Source of the DNA: an uncultured Eubacteriales bacterium
GTDB lineage: Bacteria > Acidobacteriota > Aminicenantia > Aminicenantales > Aminicenantaceae
Reading direction: 5' to 3'
Length of the DNA: 64,000 nucleotides
Assembly: GCA_964456985.1 (NCBI GenBank)
Contig: CAYWDH010000005.1
Location: 17,247-81,246 of the forward strand
Below are positions 1 through 64,000 of this stretch, piece by piece (the first letter of the stretch is position 1; each line of letters begins with the position of its first letter). The notes below the pieces were generated by a model. It did no database searches and was not told the DNA's origin. It worked only from the letters and a program-made list of their open reading frames with translations. The translations under genes were made by a program, and so were the position numbers.

Positions 1-364
1 TAAAAAGCGCTGGAAGAGATAAAATCAGATTTAAAGACAGAGAAGATGTGGGTGTGCGATTGAGAATATATTCGCTGTTAAAGGTTAATTTATTAAAAGC
101 AATGCCTATGCCCACAATGATCAATACCTGAAGAATTGGAAGGAAGATGCTAATGAACAAATACTTCAATCCTGGGAAGCGCCAGCCCACATCACGCAGT
201 TTGTCTTTCTTTGAAAACAGGATGAAAATCAATGCCAATATCATGGGAATCACCATAACAATCGTCATGGGACTTTCACCCCATCCGAAATGACTTATGG
301 CAATGACAGTCAGCCAGCTGGTGAGAAGAACAGATGCAATGAAGATGAGTATTTTTTTATCCAT
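1..364 (-). CDS. Membrane protein, partial (runs off window); possible CPBP/CAAX intramembrane protease N-terminus
   Basis: Own translation from ATG at 364: MDKKILIFIASVLLTSWLTVIAISHFGWGESPMTIVMVIPMILALIFILFSKKDKLRDVGWRFPGLKYLFISIFLP. Several hydrophobic segments; catalytic motifs would lie outside the window. Confidence 0.55.
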   Translation of the reverse strand, partial: MDKKILIFIASVLLTSWLTVIAISHFGWGESPMTIVMVIPMILALIFILFSKKDKLRDVGWRFPGLKYLFISIFLPILQVLIIVGIGIAFNKLTFNSEYILNRTPTSSLSLNLILSLPALF

Positions 365-367
365 CCC

Positions 368-2125
368 TTATCTTATGTCCACCTCTTTCCATTTTGATTT
401 GTCCCCGCTGTTTTGATCCCACTCAGGGTACTCTGACGTTTCCTCTTCTCCCTGAAGTTCAGCTTTTGAATTCCCCGGATACCACCAATGTTTTTCAATA
501 TCATTATAGACTATAGATCCCATCCATTCCCAATCAATTACATTCAGCGGAACCCATTCACTGCCTTCCCCAACCGGTTTGTACATCAAATACATCTTGC
601 TTTTCTGGTGTTTTTTGAATTCAAACAGCATGCCCTCACCTTCATTTGTTTCCGGGGCTATGACTGCAGGTTTATCCAAAGCATTTTTACCGGATTGGTA
701 AGGATAACAGTGGTCCAGTCCCATCCTCACTTCTGCCCATTTCTGCCTATTGAAATATTCATATTCCATATAATCCTCTACAAGCTGCACCCATTGGAAT
801 TCTCCCTCATCGCTGGACTCACATTTAAAAGTAATGCCGTTGTATTGGAGCCCCACCATCTTTTTGGGTTCCTCATAAGCCTCATCTATCCAGCATTCTT
901 TTGCAGATAGTTTTGCCCCTGATGTCAACTCTCCAAAAGTGGAGCCGCTTGATGGCTCCACTGTAAGTTTGTATTCCGGCCTGCTGATATTAAACTCGGT
1001 CTCCGCTGTGATGGTTTCTCCTTTGACCTCAGCCTCACATTTGACTTTTCCTTTACCTTTATCTGTCCAGTAAAAAACAATATTCGGTCGATTCAAGTCT
1101 TCCTGGCTCAGGTGAATAACTTTTCCCTGTTCTTTGGAAGCCTCAAATCTCTTTATATATTTTCTTTGATCAGAATTCCCATCATCAAGAGTCCAAATCT
1201 GGGACTGCGGTTTGCCTTCGGATTCGGGAAGAACTCTGCATTCCAATTCAATCTTCTCGCCCACTTTGACATCCTGATTTTTTTTATCCGTGATATTGAT
1301 CTCCTCCCCTTCTTGATTTCTGTACCAGATCTGAAGAATGGGTTTGGTGTATCCGAACGACCAACTGACTCTATGTTTGACCTCATTCCCACCTTTAGGC
1401 GGACCCAATGATTTGAAGCCCTGGAAGTCTTTGATATCCACATCACTGAAACCTTCATCTGATTCCCATGTATAAGAACCGCTCATTGTTGATGCAGTCA
1501 ATTCTTTAAAAATCCCAACATGAAAAGGAATAACCCCTCTCTCAGTATGGGCCGGTCCGTCGCACAGACCAAACTGGAATGTCGCATTGAATCCTCCGGA
1601 AAGCGTAACACTATAGTTGTCACTGTGAGTATTTTTATCTTCTTCCTCCAGGATGGCCTTCGCCACTTCTGCGCCTCTTCCCATTTGCTGAAGAGCCGCG
1701 ATTTTTCCCAGTTGTCCTAAATGGACCTCCATAAGAAAACCATTCAAACTTTGGGAAGATGAAGTGATGGGGATAGTGTCAGATCCCTCTATTCTGTTTA
1801 TAACTTTACCGTAACATTCACTATCAGGATTTTCCATAATTTCCTCATTATTAATCCTGGCAAAGGCCTGCATATCAACCGGTTCGTATCTCAGCAGTTC
1901 ATCTTCCTCCTCAAACAACCTGGCTTTTCCGGTGACCTGAAGCATAAAAGTTCCCTTGCTCCTGAGATTCCCGCCGCTTTTCGGAGGGTGATCCCATTCA
2001 ATATTGACCTGGATCTGTATGGGAATGATTTTCTTTAACTCCACAGGAAACAAAAAAGCCGGAACGGCTAAAACAAGCAGGATAAATACAATGATCTTTT
2101 GTCCTAGAAATCTCATGAGATTCAT
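368..2125 (-). CDS. Secreted hypothetical protein (585 aa)
   Basis: Long ORF with an N-terminal hydrophobic signal-like segment; no family recognised. Confidence 0.75.
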   Translation of the reverse strand: MNLMRFLGQKIIVFILLVLAVPAFLFPVELKKIIPIQIQVNIEWDHPPKSGGNLRSKGTFMLQVTGKARLFEEEDELLRYEPVDMQAFARINNEEIMENPDSECYGKVINRIEGSDTIPITSSSQSLNGFLMEVHLGQLGKIAALQQMGRGAEVAKAILEEEDKNTHSDNYSVTLSGGFNATFQFGLCDGPAHTERGVIPFHVGIFKELTASTMSGSYTWESDEGFSDVDIKDFQGFKSLGPPKGGNEVKHRVSWSFGYTKPILQIWYRNQEGEEINITDKKNQDVKVGEKIELECRVLPESEGKPQSQIWTLDDGNSDQRKYIKRFEASKEQGKVIHLSQEDLNRPNIVFYWTDKGKGKVKCEAEVKGETITAETEFNISRPEYKLTVEPSSGSTFGELTSGAKLSAKECWIDEAYEEPKKMVGLQYNGITFKCESSDEGEFQWVQLVEDYMEYEYFNRQKWAEVRMGLDHCYPYQSGKNALDKPAVIAPETNEGEGMLFEFKKHQKSKMYLMYKPVGEGSEWVPLNVIDWEWMGSIVYNDIEKHWWYPGNSKAELQGEEETSEYPEWDQNSGDKSKWKEVDIR

Positions 2126-2314
2126 GATACCCCCTTTTTAAAACGGAGCATTTTTGATTTAAAAAGATTATCAGACTGAAGTCAAAAATTCAATTGAAAA
2201 TTTACCCATCATAATCCGAGTCACACATAACATTTGTTTCTTGCTCCTGATTGATTATAATAACATCAGACTGTACATCAGAGAAGACATCGCTGTTTTT
2301 TACTAAGGAGATTT

Positions 2315-2908
2315 ATGAAACTTCTAGGAGTAAATGGAAGCCCAAGAGTAGCCGGAAATACAGATATCCTCCTGGATAAATCATTGGAAGCAGCTGGAGA
2401 CTCCGGCTGGATAACAGAAAAGATCATCCTGAATAAGCTGAATATCACGACCCCTCAAGAAGAAGAATACTATGCAGTCAATGCAGACGGCCTCTCCCCC
2501 ATTGAAGACGACATGCATATCGTCTATAAAAAAGTCAAAGAATGTGATGCGCTTATCATTGCGTCCCCTATTTTTTTCGGAAGCCTGTCCGCTCAGACAA
2601 AAATCATGATCGACCGGTTTCAGTGCGCATGGGTCTCTAAAAATATTTTAAAAAAAGATCCCTTCAAAAAGAAAAAAAAAGGAGCCTTCATCTGCACATC
2701 CGCAGCCCGCAGAAAAGACTTTTTCCAGAACGCCAGATCTATTGTCAGAAACTTATTCCAGGTCATAAATGCAAAATATGAAGGAGAGCTTTTTTGTCCC
2801 GGCCTTGAAAAAAAGGGAGAGGTCAAAAAATATCCGGAATTTCTGGAAAGCGCCTATGATCTGGGAAAGAAAATCACTTCAACAGAAAAAGATTTAAGGC
2901 CGTCTTAA
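2315..2908 (+). CDS. Flavodoxin-fold NADPH-dependent FMN reductase / iron-sulfur-flavoprotein-like protein
   Basis: GSPRxxGNT FMN-binding loop, ASPIFFGSLSAQTKIMIDR motif, RBS aaggag. The usual Cys cluster is absent. Confidence 0.85.
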   Translation: MKLLGVNGSPRVAGNTDILLDKSLEAAGDSGWITEKIILNKLNITTPQEEEYYAVNADGLSPIEDDMHIVYKKVKECDALIIASPIFFGSLSAQTKIMIDRFQCAWVSKNILKKDPFKKKKKGAFICTSAARRKDFFQNARSIVRNLFQVINAKYEGELFCPGLEKKGEVKKYPEFLESAYDLGKKITSTEKDLRPS

Positions 2909-3618
2909 ATCATATCCCTCAACGATTCCAGCCGGGAAATCAGATCCCTTGTGGCAGCCCTAACGAATTCCTCCAGCGCATCTTTTTCCACTGTTTGATA
3001 GGAAATACCCTCATAAAAAGTGGTTTCTTTTTTCAAATAAGCACTGTTCGGAGAAACCTCGACCACACAGCCATCCGGACAGGGCGCATAGTGAAAAGTA
3101 AAATGACCGGCTAATTCATTATTCTGGATCAAAATGAATCTGAAGGTGACTTTTGCCCCAAAGGCACTCACAGATGCGTTATCAGGAAAAAGCCTCTGCT
3201 CTCCTTCGTATGTATAAAACTTATTGGTTTTATACGTAACATCCGTACCCAACTTCACCAATTCTAAGATCATGTCCGTATTGGTTCTCCGGCTCATTTC
3301 CATATAACTGATTTTATCATCCGACCTGCTCATGATCTCTTCAAAAAGAGCCCTGTCACTCACTTGAAATCCTGCTTTTATTAATTCTTCCTCAATCGCC
3401 GCATACAGAAGGTCATTGTTTCCCGATTCAGTAGCCACCAGCTCCGGATTCGGAACCCTGAGAACTATCTTCGGGGATGTATGATTTTTTATGAATTCCT
3501 TCAAACTGGGTGTGTATACCATTTCCGGCTCGGGCGGCACAAACTGAACATAACCCTGATAACATCCGCCAAAGAGAGAAGCTAAGACTACTAAAAATAT
3601 TCCAATTCTTGGCTTCAT
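2905..3618 (-). CDS. Putative lipoprotein
   Basis: Basic N-terminus, hydrophobic core, lipobox LFGG-C. Confidence 0.7.
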   Translation of the reverse strand: MKPRIGIFLVVLASLFGGCYQGYVQFVPPEPEMVYTPSLKEFIKNHTSPKIVLRVPNPELVATESGNNDLLYAAIEEELIKAGFQVSDRALFEEIMSRSDDKISYMEMSRRTNTDMILELVKLGTDVTYKTNKFYTYEGEQRLFPDNASVSAFGAKVTFRFILIQNNELAGHFTFHYAPCPDGCVVEVSPNSAYLKKETTFYEGISYQTVEKDALEEFVRAATRDLISRLESLRDMI

Positions 3619-3819
3619 TGTACCCCCTTATCCCTAAGCATTTTTATTTTGCACTTCTCCTCATTCTTTCATACATAAAAGCTTGTTCGTTCGTCTTTTA
3701 TTATAGTCATTTCAAACATAGAAATAAAGTTTCATTTCATGCCTTGTTTTTAAGTTGAAATCCCTCCTCATAAATCTTAAGATAAATCACAGAAATAATG
3801 CCATTATAAAGGAGCGAAT

Positions 3820-4485
3820 ATGAAAGAACCCAAATGCGCCAAATGCCCTCAAAAATACTGCAATCAGGGAATAACCGATGAAAAGGAACTCCCGGATTTC
3901 TGCCCTATGATCCACTTTAAGTCCTTAATCAAATCCACATCAGAACAATATAGGGACAAAAATATCAAGGATTTCTTTTATAAATCCGCGATCACTGAAA
4001 AAGAGGCCTATGATGAATACGCCGCCCGCAGTCTGGGAAAAAGCATCCCGGTACGCCCAAGGATCAGAGAAATATCTGAGTTTGCCAAAAAAATAGGAGC
4101 CAAAAAATTGGGGATGGCGTTCTGCATAGGCCTTGCAGAAGAGGCAAAGAGGGCTTCCGCCATACTTGAAAGCCACGGCCTTAATGTCTGCTCTGCAGTC
4201 TGCAGCTGCGGAGCTGTGGATAAAACAGAACTGGGAGTGCCTGCTGAAAAAAAGATCAGAAATCCCGAACTATTTGAAGCTTCCTGCAATCCCCTCCTTC
4301 AGGCTGAGATTTTTAACACCCTTGACACTGACTTTAACATCATTGTGGGCCTCTGCATCGGACATGACATGCTGTTTACCAAACATTCCAGGGCGCCGGT
4401 GACCACACTTATCGTTAAAGACAGGTTTACAGGCCATAACCCTGTTATCACTCTTTATTCCAGATACCACAGAGACCTTGTCTGA
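3820..4485 (+). CDS. DUF1847 family Cys-rich metal-binding protein
   Basis: CxxC..C N-terminus, GMAFCIGL, CSCG, CNP..QA and GLCIGHD motifs. Confidence 0.85.
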   Translation: MKEPKCAKCPQKYCNQGITDEKELPDFCPMIHFKSLIKSTSEQYRDKNIKDFFYKSAITEKEAYDEYAARSLGKSIPVRPRIREISEFAKKIGAKKLGMAFCIGLAEEAKRASAILESHGLNVCSAVCSCGAVDKTELGVPAEKKIRNPELFEASCNPLLQAEIFNTLDTDFNIIVGLCIGHDMLFTKHSRAPVTTLIVKDRFTGHNPVITLYSRYHRDLV

Positions 4486-4569
4486 ACGGATGAAAAACAA
4501 TTGAATTTAAAGACACCTCTTATTAAAATAAGAGAGGATTGTTATCCCAATAAATAAAAGGAGGGTTTT

Positions 4570-5118
4570 ATGAAAAAAACAGTCCTTTTTTCCACCCTGG
4601 TCATATTTGCCTTTGCATCATCAATCATTTCCTCCCCACCCGCATCACCCCCTGCGGTGGAGGTCACCATACTGAACGTCACTCCCTTTGCTTTCTGCAG
4701 CCTGCCGCACAAAGGGCCCTATTCTGATATAGGAGCTGTGATCACAGAGCTGATTAACAACATGCAGAACCAGAACATAACTCCACAGGGTCCTCCTATT
4801 TCCATATACTACAGCATACCTGAAGACACGCCGGAGGCCGAGCTGGAATGGGAAGTGGGCTTTCCCATCACGCCTCAATCCGAACCTCAGGCACCGCTCC
4901 AAAAAAAAATATGGGATTACCCGCTCGTGGCCCAAGCCGTGCATATCGGAGCTTATGAAAAATCTGGAGATACCATACTGGAAATGCTGGAATGGATGGA
5001 GGCAAACCGGTATGTTCAGGACGGACCGATTCTGGGCAAATACCTGAATATGCCCTCACCTGATACGCCATCTGACAAGTTAAGGACAGAAATCTGGATC
5101 CCATGTAAAAGAAACTGA
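4570..5118 (+). CDS. Exported GyrI-like small-molecule-binding domain protein
   Basis: Signal peptide; HKGPY, HIGAY and LRTEIWIP motifs typical of the GyrI-like fold. Confidence 0.8.
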   Translation: MKKTVLFSTLVIFAFASSIISSPPASPPAVEVTILNVTPFAFCSLPHKGPYSDIGAVITELINNMQNQNITPQGPPISIYYSIPEDTPEAELEWEVGFPITPQSEPQAPLQKKIWDYPLVAQAVHIGAYEKSGDTILEMLEWMEANRYVQDGPILGKYLNMPSPDTPSDKLRTEIWIPCKRN

Positions 5119-5200
5119 GCGCTTTTCATTTTTCAGATTTGACTCAAATTTGATATTGATATATATCATTACACTTACCTGAGAAAAAAGGAGTTAATGA

Positions 5201-5602
5201 ATGGAAAAAACGCTGGCCATTATCAAGCCTGACGCAGTGAAAAAGAAACTCACAGGCACTATCATCAAGCGGATAGAAGAGGAAGGATTTGATATACTCG
5301 AATTGAAGATGACCCTTCTCAACAAAGAGGAAGCCAAAGGCTTTTATGCGGTTCACAAAGACAAGCCTTTTTTTAACAGCTTAACTGACTTTATGTCTTC
5401 GGGAAAAATCGTTCTCATGGTGCTGGAGAGGGAAAACGCCATTGAAAAGTGGCGCCAGGTCATGGGAGTGACTGACCCTGCGCTGGCCGAGCCTGGGACG
5501 CTCCGGCATAAATACGGATTCTCCATAGAACGAAACGCCACCCACGGCTCTGACGCCCCTGAAACAGCCGAATGGGAGATCAAGTATTTTTTCCCACAAT
5601 AA
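5201..5602 (+). CDS. ndk: Nucleoside diphosphate kinase
   Basis: EKTLAIIKPDAV, PGTLR and NATHGSD catalytic His motif. Confidence 0.97.
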   Translation: MEKTLAIIKPDAVKKKLTGTIIKRIEEEGFDILELKMTLLNKEEAKGFYAVHKDKPFFNSLTDFMSSGKIVLMVLERENAIEKWRQVMGVTDPALAEPGTLRHKYGFSIERNATHGSDAPETAEWEIKYFFPQ

Positions 5603-5627
5603 ATAGCCGTAAGGGAGCTCAAAAGCC

Positions 5628-7070
5628 GTGACCGTCATTTTTATCGGGTACCTGGCGCTGACCCTGGGACTCGGCCTCTGGCAGTCTCTCAAAACAAAAA
5701 CCCAGTCTGATTTTGTACTGGGAAGCTCAAAGCTTCCGGGCTGGATGCTCGCTCTCTCTGAAAGGGCTACGGGCGAATCAGCATGGCTTCTCTTGGGGCT
5801 TACGGGATTCATCTATTCCACAGGCCTCTCCGGGATCTGGACCTGTGTGGGATGCCTTCTGGGGATCAGCACTGCCTGGATCGTTCTGGCCCGAAAATTC
5901 CGCCGCGAAGCCAAACAGTACAACGCCATGACCATGCCCGAGTATTTCTCTGCAAAATTCAAAGAAAAAGCCAACACCATACGCATCCTTTCCACGATCA
6001 TCATCGTTTTCTTTTTCATCTTCTATGTAGGTGCCCAATTTGCAGGCGCCGGTAAAACCATATTCAAAACATTCGGGCTTGACCCTTTCTGGGGCATTGT
6101 GATCGCCGCAGCCATCATACTCATATACGCCACAGCCGGCGGATTCATCAGCGTAGTGGCTGTGGATACTCTCCAGTCCCTCCTCATGATCACGACGCTC
6201 ATCGTCACTCCCATTATCATGCTGGTGCTTGTGTTCCATGAGCCCGTAAGCATTGGAGAAGCACTCAGAGAGGCCGGGGGCGGAAGACTCTCTCTCACCG
6301 GAGGACTCACAGGATTCGGGGCCGGCCTTTTGATCTTTAACAATATCGCCTGGTTCTTCGGATACCTCGGAGGCCAGCCCCAGCTCAATGCCCGGTTTAT
6401 GGGAATGAGGGACGACCGCCAGGTCAAAATCGGCCGGAATATCGCAGTGGGATGGACAGCTCTCGCATATATCGGAGTGGTCGTCATCGGAGTGAGCGCG
6501 GTGGTGCTCTTCGGTCCGAACGCTGTCACAGACCCTGAAATGATCCTCCCCCATGTCCTCACACATCTATTCCCGGGCTGGCTGGCAGCCATTCTTCTGG
6601 CAGGAGCTGTGGCGGCTATGATCTCAACAGCCCAGAGCATGCTTCTCGTGGCCTCATCATCCATAAGCCAGGATGTCTACAACGGAATCATCAAAAAAGG
6701 AAAGGCCGAAGACAGAAAACTGCTCTTCCTCTCAAGAGGGGCCACTCTCGGAATAGGGCTTCTTGGATTGATCCTGGCCCTCACCACTTCCGAGCTTATC
6801 TACTACATTGTCAGCTATGCATGGGCGGGAATCGGATGCTCCTTTGCACCGGCTGTGCTTCTTTCTTTTTACTGGGACCGGTTCAGCTCAAAAGGCGTTG
6901 TCACAGCGCTCAGCACAGGGCTTGTGACCACCATCGTCTGGATCCTCACCGGATTGGACAGCGAAGTTACCGCCCGGGCTGCCACGTTTATTGCAGCCAT
7001 GGGGCTTGCTGTTCTGGTGACGCTTTTATCAAAAGATAAGAAAACAGACCCCTTAAACCTTAAGGATTAA
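5628..7070 (+). CDS. Sodium:solute symporter, proline (PutP) family
   Basis: About 13 hydrophobic segments; ALSERATGESAWLLLGL, GYLGGQPQ..RFM and AAMIST motifs. Confidence 0.9.
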   Translation: MTVIFIGYLALTLGLGLWQSLKTKTQSDFVLGSSKLPGWMLALSERATGESAWLLLGLTGFIYSTGLSGIWTCVGCLLGISTAWIVLARKFRREAKQYNAMTMPEYFSAKFKEKANTIRILSTIIIVFFFIFYVGAQFAGAGKTIFKTFGLDPFWGIVIAAAIILIYATAGGFISVVAVDTLQSLLMITTLIVTPIIMLVLVFHEPVSIGEALREAGGGRLSLTGGLTGFGAGLLIFNNIAWFFGYLGGQPQLNARFMGMRDDRQVKIGRNIAVGWTALAYIGVVVIGVSAVVLFGPNAVTDPEMILPHVLTHLFPGWLAAILLAGAVAAMISTAQSMLLVASSSISQDVYNGIIKKGKAEDRKLLFLSRGATLGIGLLGLILALTTSELIYYIVSYAWAGIGCSFAPAVLLSFYWDRFSSKGVVTALSTGLVTTIVWILTGLDSEVTARAATFIAAMGLAVLVTLLSKDKKTDPLNLKD

Positions 7071-7077
7071 CCTTTAT

Positions 7078-7101
7078 CAGGGGGGGTGAAAAAAGCCCCC
7101 T
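7078..7101 (+). terminator. GC-rich hairpin after the symporter (probable terminator)
   Basis: tcaggggg...ccccctga inverted repeat directly after the stop codon; U-tract is weak. Confidence 0.5.
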
Positions 7102-7256
7102 GAGCGTAAAAAATCCGGGATTTTAAAAAAAATTTGTCAATTTTTTCCTATTGAATCCGACTCAATATATAGAATGAATAGGTCGGATGTATACCATATA
7201 GGGCGCTTTTTAGGGCTTAAGTTGCTGTATATAAAGGAGTTAAGCTTATAATTAAC

Positions 7257-7285
7257 TTGACAAAAAATAAAAAAAAGTCTAGGTT
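7257..7285 (+). promoter_or_regulatory. Sigma70-type promoter for the small secreted-peptide gene
   Basis: TTGACA-N17-TAGGTT with an A-rich spacer. Inverted repeat ATCCGAC-N20-GTCGGAT lies upstream at 7155-7188. Confidence 0.6.
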
Positions 7286-7405
7286 AAAAAAGGTGCCTTG
7301 GATAAAAAAATGACGGGAATAGTTATATTTTCAAGGAGAACAGGTTAGTCCTCCCTCTATTTCTATCATCTCTTTCCAAGGCTCCTAAATTATAGGAGGC
7401 ACATT

Positions 7406-7684
7406 ATGTCTAAAAAAACTCTTTTCAAAGCTGTGAGTTTATTGGTGGTATTTTCAGTTTTGGCTCTGTCTTTACCCAATGCTGCAAATGCTAGAGATAA
7501 CAATGCACGATTCACTTTTTCTCAGCTCATCCAGCACCCTGTGGACTTTATCACATCCCTTTTCCCCTTCCTTCAGAAAAACCAGCAGCCCACAAACACC
7601 CATGACACATATGACCAGGATACCAACAACACCGTACAGAAGACCGGCGATCTTGATATACCGAGGCCAAGCAAAGACGGATAA
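7406..7684 (+). CDS. Small secreted protein / peptide precursor (92 aa)
   Basis: Strong RBS aggagg; Sec signal ending ANA-RD; polar N/T/D/Q-rich spacer; C-terminus KTGDLDIPRPSKDG. Confidence 0.8.
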   Translation: MSKKTLFKAVSLLVVFSVLALSLPNAANARDNNARFTFSQLIQHPVDFITSLFPFLQKNQQPTNTHDTYDQDTNNTVQKTGDLDIPRPSKDG

Positions 7685-7773
7685 ACCCTTACTCCTTCAA
7701 AGCAGTAAAGAATCTAGGATTTTAACAAAGAAATAGAGAATACATAAAAGACACATCAAGGCACATTTTCTTC

Positions 7774-7842
7774 TGCCTCCCCTTTAAGGGTGAGGCACGG
7801 AAGCTATTTTCCCCCCTCTCAATCCTCTTTAAAGGGGATTGA
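7774..7842. repeat. Two adjacent palindromic hairpins (REP-like) between the peptide gene and the CHAT gene
   Basis: tgcctc-ccctttaaggg-t-gaggca at 7774-7797 and tcaatcc-tctttaaagg-ggattga at 7819-7842, both centred on CTTTAA. Confidence 0.55.
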
Positions 7843-7903
7843 CCCCAGGAGAGCATCTTCTATATAATGGCAGTGCCTGATTATAGAGAAGCTCAGATTT
7901 AAA

Positions 7904-10900
7904 ATGTGCGTCCTTAAAAAGTTATTTGCCCTGAACATTACCTGTTTCCTTCTTTTTTCTTACACCTTCCCCGCAAACAAAAGCGCCCCGGAGCCAAATC
8001 CAGAGGTTCTCTATTCCGAATGCTTCTCTTCAGGAGAAAAAGCCCAGCTCAAGGGCGATTTCGAGAAATCTCTTGATCTTTTTGAACAATCTCTGACTCT
8101 GGCCAGGAACATAAAAAGCCTTGAAAAGGAGCTCGATTCCCTGGGAAAAATCGCTCTCATGCTCTGGAACAAAGGAGAATATGAAGAATCCACCCAAAAA
8201 TACAGTGAAGCCCTCTCTCTGGCAAAAAAGAACAAGGACCCGGTCAGACAGAACCAAATGGAGACCATCATCACCATAAACAACCTCTATTCAAAAGGGA
8301 TCAGGCTGCAAAAACAAGATACCTTTCAACAGTCAATCGATACTCTGGAAAAGGCTGTTTCTTTATGCCGAGAGAACGGATTGAAAGAGCATGAGCTTAA
8401 ATGCCTCAGGTATTTAAGCTATTCCTATTATGAAACAGGTAGTTATCTAGACTTTAAAAAACTCAACGAACAGGCTCTGACAATTGCAAAAAAAATAAAC
8501 CATAATAAAGAAATCGGCAAATGCTCCAACAACATCGGTATTTATCATTTAAAATATAAAAATTATTCCCAGGCCCTCCTTTATTATGAAGAATCATTGA
8601 ATATCGCAAAGGAATACAACAATAAGCTCGAGATCGCCAACTGCTCCAACAACATCGGCATCATCTACAAGAATATCGGAAACTATGACAAAGCCCTTGA
8701 TTATTTTAACAAAGCGCTAGTAATCGACCGGGAATTTGGTGATGAACTATATATAGCCATTGACCTAAACGGAATCGGCACTGTCTACAGAAATTTGGGT
8801 CTGTCATCCGAAAAAAAGGAATACTTTGAAAAAGCTCTTGATAATTATAATGAATGTCTTGGTTTATTCAGAAAAATGAAAGACTTAAAAAAAGAAGTCG
8901 TTGTCCTCAACAACATCGGCTCTGTGTATTCAGACCTGTATGAATACTTCGGAGATGAAAATCATTTCCATCAAGCGCAGAGGACCTTTGAGGAAGCCTT
9001 AAAAAAAGCAGAAACACTCAAAGACAATGAATCCATGGGCATGATCCTCAACAATATCGGCATCATCCACTCCAACAAGGGAAATTTCGACGAATCCACA
9101 AAATATTTCCAAGAGGCCATTGACCTGGCCTTAAAAATAGAAGGAGGAAAAATCCTCTGGGAAGCATATCTGGAATTAGCCCAGGTCTACAGAAAGCAAA
9201 ACCGGATCAAAGAAGCCAGGGAATATTTCAACCGCTCCATATCCATTATCGAAGATATCCGTTCCAACATCAAACTGGAAGAACTGAAAGCCAGTTTTTT
9301 AGGCTCTTACAAACGAATGAAAGCGTATCACGGCCTCATCCACATCCTTTTTTCTCTCAATAAACAGGAACCAGGAGAAAATCACGACCGGGAGGCTTTT
9401 GACTTTCTTGAGAGGGCTAAAGCCAGGGCTTTCTTAGACAGGCTCGAATTATCCCAGGTCAATATATCCCAGTACATTGATTTTAAACTTCAGAACCAGG
9501 AAAAAGAGCTCATGAAAGACATCTCCGGTATATACCAGAAACTTCTCGACTCCGATCTTACCTCTCAGGAAAGTGTGAACCTGCATGAGGAACTAACCAA
9601 AAAAGAAGATGAACTGGAAACACTGAAACGGAAAATCAGAAACACAAGCCCTGCTTATGCCAATCTCAGGTATCCTGAAATCATCTCTTTAAAAAATGCC
9701 CAAAAAATGCTGGATAAAAAAACAGCTTTTTTCGAATATTTGATCAGTGAAGAAAGCTCCTATCTCTTCGTTGTGACCAAGGATAAGTTGAATATCTATT
9801 CATTACCAGACAGGGAACAGGTCCAGGCTCTGGTTTCAAATTACATAAGGAAAATATCGGATAGGGAAAACTCCGATTTCGCCGAAGGATATACCCTGTA
9901 TGAAGACCTTGTTTCTCCCGGCCTTAAGAATAAAGATATAAAGAAAATAATATTTATCCCGGATGACATCCTTAACTTCCTTCCGTTCGAAGCTTTGATC
10001 ACAGAACCGGATTCAAAGAAATGGCTGATCCGCGATTTTAATATGGCCTATTGCCCTTCGATTTCTTCCCTTCAGGAGATCATAAAAAGAAAAAAAGCTA
10101 ATGGATACAAAAGACACAAAGACCTTCTTGCTCTGGGGGATCCTTACTTCAAATCCATACAAAACGGAAACAATGGGAGGCAAATTTTAGGTCAGTTCGA
10201 TTTCCAGCGGTTAAAATACAGCGGAACAGAAATCGACCGGATCAGCAGCCTGTTCAAAGACGCCAAAAAAACAGTGCTCAAAAGAAACAAAGCCACTGAA
10301 GAAACATTGAAAAAGACTAACCTGGAGGATTATAAAATCATCCATCTCGCCACCCACAGCCTTATTGATGACAAACGCCCTTTCCGCTCATCCATCATAC
10401 TAGCCCTGGATGACAATCCTCAGGAAGACGGTTTTCTGCAGACAAGAGAGATCTACAACATCAGCATGAATTCAGACCTGGTGGTGCTTTCTGCCTGTGA
10501 AACAGGGCTCGGTCAGTTCATAAAAGGCGAAGGCATTGAAGGAATCAACCGATCTTTTTTCTACGCGGGTTCCTCAGCTGTATTGATGAGCCTGTGGCAG
10601 GTCAATGACCAGGCCACCTATCAACTGATGGAGCGCTTCTACACCCATCTGCGCTCCTCAAAATCCATTATTGATTCTTTGAGAAAGACCAAGCTGGAAC
10701 TGATTGACTCTGAAGCCCTCTCCCATCCTTATTACTGGGCAGGATTCATTGCATCCGGCAAGACCGATCAGAAAGTATTCCTCAGTTCCACTCCATATAT
10801 TATACTGATTGGCACAGCACTGCTTGCGGCCTTGATATTTTTTTTCTTTCTCAGCCGCAAACACAAAATAGCACTAACCTCTCGTAATCCTCAAAATTTT

Positions 10901-10906
10901 CAGTAA
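7904..10906 (+). CDS. TPR-repeat plus CHAT (caspase-like protease) domain protein, exported and C-terminally membrane-anchored
   Basis: Multiple TPRs (NNIG..Y...G.Y..AL); CHAT dyad intact (IHLATHS; LSACETG); HPYYWAGF; N-terminal signal and C-terminal hydrophobic helix followed by a basic tail. Confidence 0.92.
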   Translation: MCVLKKLFALNITCFLLFSYTFPANKSAPEPNPEVLYSECFSSGEKAQLKGDFEKSLDLFEQSLTLARNIKSLEKELDSLGKIALMLWNKGEYEESTQKYSEALSLAKKNKDPVRQNQMETIITINNLYSKGIRLQKQDTFQQSIDTLEKAVSLCRENGLKEHELKCLRYLSYSYYETGSYLDFKKLNEQALTIAKKINHNKEIGKCSNNIGIYHLKYKNYSQALLYYEESLNIAKEYNNKLEIANCSNNIGIIYKNIGNYDKALDYFNKALVIDREFGDELYIAIDLNGIGTVYRNLGLSSEKKEYFEKALDNYNECLGLFRKMKDLKKEVVVLNNIGSVYSDLYEYFGDENHFHQAQRTFEEALKKAETLKDNESMGMILNNIGIIHSNKGNFDESTKYFQEAIDLALKIEGGKILWEAYLELAQVYRKQNRIKEAREYFNRSISIIEDIRSNIKLEELKASFLGSYKRMKAYHGLIHILFSLNKQEPGENHDREAFDFLERAKARAFLDRLELSQVNISQYIDFKLQNQEKELMKDISGIYQKLLDSDLTSQESVNLHEELTKKEDELETLKRKIRNTSPAYANLRYPEIISLKNAQKMLDKKTAFFEYLISEESSYLFVVTKDKLNIYSLPDREQVQALVSNYIRKISDRENSDFAEGYTLYEDLVSPGLKNKDIKKIIFIPDDILNFLPFEALITEPDSKKWLIRDFNMAYCPSISSLQEIIKRKKANGYKRHKDLLALGDPYFKSIQNGNNGRQILGQFDFQRLKYSGTEIDRISSLFKDAKKTVLKRNKATEETLKKTNLEDYKIIHLATHSLIDDKRPFRSSIILALDDNPQEDGFLQTREIYNISMNSDLVVLSACETGLGQFIKGEGIEGINRSFFYAGSSAVLMSLWQVNDQATYQLMERFYTHLRSSKSIIDSLRKTKLELIDSEALSHPYYWAGFIASGKTDQKVFLSSTPYIILIGTALLAALIFFFFLSRKHKIALTSRNPQNFQ

Positions 10907-10926
10907 TATCATAATTAAAATGAAAG

Positions 10927-10991
10927 AGCCCATGACTCTGGATCATGGAATCTGGATCCGAACATACGACCTACTGATTACGAATCAGTTG
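10927..10991 (-). pseudogene. Degenerate 3' fragment of tRNA-Thr(CGT), left att junction
   Basis: 25 bp cgacctactgattacgaatcagttg identical to 25583-25607 (anticodon arm, CGT); remnants of T-arm (ggatccgaac) and acceptor strand (agcccatg). Confidence 0.75.
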
Positions 10992-11084
10992 ATTTTTCCA
11001 GTTTTTTCCTCTGTTATATGGGGTAGTCAGTTAAAAGCCTTTTGCCAATTATAGCCGTAATTGGGCGTTTTTAGTCAAAATCTG
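10967..11084. repeat. Direct repeat A, copy 1 (att core plus P-arm)
   Basis: Aligns by eye to 25583-25700 (both 118 bp); includes gccaattatagccgtaatt(g/a)ggcgttttta(g/t)tcaaaatctg. Confidence 0.9.
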
Positions 11085-11173
11085 TGACATATTTGTGACA
11101 TGGGAGAGGTCTATTTTTTTCCAATTTGATTTATGATATATTATATACATCAGAAAAATGAAAGGGTGGTACT

Positions 11174-13192
11174 ATGACTGAACTTGTTTGGCAAGGCAAG
11201 TATAATAATGATTTAAAAACGTCTCCTGTACGTATAGCATTGCCATTCCAAACTATTGAGACAATAAATGAAAGTACTCAACAACGGCAAAAAACATTAG
11301 AATTGTTTGCTTTAGGAAAAGAAACTGATTGGCGGAATAGATTAATTTGGGGAGATAAAAAATATGTATTACCTTCCCTTATGCCGGAATTTGCTAATAA
11401 GTTAAAACTAATTTATATTGACCCTCCTTTTGATACAGGGGCAGATTTTTCTTTTAAAGCCAAAATACCTGATAATCCACAGACTGAGGAAGATGAAACA
11501 ACAACATTTATTAAACAACCAAGCATTATTGAACAAAAAGCCTACCGTGATACTTGGGGTAAAGGGTTACAATCATATCTTCAATGGTTTTATGAAACAA
11601 TTGCTCTTCTTTATGAACTGCTATCTGAAGATGGTAGTATTTATATTCATATTGATTGGCATATTGGACATTATGCAAAGATAATATTAGATGAAGTATT
11701 TGGATACGATTCATTTAAAGCTGAAATATGTTGGAAAAAAACTACTAAAACTACTTCCTTTAAAAACTATGGTTCAGAACATGATGTAATACTTTATTAT
11801 GTAAAGTCTCCAGATAATTATATTTTCAATCAGGTCTTTAAACCCTTGAAAAAGTCAGAATTATTAACTAAGTACAGATATTTAGAAAGGCCTAATGGTG
11901 AAATTATAACTCTTAACAAAGAACAAAGAGAAGGAAGAAATTTACCTGAAGGCAGACGATTAAGAGGTATCCCATTAACAAATATGAATCCTAATCGTCC
12001 AAATTTAAAATATGAATTCTTAGGTCACACAAGAGTATGGGCTGCGAGTAAAAAAAGGCTAATGAAATTATATAAGGAAGGGAGAATATTCCAAATAGGC
12101 AATAGCCTTCCAAAGAAAAAAGGATATTTAGACGAAAATAAAGGAGCAAAAGTCAACGATGTCTGGGATGATATTAATCCAGTTAATTCGCAAGCGAAAG
12201 AGAGGACTGGTTATGACACACAAAAACCTGAAAAGCTTTTAGAAAGAATTATCTCAGTTTCTACAAATCCAGGTGATTTAGTACTTGATTGTTTTGTTGG
12301 TTCTGGAACTACAGCAGCAATTTCAGAAAAATTGGAGAGGAGATGGATTGCTTGTGATTTGGGGCGTTTTGCAATTCATACCTCACGTAAACGCCTACTT
12401 GAACTTGACAATTTAAAACCTTTTGTAGTTCAAAATCTTGGAAAATATGAACTTCAACACTGGATAGATGCAAAATTTTCTCGTTCTAAAAATCGTTTCA
12501 TTCAGGAAAAAGCATATAAGAATTTTATAATTGAACTTTATCATGCTCAACCAATTACAGGTTACAATTATCTACACGGTATAAAATCAGGAAGGATGAT
12601 TCATGTTGGTTCAGTAGATGCTCCTGTTTCTCTTGGAGATATAAAAGCGTGTATAAAAGAATTTTGGAAATCAGTTGGTAAGTCTCCTGATATCAAAAAA
12701 AATGGAATTGATATTTTAGGGTGGGACTTTGCCTTTGAAATAAATGAGACTGCTAAACAAATTGCTTCTGAAAATAAAATTGACCTAAAATTTAGAAAAA
12801 TACCACGTGAAGTTTTAGATAAAAAAGCAGTTGAACAAGGAGATATAAAATTTTTTGAGATGGCATGCTTAGATATAAAACTCAATCAGAGTGGAAAAAA
12901 TGTTACCCTTAAGCTCAATAATTTTGTTGTTCCTCCTGATGATTTACCTAAGGATGTTCAAAAAAATATCACTCATTGGCGTCAATGGATTGATTATTGG
13001 GCAATTGATTGGAATTACAGAGATGATACTTTCCACAATGAATGGCAAAGCTATCGTACAAAAAATGACTCACAGATTGAATTGCAAGTTACTCATAACT
13101 ACAGTGAACTAGGCCAATACATGATATTAGTTAAGGTAATCGATATTCTCGGGAATGATACCACTAAAATGCTAAAAAATGATATAAAATAA
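11174..13192 (+). CDS. Type III restriction-modification methyltransferase (Mod-like, N6-adenine)
   Basis: IYIDPPF catalytic motif precedes DCFVGSGTT SAM-binding motif (beta class); TQKPEKLL; overlaps the helicase gene by 1 nt. Confidence 0.88.
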   Translation: MTELVWQGKYNNDLKTSPVRIALPFQTIETINESTQQRQKTLELFALGKETDWRNRLIWGDKKYVLPSLMPEFANKLKLIYIDPPFDTGADFSFKAKIPDNPQTEEDETTTFIKQPSIIEQKAYRDTWGKGLQSYLQWFYETIALLYELLSEDGSIYIHIDWHIGHYAKIILDEVFGYDSFKAEICWKKTTKTTSFKNYGSEHDVILYYVKSPDNYIFNQVFKPLKKSELLTKYRYLERPNGEIITLNKEQREGRNLPEGRRLRGIPLTNMNPNRPNLKYEFLGHTRVWAASKKRLMKLYKEGRIFQIGNSLPKKKGYLDENKGAKVNDVWDDINPVNSQAKERTGYDTQKPEKLLERIISVSTNPGDLVLDCFVGSGTTAAISEKLERRWIACDLGRFAIHTSRKRLLELDNLKPFVVQNLGKYELQHWIDAKFSRSKNRFIQEKAYKNFIIELYHAQPITGYNYLHGIKSGRMIHVGSVDAPVSLGDIKACIKEFWKSVGKSPDIKKNGIDILGWDFAFEINETAKQIASENKIDLKFRKIPREVLDKKAVEQGDIKFFEMACLDIKLNQSGKNVTLKLNNFVVPPDDLPKDVQKNITHWRQWIDYWAIDWNYRDDTFHNEWQSYRTKNDSQIELQVTHNYSELGQYMILVKVIDILGNDTTKMLKNDIK

Positions 13193-15759
13193 TGCCGAAA
13201 AAAAGAACAGCAAAAAATCAAAAATATCTTTTTGATATTAAAGAATATCTCTCCACAGCTCATTGTGTCCCTGCTATAAGGGAAGCAGTGGCTGAATGGA
13301 GAGAAGGAGGATATAAAGGAATCACTAAAACCACAAAAGAGCTTCTAAACTTCTGGTTCTATTCAGACCATATATTACCAAACGGCAATAAATTTAGTTA
13401 TTATTTATGTCAACAAGAAGCTATTGAAACGATAATTTACCTTTACGAAATAGAAAATGTCAGAACGAGAAAAGACTTATTAGAGCGTTTCGCATTTAGT
13501 ACAAAAGACTTGCGTCTTCCTCCAATTGATAAGTTTGGTCGATACTGTATTAAAATGGCTACAGGAACTGGAAAAACAAAGGTAATGGCATTAGCTATAG
13601 TGTGGCAATACTTAAACGCAGTCAGAGAGGATGATAATAAATTTGCCAAAACATTTCTTATTATAGCTCCAAACGTAATTGTGTTTGACCGATTAAAAGT
13701 TGATTTTCACGGAGGCAGAATATTTAAAACAGACCCTATGTTTCCAAAACACTTTGAATTATTCTGGGATTTTCAATTTTATATGCGTGGAGATAGCGAA
13801 AGAGCCAGCAGTGATGGTGCCCTTTATCTTACTAATATCCAACAATTTTATGAACGGCCTTCAAAAATTAAAACTGAAGAGCCAGAAGTTTTAACTACTC
13901 TATTAGGTTCGAACCCGAAAAAACAAATATCAGAAATTACTGATTTTAATAAGCGTATCACAAAACGTAGTGGACTTTTAATGGTTCTAAATGATGAAGC
14001 CCACCATACTCATGATGAAAACAATGAGTGGAATAAAGCTATTCACAAAATTCATGATATTAGGAATGTATCTTTACAGCTTGATTTTTCTGCAACTCCG
14101 AGATACTCAAAAGGCTCTCTATTTGCATGGACTATTTATGATTATCCGCTTAAACAGGCTATTGTCGATAACCTCGTGAAACGTCCAATAAAAGGGATTT
14201 CAGAAATTGAGGAAGCAAAGTCAGAAATTTCTAGCGTAAAATATGTAGGATTTCTTACAGCAGCTGTTGAAAGATGGAGAGAATATCGCACTCAATTAAA
14301 GCATTTATCAAAAAGTCCAGTTCTCTTTATTATGATGGCAAATACAAAAGAAGCAGATGAAATTGGAGATTGGATTCAGTCCAAGTATCCATCAGATTTT
14401 GGAGGCAATAAAACATTAATTATTCATACGAAATCATCGGGAGAAATAACCCAAAGAGATTTAGAAAAAGCCAGAAGAGTTGCTCGAGAAGTTGACCGAG
14501 ACGAATCTCCTGTAAATGCAATAGTAAGTGTTCTTATGTTAAGAGAAGGTTGGGATGTTAAAAATGTAACCGTAGTTTTAGGTTTAAGACCATATACGGC
14601 TAAGGCAAATATTTTGCCTGAACAGACTATTGGGAGAGGTTTGAGAATGATGTTTAAGGGATATGCGTCCTCTTATGAAGAACGAGTTGATATTATCGGA
14701 AATTCAGCTTTTCTTGAATTTGTAGATGACTTAGAAATTCTTGAAGAACTAACACTTGAAACCTTTGAGGTTGGAAAAGAAAAACTGAAAATTTCAACCA
14801 TTATGCCAGTTGATAAGAAAAACAACTATGATATTGGAATCCCTGATATTTCGCCCACATTAGCTCGAAAAAAATCTTTATCTGAAGAAATAAATAATTT
14901 AGATGTAATGTCGTTTGACATTAATCCTTTGCCACTTAAAGAAAAAGGAGAGGAGGAGATAAAAACATTTATTTATGAGGGTAGAGATATTTTAACTGAT
15001 GAGAAATTATTAGAAAGAGAATATGAAATACCAAAATCTCAAACCCCAGAAGAAGTTATTGGATATTATGCGAAAAGAATTGCTCAAAATGTTAAATTGC
15101 CATCCCAGTTTGCATCTCTCGTCCCCAAAATAAGAGAATTTTTTAAGAAAAAAGCATTTGGCAAAATAGTTAATTTAAATGATGACGTTGTGATTCAATC
15201 AATGAGTACAAATGTAGCAAGTTACGTTGTATTGAAAGAATTTGAGAAAGCAATAAGAGACCTAATCATAGAAGAGAAAAAGCCTGAACTTTTAGCACCA
15301 AATAGATATTTATCTGCAACCACACCTTTTCCTTTTTCAAAAATAATTATGAAAGCGAGTAAATCTGTATTTAACTATGTTACTTGTGATAATAAATATG
15401 AAGAGTCATTTGCCAAATTTCTTCAATCTGCAAATGATGTAGCTGCTTTTGCAAAGCTTCCAGAACAATTCGGTTTCTGTATTCAATATACAGATAAACG
15501 GGCAAATATTCGTCATTATTACCCCGATTTTGTGACAAGACTTATAGATAATAAACATTGGTTGATAGAAACAAAAGGAAGAGAAGATATTGAAGTAAAA
15601 CTAAAGGATAAAGCAGCAAGGAATTGGTGCGAAAATGCGAGTTTTTTTACGGAAATTGATTGGAATTACATGAAAGTATTACAGAAAGATTTTGATAACT
15701 TGCATCCATCTTGCTTTAATGAATTAAAAAATGCATTGTTTCATCCTGAATTAATTTAA
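13192..15759 (+). CDS. Type III restriction endonuclease subunit (Res-like SF2 helicase plus PD-(D/E)xK nuclease)
   Basis: MATGTGKT Walker A, DEAHH, SATP, LREGWD, EQTIGRGLR, and C-terminal PDF...IETKG. Confidence 0.9.
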   Translation: MPKKRTAKNQKYLFDIKEYLSTAHCVPAIREAVAEWREGGYKGITKTTKELLNFWFYSDHILPNGNKFSYYLCQQEAIETIIYLYEIENVRTRKDLLERFAFSTKDLRLPPIDKFGRYCIKMATGTGKTKVMALAIVWQYLNAVREDDNKFAKTFLIIAPNVIVFDRLKVDFHGGRIFKTDPMFPKHFELFWDFQFYMRGDSERASSDGALYLTNIQQFYERPSKIKTEEPEVLTTLLGSNPKKQISEITDFNKRITKRSGLLMVLNDEAHHTHDENNEWNKAIHKIHDIRNVSLQLDFSATPRYSKGSLFAWTIYDYPLKQAIVDNLVKRPIKGISEIEEAKSEISSVKYVGFLTAAVERWREYRTQLKHLSKSPVLFIMMANTKEADEIGDWIQSKYPSDFGGNKTLIIHTKSSGEITQRDLEKARRVAREVDRDESPVNAIVSVLMLREGWDVKNVTVVLGLRPYTAKANILPEQTIGRGLRMMFKGYASSYEERVDIIGNSAFLEFVDDLEILEELTLETFEVGKEKLKISTIMPVDKKNNYDIGIPDISPTLARKKSLSEEINNLDVMSFDINPLPLKEKGEEEIKTFIYEGRDILTDEKLLEREYEIPKSQTPEEVIGYYAKRIAQNVKLPSQFASLVPKIREFFKKKAFGKIVNLNDDVVIQSMSTNVASYVVLKEFEKAIRDLIIEEKKPELLAPNRYLSATTPFPFSKIIMKASKSVFNYVTCDNKYEESFAKFLQSANDVAAFAKLPEQFGFCIQYTDKRANIRHYYPDFVTRLIDNKHWLIETKGREDIEVKLKDKAARNWCENASFFTEIDWNYMKVLQKDFDNLHPSCFNELKNALFHPELI

Positions 15760-15864
15760 CTCTCAGTATTCTGACCATATTCTGATAGATTTTAGTAGAG
15801 GGGAAACTGGCGTCCCAGGTATGCTGGCTTCTCTAAATCTAATATTTGTAATTAAGGAGGAACA

Positions 15865-16311
15865 ATGAAGATTGAAGCAGAGAAATATGAAGTCATTTTT
15901 GGCTCTAATTTTATATCAGAATGTCCAAGAGTGATTAAATTAATTGGGAAAGGAATAAATAAACAAATCATGAGGTTCAGAGAAGGTGAAGATGGGAAAA
16001 TTCTATTTGATTGTACTGTTAAAGATAAAAAAGGAAATACAGTTACTAGGATTGCAAACAGCTTAACTCAGTATGTTATGAAAGGATATAAAACCCAAAT
16101 TACTGATGATGGGATTAAAGTAATAAATAAAAATACAGGAGATATTTGGTTAGAGTTCGCTTTTGTGAGCCCAAGAAAATTTAAGTTAAATGGGATTTTT
16201 TTCTTGCCAGGATACAAAATAGTTGCAACTGATGAATATTTAGAAATCAACACAAATAGGATTTCTAACTGTAAGTTTTCAAGCTGTTCTGCCGCGATAG
16301 GGCTTGTTTAG
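15865..16311 (+). CDS. Hypothetical protein
   Basis: RBS aaggagg; 148 aa with beta-rich pattern; no family recognised. Confidence 0.75.
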   Translation: MKIEAEKYEVIFGSNFISECPRVIKLIGKGINKQIMRFREGEDGKILFDCTVKDKKGNTVTRIANSLTQYVMKGYKTQITDDGIKVINKNTGDIWLEFAFVSPRKFKLNGIFFLPGYKIVATDEYLEINTNRISNCKFSSCSAAIGLV

Positions 16312-16329
16312 AGTTTTCCTTGAGGCAAG

Positions 16330-16370
16330 GGGAAGCCAGAGACTTTTTAACTCTGGCCTCCCAGATTTTT
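16330..16370 (+). terminator. Intrinsic terminator
   Basis: gggaagccagag...ctctggcctccc stem followed by a T-run. Confidence 0.65.
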
Positions 16371-16462
16371 AATAGACAACGTTACGCTGGAAAATAGCCT
16401 CATAATAGAGGACACACGAAAGTGGAAAAATTTCTCATAAAGGAACCAACAACTAGATTTTA

Positions 16463-17185
16463 ATGTCTCAGAAAAAATCAACAATAGAAATTAAATATTT
16501 ACTTGAAAGAAATACAGGAGTATTTAAGTTTGTTAATCATGACAAAAATGTAATTAAAATTGCTGTGAATCATGGCTGGCTTCCTGGAGCACGTTATACA
16601 CATTTGAGGAACATTAAAATATTTAATAGGTTAGGTTTTCTTGATATTGACTGGAAAAGATATGATTTCAAAAGGCATTTAAAGGCAACGAAAATGACTA
16701 GACCTTTTATGACAGTAGCACGAGATGTTCTAGATAAAAGAGAGCTAAATAAAATTATAGATGAAGCTTTCTCCTTACAAAAATATGCTAAAATAGTTAT
16801 AATAGTTCCGAAAGATAGAAAATTATCATGTCATATAAATAATATAATACCTAAGAATTTTTTATTGGGTTTTAGCGTTACCAGTTCATATGGGGAAACA
16901 AATATTGAACCTAAATACTTTAATAGGCCAGTCCATCTCCTCGGTGGTCGTCCAGAGGTTCAACGCAATCTTGCAAATTTGATGCCAGTAGTGTCATTTG
17001 ACAACAATAGATTCACTCTAGATGCTATCTATGGAGATTACTTTGATGGGCAAATATTTCGACCCCATCCTAATGGAGGTTATATAAGTTGCATTAGAGA
17101 TTCAATAATAAATATAAATAGATTGTGGGAGGATTACAAACCTCCTTATTGGGAATATTCTACAAACTTTAAATTGGAGACATAA
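16463..17185 (+). CDS. DUF6610-like protein with motifs reminiscent of a TGT-type TIM barrel
   Basis: GFLDIDWK, VARD, VHLLGG and SFDNN motifs; family recalled from memory, not searched. Confidence 0.55.
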   Translation: MSQKKSTIEIKYLLERNTGVFKFVNHDKNVIKIAVNHGWLPGARYTHLRNIKIFNRLGFLDIDWKRYDFKRHLKATKMTRPFMTVARDVLDKRELNKIIDEAFSLQKYAKIVIIVPKDRKLSCHINNIIPKNFLLGFSVTSSYGETNIEPKYFNRPVHLLGGRPEVQRNLANLMPVVSFDNNRFTLDAIYGDYFDGQIFRPHPNGGYISCIRDSIININRLWEDYKPPYWEYSTNFKLET

Positions 17186-17187
17186 TT

Positions 17188-17862
17188 ATGGACGACAAGG
17201 AAAAATTCCGTAGAGAATTTTTAATTAATATGTACAACCAAATGTTTAATGATATTAATAGGCATATTACTGTCACTTGGCAATCTATTACTACCTTTGT
17301 TGGTGCATTCGCTATTTTTGCCTTAGCAGAGAGAGAAATTATAAGTGTTGACATTGCTTCTACTTTAGTTGTCTTAATATGTGGCTGGCTCATAGCACAC
17401 GTCATTGACGCTTCATATTGGTATAATAGAAATCTCGCTATTATTGCAAACATAGAAAAGGAGTTTTTAGAAAAAGATGATTTATGGAAAATTCATTATT
17501 ATTTCGGTCAACACAGACCTAAAAATAGAATGATTCACCATCTAAAAATACAATTTTTTTTCGGACTAACCCTAGGATTATCTATACTAATTTTCCATTT
17601 TCTTACAATAGTAATTCCAAGTTTATATTTTTCATTAAGTTTAAAAAGTATAGATTTGAGTAAATGGTTTCCCTATATAGCTCTTATTGTTATTTCAATT
17701 TATATTGTTTGGGTGATAAGACATAGGTCATCAAGTTATAAGGAATTTCTAAAAAATTCACCTGGGATAAAGGTTGATACAACAGACATTATTTATGGAA
17801 AAGGTCATGCATTTGGATTTATGAGAAAAATCAAGAGAAAAAAAAATGAGGAAAGTATATAG
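17188..17862 (+). CDS. Multi-pass membrane protein, candidate defence effector
   Basis: About four hydrophobic segments; begins 2 nt after the preceding stop codon. Confidence 0.7.
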   Translation: MDDKEKFRREFLINMYNQMFNDINRHITVTWQSITTFVGAFAIFALAEREIISVDIASTLVVLICGWLIAHVIDASYWYNRNLAIIANIEKEFLEKDDLWKIHYYFGQHRPKNRMIHHLKIQFFFGLTLGLSILIFHFLTIVIPSLYFSLSLKSIDLSKWFPYIALIVISIYIVWVIRHRSSSYKEFLKNSPGIKVDTTDIIYGKGHAFGFMRKIKRKKNEESI

Positions 17863-17927
17863 AGGAATATAAATTCTATTTCCTAGTCAATGATGAAAAT
17901 ATATGAAAAGAAAATACATGTCTTGAA

Positions 17928-18137
17928 TTGAAAAAGGAGGAACTCATGAAAACAGATAAAAACGTTATCAATCAAATTGAAAAATTATTAGAGAGATATG
18001 AAATTGAAGTTGAGGAAAAAAGAAAGAATGGGATATTAAAGGACAAGACAGCATATACTTATCTCCGGCACGCCAATACTTTCGTTAGATGGTGCAAAGA
18101 TGATTTCATCCCAGGCGAAAGAAATATAAATAAATGA
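17928..18137 (+). CDS. Small hypothetical protein (integrase N-terminal SAM-like flavour)
   Basis: TAYTYLRHANTFVRWC motif. Start may instead be the ATG at 17946, which has RBS aggagg. Confidence 0.6.
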   Translation: MKKEELMKTDKNVINQIEKLLERYEIEVEEKRKNGILKDKTAYTYLRHANTFVRWCKDDFIPGERNINK

Positions 18138-18214
18138 GAGTTAAGGAAGCTCGAAAGGAATAATGGCTTTTGAGATAGGCGAAAGAAGAAACAGGAAATT
18201 CTCACTAAATTTAA

Positions 18215-18457
18215 TTAGCTTTTTAGCTTTTTTTCATAAGTTCGTATAAAGTCTATAAATTTAATATCCAAACCACGACAGATTGTCATAAGTTCAACAA
18301 TATCTAACCTTCGTTCGCATCTTTCATATTTACTAATATATGTCTGGTCAGTTCCAATCTTTTGGGCTAACTCTAGTTGAGTCAGATTTGCAGACTTTCT
18401 GAATTTTTTTAGGCATTCTACCAAAATTTTATATTCTTCCCTATGAATAGTCTTCAC
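18215..18457 (-). CDS. XRE-family HTH regulator
   Basis: RKSANLTQLELAQKIGTDQTYISKYERCERRLD; GTG at 18457 with an upstream AAGGA is preferred over the ORF-track start at 18514. Confidence 0.88.
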   Translation of the reverse strand: MKTIHREEYKILVECLKKFRKSANLTQLELAQKIGTDQTYISKYERCERRLDIVELMTICRGLDIKFIDFIRTYEKKLKS

Positions 18458-18505
18458 TTGGAATTTCCTTAAAAACCTTGGTGTTATTAAACATGTAAAT
18501 TCAAA

Positions 18506-18552
18506 ATATGCCAAAATAGCATATTGACGAGGGAAGCAAACAAAGTTATGCT
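18506..18552 (+). promoter_or_regulatory. Promoter with overlapping palindromic operator between the divergent XRE and lipoprotein genes
   Basis: TTGACG-N17-TATGCT at 18524-18552; ATATGC-N7-GCATAT at 18506-18524. Confidence 0.6.
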
Positions 18553-18637
18553 TAAAGCAAGCAAATTAATAATCCAGTTTAAAGAGGAAAATGAAGAAAG
18601 ATTTTATAAAAATCTTCATGAAAAAAGGAGGTAAGAA

Positions 18638-19129
18638 ATGAAAAAAGGAAAAGGTGGAACCTTCATCATTGTCTTTGTACTTTCACTCTCAGTGATTATG
18701 GCCGGATGTAACCAAGCGGAGAAAGAGCGAGAAGCTCAAATCAAGCAAAAGAAAAAAGAGAGGGCGGAGACTATAGATAGAATGGAGAGTTCATTTAGAG
18801 GCATCCTTCAAGGGAGCGGGTATATATTTGCAGATGTTAACTTGATAGAAGAGGAGGAGTTTATAAACTTCTATTTTTCGTTCTGGAAACGTATGGATAA
18901 AAATGAACTGTCCAAAACTATAGGGGCTTGTATTGCGATAGTTGGAGAAGCATCAAAAGATGAAAATTGGAAATGGGGAAGAGTTTATTTCAGATATGGA
19001 GATGCATACGAAGGGGAAAAATTGGGTTGGATTACTTCTTATAATTGTAGAGAGGCTCTTAAACATGAGGACAATCCAGAGCAAATGAGAAAGATAATAT
19101 CCGAGAATTGGCATGATTGGATAGATTAA
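18638..19129 (+). CDS. Putative lipoprotein
   Basis: RBS aggaggt; signal peptide with MAG-C lipobox. Confidence 0.72.
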   Translation: MKKGKGGTFIIVFVLSLSVIMAGCNQAEKEREAQIKQKKKERAETIDRMESSFRGILQGSGYIFADVNLIEEEEFINFYFSFWKRMDKNELSKTIGACIAIVGEASKDENWKWGRVYFRYGDAYEGEKLGWITSYNCREALKHEDNPEQMRKIISENWHDWID

Positions 19130-19130
19130 G

Positions 19131-19388
19131 AAAAGAGCCAAGGCACTGAGAAAAAAATGTCCATTTCTTAAAACGGATATACCACCTGCTTTATTCTATA
19201 ATTCTCGTTACCGATAAAAATAATTATGTCTACTTTTCATCAGCGTAACTTCTTTATTTACAACACTTCTTGATTTTACATAAAAAACGGGACGATTATC
19301 GTGAATTTTGTCCCAAAATGGGCAAAAAAACGGGTATATTTTCCCAATCAAGTCCAAAAATACGCCTATTTTTAGCCTTTTTGTCCCA
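19131..19388. repeat. Direct repeat B, copy 1 (~260 bp dif-containing module)
   Basis: Colinear but diverged similarity to 35710-35966, e.g. aaacggata..ccacctgc, gtgaattttg.cccaaaatgg, ttcccaa.caagtccaaaaa. Confidence 0.88.
19207..19234 (+). other. XerC/XerD dif-like recombination site
   Basis: GTTACCGATAA-AAATAA-TTATGTCTACT: 11-6-11 layout, ATAA/TTAT inner palindrome, XerD arm resembling TTATGTTAAAT. Confidence 0.7.
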
Positions 19389-19430
19389 TTTTATTTTGCC
19401 GAACTACCGAAACTTTATGAAAATAACTGC

Positions 19431-19459
19431 TTGACAACCGCACTGTAATGACCTATTTT
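19431..19459 (+). promoter_or_regulatory. Sigma70-type promoter for the terminase module
   Basis: TTGACA-N17-TATTTT. Confidence 0.55.
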
Positions 19460-19716
19460 CTGAATAGGTGTTCCGTTCCCCTGCTTGAACGGGACTTAGG
19501 TATAAAGGTAAATAAACCCCAAGTAAGTCAGTATTAGAGGGTCATCTTCTGGTATAGGTCTGATTGAGTTTGTCTGTCTTATGGCATCTCATAGGGAGAA
19601 ATTTTAGAGAAAATGAAAAGAGACCAGATAGAGGGAATAAAAATGAGAATACAATTAACTATCTACCCTTATAATCGTCGTTTCTGGGGCGTTTCAGAGC
19701 CTTATTTGAGGAGAAT

Positions 19717-20181
19717 TTGACTATGTCTAAGGCTGATTCTGGAAGGGATTCACAAGGAAGATTTACGAAGGGGAATAAAGCCGCCATAAAGCATTATTGC
19801 CATACGTTTCTTGTAACAAATAGACTCCCTAAAATTCGTGGAGTAAGGAAGATTCAGAAGAATCTGGATAGGGTCAGAAAAGAGCTTGAGTCTAGTGTTT
19901 CCAAGATGACTGTCCAGAAGCAAATCCTGATTGACCAAATCGTAAAAACACAGGGTTTTTGCTCACTATTCGAGCTATATGCCAGAAAGATGGGATTATT
20001 TGACCCCCAGGATGGTAAAAAAGGAAAAATCTCTTTTATGCCAGGATTCAAGACTTATATCAGTCTGTTAAACAGTCAGCGGAGGGCATTATTTGCTCTT
20101 GGGTTAGATAGACAGGCTCAAGAGCAGATTTTAACTCCGCTCGAAATCACACAAAAGGAGAGTGGAAATGAAAGATATTAA
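19717..20181 (+). CDS. Putative terminase small subunit
   Basis: GRDSQGRFTKGNKAAIKH N-terminal motif typical of TerS-like proteins; directly upstream of TerL. Confidence 0.6.
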   Translation: MTMSKADSGRDSQGRFTKGNKAAIKHYCHTFLVTNRLPKIRGVRKIQKNLDRVRKELESSVSKMTVQKQILIDQIVKTQGFCSLFELYARKMGLFDPQDGKKGKISFMPGFKTYISLLNSQRRALFALGLDRQAQEQILTPLEITQKESGNERY

Positions 20182-20326
20182 GACTGTTGATGATTTACGA
20201 AGGGAGTATCCAAAACTTGTAAAAGAGATTGAAGATAACGCTCTCATTAGTGGAGGGAAAAAGCACTCATTTGACAGAGAGATACGGAGAGCTAAAGCAC
20301 AGGCAAGGAGACTAGCTGGAGTATAG
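20168..20326 (+). CDS. Small protein (52 aa) between terS and terL, not in the ORF track
   Basis: Own translation MKDIKTVDDLRREYPKLVKEIEDNALISGGKKHSFDREIRRAKAQARRLAGV; RBS ggag; overlaps the terS end and stops 1 nt before the terL ATG. Confidence 0.6.
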   Translation: MKDIKTVDDLRREYPKLVKEIEDNALISGGKKHSFDREIRRAKAQARRLAGV

Positions 20327-20327
20327 A

Positions 20328-21920
20328 ATGAACATTATTCAAGCTCTCGATGACGAAAGATTTTTCAAAGGTCTGTTCAAAGATTCTTCCACCTGGGCGT
20401 CATGGAGAGTTTTTCTCAAAGCATTATTCGGACTTCCAATTGAAGACAAAAAGGAACTTGAGCTTTTCAGGAAATGCACAGGAAGAAAAGAATTTTTATC
20501 TAAGCAAGCTAGAGAATGTTACGTAATAGCAGGGAGACGCTCAGGAAAGTCCTTCATTTCTGCGGTTATCGCTGTATATTTAGCCTGTTTTTTTGACTGG
20601 ACACCTTTTCTAACTACGGGGGAGCTGGGTTCTATTTTCATTATTGCAACGGATAAAGAACAGGCTCGTATTGTTAAGGCTTATATAGACGGGATTCTTA
20701 ACTCGACTCCACATCTTGCGAAAACAATAGAAAAAAGCCTTGTTTGGGAAATTGAATTGAACACAAGAGTAAACATTGCAATCAAAACCGCTTCATTCAA
20801 AACTGTCAGAGGATTCACATTGTTAGCTGTCATAGCTGAAGAACTTGCATTTTGGAGAGATTCAGAGACCTCTGCAAATCCAGCTCAAGAGATTCTAACC
20901 GCACTAAGACCCGCACTTTCAACTATTCCTAATTCTCTCCTTCTTGGAATTTCCACTCCATACAGCCGTTCGGGAGTTCTTTGGGAACATTTTCATAAAC
21001 ACTATGGAAACGACGAAAGAGAGGCTCCTCTAGTCTGGCAAGCTGACACTTTTACTATGAACCCTACAATAAACAAATCCATCATTGAAAACGCTCTCAG
21101 AGATGATTACTCAGCGGCTTCTGCTGAATGGCTTGCCAGATTTAGGGATGACCTTGAGCAGTTCTTATCATTAGAACTTATCGAGCAAGCAGTCATCCCT
21201 GGACGTATCGAACTTCCAAAGATTGCAGACACTCGGTATTTTGCTCATTGTGACCCAAGTGGAGGACGTGGAGACTCAATGACCCTGGCAATCAGTCACA
21301 AGGATTCAGACAGTCAGAAAATCGTCCTGGATGCTGTCAGGGAAGCCAGACCCCCTTTCGTACCCAGAGATGTGGTCAAAGACTTTTCCAAGGTTTTGAA
21401 AAGTTACGGAGTCGAGCGTTTACAGCTTGACCGTTACGCCGCAGAGTGGACTGTTTCAGCTTTTAGAGATGAAGGAATCATGCCAGAGTCGGTAAAGAAA
21501 TCAGCTTCTGAGCTTTATATAAATTTCTTGCCTTTGATAAGCAATCGAAGCATTGAACTCTTAGATAATAAACGACTCGTTTCACAATTTAAATCCCTGG
21601 AGCGAAAAACAAGGAGTGGAGGGCGAGATTTAGTTGACCACCCTCCAGGAGCACACGACGATTTGTCAAATGCTACTGCTGGGGCTTGTGTCCTTGCCTC
21701 TGAGATTCAAGAAAATGATTCAGAAATCATTCTCTCACTTCTAGAAGCAGAGGCGGAATCTATCTTGACAGATGAAGAGGAGCTTGAGCGGCGTTTTACA
21801 ACCTGGCTCTTAGGTGGTGAATTACCTCCGACAAAAGAGGAGCAAGAAGGTAAACCCAGGCAGGGAAAACCAAGGACAGTTTTGACAGTAAGTGAATGGG
21901 ACAGAAGAAATGATAAATAG
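20328..21920 (+). CDS. Terminase large subunit
   Basis: AGRRSGKS Walker A, AVIAEELAFW Walker B, LGISTP coupling motif, RNase-H-like nuclease DPSGGRGDS and HDDLSNA. Confidence 0.88.
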   Translation: MNIIQALDDERFFKGLFKDSSTWASWRVFLKALFGLPIEDKKELELFRKCTGRKEFLSKQARECYVIAGRRSGKSFISAVIAVYLACFFDWTPFLTTGELGSIFIIATDKEQARIVKAYIDGILNSTPHLAKTIEKSLVWEIELNTRVNIAIKTASFKTVRGFTLLAVIAEELAFWRDSETSANPAQEILTALRPALSTIPNSLLLGISTPYSRSGVLWEHFHKHYGNDEREAPLVWQADTFTMNPTINKSIIENALRDDYSAASAEWLARFRDDLEQFLSLELIEQAVIPGRIELPKIADTRYFAHCDPSGGRGDSMTLAISHKDSDSQKIVLDAVREARPPFVPRDVVKDFSKVLKSYGVERLQLDRYAAEWTVSAFRDEGIMPESVKKSASELYINFLPLISNRSIELLDNKRLVSQFKSLERKTRSGGRDLVDHPPGAHDDLSNATAGACVLASEIQENDSEIILSLLEAEAESILTDEEELERRFTTWLLGGELPPTKEEQEGKPRQGKPRTVLTVSEWDRRNDK

Positions 21921-22053
21921 AAGCTTATATCTAACGACGTCCACACCAAAAAGACTGTCCTTCTTTTTCAGGTGTTTTATGCCTATGGAGCAGGGCGGCT
22001 GTTTTTTAAAAAGAACAGTCGCCCTTCCTCCTAAGGTCAAAAGAGAGTGAAAA

Positions 22054-22656
22054 ATGACAAAGAAAGAAATTGAAAAAATCCTTATAAGCAAGATTCTGGA
22101 AAATCCTCATTTTATCCGCTTCGATAAAGCTCCGGCCGTTTACCCAGAACATAATGAACATGCAGGGTTACTCTGGAAGATTTTTTACCTTTTCGAGACC
22201 AGAACATGGACAAGACTCAGCAGGGAAAATGATGGTTTGATTTTGTCTGTTTTGGATAAAATCGCAAAGGAAGGGAAAGCTAAATTTTTCAGTGTGGAAC
22301 TCACAAAAGACATGCATCATGATGACATTCGCTTCAGGTGTGAAATCGGGACAGCGAAAAGGACAAACGGAACCTGTGATGTTAAACAAACAACTATAAG
22401 GCTCTATTCGGATGAACCTCTTACAAAAAAAGAGAAGAAAGAGCCTTACACTATTCTGAATGTTAAAGAGCAATTTGAGAAAATAAGAGAGGAACGAGAC
22501 AAGGCATTCAGAAAAGAGTTCGGATGGAGATACGACTTCGACCTCGAAAAGAAACTCCGCAACCAGGAGCTAAAAGCTCAATCTGAACTGAGACGAAACA
22601 TACGAGCAATCAGAAAATGGACTCAGGAACATGATGAAAAACAAAAAAAGGCTTAA
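22054..22656 (+). CDS. Hypothetical protein of the element core
   Basis: 200 aa ORF with a charged, coiled-coil-like C-terminus. Confidence 0.7.
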   Translation: MTKKEIEKILISKILENPHFIRFDKAPAVYPEHNEHAGLLWKIFYLFETRTWTRLSRENDGLILSVLDKIAKEGKAKFFSVELTKDMHHDDIRFRCEIGTAKRTNGTCDVKQTTIRLYSDEPLTKKEKKEPYTILNVKEQFEKIREERDKAFRKEFGWRYDFDLEKKLRNQELKAQSELRRNIRAIRKWTQEHDEKQKKA

Positions 22657-22749
22657 TATAAAATGGCTCATACTGGTTTTTCAAAGAATAAAGGGGCAGT
22701 CGTTTTTCTAACTTGTAACGACCGCCTCGACTAAAAGAGCAAAGGAAAG

Positions 22750-22884
22750 ATGAGTTATAAAAAGCTTTCAGTCCCAGAAATTAAGAGAGAAAATCCCTGG
22801 GGATATCTCAAAGATAGAATCAGGTTTTTTATTTGGCTTTTAAAGTGGAGTGTCATTCTTTTAATTTTAGGGGTTTGTTTTTAA
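22750..22884 (+). CDS. Possible 44 aa single-pass membrane peptide
   Basis: Own translation MSYKKLSVPEIKRENPWGYLKDRIRFFIWLLKWSVILLILGVCF; aaagga upstream. Confidence 0.4.
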   Translation: MSYKKLSVPEIKRENPWGYLKDRIRFFIWLLKWSVILLILGVCF

Positions 22885-22906
22885 TATGGAAAAAATCTTT
22901 AATCAT

Positions 22907-22949
22907 AGCCAAGAAGGGGAGGTCATTGCTTCTATCCTCCCCTCTGGCT
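22907..22949. terminator. Hairpin, probable terminator
   Basis: agccaagaaggggagg...cctcccctctggct inverted repeat. Confidence 0.5.
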
Positions 22950-23130
22950 CTTCAAAAAATTGGGTTTTTTTGAAAAATGATTAAAATAATAGATAAGGTC
23001 GCTCCGTCGTTTGGAGTGATGGTCATTTAGAACCCAGTTCTGGGTTGGTCATTAGGCTCGAAAAATCGAGCGGTTCCTTGAACTTGCGTTCAGCAAGTGG
23101 TGAATTAAAAAATTTAATAGAAAGGAGCCA

Positions 23131-23571
23131 ATGGCTATGATTAAAAATCCAAACTCAAACCCAAACCTGGGAAGAAGAAATCACCAAACAGCCGTTACTT
23201 TTGATGGTGTACATTACGGACAAACACCAATTGATTTGCTCGCAGACCCTAATATTAAACCACAGCTAAAAGTTTTATATTCAGCTTATCATTTACACTG
23301 TCCGCAAAAATATCTAAGTTCAAATCCGTTTACCTTCGTCAGTCAAAAAAGAATCGGCAGAGAATATCTTGGATGGAGTCAACAAACAGTTTCATATTGG
23401 ACAAAAAAACTTGCAGAGGAAGGCTGGCTGACAATCATAAGACTCGGACAAGGAAAATCCAACATCATCATTTTACACGATAGAAAAGGGAAGCGTATTA
23501 CAGCAAAAGAGCGGAAAAATTTCATCAAATCTGTCAAACTTCAACAGGCTAGATACCAATCCTCTTTGTAA
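23131..23571 (+). CDS. Winged-HTH protein, putative replication initiator / replisome organiser
   Basis: SQKRIGREYLGWSQQTVSYWTKKLAEEGWL HTH pattern; followed immediately by iteron-like repeats. Confidence 0.6.
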   Translation: MAMIKNPNSNPNLGRRNHQTAVTFDGVHYGQTPIDLLADPNIKPQLKVLYSAYHLHCPQKYLSSNPFTFVSQKRIGREYLGWSQQTVSYWTKKLAEEGWLTIIRLGQGKSNIIILHDRKGKRITAKERKNFIKSVKLQQARYQSSL

Positions 23572-24085
23572 CTAGATACCAACCCTCTTTGTGCTAAATA
23601 AATAAGAATAAATAAATAATAAATTTATTATTATCTTTTTTAAGATTTAAATAAATTTATTATTTATGAATAGAAGATATAATGTAATGTATATCTTCTA
23701 TTTACCCTGTGTAATACGCTCTCATACTGTAATACACACTGTAATACACACTGTATTACACACTGTATTACACTTTGTATTACATCCCTCGCTTCGCTCG
23801 GGGAACGCCTTCGGCGTCTCTGAATCTTAGAAAGTTTACTGAACAGACCCTTCAGCATTATTTCAACTTCAGCATTATTAGAAAATGTCCAGAATGTCCA
23901 GATATCAGGAATGTCCAAAATGTCCAGAATGTCCGAAAAAAGGGGACAAAAAGCAAATTGAGTTTACTCAAGAACGACCTTTAAATTAGTGTAATACAGA
24001 GAGTGTATGTAATACGTCCTTAATATAGCTGTAATACATTTCTACCTCAGGGTAATACACAATAATTTTATAGTGTAATACACAA
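23549..24085. repeat. Origin-like region with three families of short direct repeats and an AT-only tract
   Basis: 2x ctagataccaa(t/c)cctctttgt (23549, 23572); AT-only tract ~23596-23670; tandem 12-mers ctgta(a/t)tacaca ~23727-23775 plus scattered gtaatac; aatgtcc repeats ~23884-23934. Confidence 0.75.
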
Positions 24086-24130
24086 TTTCAATCAAAAATA
24101 GCCGTTTTTCATACTCTCACACTGGAGAGA

Positions 24131-25552
24131 TTGAAAATGGATTCTTTACTAAATACAAAACAGCTTTCAGAATACTTAGGAGTATCCAAAAGCACAGTAT
24201 ACAGATACATAAAAAATCTCGGTCTCCCTTACTATCAAATCCAAGATTCAAAACTCCTATTTAAAAAGGAAGAAGTTGATGAGTGGGTGAATCATCACAA
24301 AACAACGTACAAGCTTACTGACAAAATTTTAAATAATTTGTTGACAAATCCTGTTCGAGAAAATATTGATAAGGTTGAAGGAGGTCAAACAGTGGCGAGA
24401 AAAAAGACTCGTCACAATTACGGCTATGGTTCGGTTTATGTCAGGAAAACAAAAAAGGGAATATCAAGGTATTACATCGAGTATTACGATTCAGAAGGAA
24501 AAAGGATTCAGAAAGTAGTAAAAAATGCAGTTGATTGGAATCCTGCACATGAGGCTTTAAGAGATGCTGTCTACAAAGTACATTTCCATAAAATTGACTC
24601 AAAAATTCAAAAGAAAACTATCAGATTTAAATCATTCTCTGAAATCTATCTCAAAGACTATGCTATGAGAAAAAAATCATGGGAACGCTCGGAAAAAGTG
24701 TATTTGAACGCCAGCCTTATCCCCTACTTCGGAAAATATAAAATCAGAAAAATCACACAGCACCACATTGAGCAATTCATTCGTGAGAGACAAGAAAATG
24801 GAGTTAAAAAATCAAGTATCAATCGTGAACTTTCATGTTTGAGTATGATGTTCAAGAAAGCTATCAGTTGGGGATATTTGAGCGAGAATCCATTGGAACA
24901 TATCAAGCGATTTAAGGAGAAAGATAACATGAGGGAAAGAGTCCTGTCAGAAAAAGAAGAGTCAAGGCTTTTAGAAAATTGTGCAGACCATCTGAAGCCT
25001 ATCATCATCACCGCTCTTAACACCGGAATGAGGCTAGGAGAGATTCTACAGCTCAGATGGAGTCAAGTTGACTTTAACACAAGAAGAATCAAAGTAGAAA
25101 ACACAAAAAGCGAAAAGAACAGGGTCATTGGAATCAATGAAGACCTGTACAATGTTTTGAAGCAAAGAAACACTCAAAATCCTTATGTATTCCCGAATCC
25201 TAGCACAGGAAAAGCACTGACTACCGTAAAAACGTCATTCAAAACTGCTTGTAAGAGAGCGGGGATTGAAAATCTGCGTTTTAATGACCTAAGACACACA
25301 TTTGGAACTAGACTCATTCAGAATGGAGTAGACATTGAAACGGTGAGAGATTTAATGGGTCATCACAGCATCGTTGTCACTCAAAGGTACCTTCATACGA
25401 ACGATGAAAGAAGGCGGCTAGCTGTTGAATCATTGACCAATAAAGGGACAAAAAAGGTACAAATCTGTGACACGAACTGTGACACGGGGACAAAAAGCGG
25501 AACACCCAAAAATAACAAAACCCACCCAAATGTATTATTTTCAGCCAATTAA
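24131..25552 (+). CDS. Tyrosine integrase with an in-frame N-terminal excisionase-like HTH
   Basis: LLNTKQLSEYLGVSKSTVYRY (Xis/HTH_17 pattern); catalytic residues in TGMRLGE, FNDLRHTFG, MGH and TQRY; internal aaggaggt-N6-GTG start at 24392. Confidence 0.92.
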   Translation: MKMDSLLNTKQLSEYLGVSKSTVYRYIKNLGLPYYQIQDSKLLFKKEEVDEWVNHHKTTYKLTDKILNNLLTNPVRENIDKVEGGQTVARKKTRHNYGYGSVYVRKTKKGISRYYIEYYDSEGKRIQKVVKNAVDWNPAHEALRDAVYKVHFHKIDSKIQKKTIRFKSFSEIYLKDYAMRKKSWERSEKVYLNASLIPYFGKYKIRKITQHHIEQFIRERQENGVKKSSINRELSCLSMMFKKAISWGYLSENPLEHIKRFKEKDNMRERVLSEKEESRLLENCADHLKPIIITALNTGMRLGEILQLRWSQVDFNTRRIKVENTKSEKNRVIGINEDLYNVLKQRNTQNPYVFPNPSTGKALTTVKTSFKTACKRAGIENLRFNDLRHTFGTRLIQNGVDIETVRDLMGHHSIVVTQRYLHTNDERRRLAVESLTNKGTKKVQICDTNCDTGTKSGTPKNNKTHPNVLFSAN

Positions 25553-25558
25553 AAAAAG

Positions 25559-25611
25559 AGCCAGCGAGAGGATTCGAACCTCCGACCTACTGATTACGAA
25601 TCAGTTGCTCT
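25559..25611 (-). pseudogene. 3' 53 nt of tRNA-Thr(CGT), att junction; 5' half absent
   Basis: Reverse complement AGAGCAACTGATTCGTAATCAGTAGGTCGGAGGTTCGAATCCTCTCGCTGGCT gives anticodon arm (CGT), T-arm and acceptor 3' strand; no 5' acceptor strand adjacent. Confidence 0.9.
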
Positions 25612-25700
25612 TGCAGTGTTTTCCCTATGTTATATGGGTTAGCCAGAAAAAAAGTTTTAGCCAATTATAGCCGTAATTAGGCGTTTTTATTCAAAATCTG
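25583..25700. repeat. Direct repeat A, copy 2
   Basis: Matches 10967-11084. Confidence 0.9.
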
Positions 25701-25834
25701 CGTAAAATCTTAAGTAATCTAAGAGTTAAGTATCATATTTAAATTTGATTGATATCACAAAGTTATATATAATACCAAGGAAAGGAATATTCAATTAAAT
25801 ATAGAATATTTTAGATAATCTAAAAGATTTTCTT

Positions 25835-26974
25835 GTGGATAATTCATTACTAAAATCGTATGATTGGGACTTTGTAGATACCTCTTCAAGTAATGGAGTT
25901 CACTCAATCCACTCATACCCTGCTAAATTTATTCCTCAAATACCTCGTCAGTTAATTAAATTATTTGCAAATGACAAGAGTAGAGTAATTCTTGATCCAT
26001 TTTGTGGCTCAGGAACTACGCTTGTTGAAGCAATTCTAAAGGGATTTGATGCATGGGGAATTGATATAAATCCAGTTTCTTGTCTTATTTCAAGGGTTAA
26101 AACTAGGCGTCTTCCAAATAATTTTCTATTTGTTTTGAGACAAGTGCTTGAAGAGGCAAAAGAGCATTATGCAAACAATACAGTCATACTTCCTGAAATC
26201 CCTCGATTAGACCATTGGTTTAAGAAAGATATTCAAAAAGCTGTTAAAGCTCTTTTAGATAAAATCAACTTGCAGGAGAGCATCCTAATAAAAGAAGGCC
26301 TACAGGTTGCTCTCTCGAAAATTTTGGTACAGGTTTCTAATCAGGAAAGTGATACGCGATATGCTGCTGTCGAAAAAAACGTAACCTATCTAGATGTTTT
26401 TGTTAAATTTGAGAAGGCCGCAGTGATTGTCTTCAATGAATTATCCAAAATATCAGATGACCTCTTTAAAAAGCTTGGCAAAGCCGTGGTGATAAATAAA
26501 GATATTATGAAGACCAAAGGCAAAGATTTGCCTGATAATATCGGTTTAATCATTACTTCACCCCCATATCCGAATGCATATGAGTACTGGCTTTATCATA
26601 AATATAGAATGTATTGGTTAGGAATGGACCCAATAAAAGTGAGAGAGAATGAAATAGGCGCTCGACCTCATTATTTTAAGAAAAATCATCAAGATGAAAG
26701 GGACTTTGAGAATCAGATGAGTAAATGTTTCGAACTTCTGTCACGAGTAATGATAAAGAATGGAAAGGCATGTTTTCTCGTAGGAGATTCTGTTATACAT
26801 GGGAAAACGATTGATAACTCTTTAATATTACATCGAGCGGCAGAGCCATATGGATTTAAAGTAATCGATGAAGTCGAACGCAATATCTTAGTCACACGAA
26901 AGACATTTAATCCAAAACATGGAAGATTAAAAAAAGAAACAATCTTGGTGTTTTCTCTTAATGAAAAGATATGA
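25835..26974 (+). CDS. DNA methyltransferase 1 (probable N4-cytosine)
   Basis: HSYPAKFIP, DPFCGSGTT and TSPPY motifs. Confidence 0.88.
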   Translation: MDNSLLKSYDWDFVDTSSSNGVHSIHSYPAKFIPQIPRQLIKLFANDKSRVILDPFCGSGTTLVEAILKGFDAWGIDINPVSCLISRVKTRRLPNNFLFVLRQVLEEAKEHYANNTVILPEIPRLDHWFKKDIQKAVKALLDKINLQESILIKEGLQVALSKILVQVSNQESDTRYAAVEKNVTYLDVFVKFEKAAVIVFNELSKISDDLFKKLGKAVVINKDIMKTKGKDLPDNIGLIITSPPYPNAYEYWLYHKYRMYWLGMDPIKVRENEIGARPHYFKKNHQDERDFENQMSKCFELLSRVMIKNGKACFLVGDSVIHGKTIDNSLILHRAAEPYGFKVIDEVERNILVTRKTFNPKHGRLKKETILVFSLNEKI

Positions 26975-28575
26975 AAGTAAAATTTCACTGGCACAATTAT
27001 AAATATTTCCCATATGAAAAAGACTTAGCTAGACGAGAATTGTTATCCTTAACAAAAACTAAGCCAAAACTAACAAAAGAGAATATAGCTGTAGAAGCTC
27101 CAAATAGCTGGAAAGATATTGCATTCAGAACTACCTATTTTCGGGAAGCGATAGCAGAAGATGGGACTATAATAATACCCCAACAAGCTCATTTTGAACT
27201 TACAGCAAATGGGGTATCTGAATCAGGGGACTTTGGTGGTTCATTATCCCTTAACCATCAGTCAACCAGATATTCTGCACATGGAATTCACGAATTCCGT
27301 GGAAAGTACAATCCACAGATAGTACGAGCAATAGGCAACATAGTTGGCATTAAACCTGGGGATTGGATTATTGACCCTTTTTGCGGGAGTGGGACGACGT
27401 TGTTAGAATCAGCCCATACTGGTTGGAACGCTGTCGGGATTGAATTGAATCCTCTTGGTGTAGAGATTACAAACGCTAAAATTGCCTCTATAAAAGTGCC
27501 TGAAGACATGTTAATTGCTGAAACTACAAAGTTAAAAGAGAATTTGAAAAAAAAATGGAATTCTTATTCTTTCGAAAAAGCATTTTTAAAAAAACAAATT
27601 GATTCATTACAAAAAACAAGTCTAGATAATATATTTCTCAATTGGAATTATCTTAAAAAGTGGTTTTCTGGGTCAGTACTAATACAAGTTGCATCTATAG
27701 TCGAAGAAATAAAGAAGCTTTCTCTTCCAGACATACAAAATATATACAAAATATTCTTGAGTGATATTTTGCGTCATGTTTCTTTTCAGGATCCTGGAGA
27801 TTTAAGAATAAGGCGAAGGAAACATCCTGCTCCCAATTATCCTGTAATACCATTATTTGTTGAATCCATTTCATCAAAAATAAAAAATATCATATTAGCC
27901 AGAAAATTCATTTCAGATGATAAAACTTATCAAAAAGCGATTCTTGAAGATACCCGATATATTTCAGAGAGAATCAATGAACATAAAATGCCTAAGGATA
28001 GTGAAATTTTTGATGCTGCTATTACAAGCCCTCCTTACGCTACTGCACTCCCATATATTGATACTTCTAGATTGAGCCTTACTCTGCTCAACTTTATAAC
28101 ATCAGATATTATTCATAAGACAGAAAAAAAATTGATTGGAAGTAGAGAAATTACCGAAAAAGAGAGGCAAAGTTATTATGAATCCATTGTCACTAATCGA
28201 AATAAACTTCCTAAAGAATGCATTAATTTGTGTAGAAGGCTAAGAAATGCAGTTAATTTTGAAACAGACGGATTTAGAAGAAAAAACGTTCCTGCTTTAC
28301 TTTATAAATATTTTGTAGATATGCAATTGACATTTAAACAGATGTCCAATCTCCTTCGTCTTCATGCGCCTTATGCAATTGTTATAGGAATGAATAGGAC
28401 AACACTTGGTGGTAAAGAATTTATTATTAATACCCCTCTGTTGTTGACTCGCCTGGCTGAAGAAAGCGGATTTTCATTAGAGAAAAAAATTAGATTGAAT
28501 ACATATCAGCGTTTTGACATTCATAAATTGAATTCAATTAGGGATGAAATATTGCTAATTTTAAGGAAAACATAG
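26971..28575 (+). CDS. DNA methyltransferase 2 (probable N4-cytosine) with N-terminal extension
   Basis: HEFRGKYNP, DPFCGSGTT and TSPPY motifs; ATGA overlap with MTase 1. Confidence 0.88.
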   Translation: MKVKFHWHNYKYFPYEKDLARRELLSLTKTKPKLTKENIAVEAPNSWKDIAFRTTYFREAIAEDGTIIIPQQAHFELTANGVSESGDFGGSLSLNHQSTRYSAHGIHEFRGKYNPQIVRAIGNIVGIKPGDWIIDPFCGSGTTLLESAHTGWNAVGIELNPLGVEITNAKIASIKVPEDMLIAETTKLKENLKKKWNSYSFEKAFLKKQIDSLQKTSLDNIFLNWNYLKKWFSGSVLIQVASIVEEIKKLSLPDIQNIYKIFLSDILRHVSFQDPGDLRIRRRKHPAPNYPVIPLFVESISSKIKNIILARKFISDDKTYQKAILEDTRYISERINEHKMPKDSEIFDAAITSPPYATALPYIDTSRLSLTLLNFITSDIIHKTEKKLIGSREITEKERQSYYESIVTNRNKLPKECINLCRRLRNAVNFETDGFRRKNVPALLYKYFVDMQLTFKQMSNLLRLHAPYAIVIGMNRTTLGGKEFIINTPLLLTRLAEESGFSLEKKIRLNTYQRFDIHKLNSIRDEILLILRKT

Positions 28576-28576
28576 A

Positions 28577-29785
28577 ATGATTATAGAAATAATACCTCAA
28601 ATGGAGACAGGAAACATACAGCGTCTTCGGGTTGGAGATTTCCTAAATCAAACCATCAGTAACAATGACTTTCTTAGCTTTAAATTTATTGTTGCGTATA
28701 TGAGATTCTCTGGTTGGGATAGACTCGGTGCTTCCATAGAGAATCTTTTGGATCGAGAAGGTCTGATTTCAGGGGTAGTCGGAATTGATTCAGGGATTAC
28801 AAGCCAGGAAGCTCTTAAAGCCTTAATGAGTGTTTCTAGCTCAAGTACGGTTTTTTATAGTACTTCGAACTTCATTTTTCATCCTAAGGTATACGCCATA
28901 AGTGGGAAGGAAAAGTCTATAATTCTAGTAGGAAGTGCAAACTTCACTCGAGATGGACTATTTAGAAACTTTGAGATAATGACTGCTATTCATTTGGATT
29001 TTAATGATAGTATTGATTTAGAAGTACACAATAGGTACGAGGTAATACTAGATGAATTATTAGATATCCATAATGCCAATGTGCAACCTCTAAATAGAGA
29101 GACATTAAGGCTTTTGGTCGAAAATAATTTAGTGAAACCTGAATCGGAAGGAATAGAGCCTGGAGAGAAAGGCTTACAACGAGGAAGACAAGGAGAGCTG
29201 CCCAACTCTCAAATAGGGGCTATGTTTCCCCCGCTTGGTATCCCTGTTGCTCCTCCCGGATATCGTAGTAGTGTTAGACCCACAAGGCAACCTCCTGGTC
29301 AAAGAAGGAAAGTGATAGTAGTCCCTCCACAGGTCTCAGGAGAAGCTCGAACATTTATAATGAAGCTATCTGAATTTGATTCTAGTCATCGAAGCGGGAT
29401 TTCTGGAACAGCAGAGGTACTCATCCCTCATAGAGCCATCCAATTTTTTCCAGAATTGTCACATACTACAAGAAAATATCCAGACGCAGTGTTTGATGTT
29501 GTTTTACGTACTCCCAGCGGACCTGAAAGGCGCAGATTTAGACTTTGGTATTATGAATTTAGGGCCACAGGGTCAAAAATAGATGAATATCGTTTGCGCA
29601 TGGATAAAGAGACAATTGATATAAGTTCGCCTGGTGGAGGAGACTTGTTAGTGATTAATAAGTTACCTGAGGGAAGCGATCCAGAATTTGAAGTTACAAT
29701 ATTGCCTCAAACTGACCCAACATATCCAGCGTTCTTTGAACTTTGTACGCAAGAATCTCAAGGAAAGAGATGGGGCATTGCTTAA
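28577..29785 (+). CDS. Phospholipase-D-family restriction endonuclease (BfiI/NgoFVII-like)
   Basis: FHPKVY...VGSANFT HxK nuclease motif, Pro/Gln-rich linker, separate C-terminal domain; coupled to two MTases. Confidence 0.8.
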   Translation: MIIEIIPQMETGNIQRLRVGDFLNQTISNNDFLSFKFIVAYMRFSGWDRLGASIENLLDREGLISGVVGIDSGITSQEALKALMSVSSSSTVFYSTSNFIFHPKVYAISGKEKSIILVGSANFTRDGLFRNFEIMTAIHLDFNDSIDLEVHNRYEVILDELLDIHNANVQPLNRETLRLLVENNLVKPESEGIEPGEKGLQRGRQGELPNSQIGAMFPPLGIPVAPPGYRSSVRPTRQPPGQRRKVIVVPPQVSGEARTFIMKLSEFDSSHRSGISGTAEVLIPHRAIQFFPELSHTTRKYPDAVFDVVLRTPSGPERRRFRLWYYEFRATGSKIDEYRLRMDKETIDISSPGGGDLLVINKLPEGSDPEFEVTILPQTDPTYPAFFELCTQESQGKRWGIA

Positions 29786-30118
29786 AAGATAATATTGGGC
29801 TTCCTTAATATGGGGTTTAATTAGATATAAGCTTTTTTCAATACAAGCAAACTATTCTGAAATATTCTATACAGTCTATTTGGGCGATTGGAAGCCAGAA
29901 ACTCTGAAGCTATTGCTTCCCGAATGCAGATTCCGGTCCATTCCGGACACTGATTCCGAATTAATCCGGCCACTAAATCCGGAGCATTCCGGTCACGGAT
30001 TCCGGATTAATCCGGCCATTTTTTACTGGGTTTCGGAATCATTGATCAGCGAAGCGGCGCTGGATAACTTGATGAGAATAAGCCATCATGTCTCTTTTAA
30101 AAAAGAGAGGAGAACAAG

Positions 30119-31651
30119 ATGGCCAAAAAGAGGTTATCCATGCGAAAAATCAGAGAAGTACTCAGGTTAAAACATTCGGGGCTTTCGATTCGGGCGATTG
30201 CCCGGGCCTGTTCGATAGGGAGAGAGACGGTCCGGGAGTATTTAAACCGGGCTTCAGAGGCAGGGCTTAGCTGGCCTCTTCCTGATGAGCTTTCCGATAA
30301 GGATCTGGAACAGCAGCTTTTTCCTGCGGTTATAAAGATCTATGGACAGAGGAGCAGTCCTGACTGGGTTTTGATCCATCAGGAACTGAAGAAAAAAGGG
30401 GTGACCCGCCGGCTGCTGTGGGAAGAGTACCGGCAAGAAGAAAAAGATTATTACCGTTACTCCCAGTTTTGCGAGCTCTACCGGCGATGGGCAAAAAGCT
30501 TGTCTCCTCCCATGCGGCTTCCTCACAAGGCTGGGGAGAAGCTGTTTGTTGACTATGCCGGCCTGACAATGTGTTACACGGATCGCTCCACTGGGGAGGA
30601 AAAGAAGGCGTATATTTTTGTAGCCATGTGGGGAGCCAGCAATTACACCTATGCTGAAGCCCATGCTGGCCAGACCCTCACTTCCTGGATCAGCGGCCAT
30701 ATTCGGGCGTTTGAATATTTTGGAGGGGTTCCGGTCCTTTTAGTACCGGATAACACCAAGACCGGGGTGACATCAGCCTGTTACTATGAGCCGGATCTCA
30801 ATCCCACTTATCAGGAATTTGCGCAGCATTACGGAACCGCAGTGCTTCCCACAAGGGTCAACCGGCCTAAAGACAAAGCCAAAGTGGAAAAAGGTGTACA
30901 GACGGTCGAATACTGGTTGATTGCTCCCCTGAGAAAGAGACAGTTTTTCAGTATCGCTGAGATCAACGATGCTCTCAAAGATAGACTCGAGGAGCTTAAT
31001 ACCCGGGAGATGCAGCATTTAAAAAAGAGCCGCAGAGAGATGTTCGAGGAGTTGGATCGACCCGTGCTCCGGCCTCTGCCTCGAACCGCTTTTGAGGTGG
31101 CGGAATGGAAAAGAGCCAAAGTGAATATTGATTATCATGTGGAATTTAAAAAGCATTACTACTCAGTGCCCTACAAGTTGATTAAAAAATATGTGGATAT
31201 CCGGGCCACAGACCAGGTGATCGAAGTTTTTTACAACCGGGAGCGGATCTCTTCGCACAAACGAGATGACACCCCGGGTCGGCATTCCACTCATCCTGAG
31301 CATATGCCGGAATCTCATCGGCAATATGCGGAGTATCATCCTGAGAGGTTCATCAAATGGGCCAAACGTATCGGAGATCTTACAGAGCAGCTGGTAAATA
31401 CCATCTTCTCATCCCGGCCTCATCCTGAACACGGGTACCGTACCTGCCTGGGGCTTATGCGCCTTGAGTCACGTTATGGCAAAGAGCGGCTGGAGGCCGC
31501 TTCGAAGCGGGCTCTTTTTTTTGGGCTTTATTCCTTTCGAGGGGTTAAAAATATCCTGGAGGCTGGATTGGATAAACTATCATTGGAGGAATCAACCGGT
31601 GTGGGCAGTAAAGCACACGCCAATGTCCGGGGAACAGATTACTACTCCTGA
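30119..31651 (+). CDS. istA: IS21 transposase IstA
   Basis: N-terminal HTH, FVDYAG, VPDNTKTGV and KDKAKVEKGV DDE motifs. Confidence 0.95.
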   Translation: MAKKRLSMRKIREVLRLKHSGLSIRAIARACSIGRETVREYLNRASEAGLSWPLPDELSDKDLEQQLFPAVIKIYGQRSSPDWVLIHQELKKKGVTRRLLWEEYRQEEKDYYRYSQFCELYRRWAKSLSPPMRLPHKAGEKLFVDYAGLTMCYTDRSTGEEKKAYIFVAMWGASNYTYAEAHAGQTLTSWISGHIRAFEYFGGVPVLLVPDNTKTGVTSACYYEPDLNPTYQEFAQHYGTAVLPTRVNRPKDKAKVEKGVQTVEYWLIAPLRKRQFFSIAEINDALKDRLEELNTREMQHLKKSRREMFEELDRPVLRPLPRTAFEVAEWKRAKVNIDYHVEFKKHYYSVPYKLIKKYVDIRATDQVIEVFYNRERISSHKRDDTPGRHSTHPEHMPESHRQYAEYHPERFIKWAKRIGDLTEQLVNTIFSSRPHPEHGYRTCLGLMRLESRYGKERLEAASKRALFFGLYSFRGVKNILEAGLDKLSLEESTGVGSKAHANVRGTDYYS

Positions 31652-31749
31652 AGGGTAAAAGTTTTACATCATTTAAAGAAAACGCGTTATACGGCATCTG
31701 AGAGCCTGTTTTTTTTAAGCTTTAAAAACACAGAAAAAAGGAGATAATC

Positions 31750-32508
31750 ATGCTTCATCAACCCATTATGGATAAACTATTCGCGCTTAAACTCAATGGA
31801 ATGCTGGAAGGACTGCGGGAACAGATGGAAAGCCCGCAGTACAGGAAACTGAGTTTTGATGAGCGTTTCGGTCTTCTTCTGGACCGAGAATGGGACCTTC
31901 GGCAGAAGAGAAAACTGCACAGGAGAATGCGAGTGGCCCGGTTTAGAGAACAGGCTGCTATAGAGGATCTTGAAATATCCGCTAAAAGAGGGCTGGATCG
32001 CAAACAAGTTCTATACATGGCAGAGTGCAACTGGATCAGAGAAAAGCTCAACACACTCATAACCGGTCCTACAGGAGCCGGGAAGACCTATCTGGCCTGT
32101 GCTCTTGGAAATGCCGCCTGTCGAAATGGACTGACGGTCCGTTATTTTCAGCTCTCCCGGCTGCTTGAGATATTAAAACTGGCTCGTGCAGATGGATCCT
32201 ATCCCAAAATGTTAGACCAGATCGCTAAATGCCAGCTGCTTATCCTGGATGACTGGCTGCGGAATCGTCTCACAGAAACACAAACCAATGATATCCTCGA
32301 GATCTTCGAGGACAGATATAATCATGGCTCCATCATGGTGGCTACTCAGATCCCAGTGGAAGAATGGCATGAACAGTTTGCCAATCCCACTTTTGCCGAT
32401 GCCATCATGGACAGAATCGTTCACAATGCCTATAGACTGGAATTAAAGGGTGAATCTATGCGAAAACGAAAATCTAACTTGACCCATTCCGGTCACTCGG
32501 AGGTATAA
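31750..32508 (+). CDS. istB: IS21 helper ATPase IstB
   Basis: GPTGAGKT Walker A, LLILDDW Walker B, ADAIMDRIVHNA. Confidence 0.95.
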   Translation: MLHQPIMDKLFALKLNGMLEGLREQMESPQYRKLSFDERFGLLLDREWDLRQKRKLHRRMRVARFREQAAIEDLEISAKRGLDRKQVLYMAECNWIREKLNTLITGPTGAGKTYLACALGNAACRNGLTVRYFQLSRLLEILKLARADGSYPKMLDQIAKCQLLILDDWLRNRLTETQTNDILEIFEDRYNHGSIMVATQIPVEEWHEQFANPTFADAIMDRIVHNAYRLELKGESMRKRKSNLTHSGHSEV

Positions 32509-32809
32509 TGATAGACCAGCGTCGCTTCGCTCCGGAATGTGGCCGGATTAAATCGGAATCGGTGGCCGGATACGCCGGAATAAGCACCGAAGAAGAAATG
32601 ACGGCAATGTCGGAAATGCATCCCACTTAGATAGGCGGTTTATAAATAGAGATATTCTCATCTCAGGAAAAGAAATAACTATAAATAACTAAATTTCATT
32701 TAAATTGTGATGCCCTCTTTATCTTGACAGCTAATTAAACTAAGAATACATTTATAGTAAGAAAATAAGAGCAAAAAGGTCAAACTTAATAAATATATAC
32801 TAAAAAAAA

Positions 32810-34105
32810 ATGAATGAATATCATAAAAAGAAAAACCAAGATATTAAGGATATTCCCTCACTTAGGAAATTAAAAGACAATGTAAATGGAATGCATATGC
32901 TTTCAAAAACCATAATATTTCTTAAAAAACTTGGAATAAGAGACACAAAACTTTTAAATGCTTTGAATAAATTTCCCGAATTAGAAAAGAAAACAAAGGA
33001 GATTATTGAAATGCCAGACCGTTTCAATAATCATTTTTCAAAAAATGGTTGGATTGCATATGAATCCATGAATTTTGAACTAATGAAAGAAACAGTGAAT
33101 CTAGCTGATAAGGGAAAACTTGAAGAAGCAGAAGCTATATTGGTTGAGCAATTTGATGAGCCTAATCTCGATTTTCATCTTATGAAAATGAAGGCTATTC
33201 AAGAATATCAAATAAGGGAAGACCTTATAAAAAAGGCAATGACAGATTATTTATTCAAACGTTATCATGCCTGCATTCCAGTTATCCTTAGCCTGATTGA
33301 TGGAATAGTCAATGATATTGAACAAAAAGGCTTTTTTGCCCAAGGAGTTAATTTGACTGCTTGGGATTCTATTGCTGCACATAACTCAGGAATACAAGAA
33401 CTCAAAAAAATACTAAATAAAAAACGCAAGAAAACTACTACTGATACAATTACAGTTCCTTATAGGCATGGAATACTCCATGGTCGTGATTTAGGATATG
33501 ATAATAAGATTGTTGCTTCGAAAACATGGGCAGCTCTTTTTGCTATTCGTGACTGGGCTCTTGCAGTGAGAAACAAAGGTGAGAACAAGAAGAATGAAGA
33601 AGAGGCGAGAAGCATTCTTGATTCATTGAAAATAATAGCTGAAACAAAATCTTTAAATAGACAAATTAAAACATGGAAACCGAGGAACATTGAGATAGGT
33701 AGAGATTGTCCTCGATCTGGAAATTCAAAAGATTATGAAGAGGGAAGTCCCGAGAGAGCCATGGTAGAATTCATGCAATATTGGAATAATTTTAACTATG
33801 GTTGGATGGCTAAGATGATAAAGACATTTCGCGATGAACCAATTAAAAAATTTGCAGGAGACATCCGTGAATTATTCCAAGCTCATAACTTGAAAAGTTT
33901 CTCATTAATAAGGATATCTGATTTTGCACCCGCAGCTGCTGAGATTGAAGTTGAGTTAAGTATAATGACGGATGAAAAAGAAATAAAAAAAAGTTCCAAC
34001 GTCAGATTAATTCACGAAAATAAACAAGGAAATCCTCAAGTAATGGGTGCTAATAATGGCATTTGGAAAATTCCTATTTATTCAATATATTCACTTGTAA
34101 GTTAG
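32810..34105 (+). CDS. Hypothetical protein with HEPN-like Rx4H motif
   Basis: LIDGIVND followed by YRHGILHG; TTGACA-N17-TACATT promoter at 32724-32752. Confidence 0.6.
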   Translation: MNEYHKKKNQDIKDIPSLRKLKDNVNGMHMLSKTIIFLKKLGIRDTKLLNALNKFPELEKKTKEIIEMPDRFNNHFSKNGWIAYESMNFELMKETVNLADKGKLEEAEAILVEQFDEPNLDFHLMKMKAIQEYQIREDLIKKAMTDYLFKRYHACIPVILSLIDGIVNDIEQKGFFAQGVNLTAWDSIAAHNSGIQELKKILNKKRKKTTTDTITVPYRHGILHGRDLGYDNKIVASKTWAALFAIRDWALAVRNKGENKKNEEEARSILDSLKIIAETKSLNRQIKTWKPRNIEIGRDCPRSGNSKDYEEGSPERAMVEFMQYWNNFNYGWMAKMIKTFRDEPIKKFAGDIRELFQAHNLKSFSLIRISDFAPAAAEIEVELSIMTDEKEIKKSSNVRLIHENKQGNPQVMGANNGIWKIPIYSIYSLVS

Positions 34106-34133
34106 AATCAAAAATTAGTGTCTTTTTTAGAAA

Positions 34134-35729
34134 ATGACAAGAAAAAAGCCAAAGGTTCCATACACTCCTATCAGTAAACATAAGTTAAAGAAAGGACTAT
34201 TAAAGCCGCCCTTAAGTCAACTTAACATTAAACAAATAGACTGGCATAGAGATTTGTTACCTGAGCATCTTTGGATTGAATGCCTATCAATTACATATGT
34301 CCAAAAAGAGTGGCAAAATTTATATAGTGAATTTCTTGATGCTTTAGATGCATACGTTCCTGAAGATAAAATTATTTTTGGTTTTATAACAGATTTTGGA
34401 TTAATCCCGTCTGATAAGAGAAAAGATTTCTTGAAATATAATGAAAAATTAGTATATAGAGCATTTTACAAGCCAATAGGAAGGATCATTACGTTCTATC
34501 CAGAAGCTCCATGTTATTGGCTTTTACAGAAAAAATATTTGGATATTGAAAGACCAGTTAATTCTAATGTTGAGTTAGGAAAGTTGAGTAAATCGGTCTT
34601 GAGACTTATTCCAGGTAAAGATAAGCATGCAGGACATATAAGAGCAATGCCCATTTCTAGAGCAATTAAGCATAAAAAAATATATTTCAAGAGGGGAATG
34701 AAAATCGCCGACCTTCTCCCTAAATACCCATCTGGATGTGACGAAGAAGAAAAATATCATGTTCAGTCGCAAGCTAGAAACATAATGAATACCTTTTTTC
34801 TACAAAAAGATATATATTTGAATAGAAAATGGCCAAAATATTTTTGGAATAAAAATTTGGAGTTAGTACCATGTTCTCCTCATAAAATTCAAGCAAATAA
34901 AGAGAATGCGTTTGGTGAAGATGAAACCAATAAACTTTACAAACTTATTGATAGAAACTCCAATATTGTAAAAGATTACCTAAAGAAAATTTCTTTTAAT
35001 TATAAGTATGATTTGTACAATACAGAGCGTGACGAGGTTCTTCTTGGGCTTTTTGGCAGACTTACTCGTATTTATGTTCTAATTTTATCTAATCCACCTC
35101 TTTGGTCAAGGGATATTGCGGGGATTTTGCTACGATGCCTAGCAGAGACTGCGATTACATTTGCATATCTAACTAAAAAAGGTTCCAAGGATGAACTGAG
35201 AGATTTTAAGGCATATGGAGAAGGGAAAGAAAAGCTTCTGATGTTACACCTTCAAGATACTTATCCAGATAAAAAATCATTAGAAGGAAAGAATTCTGAA
35301 GAAATTGCTGAGGAAATGGGATGGGGTTTTTCGCCAGAATTAATGGATATTGAATTGTCAGATTGGACAAAAAAATCCACAAGAGAGTTAGCATTTTCTG
35401 TAGGTCTTGAAGATATTTATAGACTGGTTTTTGACCCTTCAAGCTCAGATGTTCATGGCACTTGGATTAGCCTAAAAAAGTCTAACCTAACACGATGTGT
35501 TCAGCCTTTACATAGGTTTCATCAAATGCCTCAATATATCGAACCACCAATATTTGTAAATACGATAGATGCAGTTCAACGAGTTTATCAAAAGTGCGTA
35601 GAAATAGGTAATCGACACTTAGACTTTCCTAAAATGAAGCATAAACCTGAAAAAGTTGTCTCATTCCTAAATACAGTTAAAAAAAGATACATAGATTTCG
35701 ATAAGAGCAAAAAGAACAAAGGCACTTAG
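34134..35729 (+). CDS. DUF5677-like (HEPN-superfamily-like) domain protein
   Basis: C-terminal ILLRCLAETAITFAYL ... SSDVHG pattern. Confidence 0.6.
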   Translation: MTRKKPKVPYTPISKHKLKKGLLKPPLSQLNIKQIDWHRDLLPEHLWIECLSITYVQKEWQNLYSEFLDALDAYVPEDKIIFGFITDFGLIPSDKRKDFLKYNEKLVYRAFYKPIGRIITFYPEAPCYWLLQKKYLDIERPVNSNVELGKLSKSVLRLIPGKDKHAGHIRAMPISRAIKHKKIYFKRGMKIADLLPKYPSGCDEEEKYHVQSQARNIMNTFFLQKDIYLNRKWPKYFWNKNLELVPCSPHKIQANKENAFGEDETNKLYKLIDRNSNIVKDYLKKISFNYKYDLYNTERDEVLLGLFGRLTRIYVLILSNPPLWSRDIAGILLRCLAETAITFAYLTKKGSKDELRDFKAYGEGKEKLLMLHLQDTYPDKKSLEGKNSEEIAEEMGWGFSPELMDIELSDWTKKSTRELAFSVGLEDIYRLVFDPSSSDVHGTWISLKKSNLTRCVQPLHRFHQMPQYIEPPIFVNTIDAVQRVYQKCVEIGNRHLDFPKMKHKPEKVVSFLNTVKKRYIDFDKSKKNKGT

Positions 35730-35966
35730 AAAATGATGTTTATTTTCACAAACGGATACTCCACCTGCATCTTTCTATAATGTTAGAAACCGATAAGACG
35801 GATTATGTCAACTTTTTATCGACTAAACTCCTTTATTTGCAACAACTCTTGATTTTTCTAAAAAAAGGGACGATTTTTGTGAATTTTGCCCCAAAATGGC
35901 CAAAAAAACGGCCATATTTTCCCAACCAAGTCCAAAAACATCTCTATTTTTTGCCTTTTTATCCCA
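35710..35966. repeat. Direct repeat B, copy 2
   Basis: Colinear similarity to 19131-19388; homology stops at tccca (35966). Confidence 0.88.
35786..35813 (+). other. XerC/XerD dif-like recombination site
   Basis: GAAACCGATAA-GACGGA-TTATGTCAACT; 11-6-11 layout with a XerD arm close to canonical dif arms. Confidence 0.8.
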
Positions 35967-36533
35967 ATAAACAATGCTTATCTGGCGCAAAATCCTCTGC
36001 TTGAGTTCTCTTCTTGATATCTTTTCTGCAATGTCTGCCGCTTCTTGAAAAGCGTGTAAAGACCCATCCAATTTTTTGCTCTCCCTCAGTTCTATTCCGA
36101 GCATATAAAGGCTTATGACCTCCAGTACTTTTTTTAATTCATCCTGTTTGTCTGTTAGATGGCTCATTTCAGATCGATCCAATAAATGCGAATACTCCTT
36201 ATAGGAATCCGATATCCTACCTAAATTCCAGTAGCACAGCCCTTTATAAAACCCGCATTCGATATATTTTTCTTCTTTGTTTTTATACTGAGCTATTATT
36301 GAAGCTGTCTGAAAAGCTTTTAGCGCTTTATCGTAAATGCCATTTTTATAGAATTTTTCAGCCTTTAAAAATACAAGATCGAACCAATTATACTGTGTGA
36401 TGTTCTGGTAATGTGGAGTGAAAAAAATAATAGACCGAGAGAGCAATAGAGAGCCTATTGAAGAAAATAAAAGCAGAAATAAGCATGTCCTTTTCAAATA
36501 TCCCATCTGTAAATAATATTGAATGTGAATCAT
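35967..36533 (-). pseudogene. 5' fragment of a TPR(-CHAT) gene paralogous to 7904-10906, truncated by repeat B
   Basis: Signal peptide and TPR helices align with the N-terminus of the intact protein; after RQISIVYWD the frame reads into repeat B and stops at 35823. Confidence 0.72.
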
Positions 36534-36620
36534 CCCCTCATGTCAAGCCCAATATTCTCCTCATTCCAATTAAATTTAAAAAAAAAAATTAAAAACACTC
36601 TACAAATCTTGCATCAAATG

Positions 36621-36712
36621 TGCTATAATGCATGTGATTCGTGTTGTGCTGGCTGGGCATGAATCCCCCTCTTATTACCCCCTTTTGCTTATATTCCCCT
36701 TACAGCCAGCAC
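36621..36712 (+). promoter_or_regulatory. Extended -10 promoter followed by a stem-loop leader with C-rich loop
   Basis: TGcTATAAT at 36621-36629; perfect 10 bp stem gtgctggctg (36646-36655) / cagccagcac (36703-36712) enclosing three cccc tracts. Confidence 0.5.
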
Positions 36713-36894
36713 CCTTTCATCACAAAAGGCATCTGCCCCTTTATAGGCATCTCATATGACGCAGAAGCGGTTTTGAATTTCTCACAATCCCCCTATTTCT
36801 TTGTTTTTTCGGATCCACAAACGGCACGTGTATTGATTTTTTACGCTCCGTAAAATAATATTTGGTTTTACGATTCCATAAGGAGCAAAGGAAA

Positions 36895-38031
36895 ATGAAA
36901 AAAATACATTTCGGGCTCATATCACTGCTTCTGGTCTTTGCTTTTCTGTGGCCGGAACAAAGGCCCAGAGCCAGAGAGGCAGGTATTGAACCGGGCATAT
37001 TCACGCCGGGAAAATGGAATGCCATCACTGATGTCAAAGGAGTCAGAGTGGGGCATGTCACTCTGATCGAGGGGGACAATGTCAGAACAGGAGTCACGGC
37101 TATCCTTCCCCATGGAGGAAACATTTTCCAGGAGAAAGTGCCTGCGGCCGTGTATGTGGCCAATGGATTCGGCAAACTCACGGGAACCACCCAGGTAGAG
37201 GAGCTGGGTTCTCTGGAGACACCAGTTGTTCTGACCAACACGCTGAGCGTGCCCACAGCAGCGGATGCAGTCATCGACTATGTGCTTTCCTACCCCGGAA
37301 ACGAGAGAGTATTTTCCGTGAATCCGGTTGTGGGAGAGACAAACGACGGATACCTCAATGACATAAGGGGAAGGCATGTGGAGAAAAAGCATGTGCTGAG
37401 CGCCATCCAAAAAGCGGCCTCAGGCCCTGTTAAAGAAGGGTGTGTGGGCGCCGGCACAGGGACCACGTGCTTCGGCTTTAAAGGAGGCATAGGCACCTCG
37501 TCCAGAAAGCTCCCTGCGTCTCTGGGAGGATACACAGTGGGCGTTCTGGTGCAGACCAACCACGGAGGCGTGCTCAACATAGACGGGTTCCCTGCGGGGG
37601 AAGAGCTGGGAAACTATGCCTACAAAAGGTTTCTGGATGCAGAAGAGGAAGGCTCGTGCATGGTGGTCGTGGCCACAGACGCCCCTCTTCTGGCGCGGAA
37701 TCTCAAAAGGCTCGCCAAACGAGCGCTTCTCGGGATAGCGCGCACAGGGGGATTTTATTCGAACGGAAGCGGAGACTATGCTATCGCGTTTTCAACCGCG
37801 GAAGAGGTCAGGATTCCCTATAGGCCGGAAGGGGCGCTCGAGACGTATGAGGTGGTTCCTAACAGGATGATGTCCCCTCTTTTTCTGGCCGCTGCCGAAG
37901 CGTGCGAAGAAGCGATTCTCAACTCCCTTTTCAAGGCAGAGACCATGAAAGGAAAAGACGGACATACGGAGGAAGCCCTCCCTGTTGCAAAGATAGTAGA
38001 GATGATGAAAAATTATCGTTTTTTCCGTTGA
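36895..38031 (+). CDS. P1/S58 family peptidase (DmpA-like aminopeptidase), exported
   Basis: NAITDVKGVRVGHVT, NGFGKLTG, ETNDGYLND, GAGTG, GS autoprocessing site, NGSGD; signal peptide from the ATG at 36895. Confidence 0.92.
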   Translation: MKKIHFGLISLLLVFAFLWPEQRPRAREAGIEPGIFTPGKWNAITDVKGVRVGHVTLIEGDNVRTGVTAILPHGGNIFQEKVPAAVYVANGFGKLTGTTQVEELGSLETPVVLTNTLSVPTAADAVIDYVLSYPGNERVFSVNPVVGETNDGYLNDIRGRHVEKKHVLSAIQKAASGPVKEGCVGAGTGTTCFGFKGGIGTSSRKLPASLGGYTVGVLVQTNHGGVLNIDGFPAGEELGNYAYKRFLDAEEEGSCMVVVATDAPLLARNLKRLAKRALLGIARTGGFYSNGSGDYAIAFSTAEEVRIPYRPEGALETYEVVPNRMMSPLFLAAAEACEEAILNSLFKAETMKGKDGHTEEALPVAKIVEMMKNYRFFR

Positions 38032-38141
38032 CAGGGTTTATTCGGGATGATAGATTGAAGTTTATATTTCATCATACGGATGTCAGTGATTATTAATCGG
38101 GTTATCGAATCCTGATAAACAAAATTAATTTTGGAGGGAAA

Positions 38142-39080
38142 ATGAGCAAAAACAAGTTATGGAATTTTTTTATCATCCTCAGTGCTGTGCTTCTCATTCT
38201 GCCTAGTGTTTCCATTGCAGATGATACTCCCCAGCTTACTCAGGGGCAGGCCAATCATAACAACCTTAAGTTCGGTTTCAGGCTTACAGGAGGCGTTTTC
38301 CCGCTGATGAGAAACGATATCAATGACCATCTGCAGGGATTAAATGACATTTTTAAAGATTACTCAGATATTGACCCGAATTTCATAGTGAACTCCGAGT
38401 TCGAAATGATCAAAATGGGAATGGACTTTGACGGGGAAATACTGGTCAGTTTCATGCCTAACTTAAGCATTGGTATCGGAGCCGGGTATATCTCTGCCGG
38501 AAAAGAAACGGCTTCGGAAATGACTACATCCTCCACCAGTAGTGATACGTGGACGTACGATATAAAATTTTCCGCTATACCTATTACGTTAAGCCTTTAT
38601 TACGGAATTCCGGTAGGAAGTTCCCTGCAGGTCGTGCTGAACGGCGGTGTCGGATACTACCTGGGAACAGTAAACTTTGATTTTCTTTCTGAGGGAAATA
38701 CAAGTTCCCTTACATATGAAGGTACAGATGAATGGAGCGCTAAATCCAATGCCCTTGGGTTCCACGGAGGAATTGACCTGGAATTCAGCTTTGCGCGTAA
38801 TTTAGCCCTGGTTGCAGGAGCTAAAGGAAGGTACGTCAAATTGACCGACCTGGCCGGGACCGAGGATTATGATTACAATCAAAGCGACGGGTATTCGTTA
38901 TCTTCCACAAATGAAGACATGACTCTCTGGTATGGTAACTATAAGGAAGGAACTAAGTATTACCCCCAGGTAGTACTTTCGCAAAATACACCCACTGGCC
39001 CTGCTTGGTCTGATGTGCGCAAAGCAGAGGTCAATCTCAGTGGGATTGTGTTTCAGGCCGGGATAAAGATCACTTTTTAG
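38142..39080 (+). CDS. Outer-membrane beta-barrel protein, paralog 1
   Basis: Signal peptide, alternating amphipathic strands, C-terminal GIKITF (BamA-type signal). Confidence 0.88.
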   Translation: MSKNKLWNFFIILSAVLLILPSVSIADDTPQLTQGQANHNNLKFGFRLTGGVFPLMRNDINDHLQGLNDIFKDYSDIDPNFIVNSEFEMIKMGMDFDGEILVSFMPNLSIGIGAGYISAGKETASEMTTSSTSSDTWTYDIKFSAIPITLSLYYGIPVGSSLQVVLNGGVGYYLGTVNFDFLSEGNTSSLTYEGTDEWSAKSNALGFHGGIDLEFSFARNLALVAGAKGRYVKLTDLAGTEDYDYNQSDGYSLSSTNEDMTLWYGNYKEGTKYYPQVVLSQNTPTGPAWSDVRKAEVNLSGIVFQAGIKITF

Positions 39081-39103
39081 CAGCTTTTTTTAAAGGAGGC
39101 AAA

Positions 39104-40036
39104 ATGAGTAAAAACAAATTGTGGAGTCTATTGGTTATTACTTCATTTGTTTTTTTTAGTCTTCCCGCGGCTTCAAGCGCAGACGAGATCACATTTCCTC
39201 AGATCGTTCAGAGCCAAACCAATCATAACAGCATTAAATTAGGTCTCAGACTTACGGGAGGCGCATCTCTGCTTTCGAACAACGACTTCAATGACCACTT
39301 GCAGTCATATAATGACGCGGTTGATCTTATTCCCTATTTATCAGCAGACTCTGACTTCGAAATGATTAAAATGGGAATGGACTTCAGCGGGGAGATATTG
39401 ATAAGCTTCATGCCCAACTTCAGCATTGGTATCGGAGCCGGATATCTCTCAGCAGAAAAAGAAACCTCTAAGGAATTCGATATCTTTGGAATGCAAACAG
39501 CAGACTTCACTTATCATCCGAAATTCTCTGCTATTCCCATTACTTTCAGCTTATACTACGGAGTTCCCGTGGGAGGCTTTATGAAGGTCATGCTGAACGC
39601 CGGCATTGGATACTACCTGGGGACAGTGAGTTTCTACTCTTATATTAAGGAAAGTTATTTAACAGATTGGATGGATGAAACAGATGACTGGAGCGCCAAT
39701 TCCAATGTCCTGGGATTCCACGGAGGGATCGATCTGGAATTCGGCATCGCACCCAATTTAGCCCTCGTTGTAGGAGCCAAAGGACGATATGCCAAATTGA
39801 CAGACCTGACCGGCGATATGGATTATGAGTACGACACAAGCTATGGGTATTCGGAATCAGAAACATATGAAGACCAGACCCTCTGGTATGGTTACGAAGA
39901 AGTTTGGCCAGGAAACGAATTTCCTTTCTTAACTCTTTCGGAAACTAAACCCACTGGTTCTTATTCTGATGTGCGCAAAGCAGAGGTCAATCTCAGCGGG
40001 ATTGTGTTTCAGGCCGGGATAAAAATCACCTTTTAG
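39104..40036 (+). CDS. Outer-membrane beta-barrel protein, paralog 2
   Basis: Same strands (FEMIKMGMDF, FHGGIDLE), C-terminal GIKITF. Confidence 0.88.
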   Translation: MSKNKLWSLLVITSFVFFSLPAASSADEITFPQIVQSQTNHNSIKLGLRLTGGASLLSNNDFNDHLQSYNDAVDLIPYLSADSDFEMIKMGMDFSGEILISFMPNFSIGIGAGYLSAEKETSKEFDIFGMQTADFTYHPKFSAIPITFSLYYGVPVGGFMKVMLNAGIGYYLGTVSFYSYIKESYLTDWMDETDDWSANSNVLGFHGGIDLEFGIAPNLALVVGAKGRYAKLTDLTGDMDYEYDTSYGYSESETYEDQTLWYGYEEVWPGNEFPFLTLSETKPTGSYSDVRKAEVNLSGIVFQAGIKITF

Positions 40037-40124
40037 CACCGCGCAATACATATTTAGTTATCTATAAAAAATATTGCCTTCTTTTTTGAGAAGGACTATT
40101 ATATACAGCCAGAAAGGAGGAACC
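40031..40124. repeat. Duplicated intergenic spacer, copy 1 (copy 2 at 41031-41124)
   Basis: ttttagcaccgcgcaataca...aaaatattgccttcttttt...atatacagccagaaaggaggaacc repeated at exactly 1000 bp offset; similarity continues into the signal-peptide coding region. Confidence 0.9.
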
Positions 40125-41036
40125 TTGAAAAGAAACACATTTTATATTTTTCTAACAATTATCTTTTTTATTTTTCTTATTCTGCCCGTGACAGCCGCAG
40201 CAGACGATACCCCACAGCTCCCACAGCTACAGGCCAACCAGAGCAGTGTTACATTCGGTCTTAGGATCACAGGAGGCTGTTTCCCTCTGATGAGAAACGA
40301 TATCAATGACCATTTACAGTCATACAATGACTATTATAACGACACCACCGTAACAGTGGGCTCTGAGTTCGAAATGATCAAGATGGGAATGGACTTCAGC
40401 GGGGAAATATTGATAAGCTTTATGCCCAACTTCAGCATTGGTATCGGAGCCGGGTATATCTCTGCCGGAAAAGAAACGACTCTGGAACTGAGCGACACAA
40501 TGTACTCCGCAGACTATACGTACAACCCGAAATTTTCCGTTATACCCATTACGTTAAGCTTTTACTACGGGATTCCCATAGGAAGCTCTATACAGGTCGT
40601 ACTGAACGCCGGCCTCGGATACTACCTGGGAACAGTGAATTTCGATCATATTTATTTTGGAGATGTAGGTTCCTATACATATGAAGAATCATACATCTGG
40701 AGCGCTCAGTCCAATGCATTCGGCTTCCACGGAGGGATTGACCTGGAACTCGGCATCGCGCGTAATGTAGCCCTGGTTGTAGGAGCCAAAGGGAGGTACG
40801 CCAAACTGACCGACCTGACAGGCGATGAGGATTATGAATTTACTACAAGTTATGGGTATTCGTCCTCATCAACATACGAAGACATGACTCTCTGGTATTA
40901 TATCTATGATGAGGAATTGCCACTGGCAGAGCTTTGGGAAAATAAGCCCACAGGCATGTATGTGTCTGATGCACGTAAGGCAGAGGTGAATCTCAGCGGC
41001 TTGACTTTTCTAGCGGGCATAAAGATCTCTTTTTAG
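40125..41036 (+). CDS. Outer-membrane beta-barrel protein, paralog 3
   Basis: TTG start at 40125 after aaaggagg; C-terminal GIKISF. Confidence 0.88.
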   Translation: MKRNTFYIFLTIIFFIFLILPVTAAADDTPQLPQLQANQSSVTFGLRITGGCFPLMRNDINDHLQSYNDYYNDTTVTVGSEFEMIKMGMDFSGEILISFMPNFSIGIGAGYISAGKETTLELSDTMYSADYTYNPKFSVIPITLSFYYGIPIGSSIQVVLNAGLGYYLGTVNFDHIYFGDVGSYTYEESYIWSAQSNAFGFHGGIDLELGIARNVALVVGAKGRYAKLTDLTGDEDYEFTTSYGYSSSSTYEDMTLWYYIYDEELPLAELWENKPTGMYVSDARKAEVNLSGLTFLAGIKISF

Positions 41037-41124
41037 CACCGCGCAATACACATTTACTTATCTCTGAAAAATATTGCCTTCTTTTTTAAGAGGGACTATC
41101 ATATACAGCCAGAAAGGAGGAACC

Positions 41125-42054
41125 ATGAAGAAAAAGATACTTTATATTTTTCTAACAATTGCCTTTTTTGTTTTTCTTATTCTGCCCGTGACAGCCGCAG
41201 CAGATGATACTTCCCAGCTCACTCAGGGACAGGCTAATCAGAGCGGGATTAAATTAGGTCTCAGGATCACAGGGGGCGGTTTCCCGCTGATGAGAAACGA
41301 TTTTAATGACCATTTACAGTCTTGCAATGACTATTATGAAGATTTGGCAATTTACACAGTGAACTCCGAGTTCGAAATGATCAAGATGGGAATGGACTTC
41401 AGCGGGGAAATGCTGGTCAGCTTCATGCCCAACTTCAGCATTGGTATCGGGGCCGGATATCTCTTAGTCGAAAAAGAAACGACTGCGGAACTGAGCGATA
41501 CAACATGGAACGAAGACGAAATATACAATATAAAATTTTCCGTTATACCCATTACTCTAAGCTTTTATTACGGGATTCCCTTGGGAAGCTCCATGAAGAT
41601 CGTAATGAATGCAGGTCTCGGATATTACCTGGGAACAGTAGATTTCGATTATTCGTTTGAGGGAGATTCAGGTATCTATACATACGAAGCCACAGATGCC
41701 TGGAGCGCTCAGTCCAATGCATTCGGCTTTCACGGAGGGATTGACCTGGAACTCGGCATCGCGCGCAATTTATTCCTGATTGTAGGGGCCAAAGGACGAT
41801 ATGCGAAATTGACCGATCTGACCGGTACCGAGAAATATGAATACAACAGAAGCGACGGGTTTTCGTTCTCTTTTTCAGATGAAGGCGAGACCCTCTGGTA
41901 CGGAGATTATGAGAGTACAGCAACAGGCAAAAAATCCCCGTGGTTAGAGCTAGCAATAAATAAACCCTCAACCTCTTATTGGTCTAATGTGCGCAAAGCC
42001 GAGGCAAATCTCAGCGGGATTGTGTTTCAAGCAGGGATAAAAATCACTTTTTAG
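41125..42054 (+). CDS. Outer-membrane beta-barrel protein, paralog 4
   Basis: ATG at 41125 after aaaggagg; C-terminal GIKITF. Confidence 0.88.
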   Translation: MKKKILYIFLTIAFFVFLILPVTAAADDTSQLTQGQANQSGIKLGLRITGGGFPLMRNDFNDHLQSCNDYYEDLAIYTVNSEFEMIKMGMDFSGEMLVSFMPNFSIGIGAGYLLVEKETTAELSDTTWNEDEIYNIKFSVIPITLSFYYGIPLGSSMKIVMNAGLGYYLGTVDFDYSFEGDSGIYTYEATDAWSAQSNAFGFHGGIDLELGIARNLFLIVGAKGRYAKLTDLTGTEKYEYNRSDGFSFSFSDEGETLWYGDYESTATGKKSPWLELAINKPSTSYWSNVRKAEANLSGIVFQAGIKITF

Positions 42055-42094
42055 CACTGAAGGCAGGATAAACTCAATATGAGTGATCTTCCTT

Positions 42095-43231
42095 TTATAA
42101 AAGAGAGGAAATCGACCCTTTAATCACAAACAACAATTTGCCAATATCTTTTTTTTCAGCCAGTTCAGGTTGTTTAAAAGCCAGAGGTTTATCAATGATT
42201 CCATTTTCCACCAGATATTCCATAAATTCCCACATCCACTCATGGTAAACAACTACAAAGGCCGCTTCTTTGTCAGAAAAACCATATTCTTTTTGAAGTG
42301 CATCAAGGTCCAAGTTCTGATTCACGAAACCCACTATCTTTGCTGCCATGGACTGGCAGGCTAGAAATACAGGATCATCCAATTTCATCTCAATCACTGG
42401 GACTGTCATATGTCCTTGCTCATCCACGACCCCATAAGGCAGCAGCTGGCTGATAAGGTCATCATCAACAATCTTCCCGTATTCATCCAGTTGTTTCTGC
42501 ATGGAGTAGAGATTTTCCCAGTAAAAAACATTCTGTATTTTTTTCTGCGGCCCGTCGCTCCAGTTGAGCAGCACAAATGTCTTTTCACCCATGGCAATGT
42601 TTGTCCCGCATCTAAAATCTCTTTTTGGGTAGTATGCCCAATAAATGCCGTCAAAAAGAGGCCTTTCCTCTGTTAAAGAAAATTCTTTGACCAAGCCCTG
42701 AGCCCTAAACGGAAACCACACCAGTCCGTCAACCACACAGGAAAACAGCACGCTGAAAACATGGTCCGGGTACCCTTGGGTGAATAAAATTTCCTTAAGC
42801 TGATGGATATCATCCTTAAGAACAGGCTCAATATCCCGGGCTAATTGGCGGAGATATGGAATAAGCTTCTGTTTCTCCTTGGCTCCGAGAATGGGCATGA
42901 TCGTTTTAATGGTATCGCCTTCATAGTCAATAAACCTCATGGCGCGGAGAAGCATTAATTGACTCTCCGTGAATTTGATATCCATTTCTCTTAATTCTTT
43001 CTTTGTTTTGCTTTCCAGACATGTCAGCAGAATCTCCCAATTGTTGTCTGCATGAACGACATGGTCCGGAGAAATGATCTCCTGACCTCCGGAATACCTT
43101 AAGAACTCATAATCTCCGATATCCGGAGGATATCCTTCCTTAACAGTATTTGTCTTTGTTTCCATACAGGTATTGACGGAAAGCAACAATAAGGCCAATA
43201 AAAAAATCGGGATATAACATAATCGTTTCAT
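42095..43231 (-). CDS. Exported hypothetical protein (possible lipoprotein)
   Basis: Hydrophobic signal ending in VNT-C; no family recognised. Confidence 0.7.
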   Translation of the reverse strand: MKRLCYIPIFLLALLLLSVNTCMETKTNTVKEGYPPDIGDYEFLRYSGGQEIISPDHVVHADNNWEILLTCLESKTKKELREMDIKFTESQLMLLRAMRFIDYEGDTIKTIMPILGAKEKQKLIPYLRQLARDIEPVLKDDIHQLKEILFTQGYPDHVFSVLFSCVVDGLVWFPFRAQGLVKEFSLTEERPLFDGIYWAYYPKRDFRCGTNIAMGEKTFVLLNWSDGPQKKIQNVFYWENLYSMQKQLDEYGKIVDDDLISQLLPYGVVDEQGHMTVPVIEMKLDDPVFLACQSMAAKIVGFVNQNLDLDALQKEYGFSDKEAAFVVVYHEWMWEFMEYLVENGIIDKPLAFKQPELAEKKDIGKLLFVIKGSISSLL

Positions 43232-44211
43232 AATGATTCCTCCTTTTTAGCACGAATCAATTTAATGGCTGACTGAGGGCAGTGATATGAACAGAGGCCG
43301 CATCCGAAGCATATACCCTCGTTTATAACGATATTCTCATTTTCGAACGTCACGGCTCCGAACATGCACTTATCAACGCATAACCCACATAAATCACAGA
43401 GTTCGGCTGAAAGCCTGGCAATGAATCCGGACCTGCCCATTGACGTGAATATACCGAATTTTTTCAATCCCTGAATATACATGCAACAACAATCACAGCA
43501 ATTGCAGAGATACTCCGGATTCTCTACATCATTGATAGTATGAACCAGATCATGATGCCGGGCTTTATCCAGAATTTCAAGAGCCTTCTGAACACTTATT
43601 TCTTTTCCGATTTTCCGACTGATGAAAAATTCAGCCTTATCATTTAATGAGAGGCAAACATCTAAAGGTTTATCACAGTTTCTGTATGTGGACCTGCATA
43701 AGCAGTTGACAACTGCGATCTTCGGGGAATCTCGGATATAAGATTGAGCTTGATAAAACGGGATGAGCTGTCTTTTATCTTCAATGGTGACCTCAATGGG
43801 CAGGACTCTGTATACCGGCCGTTCGCTTTCGTTCATCTCTTTGAGTGCCCAATCAGTTATACACTCCTGGATAAGAGACTTCTCATTATGAGATAATTGG
43901 TGATATTCAGAGCTGTTTATGATGAATCTTTTAAGAATGCCTTCAAGAGTACAGCTGGTATAGAATTTCTCCTTCTGTTTTATGTGCTGATTCAAATAAC
44001 CCTTTTCAAAGGATGACTGCAGTATGTTTGCTGGCAGATCAGGAAACCTTAAAAAAAGCTCAGAAGCTTTGACTTTTTTATCGGCAAGATAACTCAGGAG
44101 AGTAATTTCATCCTTTGATAAAATTTTGGGAATAACATTTTCCAGTCTCTCGGGAACTCTAAATATAGTTAAAAAGACTTGCAGGATTTGGTTCTTTTCT
44201 GATTGGCTCAT
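43228..44211 (-). CDS. 4Fe-4S ferredoxin-domain protein
   Basis: CxCR...C..P..VC, CNCCDCCC and two CxxCxxCxxxC motifs. Confidence 0.88.
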   Translation of the reverse strand: MSQSEKNQILQVFLTIFRVPERLENVIPKILSKDEITLLSYLADKKVKASELFLRFPDLPANILQSSFEKGYLNQHIKQKEKFYTSCTLEGILKRFIINSSEYHQLSHNEKSLIQECITDWALKEMNESERPVYRVLPIEVTIEDKRQLIPFYQAQSYIRDSPKIAVVNCLCRSTYRNCDKPLDVCLSLNDKAEFFISRKIGKEISVQKALEILDKARHHDLVHTINDVENPEYLCNCCDCCCMYIQGLKKFGIFTSMGRSGFIARLSAELCDLCGLCVDKCMFGAVTFENENIVINEGICFGCGLCSYHCPQSAIKLIRAKKEESL

Positions 44212-44273
44212 CCCGTCATCTCAAAATTTTTCCTGCGTTTTGTTCAAAGTTATATGTTATGCTTGCCATAGAG

Positions 44274-45068
44274 TCAACTCGATGCAAACCTGACGAACTT
44301 TTTGCGGCTGAAGACAACAAAGACCAAAACAAGACTCAGAATAAGACCGATCGTGGTTATGAGTGTTATCTCATTGAGATGAGCTTTGATCATCTCTTCA
44401 TTGATCAAGGCATCCATGGAACCGGCAATGAAAAAATGAAAAGAAACACAGGCCCATAAGTTCCCTTTAGTTTTATAAAAAATATAACCAATAGGAAACG
44501 ACATCAAAAATCCGGCTGTTACTGAAATTAATATTTCATTTATATTATGCCCTATAATGAGGTTTGACAGGTGTGCCGGGCCAAAAAACAGTCCGGTGAT
44601 CAGGGCGGCTGTATACCATTTCGTAACATTTGCAGCATTATTGAACAGCACTCCCCTAAAAAGTCCTTCCTCAAACAAACCAGGGCCGATCAATGCTATG
44701 AGAAGCATTAACATAGAATGCACGGAAAACCGGATGGGGACTTTATAAATCACACATCCCATAATCCATGACAGAACAAACGGCAGTGAAGCAGTAAACC
44801 CGGCAAGAAAAGGCCTAATTATTTTTTTCTTCAATCCTATAAAGGAGATTACTTTTGTAATGCTTTTTGTGTAAAAGATCACAACTCCGGCAAACAAAAC
44901 AGCTAATCTAATCAGATACACGAAAAAACCGTCAGCAAAAATTCTCACGGCTGGAAAAACATCTCTGAACAACAAATTAAATCCGGTTATGGCTACTAAA
45001 TAAATAACCAATGAGACTAAAATTGCCTTAATGATATATTTTGCTTTCATTTTCATCTCTTCTGCCAT
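44274..45068 (-). CDS. CPBP (CAAX/Abi) family intramembrane metalloprotease
   Basis: EEGLFRG, FGPAH and HF motifs within multiple TM segments. Confidence 0.88.
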   Translation of the reverse strand: MAEEMKMKAKYIIKAILVSLVIYLVAITGFNLLFRDVFPAVRIFADGFFVYLIRLAVLFAGVVIFYTKSITKVISFIGLKKKIIRPFLAGFTASLPFVLSWIMGCVIYKVPIRFSVHSMLMLLIALIGPGLFEEGLFRGVLFNNAANVTKWYTAALITGLFFGPAHLSNLIIGHNINEILISVTAGFLMSFPIGYIFYKTKGNLWACVSFHFFIAGSMDALINEEMIKAHLNEITLITTIGLILSLVLVFVVFSRKKFVRFASS

Positions 45069-46384
45069 TCCTGCCAGCCTCCCTGGAAGCGAAAAACATT
45101 TTTATAACCTAAAGTCACTGCCCACCGGGCTGCAAGAGGACTTCGAGTGCAATCGGTCCGCCGGCAGTAAAAAATGACCTCTTCATTTTTATTTTGAGGG
45201 AGATAGTTTAAAAGTTCTTCCATTTTTGTTTTTGACATATATTCTTCGCCCGATAACCTGTCGATCAACACAAAGTCAATTTTCTCATTTTGGCTTTTTA
45301 TGATCTTTTCCAGTTCTGCCTTAACTCTTGTGTTTTGATCAAATTCGAACGAATCTATGGAAACATTCAATGCTCCCGGGATATGACCAGCTTCATACTC
45401 TTCGGGGGGCCTGCAGTCAATTAAAGTGAATTTTTCCTTATCAACAATTTTTTTAAACAACTGCTGACCGCTGATCAATGCATAGCCGCATTGAGCTTCG
45501 GATTGTTTATCGCTTGTAACATCATAAGCTTTACCATGCATAAATTGATTCCCTAATTTTTCTTTTAAGAAATTGATATTTCTGTCGATTTCATCCTTTG
45601 AACAAATTTCCCCATGACCTGGAACTATATTGAGGATGTCGAGTTCTTTCAGACGTTCAAGCTGGCTTATCCATGTTTTCCATTCTTCCGCTCCTCCAAA
45701 CTGAGTCGCCAGGGCTGTTCCTTCATAGATGGTATCGCCTGCGAAAAGGGTCTTGGATGAAGAGTGATAAACTGATATTTCATCAGGAACATGCCCTGGA
45801 GTGACTAAAAGATGGATTTCATCTCCGTCAATATGAAGTACTGTATCCTGTTCAATGGTCCTATCGGGCTGATAAAGGATGACATCACCCAATATTTCAT
45901 CAGCCTGTTCTGAATCCCAACCCATTTTATCTGCAATAAACTTCTTATAAAATCCATTATCACCCTGAAGCTCATCGACAACTTCTTTATGGGCGATGAT
46001 TTCAGCCCCTTTGTCCTTAAAAATGCGCATCCCAAACACATGATCAGAATGATGATGAGTGAGAATCAGGTAAATTTTCTTATAGCCTTTCATGTGTGCC
46101 CGGGCAGTTTCCCAGAGAAACTTTGCTGACGCAATGGTTTGTCCTGAATCAATGAAGATAACGCTTTCTGATGTAAAAATAATTCCTGCATTGGTTGTGA
46201 ATCCTTTTTCTATGGCCGTATGATACAACCCGGTTATTGCCAAGACATTTTCACTCAATTGATGGACATAAGGATTTCCTAAGCCCGGTTTTATTGTTTC
46301 CTGTTCACTGCAAAAAAGAATGCAAGGTAATATCAAGCTGAGTATCATTAACAAGGGAAAAATTATAATATGTATCTTTTTCAC
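45053..46384 (-). CDS. Exported metallo-beta-lactamase-fold hydrolase fused to a rhodanese domain
   Basis: THHHSDH, TPGH, AGD and VPGHG; then IDCRPPEEYEAGHIPGA ... FYC ... GGW. Confidence 0.85.
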   Translation of the reverse strand: MKKIHIIIFPLLMILSLILPCILFCSEQETIKPGLGNPYVHQLSENVLAITGLYHTAIEKGFTTNAGIIFTSESVIFIDSGQTIASAKFLWETARAHMKGYKKIYLILTHHHSDHVFGMRIFKDKGAEIIAHKEVVDELQGDNGFYKKFIADKMGWDSEQADEILGDVILYQPDRTIEQDTVLHIDGDEIHLLVTPGHVPDEISVYHSSSKTLFAGDTIYEGTALATQFGGAEEWKTWISQLERLKELDILNIVPGHGEICSKDEIDRNINFLKEKLGNQFMHGKAYDVTSDKQSEAQCGYALISGQQLFKKIVDKEKFTLIDCRPPEEYEAGHIPGALNVSIDSFEFDQNTRVKAELEKIIKSQNEKIDFVLIDRLSGEEYMSKTKMEELLNYLPQNKNEEVIFYCRRTDCTRSPLAARWAVTLGYKNVFRFQGGWQEWQKR

Positions 46385-46459
46385 AAGAAATTCCTCACAA
46401 AACGCCTCCTAAATAAGCATTGGTTAAAAAAACATGCCGATATATGACAATCAGTGACT

Positions 46460-47884
46460 CTATTGTTTTTTCCTTATTTTCTCCAGAATATCTTTATACT
46501 TCCGTGATTCTTTTAAATCATCAAAATAGGGACTGTTTTGGACTGCGGATAAGTCATTAAAGTTGTTTTTGACCGCGAGGTCTAAATATTCAAGCGCTGA
46601 TTTTTTATCTTTATTCAGGGCATAAGCCTGAGCTAAATCGAACAATACAAGCTTGTAGACATCTTCGTTTCCCTGACTAGCCTTAACAGCAATCTCAAAC
46701 AAAATCACGGCTTTAGAGGGCTGGTTGTTTTTTAAATGTTGGTTTCCGGTTTGAGCTGCCCTCACAAATATTAAGTGCAGAAGACGCACCGCAAGACTTT
46801 GGTCTTCCAAACGACTTTCTGCTTGCGCTTCCTCTAAAAGATAATCCAGTTCCATTTTTGTGAACAGCTCTTCAAAGTCATTATAGTCTTGAGGTGTTTT
46901 TTCAATATTATTAAAAATGTTACCGCAGGTCCTTATGATACTGGCTTCTCTTTTTTGACGTTCATTTTCGTCTCGAACAAACTGCTTATATGGTTCACTC
47001 TCTTCCAGGCGGTTTATTTTTTCTTCTATACCGGAAATATCTCTAAGTCCGCTGAAAAGCGAAGATATACCCTGATAGCTCAAAACAGCCCAATAAATTT
47101 TTCCTTGTGCCTCAAGATTCTCAGCAGTATGGATCTTTTTTTTATAAACTTTTTCTATTTCCTCGTTGTCTCGCGGAATGACATCCTGCTTCATTCTCAT
47201 TATTTCCATCCATTCCAGGGCAGAAAGGCAAACATCAGAAGGCGGCCAACTATGTGTTCCTTCGAAAAAATGGATATAATGTTTGATTCCTGCCTGGTCC
47301 AACTGCTTGTCCAGCATGACCATCTCTCTATAATTGAAGTCAGCGATCCCTACCGTTCCATAATACACAGACGGGTTCATCTCATCGAGCTTAAATCCTA
47401 CGGGAATCCCCGCTCCGCAGCCAATGATGCCCGCAACTGGTTTGTTGATCGTTTGGGAAAATATAACCGCTGCCCGGGCTCCTCCAGAAAAACCAGTGCT
47501 GTAAATGCTTTTTTTATCTATATTGAAACGGTTTTCGGTATCATCCCATATGATCTGCATTGCCTGGAAAATCTCTTCCCACGGGCCGTTTTTAATATTG
47601 TTTGAACCCACCACAATGATACCGTACTCTTCAGCGGCTTCTTTGAAATGTTCGACCGGCACTTTTCCTCTGGCCGAAGGGTCAAAAGCAAAAAGTATAG
47701 GCCATGATTTGTCCGGAGTGTATTCTTGAGGCAAATAGAGAGCATAGCTTTGAGATGGAAAATGCTGGCATACTACCTTGTCTATGATTTTTCCCTTTTC
47801 AAACGCAGACTGTAAGGGGAAAGTCCTTCCTCCTACCGGAAAGAGAAGGAATAAAACTCCAAGTAAAAAAAGTTTGTTTTTCAT
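46460..47884 (-). CDS. Exported alpha/beta hydrolase with C-terminal TPR
   Basis: GFSGG nucleophile elbow, GTHSWP, C-terminal TPR-like helix pair. Confidence 0.8.
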   Translation of the reverse strand: MKNKLFLLGVLFLLFPVGGRTFPLQSAFEKGKIIDKVVCQHFPSQSYALYLPQEYTPDKSWPILFAFDPSARGKVPVEHFKEAAEEYGIIVVGSNNIKNGPWEEIFQAMQIIWDDTENRFNIDKKSIYSTGFSGGARAAVIFSQTINKPVAGIIGCGAGIPVGFKLDEMNPSVYYGTVGIADFNYREMVMLDKQLDQAGIKHYIHFFEGTHSWPPSDVCLSALEWMEIMRMKQDVIPRDNEEIEKVYKKKIHTAENLEAQGKIYWAVLSYQGISSLFSGLRDISGIEEKINRLEESEPYKQFVRDENERQKREASIIRTCGNIFNNIEKTPQDYNDFEELFTKMELDYLLEEAQAESRLEDQSLAVRLLHLIFVRAAQTGNQHLKNNQPSKAVILFEIAVKASQGNEDVYKLVLFDLAQAYALNKDKKSALEYLDLAVKNNFNDLSAVQNSPYFDDLKESRKYKDILEKIRKKQ

Positions 47885-47928
47885 TCGTTTCTTTAAAATT
47901 ATACGGATTGGTTATAAATATCAAATCC

Positions 47929-48291
47929 TCACATAGATTTTTTTTTGAACTGAATCCCGTGTTTTTTGATTTTCTCATGAAGAGTGGTGTAATTGATTCC
48001 CAGCATCTCTGAGGCCAGCTTCTGGCTGCCGTTCATCTCAGATAAAATCCTGACTAAAAAAGCTCTTTCCAGCTGGTCCATGAGTTCTCGAAACGAGATT
48101 TCATTCTTTATACAGAAGTACTCAAGGAAATTACTCAGGAAATCCTGTTTTGACATTCCGCTTTCCCTCTGATTGTGTTCATCGATGAAATCCCTGAACA
48201 GCTCATTGAACTTTTTCACATCTTTGTTTTTGCTGCCGCTAAAAGCATACTCATGCTTCTTCTTATTGAATAAGGACACCCTCGAATTCAT
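47929..48291 (-). CDS. Fis-type HTH protein
   Basis: GSQKLASEMLGINYTTLHEKIKKHGI. Confidence 0.8.
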   Translation of the reverse strand: MNSRVSLFNKKKHEYAFSGSKNKDVKKFNELFRDFIDEHNQRESGMSKQDFLSNFLEYFCIKNEISFRELMDQLERAFLVRILSEMNGSQKLASEMLGINYTTLHEKIKKHGIQFKKKSM

Positions 48292-48326
48292 TTTTCTCCC
48301 CCTTTTCTATCCATGGATAAGCTCTT

Positions 48327-48764
48327 TTAGTTTATATTAGTCAAAAGACAATCTATAGAATAGGTCAATTCCCCCAATTCCAGGGGCTTAACAAAGAAGT
48401 GGTCCACGGCAAGCCGGTTTAATTCCATCGGATTAACAAGGTCGGGAAAAGCTGAAATCAATATGGCCTTTCCTTTAAACCCTGAGTTTCGGAATCTCTC
48501 CAGCATCTTCAGGCCTGAGGTGTGAGGCAACCTCAAATCAGCTATAATGAGGTCAATATCAAATCCCTTGAAACGCTTGAGCGCTTCTTCCGAATCTTTA
48601 ACCGGATAGACCCTGTAATTTTCATGAAGAAGAAGGAAGAAAGTCTTCCGTATGGACTCATCATCATCCACTACCACTACTTTCTTCATCTCAGGTTTTT
48701 TCATGTCTTTCTCTCTCTCTTTTTCACTCTCATGATACAGCACATTTTGTGCCAACTGAGTCAA
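48327..48764 (-). CDS. Single-domain response regulator (receiver)
   Basis: VVVVDDD, IADLRLP, ISA and FVKP; the true start may be downstream (MKKPEM). Confidence 0.88.
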   Translation of the reverse strand: MTQLAQNVLYHESEKEREKDMKKPEMKKVVVVDDDESIRKTFFLLLHENYRVYPVKDSEEALKRFKGFDIDLIIADLRLPHTSGLKMLERFRNSGFKGKAILISAFPDLVNPMELNRLAVDHFFVKPLELGELTYSIDCLLTNIN

Positions 48765-48859
48765 TGTTTCGGATTACAGGCAAGGAAATGCCCATCAATC
48801 AGTTAATTTTGACAAAAAGTGAGTAAATATAATTGACAAACCGTAAAATATTTTTACAA

Positions 48860-50194
48860 TCAGGCTTTACGGCTGTATTCTTTTATTTTTTTATCCAGTG
48901 TGGGGCGGCTTATATCCAGAATCCTGCTTGCCCTGCTTTTATTTCCTTTAACTTTTTTTAAAACATAGTGAATGTATTCTTTTTCAACCTCCGCCAAAGG
49001 AACCAACTTTTTGGGCACCATTTCCTTTTCTCTCTGTTCAACCGGTAAATTTTCTTTAAGGATCACATCGCCTTTTGCCAAGATCACGGCTCTTGTCAGA
49101 GCATTTTCCAGCTCTCTGACATTTCCTTTCCAGGAAAGGCTGACAAGAAAATCCATCACATCAGGAGAAACCTTTTTAGCTTTCTTTTTCAATTCTCTGT
49201 TAATTTTTTCCAACAGATAAGCCACTAATTGAGGAATGTCCTCTTTTCTCTCCCTAAGAGGAGGCAGATTGATTTCCACTACTTTTAACCTGTAATAAAG
49301 ATCTTCCCTGAACTTCCCCTCTTTCACCAGATCCTTGAGTTTTTGGTTTGTCGCAGCAATGATCCTTGCTTCTGTATTGAGAACCTCCTGCCCCCCTACC
49401 TTCATAAAGTCCCGGTTCTCTAAAACTCTCAATAATTTTGACTGTAAGTTCAGCGAGACATCCCCGATTTCATCCAGGAAAAGGGTGCCTTTTCCCGCAA
49501 TCTCAAACTTGCCTTTCGTATCATAGACCGCATCAGTAAAAGCGCCCTTTACATGACCGAACAGCTCGGTTTCCAGGAGTGTATCTGAAAGAGTGGAGCA
49601 GTTTATGACAATGAATGGTTCGTTCCTATAGATGCTGTTATAATGGATAGCCTTAGCAACCAATTCCTTCCCTGTTCCGCTTTCTCCCTGGACAAGCACA
49701 TTAGCCCTGGTGTTTGCCACAGAACCTATCAATTTATACACTTCTCTCATCTCCGGTGTGCTTCCTATGATATTGTCAATAGTGTATTCTTTCTGCTTTT
49801 CTCCCACCAGATAGCTCATCTTGTCTTCCAGGCTCTTTACCCTGAAAACCTTATCAATGACTAGATCCATATCAACATAGTCCAGGGGTTTAACCAGATA
49901 CTCAAATGCTCCTGACTTTACGGCTTCTACTGTGGTCTTCATATCATCATAGGCGGTCATGATGATGATACAGGCCTGCTGGTTTTCCTCTCTAATCTTT
50001 CTCAAGACCTCCAATCCGTCGATATCCGGCAGGCGGATATCCAGAAGAACCAGATCCGGAGAATTTTCTTTAAATTCCCTTATGCCTGACTTCCCGTCTT
50101 CTGCAGTGAATATCTGGAATTCCTTATTACTGAAATGGGAAGAAAGACTTTTCCGGATCAACTTATCATCATCAATAATTAAAATAGACTTCAT
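48860..50194 (-). CDS. Sigma54-dependent response regulator (NtrC/AtoC family)
   Basis: REC domain, GESGTGKE, GAFTDA loop, FLDEIGD, FREDLYYRL, GNVREL, Fis-type HTH. Confidence 0.95.
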   Translation of the reverse strand: MKSILIIDDDKLIRKSLSSHFSNKEFQIFTAEDGKSGIREFKENSPDLVLLDIRLPDIDGLEVLRKIREENQQACIIIMTAYDDMKTTVEAVKSGAFEYLVKPLDYVDMDLVIDKVFRVKSLEDKMSYLVGEKQKEYTIDNIIGSTPEMREVYKLIGSVANTRANVLVQGESGTGKELVAKAIHYNSIYRNEPFIVINCSTLSDTLLETELFGHVKGAFTDAVYDTKGKFEIAGKGTLFLDEIGDVSLNLQSKLLRVLENRDFMKVGGQEVLNTEARIIAATNQKLKDLVKEGKFREDLYYRLKVVEINLPPLRERKEDIPQLVAYLLEKINRELKKKAKKVSPDVMDFLVSLSWKGNVRELENALTRAVILAKGDVILKENLPVEQREKEMVPKKLVPLAEVEKEYIHYVLKKVKGNKSRASRILDISRPTLDKKIKEYSRKA

Positions 50195-51642
50195 TTTTCA
50201 TCCTCCGCAGGCAGTGTGATTTCAAAACTAGTCCCTTGTTGTTCTGTTTCCTTAACTCTAATCGAGCCTTGATGCTGCTCCACGATTTTTTGAGCATTAG
50301 CCAAACCCAATCCGATTCCGGAAGATTTAGTGGTAAAAAAAGGTTCAAATATTTTTTCTCTGTCCTCATCCGGAATTCCGCAGCCGTTATCAATGACCTC
50401 TATGATAACCTTTTTTCTTCCCTCTCCCTTGGAAAGATACGCAAAGATACCTATCTCTCCGCCTTTTCTCACGGCATCTCTGGCATTGCATAAAAGGTTC
50501 AAAATGACCTGGCGGAGCTTGTCTCCGTCAACATAAACCAAAGGCAGGTCCTTCTTATAATACTCAGATAGCTTGATTTTTTTCTCCTCCAGGGAATCTG
50601 AAATCATTTTTACGGATTCCTCTATTATCTCATGAACGGAAAACCTCTCTTTGTTGAGTTCTGAAACCCGGACAAAATTCAAGAGTTCTTTTATGAATTT
50701 TTCAATTTGGACTATCCCTTCCCGGGATAAATTAAGGTGCTCTTTTTGCACTTCTTCCAGGTTTTCACCTTGCAGGACTTTTTGAATATTCAGATTAGCG
50801 GATGTAAGGGGGTTTCTAATCTCATGAGCAATGGTTGCTGAGATCCTTCCTATGGAAGCGAGTTTTTCTGCCTGTATCAATTTCTTGTTTGCAGCTTCCA
50901 TCCTCTTCCTTGCAAGAAGAAGCTGGCGGTTCATCTCGTTGAAATTCTCAGCCAACTTCCTGATCTCATCCTGGGAGCTGACAGTGATCTCCTGGGAAAA
51001 ATCCCCGCTTGAAATACTAAAGGTGGCATCTGTCAGTTTCTTGATAGGACCGGTGATCCGGCCGGAGAGAAAGACAGCCCCCCCAATCCCTACCAAAAGC
51101 CCTCCAAGCCCAATAAATATCAGTATAAGCCGGGTTCGGCTCATCTCCTTCTGCATTTCCTCTAAAGACAGGCCTATTTTAATGGATCCCCACTGAGTGC
51201 TGGATCCTCTTGCGAAAACAGGAATTTCAATCTCTAAAACTGATACACGTTCACCTTTATCATCATATTCTATTTCTTTCCTTTCACAATAATAAGTGTT
51301 TTCATCAACCGGTTCTTTAAGAAAGGAGGTTGTAAATGTCTTTTTATTTTTTTCAGCAAAATCACTGGCTACAAAAAGCCTTTTATGCTGGTCAAAAAAG
51401 ACCACATAGAGAAGTTTTTGGTCTATCTGTCCCTGAATGTTGTTCTTAACTCCCTCTGCATCCCAGAACATCAGAGGCTCCAGGTTCAAATAAGCAATGT
51501 TCCTTGCTGTTAAAATCCCTCTGCTCTTATGTTCCTCAAATATAGCTCTTTCCTCTCTTTTCTCTATAAGAAAGAGTATCGCAGCCACCAGGAAAAAAAG
51601 CAGCACTGCTATGGCAGTAATAAACTTCGTCCGCAGAGACAT
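50191..51642 (-). CDS. HAMP-domain sensor histidine kinase
   Basis: Two TM segments, AHEIRNPL H-box, DNGCGI and FFTTK...GLGL. Confidence 0.95.
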
Positions 51643-51665
51643 TCTTTTACTCTCTATAAATTATT

Positions 51666-53261
51666 CTATTTATCAAGCCAAATCTTTCTCACTTGCAGGT
51701 AATAAAATCCAAGCGCAGTCTTCTCCACCCCGCTTACATATGGCTGCATAGCTATTCTATTCTGTCTGTTAAAAAGAGGGACAGCAGGGACTTCGGAGCG
51801 TAAAGTCTGTTCGATGCGCTGAAAAAGCTCTATCCGTTTTGTCCAGCTTCTCTCCAGTTCAGCACTCCTTAAAAGCCCGTCTACTTCCTGGCTGCTGTAG
51901 CCGAATAAATTGGATACAGATCGGGAGAAAAAAAGAGTTCTTATAATATCCTCAGGATCAGGGAAATTCATTTTCCATTTTATATAAACCAAGTAAGGTT
52001 TATCACAATTTTCAATTTCTTGAACATTTTCAAAATAACGCAGTCTTAATTTAATCCCCAGAGTTTCAAGCTGGCTTCTTAAACATTTAAAAATATTGTA
52101 GTTGGTTTCTGACTTTGGTGATTGGATAAAAAACTGCAGGGTTGGAAATTGAACATCTTTGTAAAAACCCTGTTGATTCAGTATTTGAAGTGCCTGTTTA
52201 AGGTCTGTCGAGTCTTCTCGATCGGGGAAAAAACCTTGAAGCTGGGGAGGAATGTAATTATTGGTAATCTGGAACAGGAACTGAGGTTCATCCAATTGTC
52301 GGATGATTTCATTTTTGTCAATCCCAAGACTGATTGCCTTTCTTATATCCGGTCTGTTAAGAGGAGCGATATTACAGCTCATACCAAGGAATGCGATGTT
52401 GATAGAGCCGTCTTCAAAAATCTGGTATTTTGAATCAAAAAGACGGTGTGAAATCAAAGGAATGGCATCAATTTCTTCTCTTAAAAAGTTATCCAGTTTG
52501 TACAGGGAACAAAACTCGACAGCTTCCAAATACGGCTTTCCCATAAAATAATTCTCATTCCGTTTCAGGCACACTCCCACGATATTCAATCTTGTATCCC
52601 TTAACCAATGTTCGAAGGCAAATGGTCCGGTCCCTGACGGATTAAAGAAAAATCTATCTCCCATGATCTGAGACATTTCTTTAGGAAGGATTTTGCAAAA
52701 ATGCATGCTCATCAAATACAGCGCAGATACATAAGGCTTGATCCAATGAATTTCAAAAGTATATTTATCTTGTGCCTTAAAACCGGATACATGCTCAGCC
52801 TTCTCTGATCTGAATTCCTCAGCTCCTAACACACGGGACAAAAAATAATGGAAGTAGGGTGAATCGTTTTTCTTATCTAGGATCCTCTCTAAAGAATATT
52901 TTACATCTTCGGCCATCAATTCCTCCCCGTCATGAAACCGGACTCCTTTTCTAAGATGAAATGTGTATTTTTTCCCGTCCGGAGATATCTCCCAGTATTC
53001 AGCCAAAGAGGGCACAATATTAAAGTTTTTGTCTAATCTTACAAGTCCATCATATAACTGCTCAGATAAAAATATAAAAGAATCAGATTTTATAGGATCC
53101 AGCTGTCTTCTGAATTGGTCCGCAAAAGATTTCACGCGGAACACTCCACCATACTGAGGCTTTTGGTTAGAATTATTCCTTTCCAAGGGCAATAAACAAA
53201 AGGAAATCAGAAGAAAAAATGTGATGATGTTTCTTACTTTTTTTATAATCTTAGTGAACAT
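51666..53261 (-). CDS. ABC-type family-5 (peptide/nickel) substrate-binding protein
   Basis: YDGLVR...PSLAEYWEISPDGKKYTFHLRKGVRFHDG, GTGPF and VPAVPL. Confidence 0.92.
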   Translation of the reverse strand: MFTKIIKKVRNIITFFLLISFCLLPLERNNSNQKPQYGGVFRVKSFADQFRRQLDPIKSDSFIFLSEQLYDGLVRLDKNFNIVPSLAEYWEISPDGKKYTFHLRKGVRFHDGEELMAEDVKYSLERILDKKNDSPYFHYFLSRVLGAEEFRSEKAEHVSGFKAQDKYTFEIHWIKPYVSALYLMSMHFCKILPKEMSQIMGDRFFFNPSGTGPFAFEHWLRDTRLNIVGVCLKRNENYFMGKPYLEAVEFCSLYKLDNFLREEIDAIPLISHRLFDSKYQIFEDGSINIAFLGMSCNIAPLNRPDIRKAISLGIDKNEIIRQLDEPQFLFQITNNYIPPQLQGFFPDREDSTDLKQALQILNQQGFYKDVQFPTLQFFIQSPKSETNYNIFKCLRSQLETLGIKLRLRYFENVQEIENCDKPYLVYIKWKMNFPDPEDIIRTLFFSRSVSNLFGYSSQEVDGLLRSAELERSWTKRIELFQRIEQTLRSEVPAVPLFNRQNRIAMQPYVSGVEKTALGFYYLQVRKIWLDK

Positions 53262-53426
53262 TTTTTTTCAATCATAATGCGAGCTCTGTTTTAAAGCAAT
53301 ACCCAATTTACCTGAACGATTAAAAAAAGATTGGATCAAAAGGATGGAAATTTTCACGGAAAACCAACTTTTTCATAAGCCTTTTCGTATTAATAAAAAG
53401 GTATAAAATCAATAAAAAGGCATAAA

Positions 53427-54881
53427 ATGATTATCAAATTTTTCAAATCTACCAGTGAAACAAAAATATTTAAAAAATTTTTTCTCATCTTTTTTCTTTA
53501 TTTTCTCTGCTTTTTCTCTTCCTACTCTTCAGAATATGTCCGCCCGGAGTCTTACGACCTTAAGGTTCAAATAGAACCAGATTCAGGAAATATTTCTGTT
53601 CAATGTGAGCTTAAAATTCATCTGCTTGATCACCTATCAAAACAATTTGATTTCGATCTGCACGGCACATTCCAAGTGGATGATTTGAAAATCAATGGAC
53701 GTCCGGCTGAATACTCCCAAAAAGAAAACAAACCGTGGGTCATTTTCCCCTGCTCTAAAAAAATTACAATCGGATTACCAGAGGATAAAAGAAAACAAGA
53801 TGTCAGTGTTGATATCGCCTATCATGGGAGACTGAAAAGTATTCCTGAATTCGGAAGTCATGAGGGTCAAAAACTGGCCTTGGATGACCAGATCAATCCA
53901 CGGATGGTGGAGTTAGCCAGTTATTCCTGCTGGTACCCTCTCTTCGAATTCGGAAATCGATACGACATTAAACTCGAACTTTCTCTCCCTGATGGTTGGC
54001 AGTGTGTGTGCTCCGGAAAGGAAATCAAGAGACAGAGAAAAAAAGAAAAAATACTCAGTTATTGGTCTTCTTCGAATGATACGGATATCATTATTATTGC
54101 CTCACCATTTCTTAAACTAAAAACCTATAAGGGGGAAGATTTTGACATTCATATCTATCATACGCAGATGCCAAGCAATTTTATTGACCGAGAGTTCGCT
54201 CAGATCGAAAAAACAGTAGGTCTTTATACAAATCTTTTGGGAAAAGCACCTATTCCAGGAGGGATAATAAAGCATGTTTTTTCTCCCAAACTAAAAGGAC
54301 AGGGAGGAGCAGGGATCGCCAGGCCAGGTATGATTGTGACTTCCGAGGGGCTCACGCTTGAAAGCTTAAAAAAAGACCCTGGCTTTTCGCTTTTTCATGG
54401 AATAGCCCATGAGATCGCCCACTTCTGGTGGAATTTCGGCGCAAGTCAAGGTGACTGGATCAATGAAACATTTGCTGAATATTTTTCTTCGGTTGCGGAC
54501 CAAAAGATTATTTCCGAAGAAACAATCCAAAACGATCTGAATAAATACCTTAACTTAACTCACTCTTTACCCAAGGACGCGCCTGCTCTTTCAGTAGTTC
54601 CGTTTAAAGAGGGAAAAATCAACTATATAGTAAGATATTACAAAGGCTCTCTTATGCTCAACTCCTTAAGGAAACAAATGGGAGATTCGAATTTTTTTAT
54701 GACCTGCCATGACTTTTACCAGACCTTCAGCGGGGATCTGATTGGAACCACAGAATTTCGTGAATTTTGGGGAAAGAGACTCGGAAAAAACAAAAATTTA
54801 TTGATTAAATGGCTTGATTCAGAGGGAGGAGTTCCGGAATACCAAATGCTGATTATCGGGCCTGGAGAATATCTAAAATGA
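53427..54881 (+). CDS. M1-family (gluzincin) aminopeptidase-like protein
   Basis: HEIAH..W...WINETFAEY zinc motif; YYKG. Confidence 0.85.
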   Translation: MIIKFFKSTSETKIFKKFFLIFFLYFLCFFSSYSSEYVRPESYDLKVQIEPDSGNISVQCELKIHLLDHLSKQFDFDLHGTFQVDDLKINGRPAEYSQKENKPWVIFPCSKKITIGLPEDKRKQDVSVDIAYHGRLKSIPEFGSHEGQKLALDDQINPRMVELASYSCWYPLFEFGNRYDIKLELSLPDGWQCVCSGKEIKRQRKKEKILSYWSSSNDTDIIIIASPFLKLKTYKGEDFDIHIYHTQMPSNFIDREFAQIEKTVGLYTNLLGKAPIPGGIIKHVFSPKLKGQGGAGIARPGMIVTSEGLTLESLKKDPGFSLFHGIAHEIAHFWWNFGASQGDWINETFAEYFSSVADQKIISEETIQNDLNKYLNLTHSLPKDAPALSVVPFKEGKINYIVRYYKGSLMLNSLRKQMGDSNFFMTCHDFYQTFSGDLIGTTEFREFWGKRLGKNKNLLIKWLDSEGGVPEYQMLIIGPGEYLK

Positions 54882-57217
54882 TTCAAAATTATCTTAAAAC
54901 CGCATTAAGAAATATCAAAAGAGCCAAGATGTTTTCAGTGCTCAACATTCTGGGGCTTGCCGTGGGCATGGGGAGCTGCTTCCTCATATTCCTATTTGTC
55001 CAGCATGAGTTGAGTTATGACAGATTCCATAAAAACTATGACCAAATCTACAGGGTGACTGTAGAATGGCAATCACAAATCGGCCAAACTACGACTGCAC
55101 CTGTTGCGCCGGCTCTTTTAAACGATTTTCCCGAAGTCAAAGATGCTGTTCGTGTAGAAAGACTGAGCGCCATCATCCGGTACCAGGGAGAAAGCTATGT
55201 GGAAAGGAAAATTCTGCTGGTGGATCCTTCTTTTTTCAACATATTCACTTTCCCACTCATTGAAGGAGATCCTGAAAAAGCACTCAGCGACCTTCATTCC
55301 ATCATCCTAACTGAAAGAGCTGCTGAAAAATATTTCGGTACTGAGAAGCCTTTGGGAAAGATTCTGAATATAGAAGATAGATATGATTTTAAAGTAACCG
55401 GAGTGGTAAAAAATCCTCCTTCCAATTCTCATATTGATTTTGACTTTCTCGTGCGGTTTGACTTCATCAACAGTTATGCTCACTTCAATTATCTTGGAAG
55501 CTGGGGCGCCTGGAACTTTCATACTTATATTTTACTCCAAAAAGGTTATTCCCTTTCCGAATTTGAGTCAAAAACCCCGGCTTTCTTAAGGACCTATAGA
55601 GGTGGTGCTGAATATCCCAGGATGCTTCATTTGAGTTCTTTGACCAATATCAACCTGGAAACCCATGGAAAACTGAAATATATCTATTTCTTCTCAGCCA
55701 TTGCTGTCATCATTTTGATACTAGCCTGCATCAATTTCATGAACCTCTCTATATCCAGATCATCAGAGAGAATCAAAGAGATAGGCATGAGAAAAGTCAT
55801 CGGCGCCAATAAAGCCCAGCTTATCAAACAGTTTTTAGGAGAATCAGCTGTCCTGGCTTTTCTGGCTCTTCCGCTGGCACTTTTACTGGTCTACATGGTT
55901 CTTCCCTCTTTTAACTCCCTTGCCAACACTCATCTGCAATCCAACTATTTCCAAAACTGGTTTTTTATCTGCGGTATGTTCGGAATCACAATGTTGGTCG
56001 GCATTTTATCAGGGAGCTATCCTTCTCTCTATCTGTCTTCAATGAATCCTCTTCAATCTCTTAAAGGTGAGTTAAGGTCAGGGACAAAATCTTCTCTCCT
56101 GAGAAGCCTTTTGGTTGTTTTCCAGTTTTCGGTCTCTATCATCCTCATTATCAGTGCCGCGGCCGTTTCTCACCAGATGCACTTCATTCACAGCAAAGAC
56201 CTGGGCTTTAACAAGGACTTCATCGTCAATATCCCCATATATGAGAGCAGCCTGAGACTTAAATCAGAAGTCATCAAATCTGAACTCCTTCAGAATCCTA
56301 ATATATCCAAGGCTGCAGTTTCCTCTTTCTCGCCCGGGAGTCATCCTAACCAAAGTGTTGATTGGGAAGGTAGAAAGCCAGACCAAGAGCTGATGATGGC
56401 TTGGTATTCAGTGGACTACGACTTTGTGGACACTTTTGGTATTAAAATCAATGAAGGCAGAGATTTCTCCCTTGATTTTCCTTCTGATGTAAGATCAGCT
56501 TATATTTTGAATGAGTCGGCAGTGAGAGCTTTGGGCTGGGAACATGCGGTGGAAAAACAATTCAGGGTTGAACGAGCTTTCACTCCTATGGGCCGAGTGG
56601 TGGGAGTGATGAAAGACTTCAATTTTGATTCACTTCACCAATCCATACTTCCTCTGGCTCTTCTCTTAGAACCTATCAGCGGAAATCACTTCTCATTGAA
56701 AATATCCTCGAGAAATATGAAAGACACCCTTTCCTTTATTGAGACCAAATTCAAGGAATTCGCCCCTAATGCTCCGTTCAACTACCGCTTTCTGGATGAA
56801 GAGATCGCCGAAATGTACATAGAGGAGGACCGGCTGGGGACTTTAATCAATTCTTTTTCGGTATTAGCGGTTTTCATTGCCTGTCTGGGACTTCTCGGCC
56901 TAGCCTCCTCATCCATAAACAGAAGGACAAAGGAAATCGGAGTGCGTAAAGTCCTAGGGGCCTCTGTCCCAAATATCTTTACTCTGTTGGTTAAAGATTT
57001 TACCAAGCTTGTCTTTATTGCCAATGTCATTGCCTGGCCTGTTGCCTTTTATGCCATGAACCGATGGCTTCAAAATTTTGTGTACCGTATAAGCCTGGAA
57101 TGGTGGCTGTTTGTTGTATCAGGTTTTGTGGCTTTGATGATCGCTATCCTCACAGTGAGCTTTCATACGATTAAAGCCGCCACTTCCAATCCGGCTGATT
57201 CGCTGAGATACGAGTAA
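54878..57217 (+). CDS. ABC transporter permease, duplicated MacB/FtsX type
   Basis: NYLKTALRN, LACINFMNL...R.KEIGMRKVIGA and RTKEIGVRKVLGAS; ends LRYE. Confidence 0.95.
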   Translation: MIQNYLKTALRNIKRAKMFSVLNILGLAVGMGSCFLIFLFVQHELSYDRFHKNYDQIYRVTVEWQSQIGQTTTAPVAPALLNDFPEVKDAVRVERLSAIIRYQGESYVERKILLVDPSFFNIFTFPLIEGDPEKALSDLHSIILTERAAEKYFGTEKPLGKILNIEDRYDFKVTGVVKNPPSNSHIDFDFLVRFDFINSYAHFNYLGSWGAWNFHTYILLQKGYSLSEFESKTPAFLRTYRGGAEYPRMLHLSSLTNINLETHGKLKYIYFFSAIAVIILILACINFMNLSISRSSERIKEIGMRKVIGANKAQLIKQFLGESAVLAFLALPLALLLVYMVLPSFNSLANTHLQSNYFQNWFFICGMFGITMLVGILSGSYPSLYLSSMNPLQSLKGELRSGTKSSLLRSLLVVFQFSVSIILIISAAAVSHQMHFIHSKDLGFNKDFIVNIPIYESSLRLKSEVIKSELLQNPNISKAAVSSFSPGSHPNQSVDWEGRKPDQELMMAWYSVDYDFVDTFGIKINEGRDFSLDFPSDVRSAYILNESAVRALGWEHAVEKQFRVERAFTPMGRVVGVMKDFNFDSLHQSILPLALLLEPISGNHFSLKISSRNMKDTLSFIETKFKEFAPNAPFNYRFLDEEIAEMYIEEDRLGTLINSFSVLAVFIACLGLLGLASSSINRRTKEIGVRKVLGASVPNIFTLLVKDFTKLVFIANVIAWPVAFYAMNRWLQNFVYRISLEWWLFVVSGFVALMIAILTVSFHTIKAATSNPADSLRYE

Positions 57218-57397
57218 AAAAAAGTATCAAAACAAATCGCGGCCTTCGGAGAGGAATACAACGTCCTGCCGCTAAAAAATAAAGTAACGGATAAGGCCGG
57301 AACCTAGGTTTAGCCAAACAAAATCATTACCGCTATCTTTATTGATTTTTAGACTCATTAGGATTATATATATATAAGAGAAAGACATCCCATATGT

Positions 57398-59248
57398 ATG
57401 CCCGGAAGTGTTATGGCATCAGAAAAAAAGACTAAACAACAACTAATAAATGAAATTGAAAAACTGCGCCGGAGAATATCAGAACTTGAAAAATCAGAAT
57501 CCCAATGCCAAATAGAGAGGAAAAAACGGAAGGAAAGCGAAGAGAGGTTCCGCGGTCTCTCTGAAACTTTGTTTGAGGGACTCCTGCTGCATAAAAAAGG
57601 AATATTACTGGATGCAAACAAAAAGGCTACTGAGATGTTCGGATATAACCTGAAAGAAGTCATAGGCAGGAATGTGCTGGAATTTGCGGCTCCTGAATCA
57701 AAGGAGATAATAAAAAAAAATATCCTTTCAGGCGGAGAAGAACCTTATGAAGCCAAAGGAGTAAGGAAGGATGGGTCCGTTTTTCCTGTTGAGCTTCACG
57801 GAAAGCAGATAAAATATAAAGACCAAGAGGCGAGAATCGCTGCTATCAGAGATCTTACCGAACAGAAAAAGGCCGAGCAGTCCTTAAAAGAAAGTGGAGA
57901 AAAATATTCCCTGGTCGTGGAGAACAGCAACGATGCCATCATCATCCACCATGACGGGATCATCCAGTTTGCCAACTCCACTTCATCCCAGTTTATAGGA
58001 GTGCCTCTCAGTAAACTGATCGGAAAACCAATCACAGATTTTGTCCACCCCGATTATAAAAAGATCGTCCTGGATAACTTTAGCAAAAGAAAGGCTGGAG
58101 AAGATGTCGAGGATATCTATGAGATCGCTCTTGTCAGAAAAGACGGCTCCTCCTTCCCTGCAGAAATCAATGTTTCCCTTATTCAGTACCAGGGAGAACC
58201 GGCCGGGCTTGTGTTTATAAGGGACATCACCAAGCGCAAAAAAACAGAGGAAGCTCTGAGGGAAAGGGAACAACTGTTGAGCAATGTTTTTCAATCAATG
58301 CAGGAAGGTGTCCTTGTGCTAAACACTGATTTCAAGTGCACTTACTGGAACAAGGGAATGGAACAAATCTCGAAGATTAAAAGGGAAGAAGTTATAGGGA
58401 GTATCCCTTGGAAGAAATTTCAATTCATAAAAGGCAAAATCGAAGAAGCTATGAAAAAAGCAATGAGAGGAAACGTATCCCGCGGTATAGAATTGAAATA
58501 TTCTTTACCTGATGGAAAAGAAGGATGGACAACAGAAAGCTATTTCCCTCTGAAAGATGCTCAAGAGAATACCATTGGCGTGATCGGTGTGGTTGAGGAT
58601 ATTACAGAGCTCAAAGATACAGAGCAAAAAATCAAAAAATCCCTAGAGGAAAAAGAAGTTCTTTTAAAAGAGATCCATCACAGAGTCAAAAACAATATGC
58701 AGGTCATCTCAAGCCTTATCAACATTCAGGCGAATCGCATCAAAGATAAAAAAGCACGGGAGATATTCAGGAACACCAGAAACAGGGTCATGTCCATGGC
58801 TCTTGTACATGAAAGGCTGTACCGTTCAGAAAATCTGGCCGGAATTGACTTCAAAATGTATATAGAAAGGATGTCAGTCCATCTTATGAGCTACTACAGG
58901 GAATTGTCACAAAACATAGAATTAAAAACAGATGTAGAAGACATCTTCCTTGATATCACTAAAGCCGTACCCCTTGGGCTTATTACAAATGAATTGATAA
59001 GCAACTCTATAAAACATGCTTTTTCAAAAAGAAAAAAAGGGAAGGTAACCATAGAGTTTTATAAAAAGGGAAAAACATACCACCTGAACATCGGAGACAA
59101 CGGTATAGGATTTCCTAAAGACCTGGATTTCAGGAAGGTGGAATCAATGGGGATGGATCTGGTGAATTCCCTTGTAAAGCAGATCAACGGCGTCATACAG
59201 CTTATCAGGCATAAAGGCACTCTTTTCAAGATCACCTTTACAGAATAA
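57398..59248 (+). CDS. Multi-PAS sensor histidine kinase (HisKA_2/HWE-like)
   Basis: Three PAS-PAC repeats, EIHHRVKNNMQ, NELISNSIKHAF, DNGIG. Confidence 0.93.
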   Translation: MPGSVMASEKKTKQQLINEIEKLRRRISELEKSESQCQIERKKRKESEERFRGLSETLFEGLLLHKKGILLDANKKATEMFGYNLKEVIGRNVLEFAAPESKEIIKKNILSGGEEPYEAKGVRKDGSVFPVELHGKQIKYKDQEARIAAIRDLTEQKKAEQSLKESGEKYSLVVENSNDAIIIHHDGIIQFANSTSSQFIGVPLSKLIGKPITDFVHPDYKKIVLDNFSKRKAGEDVEDIYEIALVRKDGSSFPAEINVSLIQYQGEPAGLVFIRDITKRKKTEEALREREQLLSNVFQSMQEGVLVLNTDFKCTYWNKGMEQISKIKREEVIGSIPWKKFQFIKGKIEEAMKKAMRGNVSRGIELKYSLPDGKEGWTTESYFPLKDAQENTIGVIGVVEDITELKDTEQKIKKSLEEKEVLLKEIHHRVKNNMQVISSLINIQANRIKDKKAREIFRNTRNRVMSMALVHERLYRSENLAGIDFKMYIERMSVHLMSYYRELSQNIELKTDVEDIFLDITKAVPLGLITNELISNSIKHAFSKRKKGKVTIEFYKKGKTYHLNIGDNGIGFPKDLDFRKVESMGMDLVNSLVKQINGVIQLIRHKGTLFKITFTE

Positions 59249-59437
59249 TCGCCTTTATGAGAAACGTGCATCCCTTCTTATTAAGATAATCATCCAGTTT
59301 TAGAAAAGCAAGATTTCTCGGGTGAAAAAAGCATAAATAATAAAATTCACTTTAAATCTTTCCGCTTCTCGTGTATATTTGTTCAATTGTATTGAAATCT
59401 TTACAGAATGATAAACTCCGTATATTAGAAGAATGCC

Positions 59438-60838
59438 ATGGAATCTGAAGAACATATGACCAAAGGGGTAAAAATCCTTTTGGGCGACCCTAAAAAAGCC
59501 ATTTTAAAGCTTTCCGCTCCCATGATGCTGGCCATGCTGCTTCAGGCTGTTTATAACATTGCGGACGGTATCTGGGTTGCCGGACTGGGAGCCGACCAGT
59601 TGGCTGCCGTAGGACTCTTCTTCCCGTTTTTTATGATCATTGTCGCTTTGGGAGCCGGAATCGGGGTGGGAGGAAGCTCAGCGATTTCCCGGAGAATCGG
59701 AGAACGAAATAAGAAAGCTGCAGAAAACACAGCTGCCCATACTCTTGTATTTGCCTTAGGTCTTTCACTGATCATCAGTATGGGGGCACTTCCTTTTACA
59801 GGAAAACTCTTTCAATCCCTATCAGGAAACGGTGAAGTGGGGCGTATGGCTGCCAATTATGCCCGCATACTTTTTGCAGGCACTTTCATCCTTGTTTTCT
59901 CTCATATAGCAAACGCGCTTCTCAGAGGAGAGGGAGCAGCTAAAAAAGCCATGTACGGATTAGCGGTCGGATCACTCCTGAACATTGTCCTTGATCCCTT
60001 ATTCATATACGGCTTCAAACTGGGAGTGGTAGGTGCTGCCTGGGCTACTCTGATTTCCATTACGATCTCCGCACTGATATTCTTCTACTGGATATTCATC
60101 CAGAAAAAAACTTACCTCCGGATCACATTCTATGATTTTAAGCCGGACATGGGGATTCTGAGGGAAATTCTTTCAGTCGGCTTTCCATCCTCTTTAGCTC
60201 AGCTTTCCATGTCAGCGGCCATGATCGTGCTGAATATCGTGGTCATCCAGGCCGGAGGAACAGACGGAGTGGCTGTTTTCACAAGCGGTTGGCGTATCGT
60301 AATGGTGGGCACCATCCCTCTTATAGGAATGGCCACAGGAGTTGTCTCTGTGACTGGGGCGGCTTTCGGCGCAAGAGACAAACAAAAATTGAAAACCGCC
60401 TTTTTATATGCGGTTAAAATCGGTGTTCTTATCGAACTGGGAGTTGGAATCCTTGTGGCTCTGTTCGCCGGCCATATAAGCTATATTTTCAGCTATTCCA
60501 AAGAAGCCTCCCGTATCCAGGATGAGCTGACTAAATTCCTCAGGATTACCACGCTATTCTACCCTGCAGTCCCCCTGGGGATGCTCACTTCTGCCATGTT
60601 TCGAGGCATAGGAAAGGGCACCCGTTCTCTGATCGTGACCATCCTTCGGACCATTATCCTTCAGGTTCCCATATGCTATCTTCTCGCTATCACTTTTGGG
60701 CTCGGTCTTAACGGGGTTTGGGCGGGAATCGTTGCCGGAAATGTGGCTGCTGTGGGAATCAGCTTTTCATGGGGAAAATATACGGTCGAACACGTGATAA
60801 AAAAAAGGGCGGCATTAGAGAATCAGGCCGCCCTTTAG
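59438..60838 (+). CDS. MATE family efflux transporter
   Basis: PMMLAMLLQAVYNIADGIWV and NIVLDPLFI...GAAWAT; about 12 TM segments. Confidence 0.95.
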   Translation: MESEEHMTKGVKILLGDPKKAILKLSAPMMLAMLLQAVYNIADGIWVAGLGADQLAAVGLFFPFFMIIVALGAGIGVGGSSAISRRIGERNKKAAENTAAHTLVFALGLSLIISMGALPFTGKLFQSLSGNGEVGRMAANYARILFAGTFILVFSHIANALLRGEGAAKKAMYGLAVGSLLNIVLDPLFIYGFKLGVVGAAWATLISITISALIFFYWIFIQKKTYLRITFYDFKPDMGILREILSVGFPSSLAQLSMSAAMIVLNIVVIQAGGTDGVAVFTSGWRIVMVGTIPLIGMATGVVSVTGAAFGARDKQKLKTAFLYAVKIGVLIELGVGILVALFAGHISYIFSYSKEASRIQDELTKFLRITTLFYPAVPLGMLTSAMFRGIGKGTRSLIVTILRTIILQVPICYLLAITFGLGLNGVWAGIVAGNVAAVGISFSWGKYTVEHVIKKRAALENQAAL

Positions 60839-60847
60839 AATTTTTTG

Positions 60848-61840
60848 TTATTTGGCTTTCCTCAGCAGGATATCCCCTTCGTTGTTGCTGAACACATAAA
60901 CAGGACCGCCCCCGTTTATTCTGGCGTATATATACCTATTGAAAGAGATATCAAAATACTCTCCACGTGCTAAGTCTCTTGCTCCCCTGAGGCTGACAGC
61001 AAGATCTCCCAGAGATTCACCTGAAACAACAACCGGAGCTTCGGGGGGTTTGGGAGGAGTGAGGTAATAAAAACTTCTTAAATTTTCTCTCTTTAGATTT
61101 TTCAGCTTATCCGAGTCAAAATCAAATCCTTCATCCGGATTACGGACGATCTGGAGGTCAAAATCAGTGTACACTTCGCCCTCGCCCGATTTCATCTTGA
61201 GGTTGGCTTTGGTGTCTGAGGGAAGAGTGATATCTATATCCCCCTGCCAGGAGGTGAAAGACATGGGAAGGTCCGGAGACACGCTCTTGAACACGGCCTT
61301 GATCTCTCCGTCATAAGCATGGGCCACCACCGCACCGGAGATCCCTGTTAAATCGATGTCTCCGTTGTGATTGGTGACTTCTATCTCTCCATTTACGTTT
61401 TCGATCCTCACATCCCCATTCTCATTAGCGCTGATGCTTACGGAAGTGGCATAAGGCACTCTGATGAAGAGGTCCACCGTCTGCTTGTAAGAACTCACGC
61501 TGATGCGCATCACATTTTCGTCTTCCATGACTCTAAGCCCTGTGGTATCGACCTGGATAAGCTTCAGCCCTCTGGCTTTTTCATTCCTTTTGATCTCTTC
61601 TTCTGTCACCAGTTTCTCCCTCACCCTGGCTTCCACCACGACCTCTTTCCCGTTATATCCAGTAACAGTGATGCTGCCGTTGTGCACTCCTGCTTTGACC
61701 AGCCCCGGCTTATCCGGATTGGAAAACGGGACCGTGGCTTTGTCCGTGGCCTTTTCCTGGGCACAGAGAAAACCGCCTATCATGAGGATAGCCAGAGCAA
61801 TCCCTAAAAATCGAACATTTACTTTGATTGTTTTTTTCAT
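60848..61840 (-). CDS. DUF4097-like beta-repeat (adhesin-like) exported protein
   Basis: Signal peptide; repeated xxxNGxIx beta motifs; downstream of an ECF/anti-sigma pair. Confidence 0.75.
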   Translation of the reverse strand: MKKTIKVNVRFLGIALAILMIGGFLCAQEKATDKATVPFSNPDKPGLVKAGVHNGSITVTGYNGKEVVVEARVREKLVTEEEIKRNEKARGLKLIQVDTTGLRVMEDENVMRISVSSYKQTVDLFIRVPYATSVSISANENGDVRIENVNGEIEVTNHNGDIDLTGISGAVVAHAYDGEIKAVFKSVSPDLPMSFTSWQGDIDITLPSDTKANLKMKSGEGEVYTDFDLQIVRNPDEGFDFDSDKLKNLKRENLRSFYYLTPPKPPEAPVVVSGESLGDLAVSLRGARDLARGEYFDISFNRYIYARINGGGPVYVFSNNEGDILLRKAK

Positions 61841-61905
61841 TTATTTTCTCCTTTGCTTTCTTTTCAATCTATGAATAATCTCCTTTTTCACAGAATTTTT
61901 CTCCT

Positions 61906-62718
61906 TTAAAAACTCAACCTTTGAATACCCTGTTCAGCCCTGTCCTTGATTTCAGGATCCACACCCTCTTGCTCCAGAAGGCTTTTCAGGGCATCCACTG
62001 CTTTTCTTTCCCGGATGCTGACTATAAGGTCAATGAGTGAGGCTTGGACCATGGGCGAAGTCTGCTTGGACAAGGAGTCGATCAATCCCTGTTTGACCTT
62101 GGGGTGATCGTGGAAAAGATACAGAGCATCCACCGCAGCCAACCTCACATTCACACTCGGGTCTGAGTTGAGAGTGGACAGCAGTTTGTCCAGCAGCTTG
62201 TCATCCGGCTTGACCAGAGTATAGCTCATGTTTATTCCCTGAAGCCTTTCACTGGCTGAGTCCTGATCAATGAGGGATGCAGCCAGAGACTGCCTCATAG
62301 TCTGGACCTCATCCACCAGCACCGTATTTACAGCTTCCTTATGAGGGATGACCGTCCATACATTTCCGATGACCAATCCCAACACAAGCATTCCCAGGGT
62401 CAGGGCAAACTGAAAAGCCGGTTTCCTGGGCCACAGGTTCTTGAGACGGGAAAAAAGACCTTTCCTTTGTTTTCTGCTTTTTTCTTCTTCCGCCTGTTTG
62501 TATTCTTGAAGCATGCTGTAGAACCGGGTGCGGATTCTATCACCGGGCTTCTCCTCTTCGAGAACCCCCAGCTTCGTCCATATTTCGGTCAGCGACTCAA
62601 GTTCCCTGCGGCATGCGTCGCATTCAGCTACATGCGCCTGGATTTTTTCTCTTTCCTTTTTTAAAAGCTGACCGGTCAAATACTCCACAAACTTCTCCTC
62701 TATATTTTCGCATGTCAT
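61906..62718 (-). CDS. Anti-sigma factor (zf-HC2) with HEAT-repeat domain
   Basis: HVAECDAC, one TM segment, NVRLAAVDAL repeats. Confidence 0.88.
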   Translation of the reverse strand: MTCENIEEKFVEYLTGQLLKKEREKIQAHVAECDACRRELESLTEIWTKLGVLEEEKPGDRIRTRFYSMLQEYKQAEEEKSRKQRKGLFSRLKNLWPRKPAFQFALTLGMLVLGLVIGNVWTVIPHKEAVNTVLVDEVQTMRQSLAASLIDQDSASERLQGINMSYTLVKPDDKLLDKLLSTLNSDPSVNVRLAAVDALYLFHDHPKVKQGLIDSLSKQTSPMVQASLIDLIVSIRERKAVDALKSLLEQEGVDPEIKDRAEQGIQRLSF

Positions 62719-63272
62719 GACGGAACACCTCCCTGCAGCTCAAGATAGATTTCTCCAAGCTGCTTGACAGCCCTGTGAATACTGGCTTTTATAGTCCCTT
62801 CTTTGCATCCAAAAAGCTCTGCGATTTCCTTGTACTTCATATCCTGAAAACGGCTCAGTATCAGGGCTTCCCTTTTCTTCACAGGAAGCAGAGAAAGAGC
62901 TTCCTGGATAAGTTCTTTATCCTTCTTCTGCTCAAGAGTATGCACGGGGGAACCCTCTTCGCTTTCCGGCTCTTCAAACTGGTCCTCCAAATTATATGTC
63001 TCTTTGTTTTTTCTCAGGTAGTCCACATGCACATTTCTTGCAACACGATACATCCATACCGTGAACCTCCCTCTTCCTTCATAAGAGGAACGGTACTTGA
63101 GCATACGGATAAACACATCCTGCACCAAGTCTTCACTCAGGTTGTGGGATCCGGTCAATCGCAAGAAAAAGTTGAAGATCTTCACATGATGCCTCTCAAA
63201 TAAAATGGCTAATTTTTCAACCTGTCCGTCTCTTACTTTTTCCATAATAGCGCTGTCTGATAAAGATTCCAT
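62715..63272 (-). CDS. ECF RNA polymerase sigma factor
   Basis: EDLVQDVF, WMYRVARN and YKEIAELFGCKEGTIK. Confidence 0.95.
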   Translation of the reverse strand: MESLSDSAIMEKVRDGQVEKLAILFERHHVKIFNFFLRLTGSHNLSEDLVQDVFIRMLKYRSSYEGRGRFTVWMYRVARNVHVDYLRKNKETYNLEDQFEEPESEEGSPVHTLEQKKDKELIQEALSLLPVKKREALILSRFQDMKYKEIAELFGCKEGTIKASIHRAVKQLGEIYLELQGGVPS

Positions 63273-63452
63273 TCTGTTTGTCCTTTATTCAGCTGTCATT
63301 TATATAGACTCCATTATACTTAAAAAGTTACAAAATGATTTCAGTTTTTTCATGTTTGCTTTTTTTGGGATAGTTTGTATATTATCATAACTGTTCCAAG
63401 CTATTTATAAAGATATGGCTGCATTCTTATCACACATAAAAGAGGGCTTATT

Positions 63453-64000
63453 GTGAAAAAAACATCCTTGTTCTTTTTATTCCTGCTGGCTCCGGGCTTT
63501 TTGTTTTCCTCTGCACAAAGATTTATTCGATTCGAACATATTTTTCCCAATTATAATTCGGTTCCCATTTCTGTTGTCTCAAGTATCCTGCAGGACAGAG
63601 AAGGCTTTCTGTGGTTTGGGACGAATGAAGGATTAGCCAAGTATGACGGATACCGCTTCACTCTTTTCACTCCTCATCAGTCCGGCCAGGAATCCCCTGT
63701 TCGGCCGGCCTCTGTCTTTCCCATAATAGAGGACAGCCATGGAGATATCTGGCTTGGGACTAACGGGAACGGGCTTTTTCGGTTCGACGTACAAAAAGAG
63801 GAATTTTTTCAATTCATGCACGACCCTGAGGACCCTGTAGGTCTAACCAAAAACATAATTCTATCCTTACAGGAAGATAAAATCGGCGATCTGTATATCG
63901 GAACCCGATTTAACGGCCTCTTCCGCTATGAGAGACAAAACAGAGAATTCACCAGGATCTCCTTAGGGGAGAATGTTCAAACCATCTGGGGCCTTCTGAT
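63453..64000 (+). CDS. Two-component-regulator beta-propeller protein, partial (runs off window)
   Basis: Own translation from GTG 63453: signal peptide, then ILQDREGFLWFGTNEGLAKYDGY, IIEDSHGDIWLGT and LQEDKIGDLYIGT repeats. Confidence 0.88.
   Translation, partial: MKKTSLFFLFLLAPGFLFSSAQRFIRFEHIFPNYNSVPISVVSSILQDREGFLWFGTNEGLAKYDGYRFTLFTPHQSGQESPVRPASVFPIIEDSHGDIWLGTNGNGLFRFDVQKEEFFQFMHDPEDPVGLTKNIILSLQEDKIGDLYIGTRFNGLFRYERQNREFTRISLGENVQTIWGLL

Follow-up and report, generated by a model that had tools for sequence, protein, structure and literature searches.

Positions 10.9–36.0 kb of the window (the whole 64,000-nt stretch analysed here, 17,247–81,246 on the forward strand of contig CAYWDH010000005.1, GCA_964456985.1) probably represent a decayed two-member array of one family of small integrative elements, which target tRNA genes, carry a private TerL and have no capsid. 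Element 1 is a complete small mobile element, while only the left third of element 2 is left. The preliminary description of this DNA is supported in part: the tRNA-Thr segment, the variable slot and stacking stand, whereas two full elements, a location at a tRNA gene and a dif module do not.

Results

Repeats and attachment sites

Repeat finding placed repeat A at 10954–11084 and 25570–25700 (131–132 nt, 83–85% identity; E 8e-35 in whole-genome blastn) and repeat B at 19281–19388 and 35859–35966, the latter pair being widened to 258 nt at 80% identity (E 1e-61) by blastn against the whole genome. As had been noticed, the order A, cargo, B occurs twice, with unrelated genes in the two slots (Table 1). 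A1 and A2 match exactly over at most 25 nt, a core (CGACCTACTGATTACGAATCAGTTG) at 10967–10991 and 25583–25607, in agreement with the coordinates of the preliminary description. Repeat A consists of the att core, i.e., the 3' part of tRNA-Thr(CGT), and the left arm of the element. Repeat B is more likely a regulatory region, lying upstream of a conserved packaging-gene promoter, than a dif module. Both would have been retained because they act in cis, and in doing so they frame a slot whose genes vary freely.

Table 1. Features of the array and its host flanks (window positions).
Feature	Position	Strand	Details
Host TPR-CHAT gene, left flank	7904–10906	+	Pfam CHAT 1.5e-63
A1 core: degenerate 3' segment of tRNA-Thr(CGT) with ~14-nt internal duplication	10918–10991	-	Exact core 10967–10991
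Left (P') arm, element 1	10992–11110	.	Palindrome CAATTATAGCCGTAATTGGGCG at 11046–11067
Type III restriction-modification	11174–15759	+	Mod 11174–13192, Res 13192–15759
Three accessory genes	15865–17862	+	148 aa (no family), DUF6610 at 16463–17185, 224 aa (no family)
69-aa ORF (+), HTH_3 regulator (-, 18215–18514), 163-aa ORF (+)	17928–19129	.	
B1: conserved non-coding regulatory module	19131–19388	.	GGGAC/GTCCC repeats; 8-6-7 palindrome at 19210–19230
Promoter-like site TTGACA-17-TATTTT ahead of packaging genes	19431–19459	+	10 of 12
154-aa protein, TerS position	19717–20181	+	Putative TerS, from position alone
TerL (large terminase)	20328–21920	+	phrog_2 5e-24; Pfam TerL_ATPase
200-aa conserved chassis protein	22054–22656	+	Homologues after TerL in L005, L054, L009, L073, L113
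Winged-HTH protein (146 aa, 23131–23571), then AT-rich palindrome/repeat region	23131–24085	+	
Integrase with N-terminal Xis/AlpA-type HTH_17 (fusion)	24131–25552	+	
A2 core	25547–25611	-	Shared att: right end of element 1, left end of element 2
Left (P') arm, element 2	25612–25700	.	Palindrome 25662–25683; GTGACA repeats degenerate
Two N6/N4 DNA methyltransferases and PLD-family nuclease	25835–29785	+	
IS21-family insertion sequence	29930–32583 (ends approximate)	+	istA 30119–31651, istB 31750–32508
431-aa protein (no family) and 531-aa DUF5677 protein	32810–35729	+	
B2: truncated regulatory module	35710–35966	.	Palindrome 35789–35809; ends in CCTTTTTATCCCA at 35954–35966
Host TPR-CHAT paralogue, N-terminal 197 codons, running into B2	35823–36533	-	

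That repeat A marks a tRNA-Thr target was borne out: the A2 segment is identical at 65 of 65 positions (tRNA 3' part and 11 nt downstream) to the real tRNA-Thr(CGT) gene of this genome, which lies vacant, with no element inserted, on contig C31. A1 matches the same gene over 38 nt at 92% identity. The two anticodon-arm cores, 14,616 bp apart, bound element 1 at ~10918–25611 (14.6 kb). Its left arm bears the repeats CTGTGACA-N3-TGTGACA at 11082–11100, and the P arm bears CTGTGACA-N4-CTGTGACA at 25465–25484, within the 3' end of the integrase gene. The GTGACA pairs (11084/11095 and 25467/25479), which are predicted integrase arm-type sites, lie ~117 nt either side of the core. Contig C14 of this genome has a canonical element at tRNA-Arg(CCT) whose two arms both carry the same motif. 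The left-arm features are conserved in A2, L005/G176, G004, G205, G194 and G009.

Element 1 and its family

The Mod and Res genes of slot 1 match PADLOC MTase_III (4e-101) and REase_III (7e-20), as well as Pfam N6_N4_Mtase, ResIII and RE_endonuc. The three genes that follow them had no match in PADLOC and NCBIfam searches; in Pfam, the middle one belongs to DUF6610 (4e-50), which corresponds to the DpdA4 transglycosylase family (10.1101/2023.04.13.536721). The region at 17928–19129, with its regulator (HTH_3, 1e-11; PADLOC Control_protein, 1.5e-10), may be a regulatory edge of the chassis; the 69-aa ORF is conserved in the G004 sister (76% aa, 85% nt identity) behind different genes.

The run of terS, terL, HTH gene, origin, xis/int and att described for copy 1 was seen again, its TerS and origin being putative. 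The promoter-like site aligns with TTGACA...TATTTT in L005 and TTGACA...TAGATT in L054, and repeat B aligns with the region upstream of this conserved promoter in both; B2 is cut just before it. In 37 loci a homologue of the 154-aa protein immediately precedes TerL. The predicted structure of the 154-aa protein is all-helical, and it found no match in Pfam, PHROG, NCBIfam or a PDB fold search. The TerL family profile matches the TerL nuclease domains 5tge and 5m1f; at least 50 residues, including Walker A, are invariant across 40 sequences, and the acidic residues are invariant as well. The winged-HTH protein resembles O-like replication initiation proteins in a weak PHROG match (5e-6), and the AT-rich region behind it, with a palindrome at 23612–23667, is a candidate replication origin, as judged from sequence features. 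Neither a primase nor a helicase was recognisable in element 1. The integrase (Pfam Phage_integrase 2e-37, HTH_17 6e-14; phrog_1 1e-78) is encoded by a gene ending 5 nt into the tRNA-like segment.

This chassis is a member of a large family of elements whose hallmarks are a tyrosine integrase targeting tRNA 3' ends, a private TerL after a small TerS-position protein, and replication functions, with no genes for a capsid, portal or tail. TerL homologues number at least 1709, and elements of the family occur on at least 356 JGI contigs and in 39 of the 201 genomes of the order, some of which hold up to seven copies. All 11 bounded elements, with 8–15 kb between att repeats, have an integrase and TerL, frequently with primase/helicase genes, and no capsid or portal family appeared in their PHROG tally. 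IMG/VR yielded only three close relatives of TerL, and neither the A nor the B motif was matched there. The analysis revealed no helper phage, no circular form and no virion-borne copy.

Relatives also agree with the slot proposed to separate the arm from the packaging genes, since the closest ones carry other defence genes there: DUF4238-Pers in L005, and an MmeI-like R-M system with AbiEii in L011. The A arm likewise marks elements or units beside variable cargo elsewhere, as had been expected. It is present with different genes in G004, of the same genus, and in the closed genome G205 the order is arm-unit, arm-unit, complete tRNA-Thr(CGT), at a locus orthologous to C31 and with neither integrase nor TerL. 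Complete tRNAs adjoin the elements of relatives; in L054, which has the same geometry, the integrase gene extends into a tRNA that lies on the other strand. Stacking occurs in the family, in that two complete sisters with unrelated slots stand in tandem in the closed genome G041; it does not hold for copy 2 as a full element.

Decay of element 2 and the host junctions

What remains of element 2 (25547–35966) is its att core, left arm and cargo, followed by 258 nt from the start of the regulatory module. It has no right att and no promoter, TerS, TerL, origin or integrase, so that copy 2 stops at B and does not share the chassis attributed to both copies. The slots do differ in R-M type, as claimed. 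Opposite the Type III system of slot 1, the slot-2 methyltransferases (PADLOC MTase_II, 7e-123 and 1e-108) and nuclease (Pfam PLDc_2 and RE_NgoFVII, both weak) would form a Type II-like system. An IS21 insertion, which the preliminary description had missed, with multiple terminal repeats and a rise in GC (Pfam rve, Mu-transpos_C_2, IstB_IS21 4e-67), separates them from the 531-aa protein (Pfam DUF5677 3e-20; PADLOC DitA 9e-38 over 12–503). From such matches we infer that the genes of both slots would act in defence. Of the genes put forward earlier as candidates for abortive infection, one is this DitA match.

On the left, homology to relatives stops at ~10876–10881 (blastn of window 10000–11010 against G005 and G004; query positions 869–882), and the junction is ambiguous within 10876–10935. 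On the right, it falls within a 13-nt microhomology, CCTTTTTATCCCA, inside a host gene, the TPR-CHAT paralogue, which has ~980 codons in relatives. This end is a microhomology deletion junction and not an att site. The deletion took the remainder of element 2 and ~3.7 kb of host DNA, namely sigma, anti-sigma and ~780 codons of the paralogue, which have no copy elsewhere in the assembly. In six relatives this site is occupied by sigma, anti-sigma and the full paralogue, without a tRNA. No complete tRNA was found within the window either; the array is therefore not located at a tRNA gene, contrary to the stacking at tRNA-Thr previously proposed, and at least one historical step was not integrase-mediated. 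The array could have arrived by secondary-site integration with later flanking deletions, or by illegitimate insertion of an array fragment.

Discussion

Alternative explanations

The preliminary description envisaged two complete sisters stacked by repeated integration at tRNA-Thr, with B as a dif-containing module bounding the slot, which might serve, for instance, multimer resolution or Xer-driven cargo swapping. We consider this unlikely. B1 and B2 do share an 8-6-7 imperfect palindrome, ACCGATAA-N6-TTATGTC, with differing central hexamers, loosely like the 11-6-11 layout of the E. coli dif consensus, and its right half, TTATGTCAACT, recurs in L054. However, copy 2 has no chassis, and the dif proposal for B is weak: the homologous region of L005 lacks the palindrome, L054 has only half of it, and neither array junction falls at it; in the 86%-complete genome it has no chromosomal partner, only 2-mismatch matches at chance level; and the remainder of B aligns with the promoter-upstream region. 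It is quite unlikely, too, that we are dealing with ordinary prophage remnants without structural genes instead of a dedicated, satellite-like family. Prophages likewise have TerL, an integrase and att sites at tRNAs, Phage_capsid was matched by one of 111 upstream proteins of relatives, and a 42% TerL relative occurs on L048, a viral contig of 84 kb. Nevertheless, the same compact layout, with integrase and TerL always and capsid or portal never in the tally, recurs in the bounded elements; the family's spread and copy number point the same way, and the strong conservation of TerL, including Walker A, argues for selection and against decay.

Very unlikely, in our opinion, is an assembly artefact, in which the integrase–A2–arm junction would be the attP of an excised circle, or a misthreaded strain variant, with no physical tandem. 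The source is a metagenome-assembled genome of 102 contigs, and the empty attB at the real tRNA-Thr locus, paired with an attP-like A2, resembles the excised state. Logan contigs from two runs reproduce 18359–22402, 25582–30666, 31561–35025 and the sequence from 11053 onward, but they break at shared repeats, exactly at A2 and the A1 arm, and confirm none of the four junctions. On the other hand, A1/A2 and B1/B2 are only 80–85% identical, with 25 nt as the longest exact A match, and hence are not collapsible repeats. Since the arm after A2 goes with cargo 2 rather than cargo 1, this junction does not follow from a simple circle of element 1. Moreover, the microhomology at the B2–host joint is shorter than assembler k-mers, the expected host genes are missing from the whole assembly, and the family forms tandem arrays, and arrays without a chassis, in single-contig genomes.

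Comparison with known systems

Tycheposons are tRNA-targeting tyrosine-recombinase elements of Prochlorococcus flanked by partial tRNAs; repeated integration at one site moves older elements inward, islands arise from partial-tRNA remnants, and tandem junctions have been seen (Hackl et al., 10.1101/2020.12.28.424599). They resemble element 1 in their modular integration and replication genes, their cargo module and a PICI-like subset with packaging genes. By description, though not by sequence relationship, they are set apart from it: for packaging they have terS or a capsid protein and in no case TerL, and the PICI-like ones are reported to lack extra cargo, whereas element 1 combines packaging genes with defence cargo. 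According to SatelliteFinder (de Sousa et al. 2023, PMC10085698), PICIs have terS only, and terL marks cfPICIs, together with capsid, portal, protease and head-tail adaptor genes. Likenesses to both include an integrase, an AlpA-type HTH, replication functions, a packaging module, a size of ~10–15 kb and accessory or defence genes at set positions; tandem satellites are also known (PMC10085698). Element 1 differs in having TerL without a head gene and a TerS-position protein without family match.

Defence hotspots in P2 prophages and P4-like satellites were reportedly described by Rousset et al. in 2022, perhaps also the origin of the PADLOC name DUF4238-Pers. These hotspots similarly keep a fixed slot between conserved parts, with different anti-phage systems in sisters. 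In contrast, the chassis described here has no psu, sid, delta or alpha, its host belongs to another phylum, and its slot lies between the left att arm and the regulatory region of the packaging operon.

Proposed history

In the scenario that we favour, that of a decayed array, the integrase would insert a circular element into a tRNA gene, and the element would restore the tRNA 3' end beside its integrase. A later sister could then enter the regenerated site and stack, and deletions removing the chassis would leave arm-plus-cargo units behind. R-M systems and the other slot genes may protect both host and element. Upon infection by a helper phage, the element would replicate, and its own terminase would package its DNA into helper capsids. 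The array would thus illustrate how small mobile elements pile up in an uncultured sediment bacterium and leave defence genes after their decay.

One Intact Element and the Remnant of a Sister

As assembled from the metagenome, the array consists of one intact element followed by the remnant of a sister element, both standing at a site other than a tRNA gene and bounded on the right by a deletion junction. The source is a metagenome-assembled genome of 102 contigs, 86% complete, in which the window is C5:17247-81246. The observation that opened the preliminary description, namely that repeat A, cargo and repeat B follow one another twice, was borne out by a repeat search of the window and by blastn. 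The former placed repeat A at 10954-11084 and 25570-25700 (131 nt, 83%; 132 nt, 85%, E 8e-35 by blastn against the whole genome) and repeat B at 19281-19388 and 35859-35966, which blastn against the genome extended to 258 nt (80%, E 1e-61). The interpretation built on this observation held in part: a variable slot framed by A and B is supported, whereas the tRNA site, the two full elements and the dif module are not.

Element 1 extends from ~10918 to 25611, with a core-to-core spacing of 14,616 bp (see the table below). In its slot, the Mod methyltransferase and Res helicase-nuclease genes adjoin and overlap by one base; Mod lying next to Res marks the pair as a predicted Type III restriction-modification (R-M) system. 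The DUF6610 family has been renamed DpdA4, a group of DNA 7-deazaguanine transglycosylases first seen in archaeal viruses (10.1101/2023.04.13.536721); in the stretch 16463-17862, its gene adjoins the Type III R-M genes and that of a 224-aa protein. The 154-aa protein preceding TerL had no match in Pfam, PHROG or NCBIfam, and its AlphaFold model (pLDDT 73, all helical) had no fold match in the PDB, so that we call it TerS by position only. Among the scanned ORFs of element 1, no Pfam or PHROG match to capsid, portal, protease, head-tail adaptor/connector or tail families was obtained.

Features of the two elements in the array
Element	Feature	Position	Evidence or remark
1	Type III Mod and Res	11174-15759	PADLOC MTase_III 4e-101, REase_III 7e-20; Pfam ResIII + RE_endonuc
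1	148-aa orphan	15865-16311	no family match
1	DUF6610 protein	16463-17185	Pfam 4e-50
1	224-aa orphan	17188-17862	no family match
1	69-aa ORF	17928-18137	
1	HTH_3 protein	18215-18514	minus strand
1	163-aa ORF	18638-19129	
1	B1	19131-19388	
1	154-aa protein, TerS position	19717-20181	homologues precede TerL in 37 loci
1	TerL	20328-21920	phrog_2 5e-24; family profile matches TerL nuclease structures 5tge, 5m1f
1	200-aa conserved protein	22054-22656	
1	146-aa winged-HTH protein	23131-23571	weak replication-initiator similarity
1	AT-rich palindrome	around 23612-23667	
1	HTH_17::integrase fusion	24131-25552	Pfam Phage_integrase 2e-37; phrog_1 1e-78
2	att core and arm	start of element 2	
2	two methyltransferases	element 2 slot	PADLOC 7e-123 and 1e-108
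2	PLD-family nuclease	element 2 slot	
2	IS21 copy	about 29930-32583	multiple terminal repeats
2	431-aa orphan	element 2 slot	
2	DUF5677 protein	element 2 slot	PADLOC DitA 9e-38 over whole length
2	B2	right end of element 2	

The gene contents of the two slots have nothing in common, and the claim that each holds a different R-M type is sustained by Type III genes in slot 1 and two methylases with a PLD nuclease in slot 2. The IS21 copy was recognized by istA (rve transposase) and istB (AAA helper) lying between terminal inverted repeats with multiple repeats. Element 2 spans 25547-35966; no chassis (TerS-position gene, TerL, origin-like region and integrase) follows B2, and no second chassis copy was found in the genome, the TerL and integrase relatives on contigs C3 and C14 belonging to other elements. 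It is hence a sister remnant and not the second full copy that had been proposed.

Repeat A as an Attachment Core with Its Arm

Read on the minus strand, repeat A contains a 3' tRNA segment with the anticodon CGT. ARAGORN and Rfam found no complete tRNA in the window; the sole real tRNA-Thr(CGT) of the genome lies at C31:15918-15990, flanked by two large ORFs and with no element adjoining. Window positions 25547-25611 match it in 65/65 nt (the 3' 54 nt and 11 nt downstream), and A1 holds a degenerate copy of the tRNA (38 nt at 92%) with a ~14-nt duplication in the T-arm part. To the right of the core, A1 and A2 have in common an arm of ~90 nt, with the palindrome CAATTATAGCCGTAATTGGGCG at 11046-11067 and 25662-25683. 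The A1 arm contains CTGTGACA-N3-TGTGACA, with GTGACA at 11084 and 11095, and the integrase gene has a near-identical pair, CTGTGACA-N4-CTGTGACA, within its 3' end (GTGACA at 25467 and 25479). These two pairs flank the core, each ~117 nt away, while GTGACA occurs only 8 times on the same strand of the 64 kb; the motif is also present on both arms of the C14 element at tRNA-Arg(CCT) in the same genome. We infer that the GTGACA pairs are arm-type integrase sites. Repeat A, in which a tRNA 3' segment is joined to an arm with such putative sites, therefore comprises the att core and, next to it, the left (P') arm.

Repeat B and the Packaging Operon

Repeat B corresponds to the first 258 nt of the 590 non-coding nucleotides that precede the packaging genes. 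Aligned with its counterpart in the two closest relatives, the loci L005 and L054 (TerL 67% identical), this non-coding stretch shows the short common blocks AAACGG, TAAAAAAnGGGA, TTGTCCCAAAATG and ATCCCA, after which comes a conserved promoter-like site, TTGACA-17-TATTTT (19431-19459); B2 ends just short of it. Such an organization is best read as the putative regulatory region of the packaging operon. The preliminary description had instead assigned repeat B to a dif module, and an Xer role may be considered for the palindrome ACCGATAA-N6-TTATGTC (19210-19230 and 35789-35809), whose arms are kept between B1 and B2 while the spacers differ. None of the checks run supported this role: the palindrome is absent from L005 and only half present in L054, the 86%-complete genome has no further (chromosomal) copy, and neither of the array junctions falls on it. 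A DNA search of 96 genomes of the bacterial family found repeat B, our candidate regulatory region, only in the window's genome, and scans of IMG/VR with the A palindrome and the B core motif gave no matches. Overall, A and B probably act in cis and enclose a slot that is variable and rich in defence genes.

The Integration Site and Its History

We compared the site with that of six relatives, three of which are 92-95% identical in the flanking genes. All six share one layout, composed of TPR-CHAT (+), a 192-aa sigma-like gene, a 240-aa gene, a ~980-codon TPR-CHAT paralogue (-) and an S58 peptidase. In all six the empty site is free of tRNAs, and we therefore rejected the view, as initially proposed, that the array sits at a tRNA-Thr locus.

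In the window, only the first 197 codons of the paralogue are left (35823-36533, minus strand), their reading frame continuing into B2. Repeat B gives way to host sequence within CCTTTTTATCCCA (35954-35966); at this point B1 reads CCTTTTTGTCCCA and the intact paralogues read CCTTTTTATCCCA. The missing 3.7 kb of host DNA has no copy elsewhere in the assembly. Such a structure points to a microhomology deletion junction at the right end. On the left side, host homology stops at ~10876-10881, some 40 nt short of the tRNA-like segment, and the short gap is weakly similar both to host intergenic DNA and to the end of an integrase gene. A possible third-integrase remnant to the left of A1 is seen only in a local, weak and gap-rich alignment that overlaps host-conserved A-rich sequence. 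Taken together, the deletion junction and the relatives without a tRNA argue that at least one event in the history of the array was not made by the integrase. By exact-protein look-up, Mod, the methylase and the 431-aa protein were found on Logan contigs ending at the shared repeats; for the truncated TPR protein, DUF5677 and the integrase no record was obtained. Two sequencing runs, SRR14802572 and SRR14802573, contain this sequence.

Two further features of the neighbourhood should be mentioned. In relatives, a sigma/anti-sigma-like pair stands between the TPR-CHAT gene and its inverted paralogue (window 7155-10906 and 35823-36533); here it was lost with most of the paralogue. Just right of the S58 peptidase there are four tandem paralogous genes (310-326 aa, window 38142-42054) that recur every ~1 kb (repeat families D1-D6) and are 71-84% identical in DNA; Pfam gave no match for the first.

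The TerL Family and Slot Variation in Other Genomes

At E <= 1e-10 we found at least 1709 TerL homologues, nearly all of them without a name and the majority on contigs from sediment and the subsurface, and the family is present on at least 356 JGI contigs. IMG/VR contributed only three relatives (42-61% identity), and a single-protein TerL scan of it gave no matches. Within the host's order, 39/201 genomes carry the family, with up to seven copies per genome, and an alignment of 40 sequences retained at least 50 invariant residues, Walker A motif included.

Relatives are located at complete tRNA genes. L054 lies at tRNA-Met with the same geometry, integrase then tRNA (minus strand), and tRNA-Arg stands at the cargo end in L103, L097, L109, L118, L071 and L007, the first three having a tRNA-like repeat beyond the integrase as well. 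Eleven bounded elements (122 ORFs) all encode integrase and TerL, with excisionase in 6/11, primase/helicase in 5/11 and polymerase/primase in 4/11; the tally of these 11 contains no capsid or portal family. The pseudo-alignment family tallies are only partly informative because redundant R-M models fill the top-25 lists. No terminal overlap indicative of circularity was seen among the whole-contig relatives.

Two elements of the same genome deserve comment. The cargo of a ~12-kb family member at tRNA-Met (C3, ~112.9-125.0 kb, minus strand) is three orphan genes; the element also encodes a primase-like protein of 604 aa, a protein in the TerS position, an integrase and a TerL (50% identical). 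At tRNA-Arg(CCT), a ~9.4-kb element (C14, ~18.8-28.3 kb, minus strand) has an HTH_17::integrase (47% identical) and no TerL, its cargo including a 582-aa protein with an N-terminal HTH. In L005 (16085-16140), a large serine recombinase ends within a 3' fragment resembling tRNA-Arg(ACG), without its 5' part. At the left end of the element, the A arm is preceded by a tRNA-like acceptor/T-arm minihelix, and neither end repeats the other. By genome search, L005/G176 and the genome of the window belong to one family, and the record title 'uncultured Eubacteriales bacterium' is probably a mislabel.

Stacking and exchange of slot genes recur in relatives. In the closed genome G041 the order is fragment, element, tRNA-Arg(TCG), element, fragment; the two TerLs are 84% identical in DNA and the att-to-packaging regions are unrelated. 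The A-arm palindrome occurs in 7/96 genomes of the bacterial family (0 in the reversed control). One of the genomes with this arm, G004 of the same genus, matches the tRNA exactly over a 53-nt fragment and has an arm with 91% identity to A1. Five small, different ORFs come next and, after them, a homologue of the 69-aa ORF (85% nt); the same chassis lineage thus carries other slot genes there. At the locus orthologous to C31, the closed genome G205 shows fragment and arm, 3.4 kb, fragment and arm, 2.8 kb and a complete tRNA-Thr(CGT), with neither integrase nor TerL; these units are chassis-less like element 2, at the true target tRNA-Thr(CGT). Of the two stacked arm-headed units at this locus (L171, G205:C1:3681000-3700999, reverse strand 586-6860), one has a 1041-aa kinase-TPR protein and the other a CorA-like transporter set, the genes of this set resembling ordinary chromosomal ones. 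As to the proposed richness of the slot in defence genes, it is evident in the window and its closest relatives, with DUF4238-Pers (7e-49) in L005/G176 and an MmeI-like enzyme plus AbiEii in L011, but not in G041, where the slots are filled largely by genes of unknown kind, along with an AAA_25 helicase, and show no obvious defence genes.

Comparison with Known Satellites and Implications

In the current satellite scheme, PICIs carry terS only, and terL accompanies the full head module of cfPICIs (PMC10085698). Among the features by which SatelliteFinder recognizes PICIs, element 1 has the integrase; the AlpA/MerR/Stl-type regulator is represented by an HTH_17 domain (AlpA/Xis-type), present but integrase-fused, and by the separate HTH_3 protein. 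It differs from PICIs in having TerL where the small terminase is the only packaging gene, and in place of a primase-replicase module it has only the winged-HTH protein; its relatives do carry primase, helicase or AAA_25 genes. With cfPICIs it shares terL but not the capsid, portal, protease and head-tail adaptor/connector genes, and no Pfam or PHROG family corresponding to psu, sid, delta or alpha-primase of P4-like satellites was matched. By gene content, element 1 would thus belong to none of these three types, while by analogy it may work like a satellite with a defence hotspot. Tycheposons, likened here by their description (bioRxiv 10.1101/2020.12.28.424599), follow the same logic of tRNA targets, stacking, remnants and cargo; the array likewise has a tyrosine recombinase element, full or partial tRNA flanking repeats, stacking and remnants. 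MJ0330 is the Pfam name on part of the TerL family, and in the literature on MJ0330 and on terminase-carrying satellites we found no description of this family.

We would tentatively propose, while considering it somewhat less probable than its contrary, that elements lacking a capsid but having a complete terminase of their own make up a widespread class of phage satellites, of which we found no description, in Aminicenantes-type and other sediment bacteria. The att-proximal slot would be a swappable defence cassette, with the att arm on one side and the packaging operon's regulatory region on the other, and the chassis would regularly be shed, giving arm-plus-cargo units that build up defence and cargo islands at tRNA genes or, where illegitimate events have intervened, at other sites.

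We know of no cultured phage-host system for the host phylum. For this satellite-like family, our results provide a map of the putative integrase-binding places, of packaging-operon control and of the stretch free for defence genes. Since the TerL-only packaging module lies outside the present definitions of satellites (PICI, cfPICI, P4-like, PLE), such elements are likely missed by current detectors. Besides the Type III and Type II R-M genes, the candidates for defence include a DpdA4-like transglycosylase and its membrane partner, the DUF5677 protein similar to DitA together with its 431-aa partner, and several orphans. Finally, the decayed element 2 and the chassis-less units in the closed relative illustrate how mobile elements can leave defence genes permanently in chromosomes.

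Follow-up and report, generated by a model that had tools for sequence, protein, structure and literature searches.

A mobile two-gene pair encoding a DUF6610 (DpdA4-like) protein and a previously undescribed family of predicted membrane proteins

Introduction

What does a pair of short, closely spaced genes, one for a putative base-exchange enzyme and the other for a membrane protein, do among the restriction-modification (RM) genes of a bacterial genomic island? The pair considered here lies in a window (the whole stretch of DNA that was analysed, 64,000 nucleotides in length) from an uncultured Eubacteriales bacterium placed by GTDB in the Aminicenantaceae, and the initial annotation had put it forward as a candidate anti-phage module composed of a TGT-like enzyme and a membrane effector. 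Enzymes of 7-deazaguanine chemistry recur in the conflict between phages and their hosts, as illustrated by phage DpdA, the Dpd RM system, Cap9 and Cap10 of type IV CBASS, and QatC. Bacterial DpdA is a TGT-fold enzyme that performs base exchange on DNA with the active-site residues D95, D130 and D256, requires the ParB-like ATPase DpdB and works with DpdC-K (PMC10164549), and type IV CBASS requires another TGT-fold enzyme, Cap10, which works bound to a partner protein (Wassarman et al. 2025, bioRxiv 10.1101/2025.04.06.647259). The protein family DUF6610 was named DpdA4 in haloarchaeal viruses on the basis of its genomic association with genes for preQ0/preQ1 synthesis, an HHpred match of 92.5% to TGT was published for the family member HVTV-1 gp69, and in vitro activity of DpdA4 was never shown (Hutinet et al. 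2023, PMC10516641).

Results and discussion

Layout of the locus and of the island that surrounds it

The features of the window that concern the pair are:

11174-13192 (Mod) and 13192-15759 (Res), + strand: type III RM system (Pfam N6_N4_Mtase, ResIII and RE_endonuc; PADLOC MTase_III, E 4e-101, and REase_III)
16352-16375, + strand: terminator-like hairpin and T run between an upstream 148-aa ORF and ORF1 (consensus scan and sequence; a pattern match only)
16463-17185, + strand: ORF1, 240 aa, predicted bacterial-type DUF6610 (DpdA4-like) minimal TIM-barrel enzyme
17176-17179, + strand: GGAG ribosome-binding site of ORF2 within the 3' end of ORF1, read from the sequence
17188-17862, + strand: ORF2, 224 aa, predicted inner-membrane protein with four transmembrane (TM) helices
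24131-25552, + strand: tyrosine integrase with HTH_17 (Pfam Phage_integrase, E 2e-37), part of the pair's island

Both ORFs are intact, and their coordinates and the 2-nt spacing given in the initial annotation are exact: the TAA stop codon of ORF1 occupies 17183-17185 and is followed by 'TT', after which the ATG of ORF2 begins at 17188. The GGAG motif is located 8 nt 5' of this ATG, and its position inside ORF1, together with the 2-nt spacer, implies that expression of the two genes is translationally coupled; in other loci, ORF1 and ORF2 overlap by 4-14 nt. The terminator-like hairpin is the likely 5' boundary of the transcription unit of the pair. Only two loci have SNase-like genes next to the pair; the 148-aa ORF upstream of it in the window is unrelated to these genes.

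The GC content is 0.29-0.34 between 11 and 19 kb of the window, compared with ~0.42 in the flanks, and none of 40 relatives, eight of which are of the same genus, contains a DUF6610 gene; the cassette is foreign to this genome. The earlier description of the site as a defence slot is borne out by the contents of the region, which holds two RM systems (one of type III and one of type II with a PLD nuclease), a DitA-like gene, IS21 and the tyrosine integrase. The type III system is directly upstream of the pair on the same strand and is not kept with it elsewhere, and the integrase is homologous to the one encoded directly downstream of the pair in the related locus L127. Searches of PADLOC-DB v2, which includes Cap10 and Dpd, gave no match to ORF1 or ORF2 at E values up to 0.1.

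ORF1 belongs to DUF6610 and is predicted to have an intact active site

ORF1 matches the Pfam family DUF6610 (PF20314) over the full length of the model (1-198 of 198) with an E value of 4.3e-50 and a score of 170.6 bits against a cut-off of 27, and the match was also confirmed on the genome. Its AlphaFold2 model (pLDDT 86.9) is an eight-stranded minimal TIM barrel that contains no membrane-length helix and ends ~40 residues past strand 8. When this model was compared with BFVD using Foldseek, the top matches were DUF6610 proteins (E 6e-15 and 2e-13), and the best match outside the family was a phage queuine tRNA-ribosyltransferase (DpdA; E 1.2e-5, TM-score 0.59), with four more of these enzymes lower among the matches. 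Against the PDB, the TGT structure 4q8q was found at an E value of 6e-3, with generic TIM barrels ranking higher. PDB sequence searches with ORF1, alone or as a profile, returned nothing meaningful, Pfam TGT (PF01702) did not match ORF1, and PHROGs gave families of unknown function only. Likewise, hhalign comparison of a shallow DUF6610 alignment with 30 TGTs from the phylum of the window gave a probability below 1%, a value that stayed below this level after 14 viral members had been added. Since the hhalign result is not significant, the proposed link to the TGT superfamily draws on the published HHpred match, the fold ranking, the mapping of residues and the gene context in viruses, and the hhalign TGT alignment served solely as a guide to the order of motifs.

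All four motifs picked out in the initial annotation are present, as G58-F-L-D61-I-D63, A86-R-D88, H158-L-L-G-G162 and S178-F-D180, and they coincide with columns that do not vary among 34 aligned homologues. Residues D61, D88, K117, H158 and D180, positioned where strands 3, 4, 5, 7 and 8 of the model end, are invariant across 34 bacterial and 14 viral members of the family. The full set common to bacterial and viral DUF6610 comprises D61, D88, K117, S138, H158, the GG pair (G161-G162), S178, D180 and N182, and these residues are predicted to form the active site. The invariant residues appear to occupy the positions of catalytic and base-reading residues in TGT, DpdA and Cap10: D61, D88 and D180 were assigned to TGT D102, D156 and D280, the active-site Asp set of that superfamily (general acid/base, base recognition and nucleophile), through strand order and motif, without a significant alignment, using the parallel between HLLGG...SFD in ORF1 and YLMGVG...MFD in TGT, and D61/D88/K117/H158/D180 parallels D73/D122/K154/H226/D248 of Cap10. 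The spacing of 22 between H158 and D180 is the same as that between H226 and D248 of Cap10 and between Y258 and D280 of TGT. D165 was considered as the nucleophile and rejected, since the window protein has Glu at this position and viral members do not conserve it, whereas D180 is invariant.

The bacterial clade possesses an invariant C-terminal segment of its own, NRFTLDAxxGDYFDGxxFRPHPxGGYxxC, as well as many clade-specific invariant Arg residues, and the pI of ORF1 is 9.7 (median of 9.2 for ORF1 proteins). The zinc site (CxCxxC...H) and the C-terminal subdomain are absent from ORF1, in which C210 is the only invariant Cys, and the parts that bind tRNA are lacking as well. The TGT-like fold first proposed for ORF1 is supported: with DpdA4 as its family, a phage DpdA as the best structural match outside that family and the Asp residues conserved, it appears to belong to the DUF6610/DpdA4 branch of the TGT/DpdA superfamily as a minimal form that retains the catalytic residues.

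ORF2 defines a previously undescribed family of membrane proteins

The AlphaFold2 model of ORF2 (pLDDT 83.4) contains four membrane-length helices (H32-48, H54-93, H117-148 and H157-190), in agreement with the earlier estimate of about four TM segments, and a Kyte-Doolittle scan likewise finds hydrophobic segments. Both termini are predicted to be inside the cell. Conserved cytoplasmic motifs (YxQMFNDINRH, DAxYWYNRNLxIIANIE, HYYFGxHRP and NSPGIxVDTxxIxYGxGH) are present, and it is the cytoplasmic helices and the tail, not a pocket within the membrane, that are conserved most strongly; acidic or polar residues are also conserved at both membrane faces (E48, D55, Q32, Q122 and H137). ORF2 has no family in Pfam, NCBIfam or PADLOC, PHROGs was uninformative and a Foldseek search of the PDB with the model gave no fold match (best E 0.29); it resembles no known effector or transporter. 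A broad profile search retrieved close relatives only, all of them called 'hypothetical', and the family numbers just 551 representatives among 1.84 billion. The ORF2 family is previously undescribed.

The two genes form a conserved and mobile unit

A homologue of ORF2 adjoins the DUF6610 gene in 72 of 75 independent loci, which are spread over about ten phyla, and both genes are present in all eight further loci. As this pairing is conserved elsewhere, the idea of a two-gene module has survived the test of co-occurrence that the initial annotation had set for its refutation. ORF2 is the obligate partner of ORF1 in almost every carrier, and in one locus, L004, an unrelated multi-TM protein follows ORF1. 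All-against-all clustering of the ORFs within ±10 kb in 76 loci revealed no third conserved gene. The two proteins have co-diverged, as their distance matrices correlate with an r of 0.65 (Mantel p 0.001).

The distribution of the pair is sporadic, with 73 matches among 185,579 species genomes. It is 50-60% identical across phyla, near-identical copies are found in different bacterial families, and the sequences provide evidence of transfer between these families. The bacterial-type pair was found in none of 50,697 phage genomes, none of 72,556 plasmids (where the search gave two distant haloarchaeal matches only) and one of 2.9 million viral contigs. Culturable carriers include Vibrio mimicus, Pseudomonas aylmerensis, Stutzerimonas nosocomialis, Marinobacter and Limnobacter humi. 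ORF1 and ORF2 constitute one mobile functional unit, and this two-gene pair is undescribed.

A membrane-coupled base-exchange enzyme as the favoured function

We favour, at slightly less than even confidence, the view that the pair is a mobile conflict module whose base-exchange enzyme, coupled to the membrane, has nucleic acid as its substrate. As in other enzymes of the superfamily, an Asp nucleophile (D180 in this protein) would cleave the N-glycosidic bond that holds a guanine-type base, which would then be exchanged. ORF1 would work together with ORF2 and probably dock on its conserved cytoplasmic face; ORF2 would be made in step with ORF1 through translational coupling and would serve as an anchor, a sensor or a membrane effector. 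Tethered to the membrane in this way, ORF1 would target guanine or 7-deazaguanine within nucleic acid, DNA being the most likely, and the most probable setting for the pair is conflict with phages or other mobile DNA, where it would provide defence or superinfection exclusion. We infer the substrate, the contact between ORF1 and ORF2, the part played by ORF2 and the role in defence.

Relationship to 7-deazaguanine synthesis and transport

Genes for Que enzymes or FolE are absent from the island in the window, and across 75 loci none recurs as a conserved neighbour of the pair. QueC is encoded elsewhere in this genome. About 13 of 50 carrier genomes lack it, among them the complete chromosome OW818651, and its presence in ~70% of carriers resembles the background rate, which indicates no link either way. 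Because about a quarter of the carriers are without QueC, dependence of the pair on endogenous preQ0 was rejected.

Carriers that lack QueC would be explained if the pair secured a base supply of its own, that is, if it were a modification cassette in which ORF2 imports preQ0, preQ1, queuine or a similar base and ORF1 inserts it in the DNA or RNA of the carrier, so protecting or marking it. Two genes would suffice for this purpose, DNA modification has a precedent in the family and is carried out by phage DpdA enzymes, ORF1 is basic with its catalytic residues intact, and the acidic and polar residues conserved at both membrane faces of ORF2 would be in keeping with such a cassette. However, ORF2 has no likeness in sequence or fold to the queuosine-precursor transporters YhhQ and QueT/QrtT, nor a match to any transporter family or fold, its TM helices number only four and its conservation is mainly cytoplasmic. 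In addition, no preQ1 or other riboswitch was detected with Rfam in the window or in 16 loci, the frequency of QueC in carriers is close to background, and the pair is nearly absent from phages, plasmids and viral contigs, although this last argument is weakened by its rarity. We consider such a cassette the main alternative to the favoured reading, though an unlikely one.

Comparison with known systems

The haloarchaeal DpdA4 proteins, for example HVTV-1 gp69, belong to the same Pfam family as ORF1 (E 2.7e-56 for gp69 compared with 4e-50 for ORF1), and an HCTV-1 homologue has the same barrel (TM-score 0.72, E 2e-13). Nevertheless, the viral proteins are only 27-33% identical to ORF1, carry an additional N-terminal region of ~135 aa that is missing in ORF1 and, unlike the bacterial pair, are encoded inside FolE/QueD/QueE/QueC clusters, with the HVTV-1 gene beside preQ1 genes; an ORF2-like partner was found in none of 12 distant viral DUF6610 loci from IMG/VR. 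The ParB-DUF6610 fusions of cluster-B mycobacteriophages, such as Funsized gp1, are also alike in barrel and residues (E 4.9e-32, 32% identity), and the top BFVD match to ORF1 is a fusion of this type, ParB/Sulfiredoxin, encoded by an uncultured phage. In contrast to ORF1, the DUF6610 domain of Funsized is fused to a ParB-like N-terminal domain and has no membrane partner, and the neighbours of gp1 are a separate DpdA-like gene and QueF/C/D/E/FolE. Since Funsized encodes a distinct DpdA in addition, the transglycosylase of this phage may be a protein other than DUF6610.

The Dpd system shares with the pair a TGT-fold enzyme, three Asp residues and a lifestyle in mobile islands, but the window pair is without DpdB or DpdC-K, ORF1 is about half the size of DpdA and its partner is a membrane protein. 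Cap10 is larger than ORF1 (~330 aa compared with 240 aa) and needs an effector, a CD-NTase and Cap9, a QueC-like ligase; ORF1 is accompanied by none of them.

Lambda RexA/RexB and the forms of CBASS, Pycsar and Thoeris that have TM effectors each combine an enzyme or soluble protein with a co-transcribed small multi-TM protein. The pair, which is also found as prophage or island cargo, resembles these systems in layout only and has no sequence or fold likeness to any; in L127 it occupies the repressor-to-integrase arm of a prophage. The shared arrangement of an enzyme and a small TM protein would accord with a signalling function of the kind suggested in the initial annotation. A base-exchanged small molecule would be produced or sensed by ORF1, or ORF1 would attach a nucleobase to a protein as happens in type IV CBASS, and the product would gate a membrane-disrupting ORF2 to bring about abortive infection. 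Cap10 demonstrates that the TGT fold can be retargeted from nucleic acid to protein-linked 7-deazaguanine, the cytoplasmic bundle and Gly-rich tail of ORF2 could dock a ligand or the enzyme, and the substitution of an unrelated multi-TM protein in L004 suggests that the membrane role of the partner is generic. On the other hand, no QueC-like ligase, cyclase or sensor domain occurs with the pair, ORF1 is not matched by the PADLOC Cap10 model, its invariant Arg residues and high pI fit a nucleic-acid substrate better, and TGT-fold enzymes have no known precedent for activity on free nucleotides. We regard a signalling function as quite improbable.

Genomic contexts of the pair

Integrases occur within 10 kb of the pair in ~20% of loci, and their density is 2.7 per 100 kb at distances of up to 2.5 kb from the pair compared with 0.4-1.5 further out. 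About half of 14 contexts annotated with Pfam are mobile or defence-like, and the others consist of ordinary housekeeping genes; the former kind is seen in the window island, L001, L127, L128, L131 and L111, and the latter in L002, L124, L130 and L132. In L127, the closest relative with context, the pair is flanked on one side by a cI-like repressor region and on the other by a prophage integrase, and other copies form the end cargo of an integrase-primase element, reside in a WYL/nuclease/methylase island or are carried on a phage contig next to tail genes, so that cargo positions are frequent. A tally of the two genes on either side of the pair in 38 loci gave mostly housekeeping functions; the V. 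mimicus copy occupies one stable site on chromosome 2 in several strains, with housekeeping surroundings, and the neighbourhood of the Bradyrhizobium copy is housekeeping too. The enrichment near defence genes for which the initial annotation proposed a test is suggested only in part, by the integrases and by about half of the annotated contexts.

An accessory metabolic or housekeeping role at the membrane, such as detoxification or the salvage of nucleobases or nucleosides, with the island location being incidental, would suit the many loci amid housekeeping genes with no mobile element nearby, the stability of the pair within V. mimicus and its high sequence conservation across phyla, but has little probability in view of the extremely sporadic distribution (73 of 185,579 species genomes, 0 of 40 relatives), the transfer between bacterial families, the enrichment of integrases beside the pair and its occurrence as cargo of a prophage, of a satellite-like element and of defence islands.

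Conclusions

Returning to the favoured membrane-coupled base-exchange enzyme, we tentatively raise the possibility, which we hold to be somewhat doubtful, that the pair is a new two-gene immunity or exclusion system, in which a TGT-fold enzyme at the inner membrane swaps or excises guanine or 7-deazaguanine in entering DNA, or in which a base-exchange product triggers ORF2. Swapping or excision of bases in entering DNA would strip the anti-restriction marks of phages or damage the DNA. If true, this would be the first defence system with a minimal DpdA-like transglycosylase as its core catalyst, and bacterial DUF6610 proteins and the ORF2 family would gain their first assigned function.

The pair represents a compact case, in which a barrel of ~200 residues, with a predicted active site conserved from viruses to bacteria, is joined by an unannotated membrane partner. 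Its small size, the culturable hosts and the obvious point mutants make its function directly testable. A positive result would provide a function for DUF6610, including the never-validated DpdA4, and would reveal a new membrane-coupled mode of nucleic-acid base exchange and, possibly, a defence against phages with 7-deazaguanine-modified DNA.

The gene pair and its island

The pair is firmly established as an intact, foreign and translationally coupled two-gene unit that pairs a DUF6610 barrel whose active site is TGT-like (ORF1) with a dedicated four-transmembrane (4-TM) protein (ORF2). The coordinates and 2-nt spacing in the initial annotation were confirmed, and the local layout is as follows.

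16352-16375, terminator-like hairpin and T run, between the upstream 148-aa ORF and the pair
16463-17185, + strand, ORF1, 240 aa
17188-17862, + strand, ORF2, 224 aa

The 3′ end of ORF1 reads ...GGAGACATAA, with the ATG of ORF2 two bases on and a GGAG 8 nt 5′ of this ATG, a placement that together with the two-base gap is the usual signature of translational coupling. The GFLDID, ARD, HLLGG and SFD motifs first noticed in ORF1 are indeed present (residues 58-63, 86-88, 158-162 and 178-180), every one on invariant columns of the family alignment, and the roughly four TM segments proposed for ORF2 correspond to four membrane-length helices. The 148-aa ORF (15865-16311), located between the type III Res gene and the hairpin, has no family, gives only weak matches (PADLOC PDC-S03, E 0.008; phrog_6544, E 0.004) and is not kept beside the pair elsewhere.

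The pair is a recent arrival in the window genome, as judged from the absence of the gene in all 40 relatives and the low local GC (0.29-0.34).

Components of the window island, in order
TPR-CHAT protein
Type III RM system
The pair
HTH regulator
20328-21920, lone TerL-like gene (weak TerL_ATPase match)
24131-25552, tyrosine integrase with HTH_17 domain
25835-29785, adjoining the integrase, type II restriction-modification block: two N6/N4 DNA methylases (PADLOC MTase_II, E 7e-123 and 1e-108), then a PLD/NgoFVII-like nuclease
30119-32508, IS21-type insertion in the low-GC island (its own GC about 0.49): IstA-like transposase (rve and Mu-transposase C domains) and IstB ATPase
32810-35729, low-GC gene pair: 431-aa protein without assigned family, then the DitA-like gene, encoding a 531-aa DUF5677 protein (E 3e-20; PADLOC DitA, E 9e-38)

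The 32810-35729 gene pair is probably another defence system of the island. The region 19717-25552, in which small ORFs without assigned function accompany the TerL-like gene and no phage structural genes were seen beyond it, resembles a satellite, or a prophage in decay, that forms the island backbone; in a similar integrase-primase-TerL nuclease element elsewhere (L128), the pair is the last cargo gene.

Fold and predicted active site of ORF1

Pfam DUF6610 matches ORF1 end to end (E 4.3e-50), while searches of PADLOC and NCBIfam gave no match. DUF6610 was named DpdA4 because gp69 of the haloarchaeal virus HVTV-1 matches both DUF6610 (HHpred 100%) and TGT (92.5%) and is encoded inside a preQ1 gene cluster (Hutinet et al., 2023; PMC10516641); on checking this context we found gp69 after FolE, QueE, QueD and QueC. 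ORF1 is predicted to be a minimal TIM barrel of about 200 residues, with eight strands alternating with helices in the AlphaFold model (pLDDT 86.9). Generic TIM barrels were the best PDB matches to this model (E about 1e-4, TM 0.42-0.55), with TGT 4q8q at E 6e-3. The BFVD ranking was more specific: the top two were DUF6610 proteins, one fused to ParB (E 6.5e-15) and the other from HCTV-1 (E 2e-13), followed by a phage 'queuine tRNA-ribosyltransferase', that is, a DpdA (E 1.2e-5, TM 0.59), with four further proteins of this type lower in the ranking. Since profile comparison of DUF6610 with 30 TGTs was not significant, the case for the superfamily link is built from the order of the fold matches, the HHpred value published for gp69, the gene neighbourhood in viruses and the pattern of conserved residues. 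The family alignment shows that the zinc site and C-terminal subdomain are absent from ORF1, and that the bacterial clade has an extra invariant Arg-rich segment of its own. Bacterial ORF1-type proteins are basic (median pI 9.2; window ORF1, 9.7).

Alignment of 34 bacterial homologues with 14 viral DUF6610 domains revealed residues common to both groups (D61, D88, K117, S138, H158, G161, G162, Q167, S178, D180 and N182), which are located at the C-terminal ends of strands 3, 4, 5, 6, 7 and 8 in the model. The modelled arrangement matches that of the active sites in TGT, DpdA and Cap10. All three Asp are likewise invariant in TGT and DpdA, and 'RPVHLLGG...SFDNNRFT..A..G' of ORF1 parallels 'PRYLMGVG...MFDCVxPTRxARNG' of TGT. 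H158 and D180 are 22 residues apart, as are Y258 and D280 in Zymomonas TGT. The same spacing separates the catalytic pair H226/D248 of Cap10, a type IV CBASS protein in which D73, D122 and K154 read the base (bioRxiv 10.1101/2025.04.06.647259), and two of the Asp, D95 and D256, are essential in bacterial DpdA (PMC10164549). D165, considered as a nucleophile, is Glu in the window ORF1 and unconserved in viruses, and was ruled out.

ORF2 and its pairing with DUF6610

ORF2 has no family in any library searched (Pfam, PADLOC, NCBIfam and PHROGs) and its model (pLDDT 83.4) resembles nothing among PDB structures (best E 0.29). In the model, a cytoplasmic helix at the N terminus precedes TM1, which a short loop joins to TM2; TM2 runs on as a long helix in the cytoplasm and is connected by a loop to TM3, a variable outer loop leads to TM4, and the tail is cytoplasmic. 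The charge distribution fits a location of both termini inside the cell. Conserved residues cluster on the cytoplasmic side, in the motifs YDQMFNDINRH, DAxYWYNRNLxIIANIE (where TM2 meets the cytoplasm), HYYFGxHRP and, in the tail, NSPGIxVDTxGIxYGxGHG. Only 551 representatives of the entire family exist among 1.84 billion clustered proteins, all short, unfused and 'hypothetical' in every source. A second subfamily (about 26% identity, 275-335 aa) has one additional C-terminal TM helix and retains W31, A42, W67, W78, R81, E90 and G193. At locus L017, one 567-aa frame (1129-2829, - strand) joins an ORF2-like protein from the divergent subfamily to a C-terminal metallo-beta-lactamase-like domain (HAHGDH motif); this may be a genuine fusion or else an artefact of assembly or read-through.

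Scanning one genome per species, we found 72 loci in Acidobacteriota, Alpha-, Beta- and Gammaproteobacteria, Planctomycetota, Gemmatimonadota, Bacteroidota, Nitrospirota, Omnitrophota, Chloroflexota, Deinococcota and Chlamydiota. With five metagenome loci added, an ORF2 homologue adjoins DUF6610 in 72 of 75 non-redundant loci, and eight additional loci all contain both genes (8/8). ORF2 is usually on the same strand, 4-99 nt downstream of ORF1; the second subfamily is divergent and upstream, or about 450 nt downstream. Of the three loci without an adjacent homologue, two are contig ends; in the other, L004 (8001-10454), DUF6610 occurs without an ORF2 homologue, the sole such case. Here an unrelated 178-aa multi-TM protein overlaps the ORF1 stop codon by 4 nt; next comes a soluble protein of 209 aa that has an IDIDPFG motif, then a paralogue of the TM protein, and none of the three has a Pfam family. 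Clustering of all ORFs within ±10 kb revealed no third conserved gene, and pairwise distances of ORF1 and ORF2 correlate (r 0.65, Mantel p 0.001). In Gimesia panareensis (L126, 7097-10618), an IS66 element occupies the expected place of ORF1, with an orphan homologue of ORF2 (51% identity) immediately 3′ of it, and DUF6610 is undetectable within ±10 kb; hence this pair appears to have been broken by insertion. An ORF2-like gene was found in none of 12 distant viral DUF6610 loci (IMG/VR), where DUF6610 lies among replication, methylase and GNAT genes, sometimes with FolE or QueD.

Mobility and genomic context

The concatenated-pair tree is star-like at depth, and near-identical copies occur across bacterial families (Marinobacter and Aliidiomarina; Marixanthomonas and Galbibacter). 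In the nearest relative with context (L127, 66% identity), the pair lies between a cI-like S24 repressor region and a prophage integrase. Staphylococcal-nuclease-like (SNase-like) genes, 29% identical to each other, directly flank the pair in this and one unrelated locus (L127, 9197-9829; L130, 11881-12657), and may be chance neighbours or, occasionally, a third component. Elsewhere, one copy is found among WYL regulators, nucleases of the PD-(D/E)XK and GIY-YIG types, a Dam methylase and an ORC/Cdc6-like ATPase, another has three integrases and a transposase as neighbours, and yet another, carried by a phage contig, adjoins genes for a tail protein and a cell-wall hydrolase. Of about 62 loci, 14 have an integrase no more than 10 kb away; integrase density is 2.7 per 100 kb up to 2.5 kb from the pair and falls to 0.4-1.5 at greater distances. 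Several loci lack mobility signs, among them those of Bradyrhizobium (between ychF and maoC) and V. mimicus (chromosome 2, between an AbrB-family gene and tkt in several strains). The ±2-gene tally for 38 loci yielded 123 Pfam families, headed by integrases at only four. In this survey of loci, the association with conflict regions thus seems real in a subset but not universal, which gives partial support to enrichment near defence genes, the check suggested initially.

Candidate functions and 7-deazaguanine supply

Our preferred reading, to which we give slightly less than an even chance, is a conflict module in which membrane-coupled ORF1 would act on guanine-type bases in nucleic acid. The window genome carries TGT and QueC. 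A true QueC is present in about 35 of the 50 carrier genomes examined and missing from about 13, one of them a complete 3.4-Mb chromosome, which is close to the picture in control genomes; the pair therefore does not depend on endogenous preQ0. Searches of the window and of 16 loci found no riboswitch 5′ of the pair. Carriage in QueC-less genomes would be accounted for by the main rival, an importer-plus-transglycosylase modification cassette, but ORF2 has no transporter-like feature and we regard this explanation as rather unlikely. The signal-gated effector suggested by the initial annotation, which now has a precedent in Cap10 (bioRxiv 10.1101/2025.04.06.647259), is quite improbable, and a non-conflict accessory function equally so. 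Full-text literature searching found no description of DUF6610 paired with a membrane protein, and PADLOC has no model for the pair; what is new is the pair architecture and the ORF2 partner family, the DUF6610 enzyme family being already known by name, not by biochemistry.

Mycobacteriophage Funsized complicates the picture for the family: its gene 1 (L109, 1-1299) is annotated only as 'ParB-like nuclease domain protein'. The C-terminal half of gp1 (residues 198-383) is a DUF6610 barrel with all core residues (E 4.9e-32), and the neighbouring genes are QueF, a separate DpdA-like gene (gp3), QueC, QueD, QueE and FolE. The Funsized 7-deazaguanine cluster therefore contains two TGT-like barrels, one of which (gp1) is fused to a DpdB-like domain. 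As bacterial DpdA requires the ParB-like ATPase DpdB (PMC10164549), this fusion fits a DNA-directed role for DUF6610. Funsized also shows that DUF6610 can coexist with a classical DpdA and so may not be the transglycosylase there.

Follow-up and report, generated by a model that had tools for sequence, protein, structure and literature searches.

XerCD acts on sites of 11-6-11 layout. In Xer core sites generally, an 11-nt XerC arm and an 11-nt XerD arm enclose a central region of 6-8 nt, and the inner bases of the arms are palindromic. Plasmids use the host recombinases XerC and XerD to resolve their multimers, and IMEXs, which have no integrase, use them to enter the chromosome at dif. The plasmid sites cer (ColE1) and psi (pSC101) consist of a dif-type core carried by a small accessory replicon. 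They keep the XerD arm, typically have a weak XerC arm, have a central region unlike that of dif and need long accessory flanks. IMEXs (CTX-phi, VGJ-phi, TLC-phi, the gonococcal genetic island) are mobile elements with a dif mimic; they are found at the chromosomal dif and are bounded by dif-type sites. In the pdif modules of Acinetobacter, dif-like sites lie beside variable accessory genes and each module is bounded by a pair of sites. PICI, P4-like satellites and tycheposons are small elements with an integrase beside a tRNA 3' fragment. They occur in tandem arrays marked by partial tRNA repeats; replication-type genes and a slot for defence cargo are present, whereas capsid and tail genes are missing.

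The locus described here is located within a 64,000 nt stretch of DNA (the window) of an uncultured Eubacteriales bacterium, whose 3.03-Mb assembly is designated G000. Judging by the named homologues of a flanking gene, the host is probably of Aminicenantes/Acidobacteriota type. An island at 10869-35966 comprises two elements in tandem (Table 1). Element 1 (about 10967-25611, 14.6 kb) has both att repeats and looks complete, while element 2 lacks the core and the integrase and ends after its module. Att core A is the left att repeat of element 1, with the surrounding T-arm and 3' end decayed; att repeat B serves element 1 as its right att and element 2 as its left one. The four core genes code for a 154-aa small protein (19717-20181), a TerL-like ATPase/nuclease (20328-21920), a 200-aa ORF product and a winged-HTH protein (23131-23571) resembling a replication initiator. 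The integrase gene lies beside the 65-nt tRNA-Thr(CGU) repeat, an arrangement characteristic of tRNA-targeting islands and satellites. The 65-nt and 25-nt tRNA fragments show that the elements integrate through their own integrase at tRNA-Thr and not at dif. An intact tRNA-Thr(CGU) gene, the presumed attB, is present at G000:C31:15907-15990; it adjoins an SMC gene and is unoccupied.

Table 1. Features of the island and its junctions; positions are counted from the first nucleotide of the window.
Feature	Position	Strand	Description
Left island junction	10869-10925	+	~57 nt resembling DNA just upstream of att B (by-eye comparison, 25496-25556)
tRNA-Thr(CGU)-derived att core A	10967-10991	-	25 nt exact to the anticodon-arm region of the C31 tRNA gene
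Conserved left end, element 1	10996-11100	+	Hairpin GCCAATTA-TAGCCG-TAATTGG at 11044-11064, then T run
Cargo of element 1	11174-19129	+	Type III restriction-modification mod and res; DUF6610 protein; small ORFs
Module copy 1, XerC-arm side	19131-19206	+	Box AAAACGG at 19170-19176
Dif-like Xer core site, copy 1	19207-19234	+	GTTACCGATAA-AAATAA-TTATGTCTACT
Module copy 1, TerL-proximal part	19235-19388	+	AAAACGGG boxes at 19284 and 19327; GTCC(C)A boxes at 19352 and 19383
Imperfect palindrome, copy 1	19306-19327	+	TTTTGTCCCAAAATGGGCAAAA
Sigma-70-like promoter	19431-19459	+	TTGACA-17-TATTTT, 10/12; precedes the small gene and TerL-like operon
Element core	19717-23571	+	Four genes including the TerL-like one
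Tyrosine integrase with N-terminal excisionase-type HTH_17 domain	24131-25552	+	
Att repeat B	25547-25611	-	65 nt exact to C31: 3' 54 nt of the tRNA-Thr(CGU) gene and 11 nt downstream
Conserved left end, element 2	25612-25700	+	Hairpin at 25660-25680, T run
Cargo of element 2	25835-35729	+	Two DNA methyltransferases, PLD-family nuclease, IS21, 431-aa ORF, DUF5677 protein
Module copy 2	35710-35966	+	80% identical to copy 1; no core or integrase after it
Dif-like Xer core site, copy 2	35786-35813	+	GAAACCGATAA-GACGGA-TTATGTCAACT
Imperfect palindrome, copy 2	35884-35905	+	Same form; TTTTG(T/C)CCCAAAATGG(G/C)CAAAA in both copies
Right island junction	35954-35966	+	13-nt microhomology CCTTTTTATCCCA; copy 1 counterpart CCTTTTTGTCCCA

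The left ends of the two elements are homologous. The conserved segment pair (10954-11084 and 25570-25700) starts with the 3' part of tRNA-Thr(CGU) on the minus strand and continues into the ~95-nt left end. The left end of element 1 is also 78% identical to positions 3353-3445 of a related locus, L004, and its segment with the terminator-like hairpin is better conserved there (78%) than the right module (~60%). The cargo of element 2 includes an IS21-family insertion (istA/istB; 29932-30018 and 30119-32508) with 23-nt terminal multi-repeats. Further along the window, at 38142-42054, there are four tandem paralogues of ~310-326 aa with 63-84% DNA identity in sub-blocks; the first two were compared with Pfam and gave no match.

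In genus relatives, the place of the island is taken by CHAT(+), orf183-192, orf240 and TPR-CHAT(-), the latter coding for 940-980 aa, and there is no tRNA gene. Homology to these genomes ends at ~10868, inside the 3' end of CHAT(+), and restarts at 35953. The 25-kb island thus stands in place of orf183-192, orf240 and the C-terminal ~750 codons of the TPR-CHAT gene, and the ORF at 35823-36533 retains only residues 1-197 of the ~940-980-aa TPR-CHAT(-) protein. The DNA that the left junction resembles holds the 3' end of the integrase gene, and the ~57 nt there are probably a remnant of a third element. At the right junction, CCTTTTTATCCCA is common to the module, where it forms part of a TTTTRTCCCA box, and to the host TPR-CHAT(-) gene of the relatives. 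Since the relatives' homology resumes within the truncated host gene at this microhomology, the right edge of copy 2, located 140-150 nt from the 28-mer, is a rearrangement scar. The module's right end had also been considered as a functional element boundary and was rejected because of this junction. The island is either part of a tandem array that was moved here or a heterodimer circle that has been opened.

The first-pass annotation had placed a dif-like 28-mer exactly between cargo and core, inside a non-coding module with a second copy at 35710-35966, and had noted an imperfect palindrome in both. These coordinates hold, the two modules are 80% identical and the palindrome is present in either copy. 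The last cargo ORF stops at 19129 and the first core ORF starts at 19717, with the 28-mer in between. The module at 19131-19388 has exactly one further copy in the whole assembly (identity calculated over 258 nt), and as DNA it is absent from 95 other genomes of the host family. Viral contigs gave no match in an exact-pattern scan for the module or in a TerL-based scan, and the Rfam and tRNA scans of the window returned no Rfam match and no tRNA gene. The AAAACGG box at 19170-19176 is kept in copy 2 and in three related loci (L004, L036, L010), while the promoter-like site is kept in L004 and L036.

Both 28-mers of the window contain ATAA-N6-TTAT inside the 11-6-11 frame. Their arms agree with the dif of Escherichia coli or Bacillus subtilis at 15 positions of 22, a score at noise level in this genome, where ~30 sites reach at least 16/22. 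Copy 1 and copy 2 share 21 of 28 positions (75%), and the 28-mer is no better conserved between them than the left (75%) and right (84%) flanks. Judged from the window alone, the dif-like reading would be unproven. We accepted it because related elements and genomes conserve the site.

For the comparison, 84 related metagenome loci (574 kb) were used. The general dif consensus DBBBCSBATAATRTAYATTATGTHAANT marks one site per related locus, upstream of the TerL-like gene and with up to 26 of 28 positions matching, as in L065 (GTGTCGCATAATATACATTATGTCTACA, 26/28), L047 and L036. The family consensus of these sites is GTGTCGCATAA-N6-TTATGTCAACT. At a threshold of at least 27 bits, the position weight matrix built from these sites finds the site in 29 of the 84 loci, which corresponds to 25 distinct sites; shuffled sequence gives ~1 match per Mb even at a 13-bit threshold. 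All matrix matches but a weak one sit 670-3500 nt upstream of the TerL-like gene, and homologous elements have the site at the same place as the window. In 46 loci the upstream sequence extends for 1.5 kb or more, and 22 of these have the site. In roughly half of the related loci whose upstream stretch is long enough, no site can be recognised, and a search for a second site class in elements without the motif found none.

In an alignment anchored on the site, the information content per position is 1.12 and 1.34 bits for the two arms, 0.32 for the spacer and 0.16-0.17 for the flanks; the values are somewhat inflated by the use of a motif for picking the sites, with the flank contrast and the constant location still clear. 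All 27 spacers are different, and none is identical to the GGTATA of the lineage dif. Sixteen of the distinct sites are in plus and nine in minus orientation. At a threshold of 13 bits, only one site is found per related locus, and the island at 10869-35966 contains no further site reaching 10 bits. The copies of the window score 17.5 and 14.5 bits versus 27-39 bits in the relatives, and they rank first and fourth genome-wide in the matrix scan of G000 (6 Mb of searched sequence). We take the 28-mer to be a real, selected dif-type 11-6-11 site, possibly decayed in the window.

The core is accompanied by conserved boxes: AAAACGG (near -40, +50 and +95), AAATGGGAWATTAT (near +45-60) and TGTCCCAWWW (near +75-100). 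On the TerL-proximal side, their order and spacing are the same at 16 of 27 sites of related elements, in either orientation of the site. The boxes may equally be read as operators of the adjacent promoter. An inverted core site with unchanged TerL-proximal boxes is seen in L004, L010, L047, L052, L054, L061, L070, L082 and L090. Flips also separate close relatives on the TerL tree, with the window and L036 in plus orientation and L004 in minus. An inverted core within collinear flanks cannot be produced by a crossover at the site itself. Two other stretches, L126:13336-13500 (G073:C127) and L127:2429 (G089:C41), combine a dif-like site and GGGA/TCCCA boxes without a TerL-like gene or an integrase in the stretch fetched. 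Either these are leftovers comparable to element 2, or the module may also be carried by other backbones.

R1, a covariance model built from the sequences of 27 element sites, was used to locate the chromosomal dif of the host lineage. In each of five genus relatives and in the genome of L004, it gives exactly one strong match (24.8-27.5 bits). The matches share a syntenic intergenic position between convergent genes, and their flanks are 66-87% identical. We assign this single syntenic match as the chromosomal dif of the lineage. It reads GTGTCGCATAA GGTATA TTATGTCAACT with minor variants and agrees with the general dif consensus at 27 of 28 positions (hand count). Its arms and the consensus arms of the element family are identical at all 22 positions. 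Of 37 good-quality genomes of the host family, 32 give an R1 match, in most cases a single one; two or more matches occur in roughly 25 genomes. The first candidate for the host dif had been an intergenic site at C66:8804, which agrees with the consensus at 25/28 positions and is also present in G085; it was dropped once R1 located the syntenic one.

The dif locus of G000 is absent, together with its flanking genes, from the 86%-complete assembly, and the dif comparison uses the genus relatives. Compared with the lineage dif, copy 1 has 7/11 matching positions in its XerC-type arm (GTTACCGATAA) and 10/11 in its XerD-type arm (TTATGTCTACT); copy 2 has 6/11 (GAAACCGATAA) and 11/11 (TTATGTCAACT). 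In G006 (= genome G096), the element site (C1:910127) and dif (C1:448791) are 460 kb apart on one contig; therefore, the element site is not dif itself. It is separate from both the tRNA att and the chromosomal dif. The dif locus of G081 is split between C36:6368-6395 and C117:3558-3585 (L129, L130), each contig ending after an identical dif copy, GTGTCGCATAAGGGTTATTATGTCAACT. This suggests either an element inserted at dif in the manner of IMEXs or a repeat-induced assembly break.

In G000, the C17 protein is XerD (TIGR02225, 382.5 bits with an NCBIfam equivalog cut-off of 329.6), and a 299-aa ORF of C4 is a XerC-like paralogue, with XerC as the best match in the part tested. Several proposals of the first-pass annotation gain from these comparisons. 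It had named a dif-like 11-6-11 site, to be abandoned if the 28-mer proved no more conserved than its flanks across homologues; the arms are conserved in at least 25 distinct related elements and the flanks and spacer are not. The comparison with the host dif that it had called for gives identical arms at the level of the family consensus. Its suggestion of two recombinases agrees with the presence of an own tyrosine integrase and tRNA-Thr att repeats on the element and of XerD and a XerC-like protein in the host.

As the 28-mer is a selected dif mimic, XerC and XerD are by far its most likely ligands. The elements probably use them as a second recombination system. On balance, we lean slightly towards the view that these integrase-bearing elements carry a dif-mimic core site which recruits the host XerC/XerD, most likely for multimer resolution. 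The integrase of the element would be responsible for integration and excision at tRNA-Thr, while the dif mimic would recruit XerC/XerD. The latter would bind the site, recombine it and convert multimers of the excised, replicating element into monomers, as with cer, psi and other plasmid Xer sites. Recombination of the site with itself is suggested because the spacer is free and never identical to the dif hexamer, the orientation is free and there is a single site per element. Multimer resolution is a plausible purpose and the best reading of the site. A life outside the chromosome, with replication as an episome, is suggested by the replication-type genes and by plasmid-borne relatives.

The likeness to cer and psi lies in the dif-type core with a kept XerD arm, a weaker XerC arm and a central region unlike dif, and in the presumed role, self-by-self resolution by the host XerCD. 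A strong XerD arm with a weak XerC arm, as in the copies of the window, could reflect this plasmid-site pattern or decay. Unlike cer and psi, the site is carried not by a plasmid but by an element that integrates and has a tyrosine integrase and tRNA att of its own, and in about one family member out of three its core is flipped relative to the conserved flanks. The host lineage, an uncultured Acidobacteriota/Aminicenantes-like group, is a further difference. Neither does the site have the ~180-bp accessory region of fixed geometry, bound by accessory proteins, on the XerC side. An accessory flank of cer/psi type had been expected from the module; in the window, conservation on the XerC side extends over no more than ~75 nt, and the boxes stay TerL-proximal although the core is flipped in nine of 25 elements.

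Dif-like sites of a different arrangement were found in G072, a genome of the same bacterial family. It has 24 dif-like matches, with arrays at C96:3650-23710 (L122/L123) and C103:236-6960 (L124). The C96 array has at least ten sites with different hexamers, eight of them in the same orientation, 0.2-6 kb apart and with 1-3 unrelated genes in between (MTase-Mrr, subtilase, radical SAM, three SnoaL-like, HD domain, OMP). On their XerC side, most G072 sites are flanked by ~80 conserved nt that include the inverted repeat GGAAGCC...GGCTTCC. The arrays look like Xer-site-bounded gene cassettes, and because of them such cassettes seem to exist in the lineage.

The G072 arrays (at least 14 dif-like sites between cassettes of 1-3 genes) bear on another role of the element site, that of a docking or exchange point for cargo cassettes recombined by XerCD, similar to the Acinetobacter pdif modules or integron attI. 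The variable cargo slot does abut the site, its end being 57-90 nt away in the window, L004, L036 and L010, and dif-like sites beside variable accessory genes are what pdif modules and the G072 arrays have in common with the elements. We regard this role as rather unlikely. Pdif modules are bounded by pairs of sites, whereas here there is one site, with no second one, even weak, anywhere in the 25-kb island. The homology between copy 1, copy 2, L004 and L036 spans the site, the cargo ends away from the crossover point, genes lie between site and core in L006, L057, L065 and L079, and the modules of the window lack the conserved XerC-side flank of the G072 sites. The first-pass annotation had proposed Xer-mediated cargo swapping; the single site per element, the backbone homology running through both its sides and the position of the cargo/backbone break, 57-78 nt to its left, speak against this idea. 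In a broader form, XerC/XerD would run a general cassette system of the lineage, in which dif-type sites with private hexamers bound cassettes and the single site of the satellite docks or exchanges defence cassettes. We find this form improbable; if true, it would be an integron-like platform run by housekeeping Xer recombinases on an integrase-bearing satellite. A decayed state of the 28-mers is an alternative specific to the window: they would be functionless relics, element 2 would be dead, and the island as a whole would be a fragment that was rearranged and no longer sits at its tRNA target. The XerC arms with 6-7 of 11 positions, scores 10-20 bits under those of the relatives, the loss of core and integrase from element 2, its end in a rearrangement junction and the empty attB on C31 all agree with this. 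We nevertheless consider it unlikely, given the nearly or fully intact XerD arms, the first and fourth rank of the copies in the searched sequence, the apparent completeness of element 1 with both att repeats and the fact that weak XerC arms are typical of plasmid Xer sites.

The arms identical to those of the lineage dif at the family level would also suit an IMEX-type attP, giving the element a second entry to the chromosome through XerCD recombination with dif, and the split dif locus of G081 suggests that insertions at dif occur in the genus. Such a use is very unlikely for these elements. IMEXs and the elements described here are both mobile and have a dif mimic, presumably exploiting XerC/XerD, but IMEXs lack an integrase and are bounded by dif-type sites at the chromosomal dif, while the elements have an integrase, tRNA-derived sites far from dif, one internal site and an unrelated spacer. 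All copies with context are either away from dif or beside their own integrase and tRNA fragment, in no locus do two sites enclose an element, the hypervariable spacers are never GGTATA, and the island junctions at ~10869 and 35954-35966 are not at the 28-mers. Alternatively, the motif could be bound by a protein of the element, being a pac/cos site, an operator of the operon with the small-protein and TerL-like genes or a secondary site of the integrase. Its position in a regulatory non-coding region upstream of these genes (the usual place of pac/cos), the conserved GGGA and TCCCA boxes at fixed spacing and the matches of the integrase catalytic domain to Xer families, which are below threshold, fit this possibility. 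It has little probability in our view: the arms are identical to dif at 22/22 positions, the model finds a single syntenic site in genomes without another strong match, a core flipped within collinear flanks in nine of 25 elements is hard to reconcile with a directional pac site or operator, and the integrase has its own tRNA-type core of unrelated sequence. Recruitment of the host XerC/XerD by the dif mimic is thus the reading we prefer.

The elements with this site belong to a family defined by the TerL-like protein. It has 1,709 homologues at E ≤ 1e-20, all from metagenomes or MAGs and none named. Loci with context share one gene order: cargo with defence genes, the small protein gene, the TerL-like gene, sometimes a DUF3987 primase-helicase gene, the HTH_17 integrase gene and a tRNA-like fragment. 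The closest TerL-like relatives (L004, L036) are 67% identical. Others, with 43-47% identity, are encoded by plasmids of Komagataeibacter and Methylobacterium (NZ_CP134887.1, NZ_CP019881.1, NC_010373.1, NZ_CP121649.1). On the one plasmid inspected, Komagataeibacter NZ_CP134887.1, the TerL-like gene is next to a small ORF and genes for a DUF2213 protein and ParA, all annotated as hypothetical. A check of the contigs for terminal overlaps marking circular elements found none.

From gene content alone, the elements resemble phage satellites of the PICI and P4-like types, and also tycheposons: they are small, have an integrase beside a tRNA 3' fragment and partial tRNA repeats in tandem arrays, and combine replication-type genes and a defence cargo slot with the lack of capsid and tail genes. 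They are unlike these satellites in having an internal Xer site and a TerL-like protein whose identity to true large terminases of phages is 22-24% at best. The family is a large one, made up of integrative, satellite-like elements of ~10-15 kb from uncultured bacteria of sediments. In these elements, a tRNA-derived att is followed by the cargo slot with defence genes, the non-coding module, the small-protein and TerL-like genes, replication-type genes and the gene of the HTH_17 tyrosine integrase; the dif-like site is part of this backbone. A literature search of incomplete coverage returned IMEXs, pdif modules and satellites (tycheposons, PICMI, virion-encapsidated elements); it gave no paper describing the present family or reporting a Xer site in a satellite that has an integrase.

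Overall, this is a widespread family, whose TerL-like homologues in public metagenomes number more than 1,700. Its elements have their own tRNA-targeting integrase and still keep a canonical dif mimic under selection, with a hypervariable central region and free orientation. The analysis also assigns the chromosomal dif of the lineage and points to Xer-site-bounded cassette arrays in a sister genome. If the site works as we suppose, integrative satellites can use two recombination systems with a division of labour between them. The 28-mer and two conserved host enzymes would then provide a simple experimental handle on the episomal life of elements from uncultured bacteria.

Follow-up and report, generated by a model that had tools for sequence, protein, structure and literature searches.

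The window, by which we mean the whole 64,000-nt stretch of DNA analysed here, carried within 10954-25700 a 14.6-kb mobile island with an integrase, a replication origin and its own DNA-packaging enzyme. The island was bounded by direct att repeats of 131 nt (10954-11084 and 25570-25700; 83% identical, 14616 nt apart) sharing an identical 25-nt core, CGACCTACTGATTACGAATCAGTTG, at 10967-10991 and 25583-25607. The left repeat, A1 (10954-11084), began with a degenerate minus-strand 3' fragment of tRNA-Thr (10954-10991) and ran on into a conserved left-end module, 83% conserved over 81 nt in the element of relative L001. Directly inside A1, on the plus strand, lay a TGTGACAT-ATT-TGTGACAT motif (11085-11108), which recurs on MAG contig C14, where it flanks a third element. 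The first cargo genes, on the plus strand, encoded a type III restriction-modification system (11174-15759; Mod 11174-13192, Res 13192-15759), recognised by the Pfam families N6_N4_Mtase, ResIII and RE_endonuc and by PADLOC (MTase_III, E 4e-101; REase_III, E 7e-20). Plus-strand cargo without assigned function or PADLOC match followed (15865-17862), comprising a 148-aa ORF, a DUF6610 protein (16463-17185; PF20314, E 4e-50) and a 224-aa hydrophobic protein that, from the hydrophobic stretches in its translation, is probably a membrane protein. The next segment (17928-19129), similar to L020 by tblastn, held a 69-aa ORF on the plus strand, an XRE-type HTH repressor-like protein on the minus strand (18215-18514; NCBIfam RstR/HipB-type HTH matches, E 2e-7) and a 163-aa lipoprotein-like ORF with a lipobox in its sequence (18638-19129). 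A non-coding repeat module, B1 (19131-19388), separated the cargo from a core at 19717-25552 that consisted of a TerS-position protein, a large terminase subunit (TerL), a 200-aa protein, a Rep-like wHTH protein beside iteron arrays and a tyrosine integrase, with only 2.2 kb between TerL and the integrase. All core ORFs were intact on translation of the window, and the ~6 kb terminase core with integrase proposed by the initial annotation stands, its ORF boundaries included.

TerL (20328-21920, plus strand, 530 aa) matched PF03354 (E 9e-6) and phrog_2, 'terminase large subunit' (E 4.9e-24), and a profile of 32 homologs matched the nuclease domain of the Thermus-phage TerL (PDB 5TGE/5M1F, E 1e-4). 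Across the 32 homologs, the Walker A motif (G69-R-R-S-G-K-S75), the Walker B/catalytic residues E171-E172 and the nuclease acidic residues D309, D316, D368 and D444-D445 were invariant or nearly so, giving the N-terminal ASCE ATPase and C-terminal RNase H-like nuclease with conserved acidic residues that characterise the TerL family and agreeing with the intact ATPase and nuclease motifs first annotated. TerL in capsid-less copies evolves under purifying selection (dN/dS = 0.19 between two such copies within one genome). Upstream of TerL on the plus strand were a 154-aa ORF (19717-20181; family C1) and, downstream of that, a conserved 54-aa ORF (20162-20326). An HMM of 15 C1 members placed the 154-aa protein directly upstream of TerL in essentially all loci, and in 57 of the 60 metagenome loci with enough upstream DNA. 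Searches of Pfam, PHROGs, NCBIfam and PDB with the single protein and/or the 15-member profile returned no match, and homology to a known TerS was rejected on the null profile searches of PDB, Pfam and PHROGs. Of the TerS and TerL pair originally annotated, TerL is secure; TerS is a putative label for a protein of no known TerS family, given only from its position and its co-occurrence with TerL.

Following TerL on the plus strand was an ORF of 200 aa (22054-22656). It is full-length for its family, a conserved group of ~200-aa proteins (94 cluster representatives) that occupies the same post-TerL position in L001, L055 and L094. A model from 2 sequences was not usable (pLDDT 49.6); that predicted from 37 sequences reached a pLDDT of 94.8 and showed an N-terminal alpha/beta and wHTH-like domain followed by a long C-terminal helical hairpin. 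Foldseek searches of PDB and BFVD with this model gave no match at E <= 1e-3, only partial wHTH-type similarities, and the predicted fold is new and unmatched. The family was unrelated by hhalign to the other post-TerL proteins (C6, C7 and C9), and no PADLOC model matched either the 200-aa protein or TerL. The initial annotation had considered that 22054-22656 might prove to be a capsid or portal remnant. We rejected this for a full-length member of its own 94-cluster family, confidently modelled without a capsid or portal fold, and likewise rejected such a remnant anywhere in 21920-23130: BLASTP of the ORF against the major capsid protein (MCP) of a relative found no match, and tblastn searches of the window and the MAG with relatives' capsid and portal sequences were equally negative. 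By Pfam and PHROG scans of the island ORFs, the interval bounded by the 131-nt direct repeats was free of capsid, portal, protease and tail genes, in keeping with the absence of structural genes first noted there, and none turned up elsewhere in the MAG. The complete head, tail and lysis modules that stand beside the terminase in a functional temperate prophage (Caudoviricetes) were absent. No helper phage is known, and the 86%-complete MAG lacked both PF05065 (HK97 capsid) and PF04860 (portal), the two families by which a resident helper prophage was searched for and not detected; these observations count against a satellite.

The 146-aa wHTH protein (23131-23571, plus strand) had weak replication-initiation matches to phrog_678 and phrog_428 (E 5e-6 to 9e-5; 'replication initiation O-like') and no PDB match. 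An origin-like region 3' of its gene (23595-24092) contained an AT-rich palindrome, five 12-nt CTGTAATACACA-type repeats, further copies of GTAATACA and AATGTCC repeats. The origin of the initial annotation was thus found as far as iteron-type repeats and palindrome are concerned, but the adjoining Rep-like protein had only its weak PHROG match. The tyrosine integrase (24131-25552, plus strand, 473 aa) matched PF00589 (E 2e-37) and carried a fused excisionase-type HTH_17 domain at its N-terminus, an architecture also present in L031, L059 and L060. An Rfam scan of the island gave a single sub-threshold chance match, and promoter and terminator scans showed no excess over shuffled expectation.

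Beyond the integrase, the right repeat, A2 (25547-25700), joined the 3' end part of tRNA-Thr(CGT) to the left-end module of the next island. Its first 65 nt (25547-25611) were 100% identical to the tRNA-Thr(CGT) 3' end plus an 11-nt flank on MAG contig C31; the tRNA-like part of the left repeat was degenerate, with a 16-nt insertion and 92% identity over 38 nt. The second island (25835-35966) had no core. Its cargo comprised two MTases with a PLD nuclease, a 431-aa ORF and a DUF5677/DitA protein; an IS21 insertion occupied 30119-32508, and the island ended in repeat B2 (35710-35966), which was 80% identical to B1 over 258 nt and adjoined a truncated host gene. In the close relative L062 this locus has no tRNA gene, and 3.7 kb of host DNA stands in place of the two-island array. 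Given this rearranged, non-tRNA locus and the degenerate left repeat, this copy may no longer be mobile, and it is conceivable, though rather unlikely in our view, that in an otherwise real family the copy in the window is an immobilised relic, now fixed in the chromosome, where it would carry defence genes but no longer be able to excise. The coreless, IS21-bearing island alongside fits such a relic; the perfect 25-nt core in both repeats, the uninterrupted integrase, Rep-like, TerS-like and TerL genes, and a right repeat still identical over 65 nt to its tRNA-Thr(CGT) target do not.

The closest TerL homologs (54-67% identity) shared this layout of TerS-like gene, TerL, an interval of 0-4.6 kb and integrase in every genomic neighbourhood inspected and in 25 metagenome contigs, namely those showing both TerL and a downstream integrase. 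In these 25 the gap between TerL and integrase was 5-4606 nt (median 2.8 kb), and 21 had no detectable capsid, portal, protease or tape-measure-like gene; a portal homolog was present in 0/74 loci. The gene order recurred without any Pfam head or tail family in L001, L002, L055, L059, L060 and L090-L093, and with an added S78 protease in L061. We used alignment-based scans of genome contigs and viral contigs, single-protein scans being too narrow. TerL homologs at 50-67% identity numbered more than 1700 in metagenomes, and the best match among 50,697 phage records reached only ~23% identity. Close IMG/VR matches were few and no contig among 80 metagenome loci was circular, both of which, like the want of a TerS-family match for the TerS-like protein, count against a satellite. 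Distribution was sporadic and often multi-copy (17/61 relatives; 19/401 genomes in the phylum), and many members adjoined tRNA genes. The MAG itself held a second copy, besides the C14 element, which has an integrase and lacks TerL. The segment 10954-25700 is best explained as one integrated copy from a family of integrative elements that are small (about 6.5-15 kb) and widespread, hosted by Aminicenantes/Acidobacteriota and other environmental bacteria, the host of the window being Aminicenantes. Judged from sequence, the family core comprises a TerS-position protein of a new family, a distinct TerL clade, HTH regulators, a replication module and a recombinase.

A minority of relatives bore a single HK97 capsid gene, S78 protease or tape-measure-like gene. 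At 57-62% TerL identity one head gene was kept (MCP in L031; S78 protease in L030 and L061), and at 41-44% the contigs were phage-like, L033 with MCP and portal and L035 with a tape-measure gene. In the TerL tree, capsid-less elements dominated a clade of 17, and the phage-like L033 (capsid and portal) fell in a sister clade with the large viral contigs L032 and L034, structural-gene content there having been examined for L033. Because relatives at 57-62% carry a lone capsid or prohead-protease gene and those at 41-44% are phage-like, the family, as its gene content reads, grades into capsid-bearing elements and is not cleanly 'terminase-only'. The initial annotation had offered an undescribed class or a reduced prophage. 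The recurrent layout and the intact 200-aa family support an undescribed terminase-carrying class, whereas a prophage reduced by recent decay is unlikely, because the closest TerL homologs share the small integrative layout, rather than sitting in complete prophages, the outcome that had been named as a refutation, and 22054-22656 is no capsid or portal remnant. We likewise give very little credence to the broader idea of a decayed prophage or capsid-forming island that recently lost its structural module and kept its terminase genes as leftovers. The single head genes at 57-62%, the phage-like L033 and L035, the evident loss of a core from the neighbouring island and the rearranged locus could all be read that way, but the core ORFs are all intact, dozens of independent loci, spanning families and phyla, show the capsid-less layout, TerL in capsid-less copies is under purifying selection, tblastn detects no remnant of a capsid or portal gene, and the post-TerL ORF is full-length within its own family.

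We lean towards the view that the element is a phage satellite with a private terminase, one that would depend on a helper, be packaged and use the C1 protein as a putative TerS. On helper-phage induction, the HTH-fused integrase would excise the element via the 25-nt core, observed as sequence and presumed to be active, and the Rep-like wHTH protein would fire the adjoining iteron origin. The TerS-like/TerL operon would then recognise and cut element concatemers and pump the DNA through the portal of helper-made procapsids; with its own terminase, the element would be independent of the helper's terminase and in competition with it. The variable post-TerL slot, occupied here by the 200-aa wHTH/coiled-coil protein and in relatives by a capsid protein, prohead protease, tape-measure-like or other proteins, probably encodes factors that adapt packaging to the helper, and the left part of the element carries defence cargo, the type III restriction-modification system among others. 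Alternatively, the terminase pair might have been recruited for a task other than packaging, as a decoy terminase that cuts invading phage DNA or blocks its packaging, or for processing concatemers for transfer by vesicles, transformation or GTA. Systems targeting phage terminases are known, according to a preprint (bioRxiv 10.1101/2025.02.27.640495). The element lies amid defence cargo (type III restriction-modification, DitA and others), neither a helper in the MAG nor a portal across the family (0/74 loci) was found, and the C14 element has an integrase without TerL, so TerL is dispensable for this type of element. We nevertheless consider recruitment improbable, as the fully conserved ATPase and nuclease motifs and the tight coupling to the TerS-position protein are what a working packaging motor needs, the capsid, prohead protease or tape-measure-like genes of relatives point to virion morphogenesis, and PADLOC matches neither TerL nor the 200-aa protein.

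Classical PICIs and SaPIs combine a terminal integrase, an HTH switch, Rep with an iteron origin, a packaging gene and accessory or defence cargo. The element in the window is similar in size and gene plan, with an integrase, an XRE-type HTH, origin-like repeats and a length of 14.6 kb (against about 10-18 kb for SaPIs), though its Rep is a weak wHTH match and it has no primase. It differs in having a full-length TerL with intact catalytic motifs as a core gene, and a 146-aa wHTH replication protein in place of a primase-helicase, although PrimPol/AAA_25 proteins are present in relatives. The packaging genes of PICIs go no further than TerS (or Rpp), the TerL being that of the helper (PMC10690885; PMC10085698), and in the literature searched the satellites known to carry TerL also encode portal and capsid (PMC10085698; PMC10690885). 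The latter include cf-PICIs, which have a major capsid protein, portal, prohead protease and head-tail adaptor/connector besides terS and terL (PMC10085698). Like cf-PICIs (de Sousa et al. 2023, PMC10085698; Alqurainy et al., bioRxiv 10.1101/2022.09.08.507074), the element is small and has an integrase, regulators, a replication module and both terminase subunits, TerS being positional here; terL, integrase and replication module were all present. cf-PICIs rely on a helper for the rest of the virion, as the window element would. Unlike them, it lacks capsid, portal, protease and adaptor/connector, its family has a portal in 0/74 loci, and even the sequenced phage TerLs that match best share only ~23% identity with its TerL clade. 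The Streptomyces satellites MiniFlayer and MulchRoom encode small and large terminase, portal, major capsid, scaffold and head-tail adaptor (PMC10690885); they have their own TerL in common with the element, and the head genes are theirs only. Tycheposons (Hackl et al., bioRxiv 10.1101/2020.12.28.424599) and marine VEIMEs (PMC9618062) likewise integrate in association with tRNAs, bear partial tRNA repeats, form tandem arrays and keep their cargo apart from the core, and they include satellite-like subtypes with one packaging gene. Their reports describe terS or MCP and 'motor-like ATPases', with no TerS/TerL pair (bioRxiv 10.1101/2020.12.28.424599; PMC9618062), and their hosts are marine cyanobacteria and Pelagibacter, the comparison being by description and not by hallmark-gene homology. 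No P4-like psu, delta, sid, epsilon or alpha-primase families were among the Pfam/PHROG matches of the island ORFs. PLEs have a large serine recombinase, a RepA_N initiator, PLE-specific genes and a Vibrio/ICP1 setting, in contrast to the tyrosine integrase and Aminicenantes host here.

In the literature searched on terminase-only satellites and on tycheposon/VEIME terminases, this architecture was not found described; satellites there fall into two groups, those that borrow the helper's TerL (PICI, P4, PLE, PICMI) and those with TerL and a full head (cf-PICI, MiniFlayer). Tentatively, and short of calling it probable, we suggest that the putative satellite in the window may represent a large undescribed class of portal-less, mostly capsid-less satellites distinguished by a private terminase holoenzyme, in which a new TerS family pairs with a deeply divergent TerL clade, docking on the portals of unrelated helpers, the hypervariable post-TerL slot holding interchangeable helper-adapting factors. 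If so, the motor-only element would be a third satellite strategy, and a foreign TerL would be able to engage a helper's portal, which bears on terminase-portal specificity. Members are plentiful in metagenomes from sediment and the subsurface and in phyla that have received little study, and they bring defence genes with them. The family could therefore be a significant route by which genes spread and phages are interfered with, one for which present satellite finders have no model. Two protein families that await characterisation come with it, that of the TerS-position protein and that of the 200-aa protein of unmatched predicted fold.

The core of the window element (10954-25700) was bounded, exactly as the initial annotation had placed it, by the start codon of a 154-aa ORF (19717) and the stop codon (25552) of the gene for a 473-aa tyrosine integrase (PF00589, E = 2e-37; N-terminal HTH_17 domain). 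Directly downstream of the 154-aa ORF (19717-20181), a 530-aa TerL (20328-21920) matched PF03354 (E = 9e-6), phrog_2 'terminase large subunit' (E = 4.9e-24) and, by profile, the nuclease domain of Thermus-phage TerL (PDB 5TGE/5M1F); NCBIfam held no model for it. It was followed by a 200-aa ORF (22054-22656) without a family match and a 146-aa wHTH protein (23131-23571) with weak matches to replication-initiator PHROGs (E = 5e-6). On the 3' side of the wHTH gene lay an AT-rich palindrome, a tandem array of five 12-nt CTGTAATACACA-type repeats, extra copies of GTAATACA and AATGTCC repeats, a set with the pattern of a predicted iteron-type origin. The reported lack of structural genes between the att repeats also held, as no ORF scanned in this island or in its coreless neighbour (island 2) matched a head, tail or lysis family.

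The TerL ATPase and nuclease motifs, first read as intact, kept their catalytic residues across an alignment of 32 homologs, in which Walker A GRRSGKS (69-75), E171-E172, D309, D316, D368 and D444-D445 were invariant or nearly so. Between two capsid-less copies within one genome (L023 and L024), dN/dS was 0.19 at a dS of 0.6. Metagenomes yielded more than 1700 TerL homologs at 50-67% identity, and the best match among 50,697 phage records reached only ~23%.

The 154-aa protein belonged to a helical family conserved immediately 5' of TerL, present in 57 of the 60 metagenome loci with enough upstream DNA, and searches of Pfam, PHROGs, NCBIfam and PDB matched it to no family, TerS or otherwise. 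In the phage-like contig L035 it also preceded TerL, which supports the putative TerS role that we infer for it from position only. The 200-aa ORF found only itself in a word-index search; its window and L001 versions, used together as query in a full HMMER search, recovered 94 cluster representatives, nearly all of ~200 aa and aligning end to end, with members also after TerL in L001, L055/L056, L094 and others. An AlphaFold2 model from 37 family members (pLDDT 94.8) combined an alpha/beta and wHTH-like region at the N-terminus with a long helical hairpin at the C-terminus. Foldseek searches of PDB and BFVD gave no match to it at E <= 1e-3 and returned just partial overlaps of the wHTH type; the protein was likewise unrelated to the other post-TerL proteins. 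The suggestion that 22054-22656 might be a capsid or portal remnant was thus rejected, as the ORF is a full-length member of its own family and has no similarity to a relative's major capsid protein (MCP).

The closest TerL homologs were not in complete prophages: all ten neighbourhoods annotated with Pfam (L001, L002, L055, L059, L060, L061 and L090-L093) represented the same small element, and recent decay of a prophage is a very improbable explanation for the window copy. Gene order in the ten ran from HTH regulators through a 125-240-aa protein, TerL and a few small ORFs to a tyrosine integrase (replaced in L001 by a serine recombinase), with a primase or AAA_25 helicase either before or after the terminase genes. 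Pfam detected no capsid, portal or tail family in them, the sole exception being an S78 prohead protease in L061. The minimal version, L060, spanned 6.5 kb, and L059 resembled the window element in having its cargo, R-M and Abi genes, on the far side. Twelve loci from related genomes gave the same picture, including a second copy in the window's own MAG (G000:C3:85000-104900; TerL 50% identical), where a repressor-like 320-aa protein, HTH and HTH_17 proteins and a 604-aa protein preceded the TerS-like protein, TerL, two unknown ~200-aa proteins and an integrase. TerL and a downstream integrase were both visible in 25 of 80 metagenome loci, separated by 5-4606 nt (median 2.8 kb). In 21 of these 25, no MCP, portal, protease or tape-measure-like gene was detectable, and a portal homolog appeared in 0 of 74 loci, by jackhmmer searches from few seed sequences that weak homologs may escape. 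The family also crossed phyla, with a 42% identical TerL beside a Dcm methyltransferase in a Pseudomonadota MAG, and one sub-lineage without capsid or portal encoded a tape-measure-like protein of 600-760 aa; the loci concerned were L005 (an Oceanospirillales MAG), L134, L145, L167, L169 and L027.

Head genes appeared by degrees among relatives. At 61% TerL identity to the window, the IMG/VR contig L031 combined TerS-like, TerL, HK97 MCP and HTH-fused integrase genes; L030 (62%) and L061 (58%) had an S78 protease immediately 3' of TerL; L033 (44%) encoded an MCP and a portal, and L035 (41%) a protease and a tape-measure gene. In the TerL tree the window paired with L001 (100/100) inside a mostly capsid-less clade of 17 members, L031, L030 and L061 formed one nested, well-supported subclade, and L033 with two large viral contigs was sister to the 17-member clade. 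Tree and graded gene content together indicate that the family descends from tailed phages and diversified as small elements, some lines of which kept single head genes or acquired them anew.

The most economical reading, towards which we lean with modest confidence, is that the window element is a phage satellite with its own terminase. A helper would provide procapsids (portal included), tails and lysis, and the element the terminase. Those satellites in the literature searched that have terL, namely cf-PICIs and MiniFlayer/MulchRoom, carry it alongside capsid and portal genes, in contrast to the window element, which has neither. For PICIs, tycheposons and VEIMEs, the genes reported are terS, MCP or 'motor-like ATPases'. 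We found no description of an integrative family with TerS and TerL only in the literature searched, an absence of evidence given its incomplete coverage. No helper phage was found, nor any circular form among the 80 metagenome loci. Exaptation of the terminase for interference or other DNA processing is an alternative that we judge unlikely.

The direct repeats bounding the element, A1 (10954-11084) and A2 (25570-25700), were 83% identical, lay 14,616 nt apart and had a perfect 25-nt core in common. ARAGORN predicted no tRNA in the window; both repeats contained a minus-strand tRNA-Thr 3' fragment, and 25547-25611 matched at 100% the 3' end and 11-nt flank of an intact tRNA-Thr(CGT) gene on another contig (C31) of the same MAG. 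Just inside the left end of the window element (11085-11108) lay the motif TGTGACATATTTGTGACATG, a possible operator or packaging site, or else a portion of an att site. It recurred at the left end of L001's element (~3425-3450), whose recombinase is of the serine type, and on both sides of a third element, 9.2 kb long, that lies beside tRNA-Arg(CCT) and has a related integrase and no TerL (G000:C14:18953-18977 and 28134-28160). Cargo left of the core comprised a type III R-M system, an XRE-type HTH protein, a lipoprotein-like ORF and a candidate uncharacterised pair (16463-17862), in which a gene for a 224-aa hydrophobic protein, a probable membrane partner, began 2 nt after a DUF6610 gene (E = 4e-50); PADLOC matched neither.

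An S58 peptidase flanking the islands shared 93% identity with proteins that carry the label Candidatus Aminicenantes. The closest syntenic contig, L062, aligned on both sides of the islands. Since L062 1-5344 aligned to window 5522-10868 (88% identity) and L062 9062-12190 to window 35954-39082 (87%), the two-island array (10869-35953; 25.1 kb) stands in place of 3.7 kb of host DNA (L062 5345-9061). That segment carried the gene for a sigma-70 factor, another gene of 240 aa and roughly three-quarters of a 977-aa TPR-CHAT gene, and it was not found elsewhere in the MAG; a 236-aa ORF (35823-36533, minus strand) joined the N-terminal TPR-CHAT stump to 47 codons of B2, the right-hand copy of a non-coding module (module B). 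With host DNA replaced, TPR-CHAT truncated and no tRNA at the corresponding site of L062, the array is real foreign DNA whose arrival involved more than clean tRNA integration. That the window copy is an immobilised relic is possible, if somewhat doubtful, and compatible with the satellite reading of the family.

Island 2 (25700-35966) had the same left-end module as the first island and a copy of module B, without a core. Module B lies between cargo and core in the first island (19131-19388) and at the right end of the coreless one (35710-35966). The two copies are 80% identical across 258 nt and could allow cargo swapping by recombination between them. In L031, a divergent 180-aa ORF precedes the TerS-like gene, and its N-terminus showed a weak resemblance to the translation of module B (pairwise E = 5e-6). 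Island 2 also encoded a 531-aa DUF5677 protein (34134-35729; PADLOC 'DitA', E = 9e-38) downstream of a 431-aa ORF without a match, and the two may form a defence system. Immediately to the right of the islands, at 38142-42054, four tandem paralogous genes (~310-326 aa, 72-78% DNA identity, period 956-968 nt) had no Pfam match. Within island 2, an IS21-family insertion (30119-32508; IstA-like transposase and IstB ATPase), the sole copy in the MAG assembly, lay downstream of 23-nt tandem repeats at 29932-30018.
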